From contig NC_135901.1 in assembly GCF_964194155.1 (NCBI RefSeq), positions 16,740,001-16,804,000 of the forward strand: a stretch of DNA of 64,000 bases. The letters run 5' to 3'. Positions within the stretch are counted from its first letter, which is position 1; each line of letters starts with the position of its first letter. A program made the translations under genes and the position numbers. Under the pieces are notes generated by a model. It was not told where the DNA came from and made no database searches. It was given only the letters and a program-made list of their open reading frames with translations. Origin of the DNA: Cetorhinus maximus. Its lineage: Eukaryota. This document shows positions 1-64,000 of this stretch, piece by piece.

Positions 1-407
1 TGAGAAGATCAAATGTTAAAACCTCAGGAGAGGAAAATTCAGAATGTCACAAAGATGAGTGAACCGTCCAATTAGTCCCATTCACTATAACTCTGCAAAT
101 TATTCCCTCTTCAAGTACTGATCCAATTCTCTTTGAAAGTTGCTCTTATATCTGCTTCTAACCCCCTGTCAGTATGTGCATTCCAGGTCACATCAAATCA
201 CTGCGTAAAAATGTTCTCCTTATCACTCCTTCCGGTTCTGTTGTCAAATATCTTAAATCTCTGAGTCCTCTGGTTACAAACCCTCCTGCTCCTGGAAACA
301 GTTTCTCCCTATCGACACTATCACAAATCCTTCCTCATTTTGAACACCTCCATTAAATTTCCCCCTAAACTTGTCTGATCTAAGAAGGACAGCCCCTGTT
401 TTTCCCG

Positions 408-503
408 CTCAAAAGAAACGTCAGATTGGACTCGAAACCTTAAATCTGTTTCTCTGTCCACAGATGCTGCCAGACCTGCTGAGTTTTTGCAGCATTTTCT
501 GCC
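408..503 (+). mobile_element. Penelope-like pLTR fragment with decayed hammerhead
   Basis: ggactcgaaaccttaa...cacagatgctgccagacctgctgag matches the 8015-8120 family. Confidence 0.6.
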
Positions 504-1539
504 TTTAGCCACTTTTCCTTCTTTAATCAATCAAAAACCCTTCATGATATTGAACATCTCAATTAAACAGGAACACAATGACATCGAGAGAGATATAGAG
601 GAAAGGAGAGACAAAGACAGAGAAAAACTGAGACACTTAGAAAAACAGAAAGATGAGGTGGTGAAAGATAAAGCTGAGAAATAGAGGAAGCAAGTAATAC
701 AGAATGATGTGAGAGAATGATATAAAATGGAAAGGAGCAGGCTATCAGTTCCTGGCTATGGAGAGCAGAGGGAACTCAGTGACTGACCCACAGACACGGC
801 CACATATGTCCGGGAATGGAGACTCTGAACAGAAACAACAGGCTCATTTGTAAATGTCACCGCAATGTGATCTGTGTGACTCTGCTCTGACTCTGTGGCC
901 AGATATAGGCTGCCTTGACAGATGTTCTCACCCGACCGTGGCCTCTGGATTTATTTTCTGCTCAGAAGTGAGATGTGTGGTTAGGAACCAGCAGCAGAGA
1001 AACAGGAAGTTGTGTTTCCTGAGAATGAAACAGCAGGTGTCAGTTTCATGTTATCACCGTGAACAGTCTTCCTGCCTGTGAGGGTGAACTCACTCTAACA
1101 GCATCAAGAACAACCACACAGATTGCTGCCAGTCTCAGCATTACATTCACCTCCATTCCCAATTTAAAGATTTAAACACATGAGCTTATTTGGGGTTTTA
1201 CTATATTCACTGAAGGGGGAAACGAGCTGATGGTTATCCTTGGGAGAAATAAGGGGAAATTATATAAAATAAATAATTTTGCCCAAAAACAGTTATCAGA
1301 AAATAGAGTTAAAGTGAATTGAGGCCTGTCTGAGAGTGAGAGAGTGAAACAGAGAGAGAGGGGAATGACTCTCTGTACGTTGAACACTGCCTCAGACAAA
1401 GAAGAGAGTCTAAGTGAGGTTAAGTGTGTTAGGTTCTTTCTCAGAGAGAGAGAAAAAAGTTAAATGAGTTTAGGTGCTCTCTGAAACAGAGAGATTAAGT
1501 GACTCAGTATCTGAGAGAGAGAGGAGAGAGGTTAAGTGA

Positions 1540-1705
1540 AATAAAAGCAAAATATTGTGGATGCTGAAAATCTGAAATAAAAACAGAAAATGTTGGAAAA
1601 ACTCAGCAGGTCTAACAGCATCTGTGGAGAGAGAAACAATTAACGTTTCGAGTCCATATGACTGAAGACGACCATACGCTCTGAAGAAGAGTCATACGGA
1701 ATCGA
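1540..1705 (-). mobile_element. Penelope-like pLTR with a short inverted second copy
   Basis: Same family as 8015-8120; inverted half ctgaagaagagtcatacgg at 1681. Confidence 0.65.
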
Positions 1706-1949
1706 TAGGTGAAGTGAGTTTGGGGACAGATGTGCTCATTTTGGTAATTGAATGGTCAGTGTGAGATTGTTTTCTAAACAGCAGCACCCAAGAGAATGGG
1801 TTCCAGATAACTGTCAGTGCTATGAAAAGATTTGCAAAGATATTACATTTGGAATAAATGGAAATAAAGGACTAAAATACTTGCTGGAGATAATTACTTC
1901 AGGAAATACATTGCAAACGTGAAGAATGATGCGTTCACAATCAGACACA

Positions 1950-2893
1950 TAGACACAAGAAGAAAGAAGAAAGAAGAAAAGTACAGCACAGCAACAGGCC
2001 CTTCGGCCCTCCAAGCCTGCGCCGATCATATTGCCTGTCAAACTAAAACATTTTGCACTTCCGGGGTCTGTATCCCTCTATTCCCATCCTATTCATGTAC
2101 TTGTCAAGTTGCCTCTTAAACACCACTTCCACCACCACCTCTGACAGCGAATTCCAGACACTCACTACCCTCTGCGTAAAAGACTTGCCTTGCACATCTC
2201 CTCTAAAGTTTTCTCCTCTCAACTTAAATCTATGTCCCCTAGTAATTGACTCTTCCACCCTGGATAACCTGGAGGGATAACCTCCAGACCAGGCAGCATC
2301 CTGGTAAACCTCCTTTGAACCCTCTCCAATGCCTCCATATCCTTCTGGTAACGTGGCGACCAGAATTGCACGCAATATTCCAAGTGTGGCCTAACCAAGG
2401 TTCTATACAGTTGCAGCATGACTTCCCAGCTTTTATATTCAATACCCCTGCTGATGAAGGCAAGCATGCCACATGCCTTCCTGACGACCTTATCCACCTG
2501 CGTTGCCACTTTCAGTGACCTGTGGACCTGTACACCCAGATCCCTCTGCCCGTCGATGCACTTAAGGGTTCTGCAATTTACTGTATAATTCCTGCCTGTA
2601 TTAGACCTTCCAAAATGCATTACCTCGCATTTGTCCGCATTAAACTCCATCTGCCATTTCTCCGCCCAAGTCTCTAACCGATGTATATCCCGTTGTATCT
2701 TTTGACAATCCTCTTCACTATCTGCATCTCCTCCAACCTTAGTGTCGTCTGTAAACTGACTAATTAGCCCAGTTACATTTTCCTCCAAATCATTTACGTA
2801 TACTACAAACAGCAAAGGTCCCAGCACTGATCCCTGCGGAACACCACTAGTCACAGCTCTCCATTCAGAAAAGCATCCTTCCACTGCTACCCT
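1950..2893 (-). mobile_element. CR1 LINE 3' part (RT domain)
   Basis: ORF 2219-2914 with SGVPQGSVLGP, FTDD, RPHLEYCVQFWSP; internal deletion near 2270. Confidence 0.9.
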
Positions 2894-3318
2894 CGAGTGT
2901 GTGCACGCACACACACCATTTTGTGTTGAGCTTGTTTCAGTTATGCCTGTTAACCAGAAGACAGAGTTTTAATTGGATACCATTAGGATCCTGCAGCAGT
3001 CCATTCGACTGAGGAGACAGTTCTAGATTCTATCTGACACCACCAGTGGGTCAGGTGGAAGCTAAATAGAAAATCCTGCAAGAAAAATAATCCTTAACAT
3101 TAAAAATCTATCTGAGCAATTGATTCAGTACTACACCAGTGTGAATTAGTAAACTTTAACACAACAGGGTTTGTCACTAAGTAGTGTAAAGTACAGTGCA
3201 CTAATGCTCACCTTTAGTCTTGCCCCTCAATCCCAGTTAATCTCTGGGAGTTTGTTATAAGATTCACCCCATCCTTTCGACACAAATATTACCCACATAA
3301 CACTAGAGTCATTAGAAA

Positions 3319-4333
3319 TTGATGTGTACTTCCCACACACTGTCCTTTTAAATATACTTCACTCCTACCAGCCTTTAACTATCAAAAACATAACAGGGTT
3401 AATAGCTGCTGATAGCTGTCAATGAGATTAAATTTATGCTTGAAATGATTAAATCTTCACATGCAAAATATATTTTGTTTTATTCTTTGATGGGATGTGG
3501 GTGTCACTGGCAAGGCCAACATTTTTTGCCCAACCTTAACTGCCCTTGAACAGAGTGGCTTCCCCGGTTATTTCAGAGGGCAGTTAAGGGTTAACCACAT
3601 TGCTGTGGGTCTGGCCTCACATGTAGGCCAGACCAGGTGAGGATAGCAGATTTCCTTCCATAAAGGACATTAGTGAAGCAGATGGGTTTTTACAACAATC
3701 AATGATAGTTTCATGGACACCATCACTGAGACCAGATTTCAATTGCAAATTTTGAATATCATGATGAGGTTAGAAGCCTGGTCAATATACTCAGGTTCTG
3801 AAGGTGAAATCCACAATTTAGAGATTCTAAAATCAGTGTTGTAACTGTAACCAAACTGCTACTAAAATGTTTAAGGAGCTAAGTTGACATTTTACATCTA
3901 CAGTTTGACCATAACATTGTTTAATACCGTTACTGTTGAACTTCCAGATAATAAAATCACAAACAGCAACTTCAAGCAGAAGGAGCAGAATAAACGAGAT
4001 GGAGAGAAACACGAGAGCCCACAGGCGAGGACCACATAGAGTAGGTTCACACACCCAGGGACGGGGTGGGTTGCCGCGCCTGGGGGTGGGGCGGGTTCAC
4101 ACACCCAAGGCTCACCGGGAATGATCAGAATAAGGAAACCGCCCAGAAAACTACCAATAGGAATCTTCAGCTGAACACATCACTCATTCTTAAAGGGACC
4201 GAAGGGGTCCTGACACTGTGAAGTTAAAGGGGCAGACACAGCTTCAGCCTTCTCTCTGTTACCTTTCTGATAGTTAAAGGCTGGTAGGAGTGAGGTATAT
4301 TTAAAAGGACAGTGTGTGGGAAGCACACATCAA
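3319..4333. repeat. 66-bp inverted repeat pair (3319-3384 / 4268-4333)
   Basis: Arms are reverse complements with 2 mismatches. Confidence 0.9.
3470..3750 (-). mobile_element. SINE-like repeat sharing its 3' tail with the second LINE family
   Basis: Same sequence as the arms of 33598-33970; tail shared with the LINE at 24720. Confidence 0.6.
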
Positions 4334-5024
4334 TAAAACCGGGAATTCTTGGACACACGCTGCAGGTCGTTCTTTATCTGGGAATCAAACTGTTGTATTA
4401 TTGTCCCAGCAGTTAACAGCCTCCTGTGAACTCCTCCAGCTTCTAGTTTAATGCAGATTTTAACCCAATAAGTTTCAGCATGTTTCGATTCAGTGACTCA
4501 GGACTGACACACAAACACGTTGAACCATTTTAGACTTATTAAGAACCATTTTCCGTCTGGAAACTTAAACCTGCTGTTTCACTTTCAGTCAGGAACAGAT
4601 CACAATTTTACACCAACCTTTGATTTGACAGCACGTTTCCAGCATTCACCGTTGTTCTTCCTGACTCTAATTCCAGTTGTAAAAGAGCCTTCTGTTCTGT
4701 GTCTAGGAGCTCTGAACCATGGAAGAGAGCAACTGAGACACATTTCTTACACACCTCAGGATTCACCCACATGGGGATTGTGCCGTCAGTGAAGAAAGAT
4801 AAGAAAGACCAAAGTGTTGTTTAGGGCTCCCTCAGTGTGACCCTGATGGACTGTGTCCAGGCTGAAGTTCTGTTCCTACCGTAAGATCCTCCCCCAGATT
4901 GTGCTTTCTGATTCCAGCCAGGTGATGTTAAACACTCAGGTGGGGAAAAACAAAAATATACAAACAAAGCTGATTTATTTCACATTTATTCAGAATATTG
5001 AACCTCATCAACAGATCAGGACAG

Positions 5025-6188
5025 TCAGAATGAACATGGTTCAGTCCTGGTATGATTAACAGCATCAACAGGAGTAGAATCCAAACCTTGCAATCGCTTG
5101 TGAATCCACTGGTGTGTTCGCAGGGGTGATGACTGAGTGAATGCCTTTCCGCAGGCATTACAGGTGAACGGCCTCTCCCCACTGTGAACTCGCTGGTGTT
5201 TCAGCAGATAGGATGAATGAGAAAATCTCTTCCCACACACAGAGCAGGTAAATGGCCTCTCCCCACTGTGAATGCTCTGGTGTGTCAGCAGGTTGGATAA
5301 CTGAGTGAATCCCTTCCCACACACAGAGCAGGTGAACGGCCTCTCTCCACTGTGTACTCGCTGGTGATTCAATAGGTTGGATGACCGAGTGAATCCCTTC
5401 CCACACACGGAGCAAATGAACGGTCTCTCCTCAGTGTGAACCTGCTGATGTGTCAGAAGGTTAGATGAACGGGTGAATCCCTTCCCACAGTCAGAGCAGG
5501 TGAACGGTCTATCCCCCGTCTGAAGTTGCTGGTGTATCAGAAGGTTGGATGAATTAATGAATCCCTTCCCACAGTCAGAGCAGGTGAACGGCCTCTCCCC
5601 AGTGTGAATTCGCTGGTGATTCAGTAGGGCAGACGGATGGCTGAATCCCTTCCCACAGTTAATACAGGTGAATGGCCTCTCTCCAGTGTGAGTATATTGA
5701 TGTGTTAGCAGATCCTTTTTGCTTTTAAAGCTCTTGTCACAGTCAGTACAATTAAAAAATTTGTTATCAGAGTGAACAAGTTGATGTGTCAGAAGGTGGG
5801 ATGACTGAATGAATCCCTTTCCACACACGGAGCAGATGAACGGCCTCTCCCCAGTGTGAATACGTTGATGTATCAGCAGATCTTTTCTGCATTTAAAACT
5901 CTTCTCACAGTCAGAACATGTAAACGGTCTCTTATCAGTGTGAACAAGTTGATGTGTCACAATGTGGGATGACCGAGCGAAGTCCTTCCCACACACAGGG
6001 CAGGTGAATGGCCTCTCCTCAGTGTGAACTCGCTGGTGTGTCCGAAGGTTATACAAATGGGTGAATCCCTTCCCACAGATGGAGCAGGTGAACGGTCTCT
6101 CCCCAGTATGACTGCGCCGATGAACTTCCAGTTGGGATGGGAAATTGAATCCCTTCCCACAGTCCATACATTTCCATGGTTTCTCCAT
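5025..6188 (-). CDS. C2H2 zinc-finger protein, 13 fingers (one degenerate), subfamily A (gene 1)
   Basis: 387-aa ORF of CxxC..HxxxH repeats with TGERPF linkers; Kozak-like accATGG; AATAAA on minus strand at 4974-4990. Confidence 0.92.
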   Translation of the reverse strand: MEKPWKCMDCGKGFNFPSQLEVHRRSHTGERPFTCSICGKGFTHLYNLRTHQRVHTEERPFTCPVCGKDFARSSHIVTHQLVHTDKRPFTCSDCEKSFKCRKDLLIHQRIHTGERPFICSVCGKGFIQSSHLLTHQLVHSDNKFFNCTDCDKSFKSKKDLLTHQYTHTGERPFTCINCGKGFSHPSALLNHQRIHTGERPFTCSDCGKGFINSSNLLIHQQLQTGDRPFTCSDCGKGFTRSSNLLTHQQVHTEERPFICSVCGKGFTRSSNLLNHQRVHSGERPFTCSVCGKGFTQLSNLLTHQSIHSGERPFTCSVCGKRFSHSSYLLKHQRVHSGERPFTCNACGKAFTQSSPLRTHQWIHKRLQGLDSTPVDAVNHTRTEPCSF

Positions 6189-6809
6189 GGTGTGGGGGTC
6201 CTTGTCTATCTCCAGGTTGGACGATTAGTTGAAGCCTTGTCCACACACAACACATGTACAGTTTCTCCCCGCTGTGAATGGTGCGATATTTTTGCAGACT
6301 GTGTAACTGCTTAAAGTTTTTTCCAAAGTCAGTTCACTGGAACACTCTCACTCGGGTGTGTGTGTGTTGAGGCTTTTCCAGTCACACCGATGTTTGAAAT
6401 CCTTTCCCAAAGACAGAATAGACAAACATGTCTCCTTCCACATTCAAAAGTTGATGATACTCAGGTCCTGATGAATTCAGTGCCTCTGACAGATCTTGAT
6501 GTGATGTTTGCTTTGCGTTTTCTGTCTGCCAGTCATCCCCGTTTCATACCCTGTAAAACGAGTTTACAAAAGTCATCACTTTAAATCCAGGACTGAAATT
6601 CAGAACAGACAATTGTAGTTTCTATGGAACATTTCTTCCTCTCTTGTTCCCCCAAAGCTGTAAATCCCCGTCCCACACACTCTCCTTCCTCCCTGGGATG
6701 AAATCCAAACCCATCTCACCATCTCCACCATTTCTTTCCTCCACTCCCAGTTTTCTCCCTCCCTCTCCTCTGCCTGGGTTCAGTCCTCCAGCTCCTGTGT
6801 CTCTGATTC

Positions 6810-7250
6810 AGGGTCTCAGGCGGGACCCCAGCTGCCGTCGGGCGGGACACAGGAGGGGGGACCCTCCCGGGTGGGTCTTACCCGGACCCTGAGTCCGTCC
6901 CCCCAGTTTCTGAGCCCCCGGGCGGCCCGCGGGCTCCCCGCAGTTTCTGAATCTCCAGCTCCGGAGCCTCTTCCCCTGAACCCGGCTCTGTCACCGGGAA
7001 GAAGCCCCGGAGCTGCAAACACGGGTCATGGAGGCTGTGATCCGGGATTGCGGCCTACACCGGGTGTTTCTGGATCCTCCCCACCCCGGCTCCCAGAACC
7101 GCTCCGCCCTCCGCCTCAGCGAATCTCACCCGCGTCTCCCGCACTCCCAGGGCTCTGAGCAAACTGACACTGCGCATGCTCCAGGTATCATCAGCATTGC
7201 GCCTGCGCGTTGGGCTCCTGCACAGTGACTAGGGCACTTTCACACACGCA
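6810..7250 (-). promoter_or_regulatory. CpG-island promoter and first exon of gene 1
   Basis: CpG-rich; NRF1-type TGCGCATGC (7171) and TGCGCCTGCGC (~7198); candidate donor GTAAGA at 6881 and acceptor at 6551. Confidence 0.7.
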
Positions 7251-8074
7251 GGAGATTGTGGGTATCGGCAGTGCCATTGAAACACAAAATAGAGAACGAA
7301 AACAATTTTCTGATACCCAATTGTGAACAAATAAAAAGAAAAATCACACGCAAATCCTAGTAAATGGGTGCTCTGCCATGTTCCATTTCTAGAAGTGATT
7401 TAAACATATTTCAAGCCAGCTCAAACGTGTTAAGGGCAAGTCATGTTCAACTAACTTGCTGTAAATTCTTTACAAATGCCCATTCCCTTTCCTTCTGCTG
7501 TATAATGGAAGTTCCGTGCATTGGTGTTTCTTTATCATTTGGTTCTGATCTTTATTGATTGGTCTACGGTCAAAGTTTCAATCCCATAACCACAAAGTAA
7601 TCACAAAAAAAATATTTTCCACTCACAATTACCCAGCACCCCAGCAGCTGGGATTCTGCATTGCGACTGGATGAGCTCCTGCTCACAGATTCTGCCTCCG
7701 ACAAAGGTTGTTCTTGTAGTGGCTGTCCCTGTGATTGATTTTTTGCGGGTTTTTCTGGGATAAAATTGCCCGTTGCCCCCGTACAGTTGGAACCCTGGTT
7801 CTGAAATACTGTCCGTATGATTTTAAGGCTTCCTGGAATAATGCACCGATGGAAATCTGCAATAATCCATGGTCCCATCTGAGTTGCAGATTTTAATGTG
7901 ATTGTCCAATCTACAAAAAATATCATTTCACCCCTTTAAACCTGATTCAGCTGATCCCCTCCACACATACTGCAAAAGATTATCTTTGAGATCAGCTGTT
8001 CCTTTATAGTCTGTAAGAAATACAAAAAATTCTGGAAAAATTCAGCAGGTCTGACAGCATCTGTGGAAAGAAAC

Positions 8075-8120
8075 ACAGAGTTAATGTTTCGAGTCCGTAT
8101 GACTCTTCTTCAGAGTCTGT
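8075..8120 (-). ncRNA. Minimal type I hammerhead ribozyme motif in a Penelope-like pLTR
   Basis: ACAGACT-CTGAAGA-A-GAGTC(atacg)GACTC-GAAA-cat-TA-ACTCTGT: core, stem II and stem I (6/7 bp) are all present. Confidence 0.7.
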
Positions 8121-8399
8121 GTTATTCTGAATTATGACATTCTCCTGAACCTGTCCTAACCCTTCTGCCAGTTCACTTATTGGAAACAGGGACTCTCCTT
8201 GTTTTAATGTTAACACTCCATGTCTCCCCAGTTATTCATTTAAGTCAGCCCATGAATTGTTTGAGCATTGTTTCATCATGTTCCCACATTTCATTAACAA
8301 ATGTTGAAACGTATGCTTCACACCCACAGGGTTTCATCTGTTTAAAGCCACAAACAGAAAGGTCCAGTTTTCTCCTGGAGGTTGAGACAAATCAGCTTT

Positions 8400-8830
8400 C
8401 AAAATGATGCAGGGTTTCAGCCAATGAGGGACATCCGGATTCAGCCCCGCCCCTCATTCACTCCGATTGGTTGGAGGATCACACGCTCACGATCGGACCT
8501 CCAGCTCCGCCCCCTTTTCCTATTGGACCGGAGTTTCCGTCAATCCACAGGGCACTGTGATCTGGAGCATGCGCAGTGTGTGTAATGGCGGTGAACAGAG
8601 GCTTGTTTGTCGGATCCACAGGAGATAAGATAAAGGGCGGAGTGCAGGGAGAAATAAAGCCGGTAGGTGGACGGGGAGGGTTTGTAAGCACTCGATGCGG
8701 CTCTGAACCCAAAATAAGAAACTATCTGCAGGGCGAAGGCTGCGGGATCGGGCCTCCAGCAAAAGGCGCGGGTTAACAGCCGCCATCTTGAGCGGGGTTA
8801 ATGTGCAGCAGGGCGCATGCGCAGTCGTCC
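8400..8830 (+). promoter_or_regulatory. CpG-island promoter of gene 2
   Basis: CCAAT at 8421, 8466, 8522; GC boxes; NRF1-type sites at 8566 and 8813; YY1-type GCCGCCATCTTG at 8779. Confidence 0.75.
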
Positions 8831-9697
8831 CTGTCAGCAGGAGGAGAGGAGGTTGTGAATTTCTACCCTGGACTGACGGGGATGGATTTTGGAAACTCTT
8901 TTTACAGGGGATTGGAAGGGGAGGATTTACACACAGAGCAACTCAAAGCAAAGATCACATTAAGATCTGACTCGAGTCACTCGATTCATCAGGACCTGGA
9001 TATTATCGGTCTTTGAGTTTAAGCATTGAGTTCCAGGTCATTAACACTCAATGTGTGAAATTTCTTCCTCACATTCCTGCTGTAGATCTTACCCTAAATC
9101 TTAAATCTGTGTCTGTGATATTTTTATGATTAGCTAATACCTTATGTTTTTTTCATTCATTCACAGGATGTGGGCTTTGCTGGATGGGCCAGCATTTATT
9201 GCCCATCCCTAGTTTCCTTTGAAAAGGTGGTGGTAAGCTGGCCCTTCTAGGTGGTGGAGGTTCAGGGTTTTGAGTTTCTGTCAAAATTCTGGTTGAGTTG
9301 TAATCCCTCTTTCTCAAACGTTCCCTCTCCCACCCCAACCCTTCTCTCTCTTCCTGTCTTCTCCCATCTAGGCCTGTGCCTTGTGTAGGCCCAGACTGGG
9401 TGGCAGATTCCCTTCCCTGAAGGACATCAGTGAACCAGTTGAGTTTTTATGACAATCCAGCAGTTTTCATGGTCACTTTTCCCTGGTGCCGGCCCCACAA
9501 ATTACCAGATTCATTCAGCTCAATTTCACAACCTGTTTTTGTGGATTCTCTCTCACTCCCTTTTCTCTGTTTTAAATCAATTTCACAGGGTATTAGAAGG
9601 GGAGGATTTGCAGTTGGGAAACTGAAACCAAACATCACATCAGGATCTGACAGAGTTGCCCAGTTTATCGTCACCCAGATATCATCGGAAGTTGAAC

Positions 9698-10819
9698 ATG
9701 GAAGGAAAAAGCACCGTTCACAGTGGGGAGAAACCGTACACGTGTTCTGTGTGTGGACGAGGCTTCAACCGATCATCTAATCTGTCGAAACATAAATGCA
9801 GTCACAACAGGGAGAAACCGTGGAAATGTGGGGACTGTGGGAAGGGATTTAATTACCCATCAGAGCTGGAAAATCATCAACGAATTCACACTGGGGAGAG
9901 GCCGTTCACCTGCCCTGAGTGTAGGAAGGGATTTACTTGTTCGTCCAGCCTGCTGAAACATCGGCGAGTTCACACTGGGGAGAGGCCGTTCACCTGCTCC
10001 GAGTGTGGGAAGGGATTTGCTCGCTCATCCACCCTGCTGACACACCAGCGAGTTCACACTGACGAGAGACCTTTCAAATGTCCTGACTGCGGGAAGTGCT
10101 TTAAAAGTCCCCGGGAACTGACTGCCCATCAACGTGTTCACACTGACGAGAGGCCATTCAGGTGCTCGCACTGTGGGACTGGTTTCAAGACATTATTTAA
10201 CCTCACTGTACACCAGCGAATTCACACTGGGGAGAGCCCATTCACCTGCTCCAAGTGTGGGAAGGGATTTGCTAACACATCCACCCTGCTGAATCACCAA
10301 AGTGTTCACACTGATGAGAGACCTTTCAAATGTCCAGACTGTGGGAAGTGCTTTAAAAGTTCCGGGGACCTGATGATCCATCAACGTGTTCACACCGATG
10401 AAAGACCGTTCAGGTGCTCTCACTGTGGGACTGGGTTCAGACAATCATCTCAACTCATTGTACACCAGCGAGTTCACAATGGGGAGAGACCATTCACCTG
10501 CTCAGAGTGTGGGATGGGATTCACTCGCTTATCCATCCTGTTGACACACCAGCGCACTCACACTGGGGAGAGGCCATTCACCTGCTCTGAGTGTGGGAGG
10601 GGATTCACAACCACATCCTCCCTGCTGAGACACCAGCGAGTTCACACTGGGGAGAGGCCATTCAGCTGCCCCGAGTGTGGGAGGGGATTCACAACCACAT
10701 CCTCCCTGCTGAGACACCGGCGAGTTCACACTGGGGAGAGGCCATTCACCTGCCCCGAGTGTGGGAGGGGATTCATAACCTCATCCAAACTGCTGAAACA
10801 TCAGCAAGTTCACAAGTGA
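9698..10819 (+). CDS. C2H2 zinc-finger protein, 13 fingers, subfamily B (gene 2)
   Basis: [17 protein letters not shown]...; acceptor tttcacAG at 9587-9588; AATAAA at 10886 and 10924. Confidence 0.92.
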
Positions 10820-10989
10820 TTGGGTTTTTCTGTTAATCACATCCAGGACTGAACTGTGTCCATTTGGTCTGTTTCTGCTGATGTTAATAAACTCCAGTCC
10901 AATTAATATTCTGGATAAAGTCAAATAAATCAGCTTAAACTTGCACTGTGTTGAGTCTTTTTAATATCTCTAACACAAATTAGTTCCTT

Positions 10990-12878
10990 TTGAAGTGCTC
11001 TCCCTCTCCTCTGTCTCCTTCATCCACACCTCCAACAACAAGTGTGAGGAGCTCATGGATCTTTTTTGTCACTACGATTGAGACAATCCGATCAGCTGCT
11101 TTCCTCCTTCCACTGGCCCACTGGGCCAAACTCTTTCTAAAGCTCCCCCTTGCCCCTTGCCCTGAACCTGTGTTTTTCTCCAGTTTCGCCCCTCTCTCCC
11201 CTCTTGCCCTCTCAGAGGTCATCTTGTCAATGTCTGATGCCTTGGCACTATTCTCACGAAACTGCTGACCATCCATTTTCTCCATGTTAGCTGATATTGT
11301 TAATGGTTCTTTCTCTTATCTGTCCCTCTTGCCTTAAAATCCACCACCATCACCCTCCTGAGAAGAAACAAACCTTTATCCCACCATCTTTACAACCTAC
11401 CACCCCATCTCCAAACTCCTTTTTCTCTACAAAGTCCTTGAACTTGGTGTCCCCCAAGGATCTATCTTTGGCCCCTCCTATTTCTCATCTACAAGCTGCC
11501 ACTAGGCAACATCATCCAGAAGCACCGTGTTAGTTTTCACATGTACACTGACAATGCCCAGCTCTACCTCACCACCATCCCTCTCCATTCCTCCACTGTT
11601 ACTAAATTATCAAACTGCTTATCCGACACCAAGTACTGAATGAGCAGGAATTTTCTCCAATCAAAATTTGGGAAGACCAAAACTATTGTCTTCAGTCACC
11701 ACTTCGAATTGTCAAGGAACTATCAGATTTTTTTCAGATATTATTGTGGCATATTGTAAAGCAAGCTTATGGTTCAGTGTGTGTGGCTAATTTAATTAAC
11801 TAAAGACAATTAGACTGCAAGGTTTAAATTATCAAAGGAGTGAGGTGTAAAAGAAGCATTTGAGATGGGGATGAGTGAGCTAGAATGAGGTCTCAGTGGA
11901 TAAGGTGTGAAGGTAATTTACGTGTTTAGATAAATGAAGGAGTTGTTTGATTTTCAAAGGGATGGTGTAATGTTTACAACTGACAAGATAAGTCAGGCAA
12001 AGTGATTGCATTTGTTTTTCCCAAAAGTGCTGGCCATAATAACAACGTGAAAGATATTTGTATTCTGGGAAAAGTAACTTCGAAAGACAAAGAGAAACAA
12101 TGGGATTTACAAATCATAAGGTATAAAATATATTTAAAGAAGGATGGGAGGTTGTGTGGGGTATGGCCATGTGAGACCTTGAAAGGTGCAACGTGTGAAA
12201 CAGACTTGGGGGGGGGGGAGGTGGTGAGGGGTGGGGGGGGGGGGGTGGGGGAAGCCTCAAGCTACCCTCCAGAAGTTTGCTGTTCTAGTAACCAAGGTTG
12301 TGTTAAAAGCCGTTGGAATTTCACTGTCGAGTGGGTGCTAGTGGTAATAGTATTGAATGTCTTTATAAATTGGGAATCTATTTGGGCTGTTGCCTTAAAG
12401 GAAGTGTGTAGTTGGTAGTCTGGTTAAGTATGAATTTTGTGAAATGCTATAAGATTAAGTAACTGTGTAACCGTGATTTTATGTGCGTGTTTAAGTTTTT
12501 TCTTATTTTTATTTTCTTAAGTTTTTATTAAAGTTAATAAATACTTTAAATTAATCTTTAAAATCTCTGAAGGTGGCCGTGGACTCATTACTTCTGACTT
12601 CAGTGCACAAGCCTCCTTGTAATAAATGCAAATAGAAAAATCATTGTGATAGTTTGGCCAAGTCTCCCTTGTGGATTTGATCAGCCTGGAAAATTCTGTT
12701 CCATAACGGCCGTGTGCATCCCTCTCCCTGGGAACTGTCTGAGGCTCAACCACACTGTTCACAGTCCTGGTGTCAGATTTAACCCCAAGATAAGTTTCTG
12801 ACCACATATCCACACCATCACTAACACCAGATATTTTAATCTCCATAATGTCGCCTGTCTCCACCCCACCCCAGCTCA
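10990..12878 (+). mobile_element. L2-type LINE relic interrupted by a ~1-kb insertion
   Basis: gtcccccaaggatct (VPQGS), tacactgacaatgcccagctctac (YADD-like); resumes after 12708. Confidence 0.65.
11711..12708. mobile_element. Probable solo LTR
   Basis: Splits the L2 relic; imperfect inverted ends tgtcaaggaac / gttccataac; internal TATA- and AATAAA-like motifs; non-coding. Confidence 0.4.
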
Positions 12879-12879
12879 T

Positions 12880-13260
12880 ATGGGACACTTGCCTTTATTA
12901 ATCGAGACACAGAATATAAAAGCAGGGAGGTTATGTTGGAGTGTATACAATGTGAGTTAGGCCACAGCTGGAGTACTGTGTGCAATTCTGGTCACCAAAC
13001 TATAGGAAGGATGTGATTGCACTGGAGAGGGTGCAGAGGGGATTCACTAGGATGTTTTCTGGGCTGGAGCGTTTCAGCTATGAAGAGAGACTGGATAGGC
13101 GAGGGTTGTTTTCCTTCGAGCAGAGAAGGCTGAGGGGGGACCTGAAAGAGGTGTACAAAATTATGAGGGGCATAGATCGGGTAGATAGGAAGAAACATTT
13201 TCCCTTAGAGGTGGTGTCAATAACCAGGGGGCATAGATTGAAAATAAAGGGCAGGGGATT
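12880..13260 (+). mobile_element. CR1 LINE fragment
   Basis: ORF QFWSPNYRKDVIALERVQR. Confidence 0.85.
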
Positions 13261-13574
13261 TGCGGAACCAGCAAGATCCCACAACTAATCTGATAATGAG
13301 CAGATAATCTGTATTTGTGATGTTGATTTGAGTGTGGAAGGGGATGTGTAAAGAGCTGGTCATTGTATAGAGATGTGAACCAAGGAAATGGTACCTGTGT
13401 GTAATAGTGACACAGCCTTATGTTCACACTCAGAACAATACACAGATATCCTTGTGGTTATGGTTTGAACAGGGCCAGATGATGAATGTAAATATCTCCA
13501 GTGTAGCTGCAGCTTCTTAGATCAGAGCTGGGGAGAAGAGAGCTCCGAATCCACTGCATTATCTTCCCATGGAG

Positions 13575-13900
13575 AGGTTGTGCAGTCAGCAGTTTAGTGG
13601 GAATAGTGTCAATGGAGCAGGAGGTGTGTCTCATGGACAAGATGAGCTCTGAGAGGGCATGAGGGGAGGTGGGAGAGAAACTAGAGGAAGATGTGAGTTC
13701 AAAGCTCGGTGTAAGGGGAACTTTAGGGGAGGTTTGGCCCAGTAGGTTAGGGGAAGGGAGGGAAACAACAGAGGCAGCTGGTTGGATTGTCTCAATTTTA
13801 GTGACAAAGAAGACCATGAGCTGCCCCTCCATGAGCACTTGTTGGGGGTGAGGATGGAGGAGACAGGGTAGAGGGAGAGCAATTCAAAAGGAGCTAACAC
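13575..13900 (-). mobile_element. L2 relic co-duplicated with the subfamily B 3' flank
   Basis: FFVTKIETI motif shared with ~11060 and ~59850. Confidence 0.7.
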
Positions 13901-14081
13901 GTTAGAGATATTAAAATGACTCAACATATTGTGTAATTTAAAACAGAGCTGATTTATTTAACTTTTATCCAGAATATTAATCCCTATAACTGGGCTGGAG
14001 TTCATTTGCATCAGCAGAAATAAACTAGGAACGTAGTTCAGTTCTAAATGTGATTAACAGCAAAATTCAAGCACTATAATT

Positions 14082-14357
14082 TTTTTTTACTTATTTGTTC
14101 ATGGGATGTGGGTGTCGCTGGTGTCACTGGCTGGGCCAGCATTTATTGCCTATCCCTAATTGCCCTTGAGAAGGTGGTGGTGAGCTGCCTTCTTGAATCA
14201 CTGCAGTCCATGTGGGATAGGTACACCCACAGTGCTGTTAGGAAGTGGGTTCCAGGATTTTTCTTCCAGTGACAGTGAAGGAACGGCGATATAGTCCCAA
14301 GTCAGAATGATGTGTAGCTTGGTGGGGAACTTGAAGATGATGGCATTCTCATGCATC
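14082..14357 (-). mobile_element. 3' end of the second LINE family, inserted at the gene 3 stop codon
   Basis: Matches 24720-24960 and 41695-41940. Confidence 0.75.
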
Positions 14358-15056
14358 TTTGTGAACTCGCTGGTGTCTCAGCAGGGTGGATGAGTGAGCA
14401 AACCCCTTCTGACATACGGTGCAGGTGAATGGCCTCTCCCCAGTGTGAACTCGCTGGTGCTCCAGCTGGTTGGATAATGTAGTGAATCCCTTTCCACACA
14501 AGGAGCAGGTGAACGGCCTCTCCCCAGTGTGAATGCGCTGGTGTGTCAGCAGGTTGGCTAACTGAGTGAATCCCTTCCCACACTCAGAGCAGGTGAACGG
14601 CCTCTCTCCAGTGTGAACTCGCTGGTGTACAGTGAGGTCAGATAATTGCCTGAACCCAGTATGGCACCGAGAGCACCTGAATGGCCTCTCATCAGTGTGA
14701 ATACGTTGATGGCGCATCAGTTCACCAGAACTTTTATAGCACTTCCCACAGTCTGGGCATTTAAAAGGTTTCTCATCAGAGTGAACTCGCTGGTGAGCCA
14801 ATAGGTTGCATGACAGAGTGAATCCCTTCCCACACTCGGAGCAGGTGAACGGCTTCTCCCCGGTGTGACTGCGCCGATGAGATTCCAGCTGAACTGGAAA
14901 ATTGAATCCTTTCCCACAATCCCCACATTTACAGGGTTTCTCCTCAGTGTGACTGCGCTTGTGTCTCGACAGGTCAGATGATCGGTTGAAGCCTCGTCCA
15001 CACACAGAACATGTGTACGGTTTCTCCCAACTGTGAACGGTGTTGTTTCCTTCCAT
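14349..15056 (-). CDS. C2H2 zinc-finger protein, 8 fingers, subfamily B (gene 3)
   Basis: [17 protein letters not shown]...; acceptor at 15166-15167; stop codon lies in an inserted LINE fragment. Confidence 0.88.
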
Positions 15057-15589
15057 GTTCAAAATCCGACAATATTCAGGTTACGATAAATTGTGCAACT
15101 CTGTTAGATCCTGATGTGATGTTGGGTTTGAATTTCCTGACTGTAAATTCTTCCCCTCTAATAGCCTGTGAAATTGATTTAAAACAGAGAAAAGGGAGTG
15201 AGTGAGAGAACCCACAAAGGCAGATTGTGAAATTGAGCTGAATGAATCTGGTAATTTGTGGGGCCGGCACTAGGGAAAAGTGACCATGAAAACTGCTGGA
15301 TTGTCATAAAAGCCCAACTGGTTCACTAATGTCCTTCAGGGAAAGGGATCCACCATCTCATCTGGATCTGGACTCGGGCTTCTAAGAGAGAACAGGCAGA
15401 CATTGAGATGTGGGAGCATTAGGGGGCAAAGGAGAGGGATTTTGTATATCCACAACTCAACCTAAACTTTGACAGAAACTTCCAAACCCTCAACTTCTAC
15501 TATCTGTAAGGACCAGAGAAGCAGGTGTATGTGAACACCATCACTTCCAAGTTCCCCTCCAAGTTGAAACCGTCTTGACTTGTCTGACT

Positions 15590-16375
15590 CCTAGTACTGG
15601 ATGAACAGAAATTTCCTCCAGTTAAATATCGTGAAGACCAAAGACATTGTCTTCAGTCCCCGTTCTAAACTATTCCATAGCCACTGACTTCATTCCTCTC
15701 CCTGGCAACTGTCCCAGGCTGGACTAGACTGGGCACAATCTCAGTGTCATGTTTCCCCCCAGCTGATCTCCTGACCACAGAACACCGCCTATTTCCACCT
15801 CAGTAACCTCACCTGCTTTTCCCGAGTCAGCTAATCTGCTTCTGAAACTATCATCCACTCCACTCCCTAAATTTGACTATTCTAATTCATCCCACATTCA
15901 ACCTCTCTGTAAAGCTGAGATCATCCAAAACTCTGCTACCCTTCACTGCTCTGCTCACTGAGCTACTTAGGCTTCAGGTTGAGCAGTGCTTCAAATCTTA
16001 AAACTTTCATCTGTTTCCAAATCTCTCCAAAGCTTTGCCCACCCCTATTTCTGTCATCTCCTCCAGCCCCACAGTCCTCTGAGATCTCTGTGCTCATCTA
16101 ATTCCAATCTCTTCAGCATCCCCATTTTCAGTTCCTTCAGTGTTTGTGGCTGGGCCAAAGGCAAAAACTCACAATATCCCTCATGAAATCTCTCCACCTC
16201 TGTAACTTACTTTCCTCATTAAGACACTCCTTCAAACCTACCTCTTTGACCAAACTTTTGACTTTCTTCCCTGATATCTCCGTGTGTCTCGGTGTCAGAT
16301 GTTGCTTTGTAAAACTCCCATAAAACACCCTGGAATGTTTGATTACATCAAAGGCACTATATAAATGAAAGTCAA
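15590..16375 (+). mobile_element. L2 LINE 3' relic
   Basis: Ends in the aaaggcactatataaatg tail; homologous to 32900-34160. Confidence 0.65.
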
Positions 16376-17145
16376 TGTTACAGACTTGGACACATATCAC
16401 CATTATAAATGTAAGTCAATGTTACAGACTAGGACACATATCACCGTTATAAATGTAAGTCAATGTTACAGACTAGGACACATATCACCGTTATAAATGT
16501 AAGTCAATGTTACAGACTGGGACACACATCACCATTATAAATGTAAGTCAGTGTTACAGACTGGGACACACATCACCGTTATAAATGTAAGGCAGCGTTA
16601 CAGACTTGGACACACATCACCGTTATAAATGTAAATCAATGTTACAGACTTAGACACACTCACCATTATAAATGTAAGTCAGTGTTACAGACTGGGACAC
16701 ACATCACCGTTATAAATGTAAGTCAATTACAGACTGGGACACACATCACCGTTATAAATGTAAGTCAGTGTTACAGACTGGGACACACATCACCGTTATA
16801 AATGTCAGTCAATTACAGACTGGGACACACATCACCGTTATAAATGTAAGTCAGTGTTACAGACTGGGACATACATCACCGTTTAAATGTAAGTCAGTGT
16901 TACAGACTGGGACACACACACCGTTATAAGTGTAAGTCAGTGTTACAGACTGGGACACACATCACCGTTATAAATGTAAGTCAGTGTTACAGACTGGGAC
17001 ACACATCACCGTTATAAATGTAAGTCAATGTTACAGACTGGGACACACATCACCGTTATAAATGTAAGTCAATGTTACAGACTGGGACACACATCACCGT
17101 TATAAATGTAAGTCAGTGTTACAGACTGGGACACACATCACTGTT
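16360..17145 (+). repeat. 44-bp minisatellite, ~18 copies
   Basis: Unit ATAAATGTAAGTCAGTGTTACAGACTGGGACACACATCACCGTT repeated head-to-tail without spacers. Confidence 0.95.
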
Positions 17146-17369
17146 GCTTCATCACTGGATGAAGATCCTCTCAGTCTTTACCTAACAGTTTTGTGGAAGC
17201 CCCTTCACCACACGGGCTGCAGCGGTTCAAGAACAAAACCCACCATCAATTTCTCAACAGGTAACTGGGGATTGGCAATATGAGCTGCCTTGCTACTGAC
17301 TCCTATAAGCCCATCATAAATTAAAAGTATCTGCCTGTGTGAAATGGATTAACAGCTCCTGCAGGAATC

Positions 17370-17800
17370 CTTGTTCCTCCCGCTCCCGGCCGCTCCCATT
17401 CATACTCCAGGAGCCGCGCTCACTCTCACTGAGGCTGCGCATGCTCCGCGCAGACAGGCGGCTTCCGGGGGCGGAGCCTTCCTGCGCCTGCGCGTTACGG
17501 CCCTTCTGATGGAGATAGGGCGTATTCACTCCCGCGGAGCATTCTGGGTCTCCTTATCCGCCATCATTCAAAAAGCGTCCGGAGGGTGAGAAGTCTGTTC
17601 CAGTAATTTTGATACAATCCGTTCTTTACACCGAGAGGGCCGACACTGTTGATGTTTCTGCCAGTGACAGGTCCGGGTTAGCAGCCGCCATCTTTATAGG
17701 GATAATGTGCAGCCTGGCGCATGCGCAGCCGCTATCTCTATAGGGGGCAGAGCGCAGGCGCGGCCATCCTTGGACCGGATGCAGGAAGAAAAGAGGTTGT
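17370..17800. promoter_or_regulatory. Bidirectional CpG-island promoter between divergent genes 3 and 4
   Basis: NRF1-type sites at 17436, 17483, 17717; ETS cttccgg 17462; GC box; YY1-type site at 17684. Confidence 0.7.
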
Positions 17801-18249
17801 GAATTTCTCACCTGGACTCAGTGAAACCTCCCTGGAAACTCCTTTTACAGGAGTTAGAACAGGAGGATTCCCAAGCGGGAACCTCAAACCAAATATCATG
17901 TCATGATCTGACAGTTACTCGATTCATCAGGACCTGAATATCATCGTCCTCAGAATGTGGAAGGTGAAATGTCTGTGGGCAAAGATTACAGATATTAGAG
18001 AGACTGGGAAACTTTTAATGATCTTTTCAGGTTAAATTTGAGACCAATTCCATCGATCTCGTTGGGAATGTTGAAGAATTTTTTGTATGCAGGCAAATTA
18101 CCTCGTGTGCTTAAATAAACATACTTGGCAGCTAAAGTGGGCAAACCGTTGAGCTGTGTTATTAGTGAGAGTTACAGTCCCAGTTTTGGGTAAAGTTTGT
18201 TGTCCATGTCGCAATTCATTCAGTCCGCTGTGTCCGTGATGACCGACTA

Positions 18250-19920
18250 GTGGTCATCCAGCCAGATCCCAATTTCCAGTTCTTGGTCCGTAGCCTTGCA
18301 GGTTACATCACTTCAAGTGTACATCCAAATACCTAGAGCCATAGAGCTATACAGCACAGAAACAGGCCCTTTGGCCTATCATGTCTGCCCCGGTCATTAT
18401 CTGCTCTAATCTAATTTTCCAACACTTGACCCGTAGCCCTGTATGCTATGACGTTTCAAATGTTCATCTAAATACTTCTTAAATGTTTTGAGGGTTCACA
18501 CCCTTTCAGGCAGTGAGCTCCATATACCCCCCACCCTCTGGGTGAAAAGATTTTTCCTCAAATCCCTCTAAAGCTCCTGCCCCTTACCTTAAATCTATGT
18601 CCCCTGGTTATTGACCCTCCACTAAGGGGGAAAGTTTCTTCCTATCTACCCTATCTATGCCCCACATAATTTTGTTCACCCCAATCAGGTCCCTCCTCAG
18701 CCTTCTCTGTTCTAAGAAAAATAACCCCAGCCTATCCAGTCTCTTCATAGCTGAAACATCCAACCTAGGCAACATCCTGGTGAATTTCCTCTGCACCCTC
18801 TCCAGTGCAAACATATCCTTCCTACAGTGCGGCGACCAGAACTGCATACACTACTCCAGATGTGGCCTAACTAATGCTTTATACAGCTCCATCATAATGT
18901 CCCTGCTCTTGTATTCAATGCATTGACTAATAAAGACAAATATCCAATATGCCTTCTTAACCACGTTATACACCTGTCCTGCTGCCTGCAAGATCTATGG
19001 ACATGCACACAAAGGTCCCTCTGATCCTTTCTACTTCCTAAAGTCCTATCATTCTCATGTACTCCCTTGCCTTGTTAGTCCTCCCAAAATGCATCACCTC
19101 ACATTTTCAGGATTAAATTCCACTTGCCACTGTCCTGCCCATCTGACAGCCCATCTATATTGTCCTGTGGTCTAAAGCTTTCCTCCTTGCTATTTCCCAC
19201 ACCACAGATTTTCATTTCATCTGCGAACTTACTGATCATAGCTCCTAGATTCATGTCTAGATCATTAATGTACACTTTTTAAATGTTATGAGGGTTTCTG
19301 CATCTACCATCCTTTCAGGCAGCGGGTTACAGCTCCCCACCACCCTCTGGGTGAAAAAGAATTCCCTCATATCCCCTCTATACCTCCTACTTCCTTCCCC
19401 TCATTATGGACCCCTCAACCAAAGGGAATAGCCTTCCTATCCAATCTATCTAAACCCCTCATAATTTTATACATTTCCTTTAAGTCTCCCCTCAACCTCC
19501 TCTGTTCCAAAGAAAACAACCCCAGCCTATCCAATCTTACCTCAGAGCTAAAATTCTCCATTCCTGGCACATCTTCTTATATCCCCCCTGTACTCTCTCT
19601 GGTGCGATCACATCCTGTACTGTACACAGCACTCTAGCTCTGGCATAACTAGTGTTTTATGCAGTTCAAGCAGAACCTTACTGCTCTTATATTCTATGCC
19701 TTGGCTAATAGGGGTAAATATCCTGTAGGCTTTCTCAATCACCATATCTTCCTGTCCTGCTACCTTCAGGGATCTGTGGACATGAACTCCAAGATCTCTC
19801 TGTTCCTCTACAATTCTCAGTATCCTTCCATTTATCATGTAATCCTTTGCCTGGTTTTCCCGACAGCTTTCTTCCTCATTATCAAACACACCACCATTTT
19901 TGTATCATCAGCAAACTTCC
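18250..19920 (-). mobile_element. Stacked CR1 3' fragments
   Basis: ORFs 18608-18847 and 19608-19889 are CR1 ORF2 C-termini. Confidence 0.8.
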
Positions 19921-19929
19921 TGTTCATGT

Positions 19930-21295
19930 CCATTAGATTGGAAAATTGCAAATATAACTCCTTTATTCAAAAAGGGAGGGAGACAGAAAGCAGGAGGCTA
20001 TAGATCAGTTAACCTAACATCTGTCATAGGGAAGATGTTAGACGCTATTATTAACGATGTTATAGCAGGGCACTTAGAATAATTCAAGGCAATCAGGAAG
20101 AGTCAACATGGAAATCATGTTTAACCAATTTATTGGAGTCCTTTGAAGGACTCACATGTGCTGCGGATAAAGGGGATGCAGTGGATGTACTGTACTTAGA
20201 TTTCCAGACGGCATTTGGTAAAGTACCACATCAAAGGTTATTACAGAAAATAAAAGATCTTGGTGTAGGGGGTAACATATTGGCATGGATAGAAGATTGG
20301 CTAGCTAACAAGAAGCAGAGAGTTGGCATAAATGGGTCTTTTTCTGGTTGGCAGAATGTAATGAGTGGTGTGCCATAGGGATCAGTGCTGGGGCCACGCC
20401 TATTTACAATTTATATAAATGATATGGATGAAGGAACCAAAGCAATGGTTTCTAAATTTGCTGACAACACAAAGATAGGTAGGAAAGTAAATTCTGAAGT
20501 GGACGTAAGGAGGCTACAAAGTGAAATAGATAGGTTAAGTGAGTGGGCAAAGATCTAAATGGTGAGAGATTGCAGAGCTCTGAGATTCAGAGGGATCTGG
20601 GTGTCCGAGTGCATGAACCAGAAAAGGCTGATGTGCAGGTACAACAGGTAATTAGGAAAGCTAATAGAATGTTAGAATTTATTGTGATGGAAATTGATTA
20701 CAAAAGTAGGGAGGTTATGCTTCAGTTGTACAGGGCATTGGTGAGACCACATCTGGAGTATTGTGTACAGTACTAATCTCCTTACTTAAAGAAAGATGAA
20801 AATGCATTGGAAGCAGTTCAGCGAAGGTTTACTAGACTAATACCAGGAATGTCTTATGAGGAAAGGCTGGACAGGTTAGGCTTGTATCCACTGGAACTTA
20901 GAAGAGTAAGAGGTGACTTAATTGAAATGTTTATGATCCTGAGGGGTCTTGACAGGGTGAATGTGGATAGGATGTTTCCTCTTATGGGAGAATCTAGTCA
21001 CCGTTTAAAAATAAGGGGTCGCTCATTTAAGACAGAGATGAGGAGAAATTGTTTCTCTCAGAGGGTTGTGAGTCTTTGGAACTCTCTTCCTCAAAAGGCA
21101 GTGGAAGCAGAGTCTTTGAATATTTTTAAGGCAGAGCTCGATAGATTCTTGATTAACAAGGGTGTGAAAGGTTATCGGGGGTAGGCAGGAATATGGGGTT
21201 GAGGTTACAATCAGATCAGCCATGATCTTATTGAGTGGCAGAGCAGGCTTGAGGGGCCGAGTGGCTTACTCCTGCTCCTAATTTGTTTGTTCATA
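19930..21295 (+). mobile_element. CR1 LINE, 5'-truncated, decayed RT
   Basis: DWKIANITPLFKKG, YLDFQ..F.KVPH, RPHLEYCVQ, CR1 3'UTR. Confidence 0.9.
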
Positions 21296-22194
21296 TTTAG
21301 GTCTGACTCAATTATACAAACCAGGAATGAAGGAGCCAATACTGAGCCCTGTGAAACCCCACTGGAAACAGCCTTCCATTCACAAAATACCACCCATGGA
21401 CCATCATAATCACTTCCTGCTGTTGAGCCAATTTTGGATTCAACTTGTAACTTTCTCTGGGATCCCATGAGTTTTTATTTTTCTGCCCAGTCTGCCATTT
21501 GGGACCTTGTAGATGTGGAGAGAGAATGTTTCCATTTGTCGGAGAATCCACAACTAGGAGCCAGAAATACAAGATAGTTACTGATAAATCCAGGAGGGAA
21601 ATAAGGAGAAATATGTTTACTCAGAGTGGTTAGAAAGTGGAACTCACGACCACAGGAAGTGGTTATGGCAAAAAGCTGAGATGATTTCAAAAGGAAACTA
21701 GATGAGTACATGAGAGAAAAAGGAATAGAAAGATGAACTGAAAGACTGAGCTGAGTTAGATGGAATGGAAGGGGAAGCGTGTGGTGTGTAAACACCAGCA
21801 CACACTAGTTGGTCCAATGGCCTCTTTCTATTCTATATTTTCTCTTTTTACAGGCATGGAGTGTCAAAGAGAAACTAAAACCAATTATCAAGATTTGTCA
21901 GAGCCACTCAATTCATCAGGACCTGAATATCATTGGCCCTTGAACGTAGAAGCAGAAATGTTTGTCTGTTCTGTCTGAGGAAAAAATTTCAAGCATCAGC
22001 GTGACTGGAAAAGACACCCACACACTCGAGTGAAAGTGTTCCAGTGCACTGACTGTGGAAAGAGCTTTGACCAGTTACACAGCCTGAAAAAGCATCATAC
22101 CATTCACAGTGAGGAGAAACTGTACACATGTACTGTTTGTGGACAAGGCTTTAATTGATCACCTAACCTGGAGAGACACAAGGACGCCCGCACC

Positions 22195-22698
22195 ATGGGG
22201 AAACCATGGAAATGTGGGGACTGTGGGAAGGGATTCAAATACTCATCCCGGCTGGAAACTCATCGACACACTCACACTGCGGGGAGACCGTTCCCCTGTT
22301 CCATGTGCCCAAAGGGATTCGCTCAGTCATCCGACCTTCTAAGGCACCAAGTCACTCACACTGAGGAGAGGCCATTCACCTGCTCCATGTGTGGGAAGGG
22401 ATTCATTAATTCATCCGACCTTCGGATACACCAGCGAGTTCACATTGGGGAGAGGCTGTTCACCTGTTCTGCCTGTGGGAAGGGATTCAGTCAGTCAGCC
22501 CACCTGCTGGCCCACCAGAGAGTTCACACTGGGGAGAGACAATTCTCCTGCTCCGACTGTGGGAAAGCATTCATCCATTCATCCCATCTGCTGAGACACC
22601 AGCGAGTTCACACTGGGGAGAGGTTGTTTACCTGCTCTGAGTGTGGGAAAGGGTTCACTCAGTCATCCCATCTGGTGAGGCACCAGCGAGTTCACTAG
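22195..22698 (+). CDS. C2H2 zinc-finger protein, 6 fingers, subfamily A (gene 4)
   Basis: 167-aa ORF, cgcaccATGG start; acceptor at 21852-21853; AATAAA at 22835. Confidence 0.85.
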
Positions 22699-23379
22699 TG
22701 ACTGCAGGGGTTGGATTCTGCTGTTATTGCTGCAGTTAATCACATCCAGGACTGAACCATGTTCATTCTGAGAGTTGGTGTTCCTTTCTGCCAATAATAA
22801 TTGCACTGAAGTTTAATATCCTGGTTATATATCAAATAAATCAGCTGTGTTAAACTCATTGTTGTAGATTTTTGTTTTTCCCACCTGAGTGTTTAACATC
22901 ACCTGGCTGGAGCTCAGAAAGGACAATCTGGGGGAGGATCATACGGCCGGAACAGAACTTCAACCTGGACACAGTCCAGGAGCACGATGACCATCCACAC
23001 GTCGTTCCTGTTGGATAAAATCAAACACAGCGTTTATTCTCCGTTTAGTTATCTGACCTTTCCATTTTGTACAGTTTACACTGATCTCCATGGTAACACA
23101 GATATTGTGTTTCCTTCTCTCGTTACTGAATACTCAATCTAAGACTTGTTTCTCCCAATTTATGTAGAACGTCATATGGACCTTCCCAAGTAGCCCCCCA
23201 CCCGTTTAACAATGTTTTTAACGTGACTTCATCTCCCATCGAACAGTTAATGTAACGGGTGGGGTGTTTCTCCCTGGAGGTGTTGAGATGGGCAGCACCA
23301 TCTTCTCCACTAACTGTAGCAGGGAGAATGCTGAGGTTTGTTGGAGGTTCTGGAGAAACTGGTCCTGAGTCTGTTGAGT

Positions 23380-24432
23380 AGCCATGGGGTGTGGGACCCG
23401 GTGGGACGCACGATCTGGATTGGCCAATGAGCTGTGACCGGGGAGTGAACAGGAGTGGAGTGAATGGTCATTAAGACACCAGGTGAGGCAGTGACCCAGC
23501 CATTGGGCTTGATCAGATCATCAGCTCCGTTCATGACAGCTTTTTCAGTGTCGTTTCTCCAGAGTGATTAAACATCTTGACCATCCCACTAGAGTCTGGG
23601 TGGTAGGGGATGCGGAAATGTTGTTCCACACCCACAAGATGACACAGCTGCTGTATTGCCTCTGCTGTGAAATGAGAACCATTATCACTCTCTATCCTTT
23701 TCAGAAAACTCCATCTGGTAAAGATCTGTTCCCACAAAGTTTTAGCTGTAGGTGACTGCATCATTTATACAGACAGGGAAAGCTTCAATCCACCATGTAA
23801 ACATATCTATAACTACCAGGATATATACCGGTCCCTTCCTTTTACTGTGTGTAATAGGCCTGTATATGTAACTGCAATGTTTTCCAGGGAACATCATTCA
23901 GATGGGACATGTCCATTGGGACCTTTCATTTCACAGGTCTGGATTAATTTGGACACAGATGAGACACAGGTTCAGGTGGTGATGGACGTCCTGGTGCATT
24001 GAGAACTCAAGGAAAGAGAAACGTGCCCCAATTTGATCCATAAACAAAATTAATTATTTTCTAAGACATTAAGGTGTGACCCAATTCAAATTAGAGCCAT
24101 TCTTGTAATAGGAATGTTGAGGCCACGATCAGATCGCCAATCATCTTATTGAATGGCTGAGCAGGCCCGAGTGGCCTACCCCTAATTCATATGTTCGTAT
24201 CATGTATAATGGGGGGAGACCTTACTGGCTGTGAGTGATGAGGGAAAGTCTTTCCTATGGTGCCTGGCCTTTTTGGCCATAATCACAATGATTGTATTTT
24301 GGGTGGATCACAAGGAATCCCCTCTGGAGCAGCTTTCCTACTGAGTCGGTCAGTCTGGTTATTACCATCACCCTCTTCACTAACCCCTGCTGCTGATGCA
24401 CCTTCACCTTACAAATAGCAACTTGTCCTGGT
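23380..24432 (-). mobile_element. ERV/LTR-retroelement pol relic (RNase H C-terminus plus integrase)
   Basis: IESDNGSHF and YHPDSSGMVK in ORF 23531-23764; upstream IDMFTWWIEAFP; VAICKVKVH and DGNNQTDRLSRKAA at 24320-24432. Confidence 0.75.
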
Positions 24433-25777
24433 CACTTACCAGCAATATCTCAAATCATTCGGAGTTTGAAATGGTGGGTGAGAGTTTTCCTTTCTGCTGT
24501 GGAGAGGCTGTGTTTTTGTTGCCGGAGAAGTAAGTTTACACTGAGGGAGTTACAAATAAAGGAGCTTTCAGAATAGTTGGTGGTTCTCTCAGTAACGCCT
24601 TGAAGGGCTGTGACCATAATAACCTCAGCTTTCTGGGCTAAATATTGTGGTGGGTGTTTAATAGGATACAATGGCTGTCATGGGGAAGTGAAGACACAGC
24701 AGGAGTCTGATACGGTCCTTGTATTTTTTTTATTCATTCATGGGATGTGGGCTTCGCTGGCTGGGTCAGCATTTTTGCCAATCCCTAGTGGCCCTTGAGA
24801 AGGTGGTGGTGAGCTGCCTTCTTAAACCACTGCAGTCCATGTGGTGTAGGTACACTCACAGTGTTCTTAGGGTGTTCCAGGATTTTGACGCAGTGATAGT
24901 GAAGGAACGGTGATATATTTCCAAGTCTGTGACGTGGAGGGGAACTTCTAGGGGGAGGTGTTCCCATCTATCTGCTGCCCTTGTCCTTCTAGATGGTAGT
25001 TGTCGTGGGTTTGGAAGGTGCTGTCGAAGGAGCCTTGGTGAATTCCTGCAGTGCATCTTGTAGATGGTACACACTGCTGCCACTGTGAGTCGATGGTGGA
25101 GGGAGTGAATGTTTGTGGATGGGATGCCAATCAAGCAGGCTGCCTTGTCCTGGATGGTGTCAATCTTCTTGAGTGTTGTGGGAGCTGCACTCATCCAGGC
25201 AAGTGGGGAATATTCCATCACACTCCTGATTTGTGCCTTGTAGATGCTGGACAGGTTTTGGGGAGTCAGGAAGTGAGTTATTTATCACAGAGTTCCTAGC
25301 TGCTGACCTGCTCTTGTAGCCACAGTAGTTATATGGCTAGTCCAGTTCAGTTACTGGCCAATGGTAACCCACAGTATGTTGATAGAGGGAGATTCAGTGA
25401 TGGTAATTCCATTGAACATCAAGGAGCGATGGTTGGGTTCACTCTTGTTGGAGATGGTCATTGCCTGGCACTTTTATGGTGCGAATTTTACTTGCCACTT
25501 GTCAGCCCAAGCCTGGATATTGTCCAGGTCTTGCTGCATTTGGACATGTATTGCTTCAGTGTCTGAGGAGTTGCAAATGGTGCTGAACATTGTGCAATCA
25601 TCAGAAATATCCCCAATTCTGACCTTATGATGGAAGGAAGGTCATTGACGAAGCAGCTGAAAATAGTTGGGCCGAGGACACTACCCTTAGGAATTCCCGC
25701 AGTGAAGTCCTGGAGCTGAGTTGATTGACCTCCAACCACCAAAACCATCTTCCTTTGTGCAAGGTATGACTCCAACC

Positions 25778-28695
25778 ATAAGACCATAAGACGTAGGAGA
25801 AAAACTAGGCTGTTCAGCCCACCGAGTCTGCTCCGCCATTCAGTGAGATCATGGCTGATCTGACAATCCTCAACTCTACTTTCCTGCCTTTTCCCCATTA
25901 CCCTTGATTCCCTTACTGATAAAAATGTGTCTATCACAGCCTTGAATATACTTAATTATCCAGCCTCTACAGCTCTCTGCGGTAAAGAATTCCACAGATT
26001 CACTATCCTCGTATAGAAGATAATTCCTCCTCATCTCTGTCTTAAATGGGTGACTCCTTGCTCTGAGATTATGCCCTCTGGTCCTAGCCTCCCCTACAAG
26101 GGGAAACAACCTCTCAGTATCTACTCTGTTAAGCCCTCTAAAAATCTTATACGTTCCAATAAGGTCATCTCTCATTCTTCTAAACCCCAATGAGTACAGG
26201 CCCAACCTACTCAACCTCTCCTCATGAGAAAATCCCTCCATACCCGGGATCAACCTCGTGAACCTTCTCTGGACTGCCTCCAATGCCAGTATATTTTTCC
26301 TGAGATAAGGGGACAAACTGTTCACAATATTCTAGGTGTGGTCTAACTCATGCCTTGTATAGTTTTAGCAAGCCTTCCCTATTTTTACTCTCCATTCCTT
26401 TTGAAATAAAGGACAACATTCAATTTGCCTTCCCTCTTACCTGATGAACTGATATGTTAGCTTTGTGGGACTCATGCATGAGCACTCCCAAATCCCTGTG
26501 TGCTGTAGCTTTCTGCAGTCTTTCTCCATCTAAATAACATTCAGCTCCTCTATTCTTCCTGCCAAAATGCATAATCTCACACTTTCCACATTAGATTTCA
26601 CGTACCAAGTTTTTTTTTCCCACTCACTTAACCTGTCTATATCCCTCTGTGGATCCTTTGTGTCATCCTCACCACTTGCCTTCCCACCTATTTTTCTGTC
26701 ATTTGCAAAGTTGGCGATAGTACATTCACTTCCCACATCTACGTCATTAATATATATTGTAAAAAATTGTGACCCCAGCACTGAACGGAAGTGGCTGCAG
26801 AGATAGTGGAGGCATTGGTCGAAATATTCCAGAACTCACTGGATTCTGGGAGGGTCCCAGCGGATTGGAAAACGTCTAACCTGATGCCCCTGTTCAAGAA
26901 GGGAGGGACTATAGGCTATACGCCAGTCAACCTAACATCTGTAGCTGGGAAAAAGGTAGATTCCATTATTAAAGAAGAAATAGCAGGACATTTAGAAAAG
27001 CTGAACGCAATCAAACAGAGTCAACATGGTTTTGTGACAGGAAAATCATGTTTGACAAATTTTCTAGAGTTCTTTGACGATGTAATAAGTGGAGTTGATA
27101 AAGGGTAACTTTAGTGTATTTAGATTTCCGGAAGGCATTCAGCAAGGTGTCACGTAAAAGATTATTGCTCATGATGGGAGCTCACGATATTTGGGGGAAT
27201 TGATTGAGGATTGGTTATCACACAAAAGACAGGGAGTCATGATTAATGGGTCTTTTTTCAGGTTGGAAAGATGTAACTAGTGGAGTGCCACAAGGATCAG
27301 TCCGAGGGCCTCAATTATTTATGATCTATATTAATGACTCGGTGGAGGGGGCAGAGTGTAATGTATCCAAACTTGCTGAAGATACAAAATTAGCTGGGAG
27401 GGCACGTTATGATGAGAACATGAGGAATCTTCAAGGGGATATAGATAGGCTGAGTGAGTAGGCAAAAGCTTGGCAGATAGAGTTTAATGTAGGAAAATGT
27501 GAGGTTATGCACTTTGGTAGCGAGAATCAAAAGGCAAACTATTATTTAAATGGAGACAGACTCCAAAAAAGTGCAGCACAGCAAGATTTGGGTGTTCTTG
27601 TGCATGAAACATAAAAAGTTAGCATGCAGGTTCAGCAAGCGATTATGAAGGCAAATTGAATTTTGGCCTGTATTGCTAGGGGGTTGGAGTTTAAGAATAG
27701 GGAAGTCTTGTTTCAACTGTACAGGGTGTTGGTGAGGCTGCACCTGGAGTACTGTGTACAGTTTTGGTCCCCGTATTTAAGAAAGGATATACTGGCATTG
27801 GAGGCAGTTCAGAAAGATTCACTCAGTTGATGCCTGACATGAAGGGGTTGACTTATCAAGAACAGCCAAACAGGTTAGACCTTTATTTATTAGAGTTTAG
27901 AAGAATGAGGGGTGATCTTATTGAAACATAAAAAATTCTGAGGGGGCTTGACAGGGTAGATGTTGAGAAGATGTTTCCACTAGAGGGGGAATCTCGAACT
28001 AGGGGACTTAGTTACAGAATAAGGGGTCTTTAAAACCGAGATGCGTAGGAATGTCTTCTTTCAGAGGGTAATGAATGTCTGGAATTCTCTACCCCAGAAA
28101 GTTGTAGAGGGTAGATCACTGAAAGTATTTAAAGAGGAGGGAGATAGATTTTTGAAATACCGGGGAGTTGAGGGCTATGTGGAGCTGGCGTGAAAGAGGA
28201 GTTGGGGCCTGGAGCAGATCAGCCATGATCTTATTGAATGGCCTATTCCTGCTCCTATTTCTTATGTTCTTATGATCCATGTGTCACTCTACTAGTTACA
28301 GGTCGCCATCCTGAAAATGCGGCCCTTATCCCAACTCTCTGTCTTCTATTAGTTAGCCAATCCTCTATCCATGCTAAAATACTACCTCCAACACGATGGC
28401 CTCTTATCTTAATAAGTGGCCTTATGTCTGGTGCCTTATCAAACACCTTTTGGAAATCCAAATATATTACATCCACTGGTTCCCCTTTATCTATCGTGCT
28501 TGTTACCTCCTCAAAGAATTGTAATAAATTTGTCAGGCATGATTTCCCCTTCATGACGCCTTTCTGACTCTGCTTGATTATATTATGCATTTTTAAATGC
28601 TCTACTATTACATCCTTTATAATATACTCTAACATTATCCCAGTGAGGGAGGTTAAGCTAACTGGCCTTTTTTTTGTCTCCTCCCTTTGTGAATA
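25778..28695 (-). mobile_element. CR1 LINE nested in the second LINE, itself split by another CR1
   Basis: ORFs 25876-26325, 26530-26781 and 28270-28785 are collinear ORF2 pieces. Confidence 0.85.
26785..28273 (+). mobile_element. CR1 LINE, innermost nested copy
   Basis: ORFs 26791-27108 and 27246-27461; 3' tail cttatgttcttat. Confidence 0.85.
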
Positions 28696-29529
28696 CAGTG
28701 GAGAGTTTTCCCCCGATTCCCATTGACTCCAATATTCCGAGTGCTCCTTGATGCCGCACTCAGTCAAATGCGGCCTTGATGTCAAGGGCAGTCACTCTCA
28801 CCTCATACTGCAACATCACAGGCAACTGGTAGTTGTGAGGCTGCAATCTTTTAATGCCTTTGCTTTGTAACTCAATAATTCATCTACTCCATCCCACTCG
28901 GGATACTCCCTTAACTTGGGCTTTATTAATAATGTCACTGTGATATGTGGGGTGTGCAGAATTATTGTAATAAACTCTACCAGGTACTCTATGGGCTTAA
29001 CTAACCAGTGAACGCTTGATATTGGCTCAGGACACTGGGCCAGTGATCTTTCCACGCAGGTGAATGTGCCTGAGAAGCACCCAACTGAAAAAGCTTTTCC
29101 ATTCACCTCCTGCATCACTGCAGCGGATATACATTGTTCTGACAGTGCCAGCAGGGCTGTGGAATTAATTGGATAGATCTTCCAAAGAGCCAGCACAAGC
29201 ATGATGGGCTAAGTGATTTTCATCTGTTCTTTTAGAACAGTGAATATTCCTCATCCCGTGATGGAAAGAGGAACCAGAGACTATGGGATTGAACGTAGCG
29301 AGAATCAGCACCTTCAGGGCAGAAGAGAGACATGGGAACAAGTGGCAAAAGCTTTAAAAACTCAGTGCATTCCTACAAGAGAGAAGCAGTTTAAATCACT
29401 TTGAGCAATTTGAATATGGAAGAGCATCTATTCACGAGGATCCATGGGTGTCTTTTTATTTATTGATCTCAATTATTTTCTTTCCCCTCTGGGGATTCAA
29501 TGGCGCTACTGTTACCCAACATTCCCTAC

Positions 29530-30010
29530 GGTTGTGAATGTGCCCTATTTACACTCCAGTAGCCCAGTACGCAGGCGCAGTGCTGGACTGTATCTGGAGC
29601 ATGCGCAGTGTCACTTTGATCAGTGTCCTGGATTTTTTTCAGCGGGTGAGATTCGATGGGGCGGAGTGAGGAATGTAGCCGGGAGTCGGCGTCGAGAGGG
29701 AGCGGCGGCATCATAAACACTTGACGTAGGCCGCAAATCGGGAATAGGACTCTGCAAATCCCGCGTTTTCATCTCTGGGGCTTTTTCCCGGAAATAGGCC
29801 CAGTTTGATGGTCGCCATATTGGTTCAGTGGCCATCTTGGTGACGAAACAGAGCATGGGCGGGGCTTCAGGGCACCTGTGACCAGGAGAGAAAATCATTG
29901 GCTCATTGATTTTATTCTCGCGCTGCACACAGGAGATGGCGAATGTCCCGGGTTAATTACCGCCATCATTTGAAGGGCAATGTGCTGCTGGGCGCACGCG
30001 CTGCCATCCT
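29530..30010 (+). promoter_or_regulatory. CpG-island promoter of gene 5
   Basis: Homologous to the reverse complement of 7110-7250; NRF1-, YY1- and ETS-type motifs; candidate donor gtgaga at ~29646. Confidence 0.65.
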
Positions 30011-30011
30011 A

Positions 30012-31352
30012 ACAACATCAGAATAAGAACATCAGAACTCGGAGCAGGAGCTGGCCTGTCGGCCCATTGAGCATGATGCACCATTCAATGAGATCATGGC
30101 TGATCTGATTGTGGTCTTAACTGCACTGCCCGCCCCTTATTTTGATGCTTAAATGAAAAATTTGTCTAACTCGGTCTCAATTAGTCTTTTGGTAGTAAAG
30201 AACTTGAGTGTTGCTGAAAAAAGAGACGTGGAAGCTTTTCGTCTTGTACTCATGGGGGCACTTCGCAAGAATACCAATGTAAGGAAAAACAACCATATAT
30301 ACTGTATATAAAGAGAATGCTGATTGGTTGGCAAGTGGACTCTGATTGGTAGAGGCGTTGCTATGCAAAATGCACTAGTGATGGTGACTGACAGTTAACT
30401 GCAAAGCATTGTTTGAAATTTGAACCAGTTTGACCCTGATTGGTCAAGGCATTGTCCTGAGGAATGAGTCAGCAAATGGCTGTCACTTATTTTGTTTAGC
30501 TGAAACAGGCGCAATGTGTGTATATGTTTTTTCTGTCTGCAAAGAACAGAGCCCTATAATATATGTAGCTTCCAGTACATGCAAATGCACCACACTGCAA
30601 GCCCAACTAAGAATCTTAAATTGGTTGTCAATGTAATTTTTAGCACACTGACGATTATTTAGCAAATGTTGTCCAATCACGGAATCACATCTAATATTGG
30701 ACACTGTTTTGAGCTTTGCAAACACAGGCTGGTTGGGTATGGTCTGTTTGCAATGCTTGGCAGTTAACTGTCAGTCACTATCACTGGTGCATTCTCCATG
30801 GCAATGCCTCTACCAATCAAAGCCTACTTGCCAACCAATCAGCACTCGCTTTGCATGCAGTATATATAGTTGTTTTCCCCTTATATTGGTATTCTTGCCA
30901 GCTGTCCTGTTCAGTGCAAGATGAAAAACTTCAACATGTCCCTTTTTTTTTTAGCAATACTCAACTTTGCATCTATTCAATAACCAGACCTCCACTCCTT
31001 GCTGGGGAAGAGAGTTCCACAAACTAATGGATGCCTGAGAGAAGAAATTTCTCCTCACTTCAGTCTTCCGCATCTCAGTCAAAATTATTGAAAACCTTTA
31101 TTTTTAAATTGTGCCTCTTTGTTCCATATTCTCCCATGAGGGGAAAAAGCCCTCTCAGGATCCACCCTGTTAAGTGCCCTCAGGATATTACAGGTTTCAA
31201 TAAAATCACCTCTCATTCTTCGAAACTCCAATGAATACAGACCCACCTTGCTCAACCTTTCCTCATGAGGCAAAGCCTCTCATTCCAGGAATCAGCCTAG
31301 CAAACCTTCTCTGAACTGCTTCCAATGCAAATATGTCCTTGCTTAAGTTATC
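30012..31352 (-). mobile_element. CR1 3' fragment inserted in the gene 5 promoter-proximal module
   Basis: CR1 3'UTR 30020-30180, continues at 30965-31352. Confidence 0.75.
30183..30965 (-). mobile_element. Penelope-like element: GIY-YIG C-terminus with inverted pLTRs
   Basis: ORF 30483-30725 SVIGQHLLNN...FKILS...LHVLEATYI; ~210-bp inverted arms ~30205-30411 / ~30750-30964. Confidence 0.8.
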
Positions 31353-32899
31353 TTGGACCAGGCAGCAGGAGGAGAGAATATTGTGAATTTCTATCCTGGA
31401 CTGACAGTGATGGAGTCTGGAACCCCTTTTACAGGGGTTAGGAGGGGAGGATTTACACACAGCAAACTCAAATCAAGAGAAATGTTTGTCTCTTCTGAAT
31501 TTGTACCTGCATCTGACACTTATGACTTTTGTAATCTCCTTTTACAGAGAGCTAGAAGATTTGAAGTCTGTGAGATTTTTCTCTGACTCCAATGCTTCTG
31601 ATATCTTTCCAGCTGCAGGCTCCAGCAGGAGATTTTAAATTTGAAAACAGTGAAATTGTTTCAGGGGTGAGTATTATTGAACATTCATCGACAATTTAGA
31701 GCTTTTACTGCTGCGCTCTGGTCCCATGTCTCTGAGGCTGGTGTGGCTCCTTTACTGTGGATCTGAATCCATGTCCATCCATTGCTCTGCTTCACCCCTA
31801 CCCTTCACAATCACCTCTCTACCGTTGTATGGCTCCATCTGCCTCTAATGATGGGTGTATTTTAACCATGTTTAGTATTTTACTGTTATTTTCACCAACT
31901 GTGTCTAAATGAGGCTTCCACTGCTGCCCATCCCCCCAGCTATTCACTGTTGATTTACCAGCTTTATCTTCCCATGGCCAGGAATTATTTTTCCTGCACT
32001 AGAGATCATTTCTCTCCCACTTCTGAGCTTATATTGACTGTCAAATTCTGCTTCATTTGTATTCCCCATAATTCATTCTGTACACCCTGAAATGTTAACT
32101 CTTTCTCTTTCCACAGTTACTGCCTGACCTGCTGAGTATTTCTAGCACTTGCTCTTTTTATTTCAGATTTCCAGCAGCTGCAGTATTTTGGTTTGGTTTT
32201 ATTGCAGGCATTTCTCACAGAACCGAGTCTGGGAACAGAGATGAACCAATTAAGAACGGATTTGTATTTGGGTGGGTGTTGATTGGAGAGGTTGGTCCCT
32301 GGCCTCCAGTGTTAGTCTTTTTCATGCAGCCATAGAATGATTACAATACAGGAGGCCATTTATCCTGTCATTCCTGTGCTGGCTGTGTGCAACTGCAGAT
32401 CAGCTAGTCCCACTCCCTGCCCTTTCCTCATAGCCCAGCTTTTTCTCTTCAGGTACTTATCCAATTTTATTTTCAAAGCCTTTGCTGTATCAGTTTGAGC
32501 TGGAGTGGAGATGGAGGAGAAGCTGCTGGGTTTAACCACAAGGACCCAGCAATTTCCAACGTGAAGTTGTCAAAGGGAGGTAGGTTTTGGGGAAGATGAG
32601 GTTGATGAGCAGACACTGGCCATGAAATGTAAAAGATCATTGTTTTAGGAAAAAATATTTCTGTAGATGCTTTTAATCTACTCTACAAATGCATACTTAT
32701 AAAATTTATTCTGGGGATTTGGGCGTCACTAACAAGACCAGCAGCAGATATTTCCCATCCCCAGTTACCTGTGGAGAAGATGATGTTTGACCTTCTTGAA
32801 CTGCTGCAGTCCGTGTGGTGAAGGTGCTCCCACAATGATGTTAGATAAGGAGTTACAGGTTATTCACCAGTGATGAAGAAGAAACAACGATATATGTCC

Positions 32900-34160
32900 A
32901 AATCAATAACAACAATTTGTATTTATATTGCAACTTTAATGTAACAAAATGTTCCAAGGCATTTCCCAGAAATATTACAAAGCAACATTTGACACTGAGC
33001 CACATAAGGAGATATTTGGGCAGGTGACCAGAAGCTTTGTCAAAGAGGTAGGCTTTAAGGAGTATCTTAAAGGGGGAAATTGAGGTAGAGAGGCAGAGAA
33101 GTTTAGGGAGGAAATTCCAGAGCTTACGGCCTAGGCAACTGAAGGCACAGCCACCAAAGGTGGAACAGTTAAAATAGGAATGCTCAGGAGGTTGGAATTA
33201 GATGAGCACAGATATCTCAGAGGATCATGAGACTGATGGAGGTTACAGAGACAGGGAGGGGCCAAGGAGGAATTTGAAAATAAGGATGAGAAATTAAAAA
33301 TTTAGATTCTTCTTAGCCAAGAACCTTTGTCGGTCAGCGGGCACAGGAGTGATGGGCGAGGAAAACTTGGTGTGAGTAAACACAAGGGCAGCAGAGTTTT
33401 GGATAGCCTCAAGATTACAGAGAGGTTGAATGTGGGAGGCTGGCACGGAGTGCCTTAGGATAGTTAAGTCTAGAGGTAACAAAGGAATGGATGAGAGTTT
33501 CAGCAACAGGTGAGCTGAGACTAGGGCAGAGTTGGGCGAAGTTACTGAGGTGGAAACAGGCCGTCTGGGTGATGATGAGGATGTGTGGTTGTAAGCTTTT
33601 TTCATTACTTATTCATGGAATGTGGGGTTGCTGGCTAGGCCAGCATTTATTGCCCATCCCTGATTGCCCTTGTTTAGAGGGCAATTAAGAGCCAGTCACA
33701 TTGCTGTAGGTCTGGAGTCACACGTAGGCCAGACCAGGTAAGGACAGCAGATTTCCTTCCCTAAAGGACATTAGTGAACCAGATGGGTTTTTTTTTGTAG
33801 TAAAAACCCATCTGGTTTACTACTGTCCTCTAGGGATGGAATTCTGCCGTCCTTGTACTGGTCTGGCCGACATGTGACTCCAGACCCACAGCAATGTGGT
33901 TGACTCTTAACTTAGGGATGGGCAATAAATGCTGGTCTAGCTAGCGATGCTCATGAACGAATGATTTTAAAAAAGAGCTCATCTTGGGGTGAAGTATTAC
34001 ACTAAAGTTTTGAACAGTCTGGTTCAGCCTCAGACAGTTGCCAGGGAGAGAGATGAAGTCAGTTGTTAGGGAATGGAGTTTGTAGTAGGGACTGAAGACA
34101 ACACTTTCAGTCTTCCCAGTATTTATATGAAAGAATTTTCTGTTCATTCATTACTGGATG
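32900..34160 (-). mobile_element. L2 LINE 3' relic
   Basis: IQNSAALV..TKFSSPITPV; tail at ~32910; interrupted by the SINE palindrome. Confidence 0.65.
33598..33970. repeat. Fold-back palindrome of a SINE-like repeat
   Basis: Left arm ~33620-33796 and right arm ~33802-33960 are reverse complements around a gtagt loop. Confidence 0.85.
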
Positions 34161-34404
34161 TCAGACCAGTCAGGAGAGTGTGTGACTTCAAGGCGAACTT
34201 GGAGAGTTGGTGTTCACATACACCGGCTACCCTGGTCCTAGGTGCTGGAGGCTAGTGGTTCAGGAGATTTGTCAAAGTTATGGTCGAGTAGTAGGTATAT
34301 AAAATCCCTCTCCTTCAACTGCTGCCTCTCCTACTTCTCTCTCTCTCTCTCCTTCCATAGAGACCAGAGTCTTGCATAGGCCCAGTCTGGGTGGAAGGTT
34401 CCAT

Positions 34405-35170
34405 TAATAAGAACTAGGAGCAGGAGTAGGTTATTCAGTCCCTCGAGCCTGCCCCGCCATTCAATACGATCATGGCTGATCTCATTTCGGCCTCAACTCC
34501 CGCCCTCTCCCCATAACCATTCAACCCGTTACTAATTAAAAATCTGTCTATGTCCTCCTTAAATTTATTCAGCGTCCCGGCATCCACTGCACTCTGAGAT
34601 AGTGAATTCCACAGATTCACGACTTTGAGAAAAGTAATTCCTCCTCATCTCTGATTTAAATCTACCACCCCTTAGCTTAAAACTATGGCCTCTTGTTCTA
34701 GAATGCCCCAGAAGAGGAAACATCCGCTCCACGTCTACTTTGTCTCTCCCCTTTAGCATCTTATATACCTCAATTAGATCTCCTCTCATCCTTCTAAACT
34801 CTAGCAAGTATAGGCCTAAACTGCTCAATCTCTCCTCATAAGACAAGCCCCGCATTTCTGGAATCAATCTAGTGAACTTCCTCTGAACCGCCTCCAATGC
34901 AACTACATCCTTCCTCAAGTAAGGGGACCAGAACTGTGCACAGTGCTCCAGGTGCGGTCTCACCAATGCCTTGTACAGTTGCAGCAATACTTCCCTATTT
35001 TTATACTCTATTCCCTTAGCAATAAATGCCAAAGTTCCATTTGCCTTCCTTATTACCTGCTGTATCTGCATACTAGCTTTCAGCGATTTATGCACGAGGA
35101 CACCCAGACCCCTCTGCACTGAAGCATTCTGAAGTTTCTCTCCATTTAAATAAAAATAATAAATAATAAT
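34405..35170 (-). mobile_element. CR1 3' fragment in the gene 5 intron
   Basis: ORF 34565-35119; the empty site is visible in the paralog at ~9390-9425. Confidence 0.9.
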
Positions 35171-35421
35171 AATTCCCTGAAGGACATTAGTGAACCAGTT
35201 GGGTTTTTAACGACAATCCAGCAGTTCTCATGGTCACTTTTCCCTGGTGCCGGCCCCACAAACTACCAGATTCATTCAGCTCCATTTCACAACCTGCCTT
35301 TGTGTTTCTGCGGGTTCTCTCTCACTCCCTTTTTTCTGTTTTACATCGATTTCACAGGATATTAGAAGGGGAGGATTTGCAGCCCAATTTATCATAATGT
35401 GAATGTCACCGGATTTTGAAC

Positions 35422-36626
35422 ATGGAAGGAGAAAGCACTGTTCACAGTGGAGAGAAACCGCACACGTGTTCTGTGTGTGGTCGAGGCTTCAGCCAATTAT
35501 CTGACCTATCAGAACATAAATGCAGACACAACAGGGAGAAGCCGTGGAAATGTGGGGACTGTGGGAAAGGATTTAATTACCCGTCTGACCTGAAAACTCA
35601 TTGGCGCAGTCACACTGGGGAGAGGCCATTCACCTGCTCCGAGTGTGGGAAGGGATTCACTCAGTCCTCCCACCTGCTGATACATCAATGTGTTCACACT
35701 GATGAGAGACCATTCAGGTGCTCTCACTGTGGGATGCGTTTCAGGCGATCATCTGACCTCAGTATACACCAACGAGTTCACACTGGAGAGAGGCCGTTCA
35801 TCTGCTCCAAGTGCGGGAAGGGATTCACTCGATCATCCAACTTGCTGATACACCAGCAAATTCACACTGGGGAGAGACCATTCACCTGCTCCGAGTGTGG
35901 GAAGGGATTCAATCATTCATCTGACCTGCTGCAACACCAGCGCGTTCACACTGGAGAGAGGCCATTCACCTGCTCTGAGTGTGGGAAGGGGTTCACTTGT
36001 TCATCAGACCTGCTGACACACCAGCGAGTTCACACTGGGGAGAGACCATTCATTTGCTCCAAGTGTGGGACAGGATTTGCTCGCTCATCCACATTACTGA
36101 GGCACCAGCGAGTTCACACTGACGAGAGACCTTTTAAATGCCCAGTCTGTGGGAAGTGTTATAAAAGCTCCAAGGAACTGTTGTCTCATCAACGTGTTCA
36201 CACGGATGAAAGACCATTCAGGTGCTCTCTCTGCGGGACTGGATTCAATCAATCATCTGACCTCACTGTACACCAGCGAATTCACACTGGGGAGAGGCCA
36301 TTCACCTGCACGGAGTGTGGGAAGGGATTCACTCAGTCATCCAATCTGCTCAGACACCAGCGAGTTCACACTGTGGAGCGACCGTTTAAATGCTCAGACG
36401 TGGGAAGTGTTATAAAGGTTCCCAGGAACTGATGTCCCATCAACGTGTTCACGCTGACGAGAGACCATTCAGGTGCTCTCAATGTGGGACTGGATTTAAG
36501 CGATCATCTCAACTCACTGTACACCAGCGAATTCACACTGGGGAGAGACCGTTCAGCTGCACAGACTGTGGGAAGGGATTCACTCAGTCTTCCGCTCTTC
36601 TGAGACACCAGCGAGTTCACAAGTAA
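35422..36626 (+). CDS. C2H2 zinc-finger protein, subfamily B (gene 5): 11 intact fingers, then a 1-nt frameshift and 3 more fingers
   Basis: ORFs 35416-36432 and 36390-36626 overlap; gac-gtggg at 36397-36404 lacks the T of gactgtggg. Confidence 0.8.
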
Positions 36627-36701
36627 TTACCGTGATTGGATTTTACAGCTGGTCACATCCAGGACTGGGCCATGTTCTTTGGGGTCTGTTTTTGCTGATG
36701 T

Positions 36702-39700
36702 TCACAGAATCACAGAATTTTAACAGCACAAAAGGAGGCCATCCGGCCTACCGTGTCTGCACCAGCTCTGCAAATGAGCATCATGGCCTAGTGCCATTGC
36801 CCTGCCTTTTCCCTGTACCCTTACACATTGTTTTGATCCAAATAACCATCTAATGCCTTCTTGAATGCCTCACTTGAACCTGGCTCCACCGCACTTCCAG
36901 ACAGAGCATTCCAGACCCGAACCACTCGTTGTGTGAAAAAGATTTTTCTCCTGTCCCACTTGCTTCTTTTATAAATCACTTTAAATCTGTGCCCTCTCTT
37001 TCTTGATCTTTTTACGAGTGGGAACAGCTTCTCCCCATCTACCCTGTCCAGACCCTTCATGATTTTGAACATCTCTATCAAATCTTCTCTTAGCCTTCTT
37101 CTCTCCAAGGAGAACAGCCTTAACCTCTCCAATTTATCCCCGTTGCTGAAGTTTCTCATCCCTGGGATTATTCTTGTAAACTCCTTCTGCACTCTCTCCA
37201 ATATCTTCACATCCTTCCTATAATATGGTGCCCAGAACTGAACACAATATTCCAACTGAGGTCTGGTGAGTGTCTTATATAAATCCAGCATAACCTGCCT
37301 GCCCTTGTACTCTATGTCCCTATTAATAAAGCCCAGGGCACTATAAGCTTTACTAATTGCTCTCTCCACCTGTCCTGCCACCTTCAATGATCTATGCACA
37401 TATACACCCAGGTCTTTCTGCTCCTATATCCCCATGTTCTTCCTACCAAAATGCATCACCTCAAATTTCTCCGCATTGAACTTCATCTGCCATCTATCTG
37501 CCCACTCCACCAACTTGTCTGTCCTCTTGAAGTTCCACACCGTCCTCCTCGCAGTCCACAACACTCCCAACTTGCATATCGTCTGCAAACTTTGAAATTG
37601 TTCCCTGCACACCAAGGTCTAGATCGTTAATATATATCAGGAAAAGCAAGGGTCCCAATACCAGCCCCTGGGGAACCCCACTACAAACCTTCCTACAGCC
37701 TGAAAAATATCCATTGACCATTACTCTCTGCTTCCCAGTTTTCAACCAATTTTGTATCCACATTGCTACTGTCCCTTTTATTCCATGAGCAATAACTTTT
37801 CTCACAAGTCTGTTGTGTGACACTGTGTCAAATGCGTTTTGATAGTCCATATACACCACATCAACTGCATTACCCTCATTCACCTTTTCTGTTACCTCTT
37901 CGAGAAACTCCAGCAAGTTAGTTAAACTTTAGTAATCCATGTTGATTCTCCCTTATCAACACATATTTTCCTATGTGACTATTAATTCTATCCCGAATAA
38001 TTGTTTCTAGAATCTTGCCCACTACTGAAGTTAAACTGACTGGTCTGTAATTGCTGGGCTTATCCTTGGAACCTTTTTTTGAACAAGGGCATAATGTTTA
38101 CAATTTTTCAGTTCTCTAGCACCACCCCTGAGTTTAAGGAAGACTGAAAGACTATGGCCAGTGCCCATGAAATTTCTACTCTCACTTCTTTCAATATCCT
38201 TGGATGCATCTCATTTGGTCCCAGTACCTTGTCAAGTTTAAGTACCGATAGTCTATTCAACACTTCCTCCTTATCAACTTTGAACCCTTCAGAGTCTGTC
38301 ACCATGGCCTGGGTAGCATCTACCTCCTTGGTAAAGACGGATGCAAAGTATTCATTTAATACCTCAGCCATGACCCCTTTGTCCATGCGTAAATTCCCTT
38401 TTCAGTCCCCAATCAGCCATACTCCTCTTTTTACCAACCTTTTACTATTTATATGCCTGTAGAAGACTTTGGGATTCCCCTTTATGTTGGCTGCCAGTCT
38501 CTTCTCATAATCCCTCTTCGCTTCTCTCATGTGCTTTTTCACCTCCCCTCTGAACCTTTTGCATTCGACTTGGTTCTCAATTGTATTTTCTACCTGTCAC
38601 CTGTCATAAGTGCACTTTTTCTTTTTATCTTAATTTCAATCTCCTTTTTCATCCAGAGAGCTCTGGATTTGTCAGCCCCACCTTTCCCTTTAGATGGTAT
38701 ATAGATTCATGGACGTTTACAGCACAGAAGGAGGCCATTCAGCCCATCGTGTCTGAGCTGGTCAACAAAGATCTAACTACACTAATCCCATTTTCCAGCA
38801 CTTGACCCATAGCCCTGGAGGCTATGGCAACTCAGGTGAATATCTAAATACTTGACTGTGCCCGACCCAATTCATTTTTTAAAGGTAGCCCATTGTTCAG
38901 CTACAGTTTTTCCTGCCAATCTTTTGTTCCAGTCTACCTGGCCCAGCTCCATTCTTGCTCCATTGAAGTCGGCTCTTGTCCAGTTAATTATTCTTACTCT
39001 GGATTGCCTATCGTGCTTTTCTCATCATCATCCTAAAACATGCAATACAATAATCACTGTCTCCTAAATGTTCCCCCACTGACACTTGATCTACTTGGCC
39101 AACCTAATTTCCAAGAACCAGGTCCAACAGTGGATTAGACACATACTTCTGGAGAAAATTCTCCTGAACACAATTTAGGAACCTTTGTCCCTCTCCGCCC
39201 TTTACACTACCAGTGTCCCTATCTATATTCGGGTAATTAAAGTCCCCCATTATAACTACTCTATAATGCCTGCATTTCTCTGTAATTTCCATGAGATTTG
39301 TTCCTCTACATCCTTCCCACTAGTTGGCGGTCTATAGGCTACACCAAGCAATGTAATTGCACCCTTTTTGCTCCTTAACCTTAGCCAAATTGATTCTGTC
39401 CTTGAACCCCCTGGGACATCCTCTTTCTCCAGCACTGCAATGGTCTCCTTAACCAATACCACCACCCCTCATCCTTTCCTTCCTTTCCTGTCTCTTCTGA
39501 ACACCTTGTACTCGGGAATATTTAACACCCAGTTCTGCCCTTCCTTGAGCCAGGTCTGTTATTGCCACAACATCACATTTCCACATGGCAGTCTGCACCT
39601 GTAACTCCCCAATCTTATTTACTATTCTCTGTGCATTCACATGCATGCATAATAACCCTGATTTGGCTTTTGTTACTTTCTCCCTTGCCCCGACTTTACC

Positions 39701-40280
39701 TATTAACTTACTCTTTTCTAAACTAGTACTCTCTGTCCCTCCCAGTATTTTGTGCACCCTGGTATTCCTCTCTAATATTTTCTCTTGATTCCTACACTCC
39801 TGCTGAGCTAGTTTGAAGCCCTCCCAACAGCACTAGCAAAATGCCCTGCAAGGAGCTCAGTCCCGGCTCTGTTCAGGTGCAACCCATCTGGCTTCTACAG
39901 GTGCCAACTCTCCCAGAGCCTGTCCCAGGAATCTAAAGCCCTCCCTCCGGCACCACTTTTCCAGCCATGCATTCATCTGCCTTACCCTCCTACTTCTGTA
40001 ATCACTAGCACATGGCTCTGGGAGTAATCCGGAGGTTACTACAGCTGAGGCCCTGCTTGTTAATTTTCTACTTAGCTCCCTAAATTCTGATTGCAGGACT
40101 AAATCCCCCTTCCTCCCTAAGTCATTGGTACCAATGTGGACCACGACCTCTGGCTGATCACCCTCCCCCAAAAGAATGTCCTGCAGCCGCTCTGTGACAT
40201 CCTTGACCCTGGCACCAGGGAGGCAACATACCATCCTGGAGTCACTTCTACGGCCACACAAACACCTGCCTGTTTCCCTA
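36702..40280 (-). mobile_element. Long CR1 LINE with ORF1 esterase, endonuclease and RT relics
   Basis: CLPGARVKDV..VVHIGTND (SGNH-type ORF1), YRPP, IMGDFNYP, FADD; nested CR1 tail at ~38700-38850. Confidence 0.9.
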
Positions 40281-40679
40281 ACTTGCATCTTTCTCCAGTT
40301 TCTCTCCTATCTTCTATCTCACTCAGAGCTCATCTTGCCTCTGAGACGTGCCTTCTGCTTCCTTGACACTATTCTCACTAAACTGCTGACCATCCAACTT
40401 CCAAATTTTAGACGACATCCTTAACGGTTCTCTCTCTCTTTTGGTACTGTCCCTCTCACCTTTAAATCCACTGTTGTCTCCCATCATTAAAAAAACCTTC
40501 GACTCCACCGTCCTCGCCCTCTCTTTTTGCTGACTTTGCACTTGCTGGTAAACTGTGAGATCTTTAATTTTTTTCAAGTTTGGATAAAAGGTTACCGACA
40601 TGAAGCATTCACTCTGTTTCCTTCTCCATAGATGTTGTTTGACCTGCTGAGGTTGTCCAATAGTTTGTTTTGTGGTTGT

Positions 40680-40980
40680 GCGAACATACAAATTAGGAGC
40701 AGGAATAGGCCACTCGGCCCCTCGAGCCTGCTCTGCCATTCAATGAGATCATGGCTCATCTGATTGTAACCTCATTCCCGTCTACACCCGATAACCTTTC
40801 GCCCCCCCCCCTTGCTTATCAAGAACCTATCCAGCTCTGCCTTAAAAAGATTCGAAGACTCCCCACTGCCTTTTGAGGAAGAGAGTTGCAAAGACTCATG
40901 ACCCTCTGCGAGAAAAAAAACTCATCTCTGTCTTAAATGGGCCACCCCTTATTTTTAAACAGTGACCCCGTAGTTCTAGG
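40680..40980 (-). mobile_element. CR1 3' tail inserted in a Penelope-like pLTR relic (40580-41020)
   Basis: CR1 3'UTR flanked by the two halves of the pLTR sequence. Confidence 0.65.
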
Positions 40981-41130
40981 TCAGATTTCCACCTAGAGTA
41001 TTACAGTATTTTGTTTTTGGGTCAGAGTGGATCAGTTTTTTCTGGAATGAGACAACAGTAACTGTCACCCTGTTCGACATGAAACTAAACTCACTGTTAA
41101 TGCCTCATCAGTAACAATGTTAAACACAAA

Positions 41131-41201
41131 GTTTTCAGCCAGGATTGAACCGGGGACTTTCTCATATAAAGTAAACGTGATAATCACGGCACTGGGGAAA
41201 T
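41131..41201 (-). pseudogene. Degenerate tRNA-Val pseudogene
   Basis: Reverse complement ATTTCCCCAGTGCCGTGATTATCACGTTTACTTTATATGAGAAAGTCCCCGGTTCAATCCTGGCTGAAAAC aligns along its length to vertebrate tRNA-Val; stems are disrupted. Confidence 0.7.
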
Positions 41202-41289
41202 GAGTGTGAATCCCCCCCGGACAGAGGGGAACTGACCATCCATCTCTAGCTCTAATTCCCAAACAGAAAATGCCGCCAAGAATCAGCAA

Positions 41290-41690
41290 GTCCGGCTGAG
41301 TCTGTGGCCGCTCTCAGCGTTTGAAATCGTCACAATGCCCGGGTGATTGACGGCAGCTCCGGACCAATAGGGAAAGGGAGGGGGAACTGGAGGAACCTAC
41401 AGGAGTGGCTGGTCCTCCAACCAATCGAAATGAATGAGGGGCGGGGGCGGGCAGTGACTGAAGCATGCGCAGTGCGGGTAATGGCGATGGGCAGACGGGT
41501 CCACAATGGATAAAGGTGGGGGACGCCGGGGCGGAGGGAGCGATGGATCCGGCGAGTGGACGGAGAGGCTCCGGAAACATGTGTAAACCGCAAACCCCGG
41601 AAATAAACTGACCGGTTCTCCCTCCCCCGTTTGCACCGAGCGGGGCCGCAGCTCCCAGATCAATGAAGAACCGGTTTGTATCAGGCTGGA
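41290..41690 (+). promoter_or_regulatory. CpG-island promoter of gene 6
   Basis: Two CCAAT boxes, GC boxes, NRF1-type AGCATGCGCA at ~41462; homologous to 8400-8660. Confidence 0.7.
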
Positions 41691-41694
41691 CATT

Positions 41695-42178
41695 GGTTCT
41701 TTTATTCATTCACGGGATGTGGGCTTCACTGGCTGGGGCAGCATTTACTGCCCATCCCTAGTTGCCCTTGAGAAGGTGGTGGTGAGCTGCCTTCTTGAAC
41801 CGCTGCAGTCCATGTGGTGTAGGTACAGCCACAGTGATGTAAGGAAGGGATGTTGACCCAGTGACAGTGAAGGAACGGGATATATTTCCAAGTCAGGAAG
41901 GTGAGTGATTTGGAGGGGAACTTCCAGGTGGCGGTGTTCCCATCCAACTGCTGCCCTTGTCCTTCTAGATGGTAGTAGTCGTGGGTTTGGAAAATGCTAT
42001 CGAAGGAGCCTCGGTGGATTCCTGCAGTGCATCTTATAGATGGTACTCACTGCTGCTACTGTTCGTCGGTGGTGGAGGGAGTGAAGGTTTGTGGATGGGG
42101 TGCCAATCAAGAGGGCTGCTTTTTCCTGGATGGTGTCAAGCTTCTTGAGTTTTGTTGGAACTGCACTCATCCAGGCAT
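41695..42178 (-). mobile_element. Second LINE family 3' fragment
   Basis: AWMSAVPTKLKKLDTIQEKAA. Confidence 0.8.
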
Positions 42179-43215
42179 CCTTTGCTCCCTCGGCTTGACA
42201 CATTTATTTGTCTGGCTAAAAGGATGGCCTCTTTCCTCATGTTCACAATTAAAGTGGTGGATTCCCCAGGAGATGGCTGACATTTAAGGGGACAGTAAAG
42301 TAATATAGGACAGAGATATGCCTGGTGTTTTTATATGATATATATTAGATATGTTATTTATGATTCTGTCATAAAGTTAATTTATTATTATTTCTAGTCT
42401 TGTAACATAGCACTGTGCTATGTTATATATTTAGAGTCAGTCATTATGGCACAGAAGGAGTCCATTCAGTAATTCAAATCCAAGCTGATTCTCTGTAGAG
42501 TAACCCAGTCAGTCCTATTTCCCTTCTATATCCCCGTTCCCCTGCAAGTTTATTTCCTTCAAGTGCACACCCAGTTTCATTTTCATATCATTGACCATCT
42601 CCACTTCCACCACACAGTGAGTTCCATGTCCAGCAGCCTGCCTGAACATTTTCAGGTCTCTGTGTCCTGGACAGGAAGCGATGGGCATGGATCTGTTAGG
42701 TCAGCAGATTGAGATTGGATGGAGAATATGTGGGATCGAGATTGACAGTCTTTGGGGAATGAAAGAGGAAAGAATGTTCCATAGAAAGTAGACTTGTGTG
42801 TTCTGAATTTCTATCCTGTACTGACAGTGATGACTTTGAGAAACTAACTCCATTTACAGGATATTAGAAATGGAGGATGTAAAGACAGAAATCGCAAACC
42901 AAACATTACATCCAGACCTGACTTGATTTATGGGAGCTCAATATCATCAGTCTTTGAACTAGAAAGAGAAATGTTTGTTCTGTCTGCTTCAACAGATTTT
43001 AAAAGTCACTGTGTCTGGAAAATCACCAAGAAGCTCGCGTACACACACACGTGAGAGAGTTCCAATGCACTGACTTTGGAGAAAACTTTAACCAGATGCA
43101 CAGACTGAAGAAACATTGCACCATTCACAGCCGGGAGAGACCGAACACGTGTACTGTTTGTGGATGAGGCTTCAGTTAAACATCTTACCTCAAGGAATGC
43201 AAGGACACCCGAACC

Positions 43216-43974
43216 ATGGAGAAACCATGCAAATGTGGGGAATGTGGGAAGGGATTCCGGTCCCCATCTGCGCTGGAATCTCATCGCCGCATTCACACTG
43301 GGGAGAGGCCGTTCACCTGCTCTGATTGTGGAAAGGGATTCACTCAGTTATCCCACCTGCAGATACACCAGCGACTTCACACCGGGGAGAGGCCGTTCAC
43401 CTGCTCTGATTGTGGGAAGGGATTCACTAACTCTTCCAATCTGCGGACACACCAGCGAGTTCACACGGGGGAGAGACCGTTCACCTGCTCCAAATGTGGG
43501 AAAGGTTTCAGTGATTCATCCAGCCTGCTGATACACCAGCGAGTTCATACTGGGGACAAATTATTCAACTGCTCTGTATGTGGGAAGCAATTCAGCCGAT
43601 TATGCAACCTTCTGCGACACCAGCGAGCTCACACTGGGGAGAGGCCATTCACCTGCTCTGAGTGTGGGAAGGGATTTGCTGATCCATCCATCTTGCGGAA
43701 GCACCGGCGAGTTCACACTGGGGAGAGGCCATTCATCTGCTCCATGTGTGGGAAGGGTTTCACTCAGTTAACCAACCTGCTCACACACCAGCGAGTTCAC
43801 ACTGGGGAGAGGCCTTTCATCTGCTGTGAGTGTGGGAAGGGATTCAGTGATTCATCCACCCTACTGCGACACCAGGGTGTTCACACTGGGGAGAGGCCGT
43901 TCACCTGCTCCATGTGTGGGAAACGATTCACTCGGTCATCTCACCTGCTGAGACACCAGCGAGTTCACCAGTGA
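43216..43974 (+). CDS. C2H2 zinc-finger protein, 9 fingers, subfamily A (gene 6)
   Basis: 252-aa ORF; accATGG; acceptor tttacAG at 42858-42859. Confidence 0.9.
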
Positions 43975-44169
43975 TTACAGGGGTTGGATTCTGCTGTGAT
44001 TGCTGCTGTCAATCACATTCAAGACTGAACCATGTTCATTCTGACAGTTGGTGAAGTGGGAAGGTCAAAGGGTTTCTTTCTGCTGTACTGGCCAGTCTTA
44101 CAACTTTGTTTCCAGTGGTCTGGGAGTGCACATTTCCACTGAAATGTTCCACAGAAGCTGATGAAGGTC

Positions 44170-44410
44170 ATTTATTGCTGCAAAAAGAGACATGCTCTCG
44201 AAGTTTTCATATTGCACTTATCAGGACAAACACAAGAACACCAAATTTCAAAGGGAGCAACTATTTATACTGCGTGAGAAAAGGGTGCTGATTAGTTGGC
44301 AAGTCAGTTGCGATTGGTCAAGTTGTTGCCTTGGAGAATTCACCAGAAAGCTCGTGACCTCAGCATTTAGTTGGATTCAAAAATGTTGCAATGCCTGGAC
44401 ATGTCCATTT
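44170..44410 (-). mobile_element. Penelope-like pLTR
   Basis: Homologous to 30205-30411 and 51035-51400. Confidence 0.65.
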
Positions 44411-47039
44411 TGGCTTTAGAGTATCAGAGCTTTATGATGGTCCAATGTCACTTCCCTGCTTTTTTACTCAATGACCTGGATTTTCAGAGTCAGAAAGACT
44501 CACCTACCTTCAAAAATTGTGGGTGGGACCCGGATGCGGAAGTCCCACTCCCAGTTTTCACAGATCCAATTTTTGCCAGTAGGGGACAGGGGCAGTGCTT
44601 GATTCACACCCAAGTTGAACCTGAACTCAGCAGAGCCATCTGAACTCAGCACTGAGTTCAAACAGGCACCATTTTGCCTTCTGCAAGGGAGTTAACTCAT
44701 AGTGTGAAAGTCATGACTTTATGGAGTAGACTTAAAGACTCTTGTTGGGTGGATAGGGTCTGTTTAACTGTCATGATCGAAAGTCTTTTTTAAATCCCCT
44801 GCTCTCCTGACTTCGTCTGCAGCTGTCAGTGTAAGTGAAAAAAATAATTGGCTATACAATGTAGCATCAGTCCCAGCAGTTTCAGTAATTGCTGGCATTT
44901 CCCTAAGGGCTATTTATGAATGCTTGGCTGACTTCCAAAACCTACAGTCATCTCAGCAGCTGTTCTGAGTCCACACTTTGACAACTTAAAGAGACCATTA
45001 AGGGTTTAGCTGCCTTTGAAGTGGTATGGACAGAAGTATGTTGGTTTTTATATGAGATTAAACAAAAGTTTTGAATAAGGTTTCAAGAATGGGAGTTTTG
45101 TTTAATTTTAGATTTTTAGAACTTTATTTTATTTAATCTCAACCTGGCTCCTGGGGTCTGCCCATGGTGAATAATGTGAGTTGGGATGTAGGGTAAAAGG
45201 GGCTATGGGGAGTCCGTGCCATGGCAAGAGTTGGCATGAGCTGGCATGGAGTGTATAAGGGCCTTGGGGTCAGGAGGGGGCTTGCAATTGGCTCACTTGC
45301 AATTAGTGAGGAGGAATTGTGTTGGGTTGCTGCCCCTGGTGGGTGGGCAATTATTCCAAATAATCATGTCTATTAATTTATTTTTAAAACATTCTCTTGG
45401 CATGTGGGTGCCACTGGTGAGGACCAGAGATTCCAAAAGTTAACAATGCAACTGGGATCAAGCCCAGAGAATGGAGGCAGGCCTTTTAACCAGCTCACCT
45501 CAGTGCTCGGGCATCCTGTTAACCGCCTAAGCTCCGATTCCGGTGGCACAGCAACCAACTCCATCCATAACCGCCACCTCAAAGCACCACCCCCCCCCCC
45601 CCCCCCCCCCCTCCCCCTGCCCCCGAGTGAAGATCACAACATTTGGGAACCTTTAGACCGAGGCAGGTCCGGCAATTGGGAAATTTCCAGATCCACGCTA
45701 TCCACCTCGGTACCGAAGATCCAACCCAAGCTCTCTATTTCTGAAGCTCAAGATCCCCCATGCTTTGCTAATTCCTCTCTCACTGTGTCCTGCCACCTTC
45801 AAAGATCTCTGCACATGAACCCCCAGGTCCCTCTGTCCCTGCTCACTCTTTGGAACTGTGCCATTACGCCTGTGTTGCCTCTACCTGTCCCTTCTGCCAA
45901 ATTACATCACCTCAACTTTCCCTGTATTAAACTCCATCTGCCACTTCAGAGAATGTGAAGGGAAGATTGAAGTGTTAAACTAAACATACAGAGAATAGGA
46001 GGCACTGATTGCTTTAATATGTCACCCACAACTGAAGATCCTTTAAATGCACATGAGGCTTATAGAGCACAGTAGGAGGCAATTGGAGGCTCTTTGAAAG
46101 AGTTTTCCAATTAATCCCATTGCCCTGCAATTTTTTTTTTCTTTCAAGAATCTGTCCAGTTCCCTTTTGAACGATACAGTTGAATTTACTTCCAGTCAGT
46201 TTTGAGGCAGTGGATTCCAAATCGTAACAACTCGCTGTGTTTTTAAAACAAATAATTCCTCATCTTGCGTGTGGTGTATTTGGATTTTCAAAAAGCATTC
46301 GGAAAGGTGTCAACCAGGAGGTTCATACACAAAATGAGGTCTCAATCCTCATGAATGATCGAGATGAGGGACTGAGTGTAATGTATCCAAATTTGCTGAC
46401 AATTAAACAAGGATTTGCATTTCTATAGCGCCTTTCACAACCACAGGATGTTTCAAAGCGTTTTACAGCCACTTTTGAAATGTAGTCACTGGTGTAATGT
46501 AGGAAACTCAGCAGCCAATTTGCACACAGCAAGATCCCACAAACAGAAATGTGATAATGACCCAAATGATATGTTTGTGGTTATGTTGATTGAAGGATAA
46601 ATATTGGCCCAAGACACCAGGAATCAAGGCCCGGGAGAGTGGGGTTCAGACAGTACCAAACAGCAGGACCTGGGATGTTGTGGGTGGGGGAGGTGAGTAG
46701 GTGTGGGCCGGGCTCGTTGTTTCAAACAGTTTTGCATCGTCCTCACTGAGCAGCTAGAGCTACAGACCTGACAGACCAGCTTAAAAAACAGATCTGTCAG
46801 GCTGAGCGTTCTGATATTTTCTAAGTCAGTCTGTCAGTGTCAGGTCAATTTCACGAGTCGCTGCTGCTGCCTCTGACCTTCAGGCAGCTTTGCAATTCCA
46901 ATTTTTTTGAAAAACCCGCCAGGAAACAACAAAGCTGTCTGAAGGTGATAAGCAACAGCAGCAGAAACTGAGGGTTTTCCTGCTTGAGAAATAGTCAGTC
47001 AAATCCCTGTAATTTTACAACCAATTGGATGCTGTTGTA

Positions 47040-47470
47040 GGTAGGGGGTGGGGGGAAGGTGGGGGCGCGGGTTGGGGGCATGTTTAGAGGGGTTGGGGGA
47101 TGTGGGAGTGGGTTTGGGGGATGTGGGGGTAGGTTGGAGGGGTGGTTGGGGGTAGGTTTTGAGAGGGGTTGTGGGGAAGTTAGGGGGTTGGGGAAAGTTC
47201 AGAGGGTTGGGGGAACTTTGGATGGGCTGTTGGGGGTAAGTTTGGAGGGGAGGTTGGGGAGAATTTAGCGGGAGGTTGGGGGAATTTGGAGGGGGCTGGG
47301 GAAAGTTTGGAGGGGGTTGAGGGGTATGTCAAGGTTTGGAGGGAAGTCGGAGGGATTTGGGGAAGTTTGGAAGGGGTTGGGGGAAATTTGGAGGGAGGTC
47401 GGGGAAGTTTGGTGGAGTAGGGGGGATGGTTGGAGGGATGTTCAGGGGAGCTAGAAGGGTTTTGGGGATA
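47040..47470 (+). repeat. Degenerate G-rich low-complexity tandem repeat
   Basis: Recurrent ggggaagtttggagggggtt-like units. Confidence 0.8.
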
Positions 47471-48329
47471 GATTAGGTACAGATTTGAATTGTTTTTGTA
47501 AATGTAGTGATTCCTTTGTAGCCACTTTGCTAACATCACTTGATTGCTCGGTGATTAATTATCTTTAAATAATCAGCATTGGGCCTCCACTTTCACCATT
47601 GCTACTGTCACTCTGTCCACTGCATGCAGGTATAATGAAAGAAAGACAAAACCTACATTTATACAGCACCTTTCACAATGCCCCAAATCACTTTCCAGCC
47701 AATTCAGCACTTTTGAGTTGTAGCCATTGGTGAAATGTAGAGAATGTTATCTAATGGCAGAGCAGGCTCATGGGGGCGAATGACCTACTCCTGCTCCTAA
47801 TACATATGTGTGTATGGAGACAGGTGAGATGAACAGGACTCGATGGCCTTTGTCATCTATAATTATCGTGCGAACAGAGGGTGGAATCCTGGCTGGAGTT
47901 CTGTTTATTTTGTTGCTGGTGAAAGTTTACTGTGAGCAGGATTTGTGGGATGAGATCACCAGGACAGGAGTGCAGATTGAGCTCAGTGTGAATCAGTAAC
48001 CTGTTTTACTGCACATGATTCACAAGAGTCTTTTCCATATACTTCAATATTGTCCTTTTGTCCAGTTACCTGTTATCCCGCTTCATGTTGCTGTTTTTTT
48101 CTGAGTTTTTTGAGGTTAGAAATATCGTGATAAAGTTATGTTGCGTTGCAGATATTGAAAATATATTGTGGTGAGAAGCAGCAATCAGCAGAGTCTTCAG
48201 ACTTGCTGATGACCAAACAGATACAACTGTGAGCCATTCAGTCTTCATTCTCTGGCCCCTTAAAGGTTCTGTTGCACGGAGAAGCCTGAGAGCCTGGAAA
48301 CAGGAAAAGCACCAGGGCCCAGGATTTCT

Positions 48330-48592
48330 CTCCCAGTCCCTGCTGGAGATAACTCTCCTGCTCTTCTTCGAAATAGTGGCTGTGGGTTCTTCTACGCCCA
48401 CCTGAGAGGGCAGACAGGGCCTTGGTGTATTACTCGTCTGAAGGACAGCAGCTCTGACAGTGCAGCACTCTCTGTGCTGGCACCAGGAATGTCGATTTTG
48501 ATTTTTGTTCTTGGGCCCCTGGATTGGGACTGGAACCAACAACCTTCTGACTCAGAAGTAAGAGTGAGATCCACTGAGCCACTGCTGACACG
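48330..48592 (-). mobile_element. tRNA-derived Deu-domain-type SINE (SacSINE1-like), 5' part
   Basis: Head tggctcagtgg..ggttcca; core ccacctgagagggcagac. Confidence 0.7.
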
Positions 48593-49289
48593 ATAGACAA
48601 TACAAATTTAGAAAGGGAAAGTTACCCTTTAAAAGCCCCCACCCTTTGCCTCCAGCACCTAAATCTAATAATAAAAACCCTAGTATAAAAAACACATACA
48701 GGACTGACAAATGTTAGTGTTGGTTTAGAGCCAAAGTTTCGAGTTCCCATTTGAGTTCCTACGCCTTTCTGTCTCTCTATTGCGCATGTGAATGACAGCC
48801 AGGCGGTGGAGCTGAAGGCTCAATGTAGCTGAGAATAACAGGGCTTGTGGCCCAGTTGGGAAACTGCCACTGACGCCGCACTAATAGAGAGAGACAGCAA
48901 GGTGCTGGAGGACTGACTGGGAAATGGGTCTCCAGCCAATCAGGGAGGGAGAGATGGTGATGTGACCTCCCCGGGGTTCAGTGCTCCTGTGTCCAAAGTG
49001 GGGAGTCATGAGGACAGGGTACAGAGGAGCCAAAAAGAAACTATTTGGATCGAGAACATTGTGCACATCCTTTTACTCTGGTTGTCTTTAATCCTCAAGT
49101 AATTTTCTGTTTTTTTTAAACCATGTTCTGTGACATTAATAAATTTTATCAGTAAAAATATTTGATTTTGCTGGACTTTTGATTAGATTTATGCTCTTTA
49201 GGGAAAGTGGGTGAAAGGAAGTGGCAGGCTGTTTAACAGAAAGTGAATCCCTCTAAGGTAATTGGCAAAGGATCCAGAAGGTGAGATGA

Positions 49290-49590
49290 TGGTGGGGGAG
49301 TCCAGAACCAGGGGTCACAGTCTGAGGATATGGGGTAGACCATTTAGGACTGAGATGAGGAGAAATTTCTTCATCCAAAGAGTGGTGAGCCTGTGGAATT
49401 CGTTACCACAGAAAGTAGTTGAGACCAAAGCATTGTATGTTTTCAAGGAGTTAGATACAGCTCTTGGGGTGAAAGGGATCAAAGGTTATGGGGAGAAAGT
49501 GGGAGCAGGCTATTGAGTTGGATGATCAGCTATGATCATAATGAATGGCGGAGCCGAATGGCCTACTCCTGTTCCTAGTTTCTATGTAAA
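49290..49590 (+). mobile_element. CR1 3' fragment
   Basis: RTRGHSLRI..RRNFFIQRVVSLWNSLP. Confidence 0.85.
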
Positions 49591-50049
49591 TTTTAGTTTT
49601 TTCACACAGCGAGTTGTTCTGATCTGCCTGAAAGCAGATTCAATTATTTATTTCCAAGGTGTAAATATTTGAAAGGGAAGAATTTGCAGGGCTGTAGGGA
49701 AAGAGGAGAGCAGTTGGATGAATCAGAAATTCCTTTCAAAGAGATGGCACGGGCATGATGGGCCAAATGGATTCCTTCTGCAGCCTGTGAATCTGAGCTT
49801 CCTGTCTTTGTGCAGGTTAAAAGGTCAGATTTCATTTCAGCCTCATCCTGGTATATATATTTAAAGAGACAAGTTTCTCTTTAGTTCTGAGGGACCGACA
49901 TAACAATGTCTCCAATCCTCTGTATATTTAAACATTGAAGATTGCATGGCCAATTGTAGTCAACAGCCTTCCTGTAGCTCTCTCAGGAGGCAGCAAGAAA
50001 GCATTTGACTGCTTAACAACAGCAACCTCCGCTGAACATGATTAAACCA

Positions 50050-50550
50050 CAACAACAAAAACAACCTGCATTTGTATAGCACCTTTAATCATGTGCTTCA
50101 CAGGTGCCATTACTAAACAAAATTTTACACCGAGCCACATAAAGAGATGACCAGTAGCTTGGTTTTAAGGAGTTTCCTAAAGAAGCACAAGAGATCAAGG
50201 GGCAGAGAGGTTTAAGGAGGGAATTCCAGAGCGTGGGACCCAGGCAGCTGAAGGCAAAGCCCCCAGTTGTTGTGCAATTGAAATTGGGGATATTGAAGAG
50301 GCCAGAATTAGTGGAGCACAGATATCTCAGAGGGTTTTAAGGATGGAGAAGATTACAGAGATGGGGAGAGGGGGATGTGAGACCACGTGGTGATTTGAAA
50401 AAAAGGATGCTAGGGAGGGATTTGAAAAAAAAGAGAATTTTAAAATCGAGGCGTTGCTTGAGTGGGAGCCAGTGTTGGTCAGTGAGCACAGCGGGTGATA
50501 GGTGAACGGGACTGAGTGTGAGTTGGGAGACAGGCAGCAGAGTTTGTTGA
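50050..50550 (-). mobile_element. L2 LINE 3' end
   Basis: caacaacaa..tgcatttgtatagcacctt tail; HWLPLKQRLDFKIL. Confidence 0.75.
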
Positions 50551-51034
50551 CTGAAGAAAACTGGTCCAGTTCTGGACATTTCCCATGACACTACTTATGT
50601 CTAAGATTGAGCTGACATCAAACCTTTCCATTGGGATTGCATAATCTGCTGATGTCATCGCATTCTATTGTGATGATGTCATAAGATTACATCAGCATTT
50701 TTCTGATTATATAATCAGCTAACACCAGACTATATACTTTATTGGGAGTGTGGGATTAGCTGATGCCTGTACAATCCTTTACCTTTACGCAGTAAGCAGA
50801 AACGATCGTTTGTGTGATTTCATAAATAAAATTTTTAACTACATGTACATAACTTATTTTTGAATCCGGAAATGGTCCGGATCGTGAACATTTACCACTA
50901 AAATTAACCAATTTGCTAGCGCAAGCGTATGTGACTTTTCAGCCAATTTGTTGTTCTTGTTTACAATAAATTGTTGGGGAGAAAAAAATGTTATTTCAAC
51001 CAATCTCCCAATGTTATCAAATCCTTTTAAACAT

Positions 51035-51400
51035 TTGAATATTGCTGAAAAAAGAGACATGCTGTCAAAGCTTTTCTTCTTGCACTCATTAGGATAGATG
51101 CAAGAATACCAAATGTCAAAGTGAACAACAGTTTATACTGTCTGAGAAACAGGGTGCTGATTGGTTGTCAAATGGACCCTGGCTGGTTGAGGCATTGCCA
51201 TGTAGAATGCACCAGGGAACAGTTACCCAAAGCTTTTGTTCAAATTCAGAAATGGCAAGTCGACTCTGATTGGTTGAGATGCTGCCATGGGGAATGCATC
51301 AGGGAACAATTGTCCCCCAAGCTCCTGTTTAATTAAAAAGGCAAAATGCTTGGACAAATTCCTTTTGTGTGCAGAAAACAGGGCCCAGTATTTGAATATG
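51035..51400 (-). mobile_element. Penelope-like pLTR with internal duplication
   Basis: Homologous to 30205-30570. Confidence 0.65.
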
Positions 51401-52194
51401 AAAAATCCAGTGCCTGGATCCAGTTTGCACGTTCACTACATCTAATCATTTCTTCCTTTGACCATACTCTATTTGTGTACCACGTTTTGTTCAAATCCAT
51501 CCATTAGTTTTTAAGATATATTGTTACAGACAGACAGACAAACAAACAGGGATGAAAACATTCTCTGTAAGGACAAAGCTGAAAAAAATAAACGTTTTTA
51601 TTAAGACCAAGGAAGCCTTAGGCTAATCCACAGCTAACAACCTGCTCTGAAAACTCTGCTGATATTTTGACAGCTGTGATAAATTCCACCCCAGCAGCGG
51701 AGACAATCCACAACATTCCAAAGCAATCGCCATTCGAAATAAAACAAACCACAACAATTGAAAAGAAAAAGTCAATTCTCCTGATCTCCCAATGTGAACG
51801 GATCGTTCAAAAAAATTCCAGGATCTGGAACTGCACCAAAGATAGGACAGTTCTTGCATGGTCGGTGGACCAAGTTTCGGTAATTCCATCCATTAATTTG
51901 TGAGATCAATTGTTTACAGACAAACATCTTCAATGGCAGAGATACTTTCAGTACATTGACCAGCCCCAAAATCTATTCTCTGCCAGCATTTCACAGGGGG
52001 AAAGGGGTGGATTCTCAGACAAGCAAGATAAGGCATCCCCTTTAAATAGCCAGTTCCCACAGTGTATTCAGTGGCCTTTGGACGGAAGCAGATTGGTCGA
52101 CACTGGGAGTTCTTGCACTGCCCCTCCCCCCCACCCTCAGGTCAGCTGGCTCCTGCTCCTGCTGGACAATCTGCCGGTAAGAATAGGAGCGTGT

Positions 52195-52665
52195 TGATTT
52201 AAAAATAAACTTGCATTTATATAGCACCTTCCACCACCTCAGGGAGTCTCAAAGTGTTCCACTGCCAATGAAACACTTTCTGAAATGTGGTCACAATGTA
52301 GGAAACGTGGCAACCAATTTGTGCACAGCAAGCTCCCACAGACGGCAATGGCCAGAGTGTCTGTTTTCACTGATGTTGATTGAGGGAAAAATATCAGGCA
52401 CCAGGACACCAGGGGAGATCTCCTCCCCCTCCTGCTCTCCTTCCAATTGTGGCCATTAAATCTTTTACATACACCTGAGAGGGCAGACGGGGCTCTCGGG
52501 TTAATGTCTCACTGGAAAGACGGTCCCTCCGACAGGACAGCTGTCCCTCATAATTGGCACCGGAGGTGTCAGCCGTGGATTCTGGGGGCTTGAGTCTCTG
52601 GGTTGAGGATTCGAATGCAGCACCTCCTGAGTTAGAGGTAAGAGTGCGACCCACTGTCATGCTGT
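52195..52665 (-). mobile_element. Near full-length Deu-domain-type SINE
   Basis: L2-like tail, core cacctgagagggcagacggggc, tRNA-like head. Confidence 0.7.
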
Positions 52666-53006
52666 GTTGAATAAAATCATCTAGCTGGTGTTCTAGAGTG
52701 ATGGAATGGTTACAACGCTGAAGGAGGCCATTCAGCCCATTGTGTCTGTGCCAGCCCTCTGCAAGAGCAGTGAACATAGTGTCATTTCGCTACCTTTTCC
52801 ACATAACCCTGTCAATTTTTCCCCTTCAGATAATGATCCAATTTTCTTTTGAAACCCATGACTGAATCTTCCTCCAAGCCCCTTCATCCCTGGCACCATT
52901 CTAGTACATCTCCAATCCTCCCACTTCACCAACTGTCAAGAATGAACATGGTTCAGTCCTGGATGTGATTAACAGCAGCAATAACGGCAAAATCCAACCC
53001 CTGTAA

Positions 53007-53849
53007 TTACTTGTGAACTCTCCGGTGTCTCAGCAGACTGGATAACTGACTGAAACCCTTCCCACACATAGAGCAGGTGAATGGCCTCTCACCAGTGTGA
53101 ATTCGCTGGTGTCTCAGCAGGGTGGACGAATCTCTGAATCCCTTCCCACATTCAGAGCAGATGGACGGTCTCTCCCTGGTATGAACTCGCTGTTGCATCA
53201 CCAGGTTGCATGACTGAATGAATCCTTTCCCGCATCCAGAGCAGGTGAATGGCCTCTTCCCATTGTGAACATGTTGGTGTGTCTGCAGGTGGGATAATTG
53301 AGTGAATCCTTTCCCACACTCGGAGCAGATGAAAGGCCTCTCCCCGGTGTGAACTCGCTGGTGCGTCAGCAGGTTGGATGACTGAGGGAATCCCTTCCCA
53401 CATGTAGAGCAGATAAAGGGCTTCTCCCCGGTGTGAACCCGCTGGTGTGTCAGGAGGGCAGATGAATCGCTGAATCTCTTCCCACACTCAGAGCAGGTGA
53501 ATGGCCTCTCCCTGGTGTGAACTCGCTGGTGCATCAGCAGGTTGGATGACTGAGTAAATCCCTTCCCACACTCAGAGCAGATAAATGGCCTCTCCCCAGT
53601 GTGAACTCGCTTGTGTGTCAGCAGGTGAGATGAATTACTGAATCCCTTCCCACATTCAGAGCAGATGAATGGCCTCTCCCCGGAGTGAACTCGCTGGTGT
53701 TTCAGCAGGGTGGATGACTGAGTGAATGCTTTCCCACACTCAGAGCAGGTGAAAGGCCTCTCCCCAGTGTGAATGCGTTGATGAGTTTCCAGCGCAGATG
53801 GGGTGCAGAATCCCTTCCCACAGTCACCACATTTGTACGGTTTCTCCAT
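53007..53849 (-). CDS. C2H2 zinc-finger protein, 10 fingers (one lacking the first His), subfamily A (gene 7)
   Basis: 280-aa ORF; acceptor at 54219-54220; donor GTGAGT at 55192-55197 (minus). Confidence 0.9.
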
Positions 53850-55329
53850 GGTGCAGGTGTCCTTGTGTCCCTCCAGGTTAACTGCTCAGTTGAAACCTTG
53901 TCTTCACACAGAACATGTGTACAATCTCTCCCCGCTGTGAATGGCGTAATGTTGTTTCAGACTGTATAACTGGTTAAAGCTCTTTTCACAGTCAGTTCAC
54001 TGGAGCATTCTCACTCAGTTGTCTGTGTCTCATTGCTTTTCCAGTCACACTGATGCTTGAAATGTTTTCCCACAGACAGAACAGGGGAACATTTCTCCTT
54101 CCATATTCCACATTCAAAGGGCTGATGATATTCAGGTTCTGATGAATCCAGTAACTCTGTCAGATCTTGACGCGATATTTGGTTTGTGTTTCCCAGATAC
54201 AAGTCCTCTCCTAATATCCTGTAAAAGAAGTTTACAAAAGTCATCATTGTCAGTGCAGGATAAAAATTCACAACACATAACTCTAGTTTCTACGGAACAT
54301 TCTTTCTCTCGTATTCCCCAGAAGCAGTAACTCTCTGTGCCTCCATTCTCACTGTGCTGTACCTCCCAAATCTCCTGAAGGTGCCATTTCATGCTGATCA
54401 GCAGATCCATGTGCACTGCTTCCTGTCCAGGGCACAGGGGCCTTGGAAATCATTATGCAGGCTATATATATATGTATACATTACTGGATTTAAAATGTGC
54501 ATAATATACACTGCACTACTTGATTAAAGATACAGAGAGGATGCAAGGAAGAGCTTTATTTAGGAGCGAGTGTGCATGACCTGGAACTCTCTGCCTGCAA
54601 GGCTGGAGGAACTCGCGATGATCAGTGATTTCAAAATGAAATTGGTGGACACTTGAAGGAAATAAACTTGTAGGAGAACGGGGCATAGAGGGAGAATGGG
54701 ATGGATAGCTCTACAGAGAGTCGGCATGGACTTGAGTTGCTGAATGCATTCCTGTGCTGTAATGACTCGATGACGGGAAATATATAACGGTAGCTAGAGT
54801 ACTATATTACAAGACTAGACATATTTATAAATGAAAGTTATTATTGGTCAACAAAAAATATATCAAATATTTACCATATAAAAACATTCGACATATCTCT
54901 GCCCTATATTAGTTTACTGCCACCTTAAATGTCAGGCATCTCCTGGGGAATCCGCCTATTTTATTGGAAATACTAGGAAAGAGGCTATCCTTTTAGCCAG
55001 ACAAATAAATGTGTCAAGCTGAGGGAGTAAAGTATGTCATTGTCTTTAAGAGAGAGCGAGAGAGAAGGACAGACCTGGGCCAACCTTTCCAGAGTCTGCA
55101 CCCTCTTCCTTTCCCTTCAGTTTCTGCAGGTCAACAATTTAAACCCAGAATTAGAAAAGAAATGGAAAGGGGGAGAAAAAGAAAGTGTTTTACTCACAGG
55201 TATTTGACATGGGACTGGGGAGAAAGTTTTCGTGTGTGAGAAGCTAAATCCTCATTCAGAGAGAGAAGCAGCATCAGCAGCTTTGCTGGGCAGTAATGGA
55301 CAGGTTTAAAAGCTCGAGGGATCCATTGT

Positions 55330-55970
55330 CCAACATGCGCATTCAAACAATGGGGGAAGTTCCGTGTCCTCATTGCGACAGTGGCCGCGCTCTGATTGGT
55401 TGGAGGACCATCCACCTTCCGGTCGTCCAGCTCCTCCCATTGGTTAACCTCGGTCCGACCACAATGAGGGAGAGTAACCCGAGCGCGTGTTCGGTGGAGA
55501 GAGTTTGACCATCAAGTCCAGTGCTCTCAATGTGAACTGGGAACGCTCCTCTGAATCATTGTGACGCCTGAATCAGCCAATAGGACTGACTGTGCTCCGC
55601 GGTGACGTCCTCGGGTTCCAGTTTGCGGACCAGGCGCGCGGACACGGGAGCCCCACCCCCACCCATTGTTCCCCCTCCCCCACCCATTGTTCCCCCTCCC
55701 CCACCCATTGTTCCCCCTCCCCCACCCATTGTTCCCCCTCCCCCTGCACTTCCTCGAGCCAAAGTTTCCAGGCAACCGGCTGACGGCTCCGGCCAGAGCG
55801 AGAAGCCGCTCAGCGAATTCCCCCTCCCCCCCTCTGTCTACGGCGACCGGCTGGTCCAAAAAGAGATCGAGAGCGACCGCTGACGGCAGCCGCACTGCGC
55901 CTGCTTCGGACAGAAAACGCTTTCTGCGCCTGCGTGCTGGGCTGCCGGCTATGGGGGTGCGGGAGGGGAC
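55330..55970. promoter_or_regulatory. Bidirectional CpG-island promoter between divergent genes 7 and 8
   Basis: CpG-rich; CCAAT boxes, TGACGTC, NRF1-type TGCGCCTGC; flanked by homologous outward-facing GTGAGT donors. Confidence 0.75.
55655..55745 (+). repeat. 21-bp C-rich tandem repeat, ~4 copies
   Basis: Unit CCCACCCATTGTTCCCCCTCC. Confidence 0.9.
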
Positions 55971-57445
55971 TGTGTAAAATGTCTTCTCATTTTCTTCCAA
56001 TGCAATTTGACTTTAAACGGCACAGCATTTGTTTTTAGGTTCATAAACATTAAAACTTCTTCCTCGGTCCAACATCTGTGAGTAAATCACTTTCTTTCCT
56101 TCCCCTGGGAAATACAGAGAGTTGCGGGAATCTGTAACTGGAATTAGTGCCAAATATGCTGAGGGGGGAAATGCTGGTGATTTTGTGGACCAGGCTGATG
56201 CTCCAGCTGTTTAAAGTCATATTTATCCGGTCTATTGAAATGCCATTTGTCTGTTAATGCAGGCTTCATTTATGTTGAATTTAGTTTGATTGTTACCGGA
56301 ATCGTTTTTAAAAAATAAAACCTTGTCCTTCTGTTTATTCCGTTGGGGTTGTCTGGGAATTTGTTTATTTTAAGGTTATTGGTTTCCACAGGGATCGTAA
56401 CAACAGAGAAATGTCTAGTTATTTATTATTCTGTATTAAAGTTCATTTATTATTATTTCTAGTCCTGTAATAATACTGTAGCTGCATTATATATTTCCAG
56501 TCATAAACGCATTACAGCACAGATGGTGTCCAATTGGAAACTCAGATCCATGCTGACATTCTGTAGAGTAATCCAGTCGATCCCATTCTCCATCTGTATC
56601 CTCGTTCCCCTGAAAGTTTTTCTTTCAACTCCCTATCCAATTTCATTTTGAAACCATTGATCATCTCCGGTTCTGCCATCCTCATAGGCATCGAATTCCA
56701 GGCCATGACTACTTGCTGTCTAAATAAAGTTCTTCCTCATATCCCCTCTGTATCGCTATTCAAGTATTACAATCTTTTTGGCTCCTTCAGGAGAATTGGG
56801 AATGTATAAATGAGATATAACAGAGTGAGAATGAAGGGAGTAAAAACAGAAAATGGTGCAAAAAACTCAGCAGGTCTGGCAGCATATGTGGAGCAAGAAA
56901 CAGAGCTAACATTTTGAATCTGTCTGAACATTCCTGAGAGCTCAAAATGCAGGGAGCATGTTGGGGATGGAGATTTACAGCCTTTGGGGAATGAGAGGGG
57001 AAAGAATGTTCCATAGAAACTAGAATTGTCTTCTGAATTTCTATCGCAGACTTTCTGTGATGACTTTTGTGAACTCCTTTTACAGGACATTAGAAGGGGA
57101 TGATTTGCAGTCAGAAAACTCAAACCAAAGGTCACATCAAGATCTGGCAGAGCCACTCGATTCATCGGGATCGGTATATCAGCAGCCTTTGAATCTAGAA
57201 GAAATATTTGTCTGTTATGTCTGCTTCAAAATATTTGAAACATCAGTGTGACTGGAAAAGCACCGATTCTCACACACCCGAGTAAGTGTATTCCAATGCA
57301 CTGGCTTTGGAAAGAGCTATGAACTGTTATACAGTCTGAAGAAACATTTCAGCTTTCACAGCCAGGGAGACCGTACACAGGTTCTGTGTGTGAACGAGGC
57401 TTCAACTGATTGTCAAACCTGGAGAGACACAAGGGCACTCGCACC

Positions 57446-58120
57446 ATGGAGAAACCATGGAAATGTAGGGATTGTGGGAAGGGATTCCGATGCCCGTCTG
57501 CACTGGAAATTCATCAACGCAGTCACACTGGGGAGAGGCCATTCACCTGCTCTGAGTGTGGGAAGGCATTCAGTGGTTCATGGCAGCTGCACGCACACCA
57601 GCGAGTTCATGCAGTGGAGAGGCCATTCACCTGCTCTCAGTGTGGCAAGGGATTCAGTGATTCATCAACCCTGCTGAGACACCAGCGAGTTCACACTGGA
57701 GAGAGGCCGTTCACCTGCTCTGAGTGTGGGAAGGGATTAACCCAGTTATCCAACCTGCTAACACACCAGGAAATTCACACCGGGGAGAGGCCATTCACCT
57801 GCTCTCATTGTGGGAAAGGATTCACTCGGTTATTCAACTTGCAGACACATCAGCGAGTCCACACCGGGGAGAGGCCGTTCACCTGCTCTGTGTGTGGGAA
57901 GGGTTTCACCCAGTCATCCAACCTGCTGCTACACCAGCAACTTCACACTGGGGAGAGGTCATTCCCCTGCTCTCAGTGTGGGAAGGGATTCACTCGATTA
58001 TCCAGCTTACAGAGGCACCAGCGAGTTCACACCGGGGAGAGGCCATTCATGTGCTCTGTGTGTGGGAAGGGATTCACTCAGTCATCCCACCTGCAGACAC
58101 ACCAGCGTGTTCACAAGTGA
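57446..58120 (+). CDS. C2H2 zinc-finger protein, 8 fingers, subfamily A (gene 8)
   Basis: cgcaccATGG at 57446; acceptor at 57084-57085; donor GTGAGT at 56078. Confidence 0.9.
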
Positions 58121-58197
58121 TCACAGAGATTGGATTCTGCTCTTATTGCTGCTGTTAATCACATCCAGGACTGAACCATGTTCATCCTGACAGTTGG

Positions 58198-58338
58198 AGG
58201 TGTCAGCTGTGGCTCAGTTCATAGCACCCTCGCCTTTGAATCAGAGGGTTGTGGGTTCATGTCCCACTCCTGGAAACCAAGAACTGTGATTGTACTTGAA
58301 AGAGTTGCAATCTGTGACTGTTGATAACTCGAAAGAGT
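58198..58338 (+). mobile_element. SINE head insertion in the gene 8 3'UTR with 17-bp direct repeats
   Basis: TTCATCCTGACAGTTGG at 58181-58197 and 58339-58355. Confidence 0.75.
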
Positions 58339-58759
58339 TTCATCCTGACAGTTGGTGAAGTGGGAGGATCCCTTTCTGCTGGACTGGCCGGTCTCATACC
58401 TTTGTTTCCAGTGAGCTGATGCTCTTTGAGGCTTGTTGCGAGTATCCATTGCACATTTCATATGGATCATAAAATAAAATGCTGTAGAGATGGAAAAAGA
58501 TATTCATGCATTTCTGTTTGGAATCTCCTAAAGCATGCCATGTTGCCATGGAGATGGGCTGTTGGAGTTAGAAGGTTCTTTTGTTTGATTTATCTGGGTG
58601 TTTCCCACAGAAGGCAGTTGCACATCTGGGCTTGTGTAGTTTGCAGCTCACTTGGAGTTGGTGAGGGAAAAGAAGCTGGAAGATTTGCCTGGCTTGGAGC
58701 TAGAGGATGAAATCTACAGTGGCCCTCCCAGTGAAAGGCCTTGTGGTAGAAAGCAGTTA

Positions 58760-59465
58760 ATCATATGAATTAGGAGCAGGTATAGGCCATTCAGGCCTGT
58801 GAGCCTGCTCGGCCATGTGATAAGATCATAGCTGATCTAATTGAGGCCCCAACTCTACTTTCCTGTCTACCCCCATAATCTTTGACTCCCTGTCAATCAA
58901 GAATTAACTCAACCTCAAAATTATTCAATAGCCTCCACTGCTTTCTGGTGAAGAGAATTCCACAATTGACGACCCTGTGAGAGGACAAATTTCTCATCTC
59001 TGTCTCAAATGGGAGACCCCTTATTTTTAAACAACGGCCCCGATTTGTCGTCTCTCCCATAAGGAGAAACATGTTCAGCCTCCGAAGTGGCCAGGAGGCA
59101 CAGATTTGTTTCAGAGCAAAAGGAGGCCATTCAGCCCATCGTGACTGCACCTGCTTTTTGAATGGTCATTTGATTTAGAGCCGTTCTCCCGCCTTCTACT
59201 TATAACCGTGCACGTTCTTCCTTTTCCGGTAACAATCTAATTCCCTTCTGAATGCTTCAATTGAACCTGCCTCCACCACACTCCCAGGCAGTGCATTCCA
59301 GACCTTAACCACTCGCTGCGTGAAGAAGGTTTTCCTCGTGTCACTTTTGCTTCTTTTACCAACTACTTTAAATCTGTGCCCTATCGTTTTTGATCCTTTC
59401 AGAAGGGGGAGCTCATCTCATTCTCCCCATCAACCCTGTCCAGACCCCTCATGATTTTGAATACA
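58760..59465 (-). mobile_element. Two CR1 3' fragments
   Basis: CR1 3'UTR motifs ggccattcagccc and ORF2 C-terminus. Confidence 0.7.
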
Positions 59466-59474
59466 CTTCAAGCC

Positions 59475-59790
59475 CACTGAAACACCAGTTCTTCACACTG
59501 GGGAGAGGCCATTCACCTGCTCTGAGTGTGGGAAGGGATTCACTCGTCATCCCACCTACTGGCACACCAGGGAATTCACAAGTAACTATCGTGATTGGAT
59601 TTTGCTGTTAATCACAAACAGAACTGAACTATGTTCATTGGGGTCTGTTTCTGCTGATGTTAATAAACTCCAGCCCAGTTATAGGGCATAGTATTGTGGA
59701 TAAAATTCAAATCAGCAGCTTTGTGTTAAATACAGTGTGTTGAGTCTTTTTAGTATCTCTGAGACAAGTTAGTTCCTTTTGAAGGGCTCT
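59475..59790 (+). pseudogene. 3' remnant of a subfamily B ZNF gene (last finger plus 3'UTR)
   Basis: cacactggggagaggccattcacctgc..., frameshifted, followed by a 3'UTR matching 10820-11000. Confidence 0.8.
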
Positions 59791-61014
59791 CCCTCTCCCC
59801 TGTCTCCTCCATCCTCATTGCCAACAAGTGTGAGAAGCTCATGGAGTTTCTTTGTCACTAAGATTGAAACAATTTGATCAGCTGCCTCTGCTGCCTCCCT
59901 CCCTTCCACTAGATCACCTTTCCAATTAACCTTGAATGTTCCCCCCTCGCCCTGAACGTACATCTTTCTGTAGTTTCTCTCCCATGTCCCCTCGTTCCTT
60001 CTCAGCACTTAGCTTTGCCATGAGACCCATCTCCTGCTACCCCAGCCCTATTTTCACTCATTTGTTGATCTCCAAGCTTCCCATGGTCATTAACATTGTT
60101 AACAGTTCTCTCTCTTCAGGCACTGCTCCTCTCTCCTTCAAATCTGACATTATCACCCCCTCCTCAATAAAATCAACCATTGATCCCACCATCCTTGCAA
60201 ACCACTCCAAGCTCCCTTTCCCCTTCTAAGTCCTGAAATGCGTTGACACCTCCCAAATCCTGCCCATCTTTTTGGAATTCCATTTTTGAATCTGAACATA
60301 TGAAATAGGAGCAGAAGTAGGCCATTTGGCCCCTCGACACACAAGATTTCTGCCTCTGCCACATTATCGAAGTAGCTCTTCTCATCGTCCTAAACTGCAT
60401 CCAATGTAACCAAGGTAAACTCTCCCTCATTGTCCTTTGTCCTTCTTGGCCCATCTACAGTCTTTGACACCATTGACCAAACCATCCATAGCGATGGTGA
60501 ATAAATGCTGGCCTAGCCACATCCCATAAATGAATTAAAACATAAATTCCTTCAATGCCTCTTCACTGTTGTCCAGCTGGGTGGGACTGATCCCTGATTC
60601 CTTTCTTATCAAATTGTAGCAAGAGGATCAGCTGCAGTAGCTGTGATTATTTGAGGTGTTTTTTTACAAACTGACTCACTGGGAAAATGATCATGTGTCA
60701 CTAGACATTAACATAAAAATGTTCCATTATCAGTCTCACATTGACTGTCTCTTACAGACCAAGTCCTTCTAAATATATCACCGCTCCTGGATTAGATCAG
60801 CAGGGAAAAGTGAAGATGGTGTAGTCCACAACCCAATCTAATAGCAGTAAAAATATCTGAAAATTCCCATTAAAATGCAAGGCATTGCAGAGCAACTGTG
60901 TCTTCTGTGACTTATTGAAACAGTCATTACACAGATTGGCCAAAAGCTCCATTATTGCAGGATGCGGATGGTAGAATATGGAGCTTGATCTTTCTTATTT
61001 TTCAACACCGGCAT

Positions 61015-61490
61015 TAGCGGAATCTCACCCCCACTTCCCTAGAATCAAACGAAGATTAAGTGAGTTCGCTCTCTAATGGCGGCCGCAGTACCCACAATAC
61101 CATACGGCTCAGAAATCGCTCCATCTGCCGCGGGTTGGCCGGGTGGATCGCGCATGCTCGGAGGGTCCTGGTCTCTTTGTTTGAGGTTGTTCCCGGAGAG
61201 AAGCCGGAAGTGGCGGATAGTGAGAGTGGAGAATGTTCATTGTTTAATATTCGGCTCTGGGGCCGCACTCGGGATTTGTAAACCCCGCCCCCCTGCCCGG
61301 GGTTTATTCACCTGACAGTTCACGATGCGCGGCTGATTGACGGCGGAGCTAGACCAATAGGAAGAGGGGGCGGGGTTGGAGGCATGAGCACCGACGGCTG
61401 ATCCTCCAACCAATTAGAGTGAATGAGGGGCGGGGCTGAGTCCAGATCAGCCTCATTGGCTGAAACTCTGCATCATTTTTAAATGGGCAA
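61015..61490 (-). promoter_or_regulatory. CpG-island promoter with no intact cognate ZNF exon
   Basis: Inverted copy of the 8400-8560 CCAAT cassette; CCGGAAGT at 61204; gcgcatgc; donor-like gtgagattc at ~61028 (minus). Confidence 0.6.
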
Positions 61491-61524
61491 TGGGAGATGT
61501 CACAGAGCTGGAAGCAGGCAGCCT

Positions 61525-62080
61525 GGAGTATTGTGTGCAGTTTTCGTCTCCTTACCGAAGAAAGGATATACTTGCCACAGAGGAAGTGCCTGCAAAGCTT
61601 CACCAGCCTGATTCCTGGGATGGCAAGATTGTTGTATGAGGAGAGTTTTGGGTCGACTAGGGCTGTATTCACTAGAGTTCAGAAGAATGAGAGGGGACGT
61701 CATTGAAACGTATAAAATTCGGGCAGAAGTGTACAGACTGGATGCAGGGATGATGTTTCCCCTGGCTGGGTTTGGGGGAGTGAGTGGTGGGGGGCGTCTG
61801 GAACAAGGGATCAATCTCAGGATATGGTGCAGGCCATTTAGGACTTAGTTGCGGAGAAATTTCTTTGCTCAGTGCGTGGTGAACCTGTGGAATTGTCTAA
61901 CACAAAAGGCTGTGGAGGCCAAATCGCTGAATAGATTTCTAGACATGAAAGGCATCAAGGGGTTTGGGGAAAGAGGGAGAGTATGATGTTGAGGTAGAGG
62001 GTTAGCCATGATCATTTGAATGGAAGAGCAGGCTCGAGGGGCCAAATGGCCTACTCCTGCTCCTATTTTCTATGTTTCTA
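61525..62080 (+). mobile_element. CR1 3' fragment
   Basis: LGLYSLEFRRMRGDVIETYKI; tail tctatgtttcta. Confidence 0.85.
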
Positions 62081-62224
62081 AGTGTCTATGCCTTGGTAAT
62101 GGAGCCGATGTTGGTCACAAAATCAGTTCAAGGTGAAATCAACATTGAGATGATGAACAATGTGGCTCAGACTCAGGTGGTGGCCAGAATAACAACAGAA
62201 CAATAGAATCCAACCAATACAGTC

Positions 62225-63660
62225 AGATGTGAACTTATTGTTGTGTCAGAAGGTTGAATGATCGAGTGAATCCCTTCCCAGATTCAGTGCAGGTGAATGG
62301 TTTTCTCTCCATTGGTATTTCATCTGATCTTTAGAGCTTTGAAAACTCTTCAAACAGTGAGAACAATTAAAAGGTCTCTTATCAGACTGAACAACCTGAT
62401 TGGCAGTGAGGTTGGACACACAAGTGAATCAGGATCGGATGTGTCAATAAATTTCAGTTATGGAGCAGCTCTATTAAGAGAAAGGCAGGACAAACTTAAA
62501 GACTAAAGGTAAAGTTCAGGCAGTGATTTACAGAACAACGTGAGCTCTATACTTCCCTTGTCATATCTGGACAGCAGAGCACACTTCTTCCCTTGGAGCT
62601 TCCAGTTTTCTTGTGGAGTTTCCAGCTTTCGTGTTTCTTTCTCTTCTTTCCTTTGTTCTTTTCTCCACTGCACCAAACCCCTCAGGTGGACTGTTCTTAT
62701 GCTGGAAACCCCCCAACTGGCTCCCCTGAGGCCACCAATCAGAACTGTCCATGGACATTTCACTATTCAATCATGTGGCTCTTGTCCAATCACAGGTGTG
62801 TTCATGTGAACAGCATTCGCCTGTTGATGAGAGCACACACATATTCCTCTGTGATTACATAGAACTTCTGCACTTCCACCATCTCACAGTTCTAAACTCA
62901 GACAAGCCGGTTCAAAGCATGACATCACCTCCACAGATTCTACCCTACAGATCAACACACAGGCAAAGAAAGAACACAACTTCTGCAGACTATATTAATA
63001 CACAGTCAAAGAAAGAACAGAATTCTCACAGACTGTATCCGGAGAATGGATGACTGAGTGAAGCTCTTCCCACACACGGAGTAAGTTTTACGGTTTCTGC
63101 TCACTGTGAATGTGCTGGTGTTTCTGGAAGCTGGATGATTCGATGAATCCCTTCCCACACACAGTGCAGGTGAATGGCCTCTCTCCAGTGTGACTGTGCC
63201 AATGAGTTCCCAGCCGGGATAGAGAACTGAATCCCTTCTCACAGTCCCCACATTTCCACGGTTTCTCCCTGTTGCTTAATCCTTGCTGACAATTCTTATT
63301 GACTTACATACTCTTCAAAGTGAAACCTCCATTATGAAATTAAATTATCAAACAACAGGAATCAAAACAGTGAAATATTTTACAGGCACATCAATAAAAG
63401 TTTAATCAATCGACATTGATATTGATGAAGTTTTGAAGTCGCTGAGTTCAATCATTTCTTACATAGCAGCAGTAACATTTGGTAAAGGGGAATCCACAAC
63501 AAAGGCTGGTTTGAGACCTACTCAGCAGAGATGACATCTATCATTGAAGCAAAAAGCAAAGCTTACCTGATGCACAACATAAACCCAACAGCTAAGTACT
63601 GTGTGCAGTACCCTGTTACTAGTGTCCATGTGTCTCTCCAGGTTGGACGATCAGTTAAGC
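62225..63660 (-). pseudogene. Fragmented subfamily A ZNF pseudogene
   Basis: Finger remnants at ~62225-62400, 63050-63270 and 63620-63660, separated by insertions and frameshifted. Confidence 0.75.
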
Positions 63661-63669
63661 CTTACACAG

Positions 63670-64000
63670 GATTATATAGGATATACAGCACAGAAAGAAG
63701 CCATTCAGCCCAAACAGTGCATGTTGGTGTTTATGTTCCACTCAAGCCACCTCTCATCTTTCCACTTCTAAATCTACCATCATGACCTAATATTTCCTTC
63801 AGCCACATATGTTTGTCTAGCCTCCCCATGAATACATCTATACTATTCCCTTCACCCACTTCCTGTGGTCTTGAGTTCCATATTCTCACCACTCTCTGGG
63901 CGAAGAAGTTTCTTCTGAATTCCCTATTGGATTTCTCAGTGACTATCTTATATTGATGGTCTCTAGTTTTGCTCTTCCCCACAAGAGGAAACATGCTCTC
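63670..64000 (-). mobile_element. CR1 3' fragment
   Basis: ORF 63731-63994 RRNFFAQRVVRIWNS. Confidence 0.8.

Follow-up and report, generated by a model that had tools for sequence, protein, structure and literature searches.

An attached effector, as in the KRAB, FiNZ, and KRAB-like proteins, is considered necessary for large zinc finger (ZNF) families whose size follows transposon load. Across animals, the number of ZNF ORFs was reported to track the number of retroelements (PMC10547256). A precedent for effector-less binders of transposable elements (TEs) is provided by ZNF146/OZF and ZNF507, which were described as binding LINE-1 DNA (PMC8896011). The same report found no de-repression of L1 in HEK293 cells that had lost ZNF146, and binding may therefore occur without silencing. 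High ZNF counts have already been published for sharks (Wells 2023 supplement). A finger-only anatomy of a shark ZNF family was not found in the literature we searched.

Finger genes and their duplication

The window, i.e., the whole stretch of 64,000 nucleotides that was analysed, was scanned in six frames, and 81 C2H2 motifs were found in nine same-strand groups. They form C-x2-C-x12-H-x3-H units with TGE(K/R)P linkers and an 84-bp period, as in tandem Kruppel-type C2H2 arrays. Eight ATG-started ORFs encode C2H2 fingers alone, with 6-13 fingers each (Table 1), and likely make sequence-specific DNA-binding proteins. One gene (E) is frameshifted after finger 11, near 36400, which leaves two further fingers out of frame. 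The scan and the ORF coordinates confirmed the eight finger-only ORFs of a first-pass annotation of this DNA, and its count of two remnants was corrected to three. The embedding of the genes in retroelements, which it had also noticed, was borne out, as ORFs and remnants sit among LINE fragments. LINE-protein-like matches span 12.5 kb of the window, and the Pfam matches in its ORFs were RVT_1, endonuclease, GDSL esterase, RT_RNaseH, and degenerate fingers. We take the long decayed LINE to be CR1/L2, and the RT_RNaseH fragment (28819-29208) suggests an element of the LTR type. Penelope and ERV, both named in that annotation as test sets, were not identified among the ORFs scanned, and no tRNA genes were found.

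Table 1. Positions of finger genes, remnants, CpG islands, and the long LINE in the window
Feature	Position	Strand	Details or basis
Gene A ORF	5025..6188	-	387 aa, MEK-type start; 12 canonical fingers and one without the last His; 24-aa tail
Gene A, 5' part of finger exon	6189..6550	-	dead linker and dead fingers; 4 in-frame stops, 5 upstream ATGs
Gene A predicted acceptor	6550/6551	-	putative splicing
CpG island, likely promoter of A	6801..7300		motif at 7172
CpG island, likely promoter of B (B head-to-head with A)	8401..8900		sequence
Gene B, 5' part of finger exon	9589..9697	+	in-frame stop at 9623
Gene B ORF	9698..10819	+	373 aa, MEG-type start, 13 fingers; stop one residue past last finger
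Gene C ORF	14349..15056	-	235 aa, MEG-type, 8 fingers; stop 8 codons ahead of ATG; predicted acceptor 15165
CpG island between C and D, likely common promoter region	17301..17800		sequence
Gene D ORF	22195..22698	+	167 aa, MEK-type, 6 fingers; dead fingers ahead from 21854
CpG island, possible promoter of E	29551..29750		sequence
Gene E	35422..36624	+	MEG-type; 336-aa ORF 35422-36432 with 11 fingers
Long decayed LINE	36824..40306	-	esterase ORF1, endonuclease, reverse transcriptase
CpG island, likely promoter of F	41251..41750		sequence
Gene F ORF	43216..43974	+	252 aa, MEK-type, 9 fingers; predicted acceptor 42860; 7 in-frame stops ahead of ATG
Gene G ORF	53007..53849	-	280 aa, MEK-type, 9 canonical fingers; predicted acceptor 54218
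CpG island between head-to-head G and H	55301..56000		sequence
Gene H ORF	57446..58120	+	224 aa, MEK-type, 8 fingers; predicted acceptor 57086
Remnant	59470..59660	+	last finger and 3' UTR of a lost gene
Remnant	62200..62420	-	decayed fingers and 3' UTR
Remnant I	63034..63660	-	MEK-type gene; start region split by insertion; two fingers left

A segmental duplication unit at least 86 kb long, from about -6.7 kb to +79 kb relative to the window start, contains the whole window (1..64000) and is colinear with C24:9.11-9.20 Mb at 93-97%. Whole blocks were copied together with their TEs, and 13-16 block copies, the window being one, were found on the chromosome. By extrapolation, this 65-Mb chromosome carries roughly 3,500-4,000 arrays. 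The window is one copy of a block duplicated repeatedly along a ZNF-crowded shark chromosome. The first-pass annotation had treated the 64-kb cluster as the unit and missed the scale of a chromosome-wide family spread by multi-gene segmental duplication. Its proposal of birth-and-death evolution is supported by the block copies, the gain and loss of fingers, and frequent gene death. Gene A has 30 copies at 97-100% (16 intact, 14 truncated or frameshifted) and gene B has 25 copies at 96-100% (19 intact, 6 truncated or frameshifted); these counts are not independent, being segmental copies, and some unplaced contigs may be alleles. The copy of gene D at 9.14 Mb is a pseudogene, that of gene E at 9.16 Mb has 14 fingers in a single ORF, and that of gene H at 9.18 Mb has 5 fingers. 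Among 108 complete arrays of at least five fingers, 59 keep all fingers in one ORF and 49 are broken. Clustering, birth-and-death, and segmental duplication of the KRAB-ZFP type are all found in this family.

The finger backbones are conserved, and helix positions -1, +3, and +6 are the most variable (3.1-3.4 bits in 1,079 fingers), in agreement with the earlier description; position +2 is Ser in 75% of the same fingers. Among the 120 matches listed for query B, the backbone fits five chondrichthyan matches and none of the 115 others, which supports the suggested cartilaginous-fish ZNF expansion. The protein search with B returned mostly tetrapod KRAB-ZFPs, and these were set aside as generic finger likeness. 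The histone domain of P0105, a predicted protein, probably reflects fusion in the gene model, because no histone motifs were found in 20 chromosome samples.

Leaders, start codons, and the search for an effector

In all eight window genes, an in-frame stop is located 8-24 codons ahead of the ATG. The stretch between acceptor and ATG is open in the finger frame in none of the 58 MEK-type copies, in 5 of the 64 MEG-type copies, and in none of the eight window genes; four of the 64 MEG-type copies have both a long ORF and an open leader, and three of these form one clade. The length and phase of this stretch vary between copies. It showed no codon periodicity (0.144/0.148/0.152 for MEK-type and 0.108/0.131/0.111 for MEG-type copies; for comparison, 0.077/0.103/0.157 and 0.041/0.100/0.135 in the first 20 codons), and it drifts like non-coding DNA (3.56% vs 3.55%). 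The lack of an effector is, on these predictions, a structural feature of the genes, because in-frame stops precede the ATG and the acceptor-to-ATG stretch is closed and resembles non-coding sequence. The stops between the shared acceptor and the ATG also make unlikely an effector in an unrecognised exon, an option that the first-pass annotation had kept. When all fingers are in one ORF (n = 59), the stop lies one residue past the last finger in 44 arrays, and the first finger is preceded by 6 or 15 residues in 45; most intact arrays are predicted to encode a protein of fingers only, as in OZF. Two start contexts are common to the family, with 838 and 522 exact copies. The MEK-type leaders contain 1-8 upstream ATGs, which could limit translation.

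No clean intron at a predicted acceptor was seen among the best 15 of 482 and the best 15 of 96 contig joints, in four contig sets that came from relatives' runs only guessed to be RNA and whose alignment was swamped by paralogs. Some contigs run unspliced across predicted acceptors, and others run unspliced across the stops of A and B. The depth at both predicted acceptors, which falls on the intron side in the guessed-RNA runs and rises in a DNA-sized run, was left unused since contig depth cannot rank gene parts.

The Pfam scan took in nearly all sense-strand upstream ORFs from 38 aa upward (186 of 187) and, among the other ORFs from 66 aa upward, 114 of 236. No KRAB, SCAN, BTB, or SET domain was detected in these 300 window ORFs, as had been claimed for the coding exons. 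An HMM search of upstream exons had been suggested as a check, and the 186 upstream ORFs yielded no Pfam effector. In the whole genome, KRAB (PF01352) gave a single match, on C34, a chromosome other than that of the window. This result matches a report on the whale shark, in which PRDM9 was described as the only KRAB gene (PMC11603059). None of the 150 scored SCAN matches (of 4,987 candidates) was located on C24. None of the five modules shared among 100 upstream regions was codon-periodic. A conserved acidic 28-aa N-terminal exon of the FiNZ type is unlikely here, as the frame is closed before the ATG and no shared upstream module looked coding.

Selection and the reading of the family

We propose, with a probability of about one half, that the finger-only genes of the duplicated block encode bare DNA-binding proteins. 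Each CpG-island promoter would drive one or more non-coding first exons, these would be spliced to the common acceptor, and translation would begin at the ATG within the finger exon. Because no repressor domain is encoded, the proteins would act through their occupancy of repeat-derived sites and through partners that the fingers themselves attract. A former linker and up to three former fingers would today act as 5' UTR, and the expansion of the family would thus probably postdate the loss of its N-terminal part. New specificities would likely come from the duplication of blocks, with subsequent shuffling of fingers and slow change of the helices, and not from fast selected point changes.

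Purifying selection on the coding sequence was indicated by a pN/pS of 0.44 in clade B and 0.42 in clade A; between the window and the copy at 9.1 Mb, pN was 0.005-0.016 and pS 0.038-0.066. In a KRAB-ZFP-like arms race, young retroelements would be silenced via a co-repressor recruited in trans, and the helices would be under positive selection. The high variability of -1, +3, and +6, with 493 fingerprints in 1,079 fingers, would suit such a race, and so would the 700-3,600 ZNF ORFs and high retroelement counts reported for sharks (PMC10547256) and a block duplication like that described for the mouse Chr4 KZFP cluster (PMC11952569). We applied our own codon model to clades A, B, and F, with five early-broken copies dropped, identical rows merged, and 18 sequences per clade. 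The omega of contact residues was 0.46 in B (p = 0.022 vs 1), 0.27 in F (p = 0.009), and 0.91 in A (p = 0.77), and in no clade did it differ from that of other residues. In 17 independent pairs, it was 0.43 (CI 0.27-0.64) for contacts and 0.42 for the backbone. Clade A favoured the positive-selection site model (M2a vs M1a, p = 0.005), but only one of its six flagged sites is a contact residue, and B and F had no M2a signal, in tests whose power is low at about 2% divergence. Per-class omega values obtained with iqtree2 (1.82 for contacts in A and 0.98 in B) were discarded, as kappa remained 1 and the structural class did not move from its initial 1.0. Diversifying selection at the helices, for which the first-pass annotation had proposed a dN/dS check, is thus not supported so far among recent copies (omega 0.27-0.91, low power). 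That none was detected at the base-contacting residues of these copies weakens the case for an arms race, which we consider unlikely.

It is similarly improbable, in our estimate, that unequal crossing-over multiplied the blocks passively, with only a part of the genes that matters and many copies that are redundant or poorly translated, or that bind RNA or chromatin without sequence-specific targets. The copying of whole blocks with their TEs, the broken copies of A and B and broken complete arrays counted above, and the many upstream ATGs are in line with such a process, as are fingerprints that barely change inside a clade (5 and 8 strings). Purifying selection in recent clades, which includes the contact residues of B and F, speaks against it, together with the retention of start contexts and CpG islands and a backbone common to sawshark, stingray, and skate proteins. 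Very unlikely, in our view, is an upstream effector exon that joins a cryptic acceptor within the finger array and thereby skips the stops. The exon structure here is predicted, an AG follows a pyrimidine run close to the ATG in 4 of 63 MEK-type copies, and two predicted ray proteins with the same backbone have a common N-terminal motif with a PxVxL core. However, this motif matched only itself in the protein collection and nothing in the shark genome (with that query) or in the loci examined, and the upstream regions offered neither a shared codon-periodic module nor a Pfam effector. Moreover, gene A has only ~1 kb from CpG island to ATG, and the MEG ATG is also the start of P0059, an annotated shark relative.

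The occupancy of repeat-derived sites by bare finger proteins may be extended to sharks and rays in general. They would possess a chromosome-sized set of thousands of such proteins, expanded after an ancestor had lost the N-terminal exon and acquired new starts in the finger exon, and would control retroelements without an attached repressor, as a third vertebrate solution beside KRAB and FiNZ. This extension is tentative, and the odds are against it. With an effector-less family of thousands, kept by purifying selection across elasmobranchs, one can test whether repeats can be controlled by bare finger arrays and what did so before KRAB-TRIM28. The two common start contexts would permit a family-wide knock-down, as in zebrafish.

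Comparison with known systems

Like the shark ORFs, ZNF146/OZF and ZNF507 were described as having 9-10 fingers and no other identifiable domain (PMC8896011). Those are single conserved genes, whose loss is reported not to have de-repressed L1 in HEK293, whereas the shark family counts, by extrapolation, thousands of arrays. The ray-finned fish KRAB-like ZNFs were also proposed to control TEs without TRIM28 (PMC11603059), and the TE role of the shark family is likewise a proposal. Their N-terminal KRAB-like domain is reported to be retained and to co-precipitate with TRIM33; no KRAB domain was detected in the shark ORFs scanned. The FiNZ-ZNF genes of zebrafish Chr 4q and cyprinids (PMC10547256) resemble the shark genes as a KRAB-less, lineage-specific expansion on one repeat-rich chromosome. 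For FiNZ, the same source describes a conserved 28-aa upstream coding exon, of which no counterpart was found here, and positive selection in four of seven clades with contact enrichment in two; in the shark, one of three clades gave a site signal, and there was none at contacts. With tetrapod KRAB-ZFP clusters, as described for mouse Chr4 (PMC11952569), the shark family shares tandem C2H2 arrays in one large last exon (predicted in the shark), variable helices, birth-and-death, and multi-gene segmental duplication together with TEs. It differs in that the genes are without a KRAB exon and the acceptor-to-finger stretch is closed by stops, and in its size, which by extrapolation reaches thousands of arrays over tens of megabases.

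Finger genes of the window

A six-frame scan of the window revealed 81 C2H2 motifs in nine groups, and the finger arrays have a tandem period of 84 bp. Eight ORFs of 167-387 aa (genes A-H), with 6-13 fingers each, begin with an ATG whose surroundings form a strong start signal, which we take to be of the Kozak type; gene E is frameshifted after finger 11. The first-pass annotation had listed eight finger-only ORFs and two remnants; the ORF count stood, and three remnants were located. The pairs A/B, C/D and G/H are arranged head to head about CpG islands, which contain motifs presumably of the NRF1, YY1 and CCAAT types. The intergenic regions contain LINE fragments (reverse transcriptase, endonuclease, esterase), and LINE-protein-like matches span at least 12.5 kb.

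Features with coordinates (window positions unless a locus, protein or chromosome is named)
Feature	Location	Strand	Remark
Finger-gene remnants	about 59.5, 62.3 and 63.0-63.7 kb		
RT_RNaseH fragment, LTR-type retroelement	28819-29208	-	only one found; LINE fragment beside it
Inverted repeat, about 340 bases	33600-33950		built from a short interspersed repeat, present twice
44-base unit, 18 tandem copies	16360-17145		93% identity; adjoins C/D promoter
91-base module 5' of F promoter	about 41240-41330	+	near-invariant in 11 distinct genes covering both start types
Short high-copy repeat	8010-8110		resembles the 91-base module by eye
Truncated acceptor-and-linker copy 5' of B	8850-9010	+	no fingers follow
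Truncated acceptor-and-linker copy 5' of D	17780-17980	+	no fingers follow
Truncated acceptor-and-linker copy 5' of E	31350-31550	+	no fingers follow
Sole KRAB match of the genome	L001 1360-1680	-	exon on chromosome C34
Ray PxVxL-core motif	P0094 residues 21-41; P0106 residues 167-187		two gene models only
Single family members or start motifs off C24	C1:28.58 Mb (L104); C11:10.15 Mb; C13:58.28 Mb; C22:29.3-29.8 Mb		

The fingerless acceptor-and-linker copies may be non-coding exons; alternatively, they may be left over from lost genes.

Effector search and the leader

With 150 of 152 candidates scored, the KRAB model matched a single exon in the genome, which from its appearance we take to be PRDM9-like. 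According to the sections consulted, PRDM9 is the only such KRAB gene of the whale shark (PMC11603059), and KRAB families are said to be lost in cartilaginous fishes (PMC8455134). None of the 150 scored SCAN matches (of 4,987 candidates in the genome search) lay on C24, the chromosome of the window. The HMM search proposed by the first-pass annotation, run on 186 of 187 sense-strand upstream ORFs of the window, found no effector domain; KRAB, SCAN, BTB and SET were absent from these and from the 114 of 236 other ORFs scanned. Together with the stops ahead of the ATG, these scans uphold the claim that the coding exons lack all four domains.

The closed frame of the leader, the stretch between a predicted shared splice acceptor and the ATG, is a stronger argument against an effector than the domain scans and is independent of the domain library. 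The acceptor-like site was found in 64 of 68 copies of the MEG type and 58 of 63 of the MEK type, two classes of gene start named by their first residues. The finger frame is open from this site to the ATG in 5/64 and 0/58, respectively, the copies not being independent samples. An in-frame stop lies 8, 12 or 24 codons 5' of the ATG in all eight window genes. Leader length and phase differ among copies, and leader substitutions lack the codon periodicity seen in the first 20 codons. The leader has diverged as fast as non-coding DNA (3.56% vs 3.55%). Five upstream modules common to 100 upstream regions showed no convincing coding pattern. No splice junction was resolved in public contigs, and splicing to the shared acceptor is what we infer. 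At the 3' end, the stop lies one residue past the last finger in 44 of 59 intact arrays.

Copies, chromosomal distribution and selection

A second segment, C24:9.11-9.20 Mb, runs colinear with the window and flanking DNA for at least 86 kb, with an identity of 93-97%; D is dead in one segment, E is intact in one, and H has 8 or 5 fingers. Copies matching at 96-100% number 25 for gene B, of which 16 lie on C24 and 9 on unplaced contigs that may include alleles; of the fetched gene A loci, 30 reach 97-100%, and gene E has 18 copies at 97-100%, 13 of them on C24; A, B and E copies keep the same spacing. Frameshifted or truncated copies make up 6/25 for B and 14/30 for A, and 59 of 108 complete arrays hold all fingers within one ORF. 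The expansion is a birth-and-death process via multi-gene segmental duplication.

The window occupies C24:16,740,001-16,804,000 in a genome of 3.99 Gb. Exact-pattern searches of that genome counted 838 places for one start type and 522 for the other, against none for the reversed patterns. Of the first 100 places listed per type, 97 and 99, respectively, fall on C24 (65,164,054 bases). A basking shark protein begins with the same MEG start as the MEG-type genes. Arrays were present in 24 of 55 10-kb samples across C24 (32 arrays, 308 fingers; one sample aimed at a match was dropped, and one retained sample contains a listed match). Extrapolation from these 55 samples gives roughly 3,500-4,000 arrays on C24, pseudogenes included. 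Two unaimed samples, of C23 and C25, contained none.

The finger-only proteins are likely made and used, because pN/pS is below 1 (B 0.44, A 0.42) and pN lies below both pS and non-coding divergence. Between the window and its 9.1-Mb copy, pN was 0.005 at structural, 0.013 at contact and 0.016 at other positions, vs pS of 0.038-0.066 and 0.036 in non-coding DNA; these estimates, like the omega values below, are open to bias from CpG mutation and gene conversion. The conserved backbones and variable helices noted earlier were recovered, positions -1, +3 and +6 varying most across the family. Proposed with them was a dN/dS check of helix positions, which showed no acceleration of contact residues among recent copies, at low power. 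Contact-residue omega was 0.43 (CI 0.27-0.64) vs 0.42 for the backbone in 17 independent pairs, a comparison in which Cys and His are kept constant by the finger filter; by clade it was 0.46 (B), 0.91 (A) and 0.27 (F), never distinct from other sites. A positive-selection site model was favoured in clade A (p=0.005; one of six flagged sites is a contact position) and unsupported in B and F.

Proposed origin and mode of action, and known systems

In its majority form, the MEK-type leader reads like a linker of 36 codons and, behind it, three dead fingers that carry two shared stops; the MEK-type ATG occupies the place of a finger linker. The MEG type has the same linker, and its start lies earlier. 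In the ancestor the linker was presumably coding, and a further coding exon may have lain upstream. It would have lost its N-terminal part; start codons would then have arisen inside the finger exon, and multiplication would have followed. Among the protein matches listed, the finger backbone is common to 5/5 from chondrichthyans (basking shark, sawshark, stingray twice, skate) and to 0/115 others. Two predicted ray proteins share an N-terminal PxVxL core, presumably HP1-binding, ahead of fingers with this backbone; it is possibly an HP1-recruiting effector of batoids, and a search with this motif did not find it in the basking shark genome or in the examined loci. A predicted sawshark protein, P0105, combines a retroelement, histone H2A, and the linker and fingers of the family. 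It is probably a fused gene model, and histone genes may lie within the sawshark's finger-gene cluster.

The anatomy of the finger-only genes is a real feature; the function of their products is predicted. At a probability of about 0.5, the bare arrays would be sequence-specific DNA binders whose sites probably derive from repeats; they would act via occupancy or via partners recruited through the fingers. The first-pass annotation had allowed for genes either lacking an effector or using one in an unrecognised exon; the stops 5' of the ATG favour the former, and a hidden effector exon is improbable. A strict arms race, in which a co-repressor is supplied in trans, is somewhat less doubtful, though still unlikely. 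Largely passive amplification with weak translation, for which the 1-8 upstream ATGs of MEK-type leaders speak, is about equally unlikely.

For the preferred reading, action of bare arrays on DNA, the finger-only protein ZNF146/OZF is a precedent: it can target LINE-1, and targeting need not silence (PMC8896011, in the part consulted). Multi-gene segmental duplication likewise drives birth-and-death in the mouse Chr4 KZFP cluster, as described in the section used of PMC11952569. The shark expansion itself is already in print, as numbers: supplement file 2 of PMC10547256 gives 1,851 ZNF ORFs for white shark, 3,586 for small-spotted catshark, 1,223 for thorny skate and 475 for elephant shark, and its code file gives per-chromosome counts; the main text yielded no passage on cartilaginous fishes. 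A description of finger-only shark genes was not found in searches of the open literature, subscription journals lying outside the scope. According to PMC10547256, zebrafish FiNZ genes show a positive-selection signal in 4 of 7 clades, with contact enrichment in two, whereas in the shark the signal appears in one of three clades and contacts showed no acceleration.

Follow-up and report, generated by a model that had tools for sequence, protein, structure and literature searches.

A shared stop codon ahead of the start codon in a zinc-finger subfamily of Cetorhinus maximus is very probably a near-neutral relic of a lost N-terminal reading frame

The window analysed here, a 64-kb stretch of Cetorhinus maximus DNA (contig NC_135901.1, positions 16,740,001 to 16,804,000), lies on a contig of 65 Mb in a genome of 4.0 Gb. 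It contains C2H2 zinc-finger genes of two types, five of them A-type and three B-type, as well as one broken copy. The tandem repeat period in the zinc-finger genes is 84 nt. Gene A1, located on the minus strand, has an ORF of 387 amino acids with 12 C2H2 fingers (window positions 5025-6188). It is preceded by a leader (6189-6550), counted from a splice acceptor that is predicted from the sequence; three dead fingers mark this leader as a fossil ORF, and the third of them carries an inherited TAA (6225-6227, read 6227-6225) in frame with the ATG. The other A-type genes combine a fossil leader, an inherited stop and an ORF in the same way. In gene A2 (plus strand), the leader (21854-22194) with a TGA at 22156-22158 precedes an ORF of 167 amino acids and 6 fingers (22195-22698), while gene A3 (plus strand) has its leader at 42860-43215, a TAA at 43177-43179 with another in-frame stop 12 nt upstream, and an ORF of 252 amino acids and 9 fingers (43216-43974). 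Gene A4 is found on the minus strand, with an ORF of 280 amino acids and 9 fingers (53007-53849), a leader at 53850-54218 and a TGA at 53886-53888 (read 53888-53886) that follows another in-frame stop 18 nt upstream. Gene A5 (plus strand) encodes 224 amino acids with 8 zf-C2H2 stretches (57446-58120) behind a leader at 57086-57445 with its TGA at 57407-57409.

In all five A-type genes the stop is in frame with the start codon in the context accATGG, its first base lying 39 nt before the A of the ATG, with 36 nt in between (position -39). A homologous TGA is present in the pseudogene on the minus strand (63651-63653, read 63653-63651). The stops reported in a preliminary description are thus all present, but the pseudogene has AGG, not ATG, in its linker, and the codons of A1, A4 and the pseudogene, three of the six, lie on the minus strand. 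The pseudogene combines the A-type stop with a B-like AGG linker codon, which is interrupted by some 340 inserted nt (approximately 63273-63617); the insertion has a direct repeat of 7 nt, at 63617 and 63273. As had been described for subfamily B, CGA or CAA occupies the homologous codon and the linker lacks an ATG: gene B1 (9698-10819, plus strand), which has its own upstream ATG, carries CGA at 9770 within a coding finger and AGG in the linker; gene B2 (14352-15056, minus strand) has CGA at 14984-14982 and GAG in the linker; gene B3 (35422-36429, plus strand) has CAA at 35494 and AGG in the linker.

An invariant stop, as stated for all subfamily A genes, is true of the five genes of the window but not of the genome. 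With the exact 24-nt start motif as a genome-wide probe, 808 occurrences were obtained, and TGA or TAA is found at -39 in 650 of them, leaving 158 that do not have a stop in register. Even the T is missing from 119 motifs; many of these have short indels that move the TGA out of frame, and others carry AGA, GGA, CGA or CAA. TAA accounts for 54 of the 650 stops, and most of these look like copies of one A1-like lineage. Within the window, the invariance of the stop in five genes is no more than chance: two out-of-frame TGA triplets, at -260 and -164, likewise read as stops in five of five genes, the one at -164 also switching between TGA and TAA, and 23 of 121 codons of the fossil frame are invariant across the same genes.

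For a broader comparison, 160 stretches of 10 kb (1.6 Mb) were sampled from the more diverged part of the gene cluster. The blocks were tiled blind, with their places partly chosen from the list of motifs lacking T at -39, so that losses may be slightly enriched. A profile built from the five window genes recovered 193 A-type leaders from the 1.6 Mb, giving 198 together with the window genes; after 86 had been dropped for being at least 93% identical to another, 112 non-redundant paralogs were left, and 15 further non-redundant genes, all outside the 112, served as a replicate. The non-redundant leaders have a mean identity of 87% to their consensus, the window genes are 71-79% identical to each other, and the leader tree is star-like, with terminal branches making up 9.9 of 12.4.

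The last-exon leader extends for about 360 nt from the predicted splice acceptor, and its majority sequence forms one frame encoding three C2H2-like fingers, which is interrupted by three consensus stops at -210, -198 and -39. An additional stop is found at -57 in 31 of the 112 genes. In each 36-nt block of the leader, between 14 and 50 of the 112 genes carry frameshifting indels, as against 5 of 112 over the first 84 bases of coding sequence; codon position has an effect within the first coding finger (P=0.0085) but none in the leader (P=0.76). Retention of the Cys and His residues is 0.54-0.88 in the fossil fingers versus 0.94-0.98 in the first real finger. Stops, frameshifts, missing codon periodicity and loss of key residues, as would be displayed by a neutrally decaying fossil ORF, are found together, which supports the part of the earlier proposal that sees lost N-terminal fingers in the leader. 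A protein search with one fossil frame, X standing at its stops, returned no chondrichthyan protein with an intact fossil part (12 matches among 48 candidates), a result of little weight.

With regard to the origin of stop and start, the ATG sits at the position of the linker Gly codon, as had been noted, and is likely derived from a B-like AGG. It is kept in 103 of 112 paralogs, compared with a null mean of 0.72 (P=0.002); its context includes a purine at -3 in 112 of 112 genes and G at +4 in 110. Full retention is also seen in 7 of 115 A columns of the leader. In the B genes, which begin at an ATG of their own, the first two fossil fingers are missing and the third finger still serves as coding sequence; the critical codon among ten non-redundant B matches, one of which is a deleted A gene, is CAA in five and CGA in two. 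CpG decay converts CGA to TGA on one strand and to CAA on the other. Since the split between CGA and CAA corresponds to this usual decay, the origin previously suggested for the stop at -39, a change of CGA to TGA accompanied by a new start, is likely right as judged from these codons. The -39 stop need not, though, have been the first lesion, because it is one of three consensus stops.

The persistence of the stop had been taken as a hint of selection. Among the 110 non-redundant genes in which the codon is present, it is a stop in 100 (0.909). The leader offers seven further TGA triplets as controls, all but one out of frame, which retain a stop at 0.835, 0.784, 0.870, 0.833, 0.856, 0.945 and 0.891, so that the -39 codon ranks second of eight, below the out-of-frame triplet at -145. 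In the replicate set a stop is kept in 12 of 15 genes, with controls ranging from 10 of 13 to 13 of 14. Against random triples of leader T, G and A columns, retention is higher than expected (0.909 versus 0.786 +/- 0.089, P=0.04; P=0.045 with a local null); a plain binomial calculation gives P=0.0005 but ignores variation of rates among sites and shared ancestry. The comparison of retention with a neutral expectation, which the preliminary description had proposed, accordingly has two sides, the value falling within the range of the TGA controls but above the mean of random triples. The triplet controls were given more weight, because real TGA triplets keep their stops better than random triples do, and what is left for selection is a small excess. 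This excess could be traced to the final A. By parsimony, the T, G and A of the codon changed 7, 10 and 2 times on the tree, which places T and G at the 62nd and 60th percentile of leader columns with the same base and A in the lowest 7% of A columns; there may be weak constraint on the final A of the stop codon.

Switching between TGA and TAA had been read as a further sign of selection, but TAA is present in 8 of 110 genes, in line with a neutral rate (null mean 0.06, P=0.29), and the control at -164 switches too. G to A changes are more frequent in the leader than A to G changes (0.074 versus 0.054), and TGG is similarly rare at -39 (one gene) and at the control TGAs (0-3). Intact and broken genes keep the stop equally well (53 of 58 versus 43 of 47, Fisher P=1.0; 5 of 54 broken genes were excluded for running off the tile and two more had gaps), a comparison of little power in which the start context is equally flat (57 of 64 versus 44 of 48).

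A role in re-initiation would require an upstream ORF ending at the stop. Upstream ATGs are abundant, each of the 112 leaders having at least one (mean 3.6), but an ATG-started uORF ends at the -39 stop in only 14 of 112 genes, with starts scattered from -54 to -234; the five window genes are not among these. The frame of the stop is closed further upstream within the exon, with no ATG in between, in 87 of 101 stop-bearing genes including all five of the window, and therefore exon 1 cannot supply the start either; an AUG-started uORF ending at the stop is impossible in these 87, and the proposed control, so far as it would use such a uORF, finds no footing there. Of the 112 genes, 76 retain the old Met codon at -243 (8 gaps), near the null of 0.72, and no conserved AUG start in frame with the stop was found in the 112 genes or in any of the five window genes. 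Between the stop and the ATG, 27 of 112 genes have a net indel, which is frameshifting in 23, without any bias towards keeping the frame; the stop is in frame with the ATG in only 82 of 112 genes.

It is very likely from these data that the shared stop is a nonsense mutation from the common ancestor of the subfamily, which has since been drifting near-neutrally as part of an untranslated leader. The explanation by selection is not supported: retention is within the control range, TAA arises at the neutral rate, frameshifts put the stop out of frame at the rate usual for the leader, and in 87 of 101 genes no AUG-started uORF can end at it. That selection keeps the stop as terminator of an AUG or non-AUG uORF controlling re-initiation at the main ATG is very unlikely: the P values of 0.04-0.045 against random-triple nulls, the 14 genes with a uORF ending at the stop and the wealth of upstream ATGs speak for it, but the control TGAs are retained equally well, the scattered starts and the old Met give no common origin to such a uORF, and the two 36-nt blocks preceding the stop are frameshifted in 23 and 50 of 112 genes, which scrambles the frame. 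A softer version, in which the fossil leader acts as a shared translational brake and non-AUG or shifting uORFs ending at the stop hold it weakly in place, as the unusual stability of the final A might reflect, is likewise very unlikely. If it applied, a whole chromosome-scale family would be tuned at once and ribosomes would be spared stalling on tandem fingers; such stalling is reported in PMC11620358.

The letters rather than the stop might be constrained, with CTGAT or CTAAT serving as a splice branch point or a protein-binding motif. The branch-point consensus is yUnAy. TGA and TAA both fit this motif, which would explain the switching between them as well as the low rate of change of the A at -37 (two changes). 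The T at -39, however, changes at a median rate, and the 36 nt downstream contain 44% pyrimidine and no tract. Contigs from sequencing runs guessed to be RNA, which come from relatives, bridge stop and ATG without a joint, although this counts for little, since their RNA status is a guess and they cannot firmly show strand or splicing state; no GT..AG joint into the 36-nt gap was found among the 15 of 78 contig joints listed. Constraint on the letters is as improbable as a selected uORF. Gene conversion between paralogs, which would homogenise the leader, restore the majority TGA and make the tree counts unreliable, is again neutral; it is suggested by the many family copies that are 95-100% identical and by the mixed stop and linker of the pseudogene, but the divergence of the leaders from their consensus and of the window genes from each other, together with the star-like tree, makes it highly improbable. 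Almost no credence can be given to continued translation of the fossil fingers by read-through or recoding: the consensus frame is open save for three stops, but the frameshifts in every leader block contradict it outright, and the extra stops, the decayed Cys and His residues and the absence of codon periodicity also stand against it.

For the origin by ancestral nonsense mutation, the following scenario is proposed. An ancestor would have lost its N-terminal frame through a CGA to TGA change at the CpG at -39 and two further stops upstream, in whatever order. Translation would have shifted to the new linker ATG, probably derived from AGG, and the truncated gene would then have been copied hundreds of times. 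The TGA, no longer part of a CpG, decays slowly, and G to A, the commonest change of a leader G, happens to give another stop. Ribosomes may arrive at the main ATG through leaky scanning, or they may re-initiate there after short uORFs that are not conserved and mostly end elsewhere.

Summarizing, the subfamily presents a clean case of N-terminal truncation by a nonsense mutation and a new start codon with subsequent mass duplication, and the stop can serve as a shared derived marker of this subfamily, which numbers at least 800 copies. Annotation calls for caution, as a gene model may bypass the fossil stops by splicing. The data give no evidence of a new mode of control; should the weak residual signal prove real, translation of hundreds of transcription-factor genes would be tuned through a single leader element.

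A literature search found no paper on the shark leader or its stop, and the main text of PMC10620051 does not contain the terms 'zinc finger' or 'C2H2'. Pfam PF00096 stretches number 8 in A5 and 12 in B1, as is typical of the tandem C2H2 (Kruppel-type) class. The finger-exon ORFs gave no KRAB domain in 25 of 25 Pfam matches of A5 or among the 25 of 30 matches listed for B1, and in the A ORF 5 residues precede the first finger. The family thus consists of tandem C2H2 genes without an effector domain and parallels the KRAB-ZNF family of tetrapods and the FiNZ-ZNF family of cyprinids, which are described in passages of PMC10547256 as lineage-specific, clustered and duplicating; cartilaginous fish are not mentioned in the passages searched. 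Hundreds of clustered duplicating genes, tandem fingers in the last exon and TGEKP-type linkers are common to these families and the shark genes, and FiNZ-ZNF genes are defined by a 28-amino acid FiNZ domain in an upstream exon. Upstream of the ATG, the reading frame of the A genes is closed by in-frame stops; unlike in FiNZ-ZNF and KRAB-ZNF genes, the shark A protein starts within the finger exon, at a linker-derived ATG with three dead fingers upstream. Re-initiation after a uORF or a premature stop, as described in passages of PMC10275272, has in common with the shark genes a stop upstream of the start codon, but requires an upstream start ending at that stop, which is absent in 87 of 101 shark genes. 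A protein search with A5 returned mostly generic fingers. Among automatically named chondrichthyan proteins are the 'zinc finger protein 239/530-like' entries of Heterodontus francisci (P0116, P0098). The gene model of P0116 skips the stop-bearing part, so that the likeness is one at the protein level: P0116 shares with the A genes the leader-derived residues as well as the start motif T-M-E-K-P-W-K-C. The family and its ATG therefore occur in another shark record, and the shark origin of related named proteins that share this motif marks the family as shark-type.

Loss among the A genes is high. In the tiles L091-L250, which are 160 stretches of 10 kb from the same genome, 54 of the 112 non-redundant A-type paralogs either lack the ATG or do not possess four intact fingers, with five of these 54 broken genes being truncated by the tile end. 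An out-of-frame upstream ATG, the frame of which runs across the main start, is found in 52 of the 112 A-type genes and in 23 of the 58 intact ones. A frequent source of these overlapping ATGs in the A-type leaders is CpG decay at positions -52, -67, and -69.

In some genes, among them those at the loci L045, L040, and L047 and at several start motifs elsewhere in the genome without T at -39, the start motif recurs past the first finger, which provides a second in-frame start approximately 96 nt downstream. In L113 and L129, the entire leader together with the first finger is tandemly duplicated ahead of the finger array. Isolated leader fragments with no finger array behind them are located at window positions 8900-9020 and 17843-18012. 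In the pseudogene (63273-63653, minus strand), the stop is of the A type, whereas the AGG in its linker resembles the B genes, and an in-frame ATG is present five codons upstream; this copy may be a mosaic, or it may represent the state preceding the origin of the new ATG.

A4 and A5 are arranged head to head (53849-57446) and flank a GC-rich stretch near 55.5-56.0 kb, which includes a 21-nt tandem repeat (55651-55744) and is predicted as their likely shared promoter. A minisatellite with 18 copies of a 44-nt unit (93% matches) is found at 16360-17145.

Within the A-type leaders, divergence is lowest in a 40-nt segment spanning roughly positions -172 to -132 relative to the ATG (57274-57314 in the A5 leader, for example), amounting to 0.066-0.067 versus about 0.12 in the remainder of the leader. 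This segment would be a better cis-element candidate than the stop at -39.
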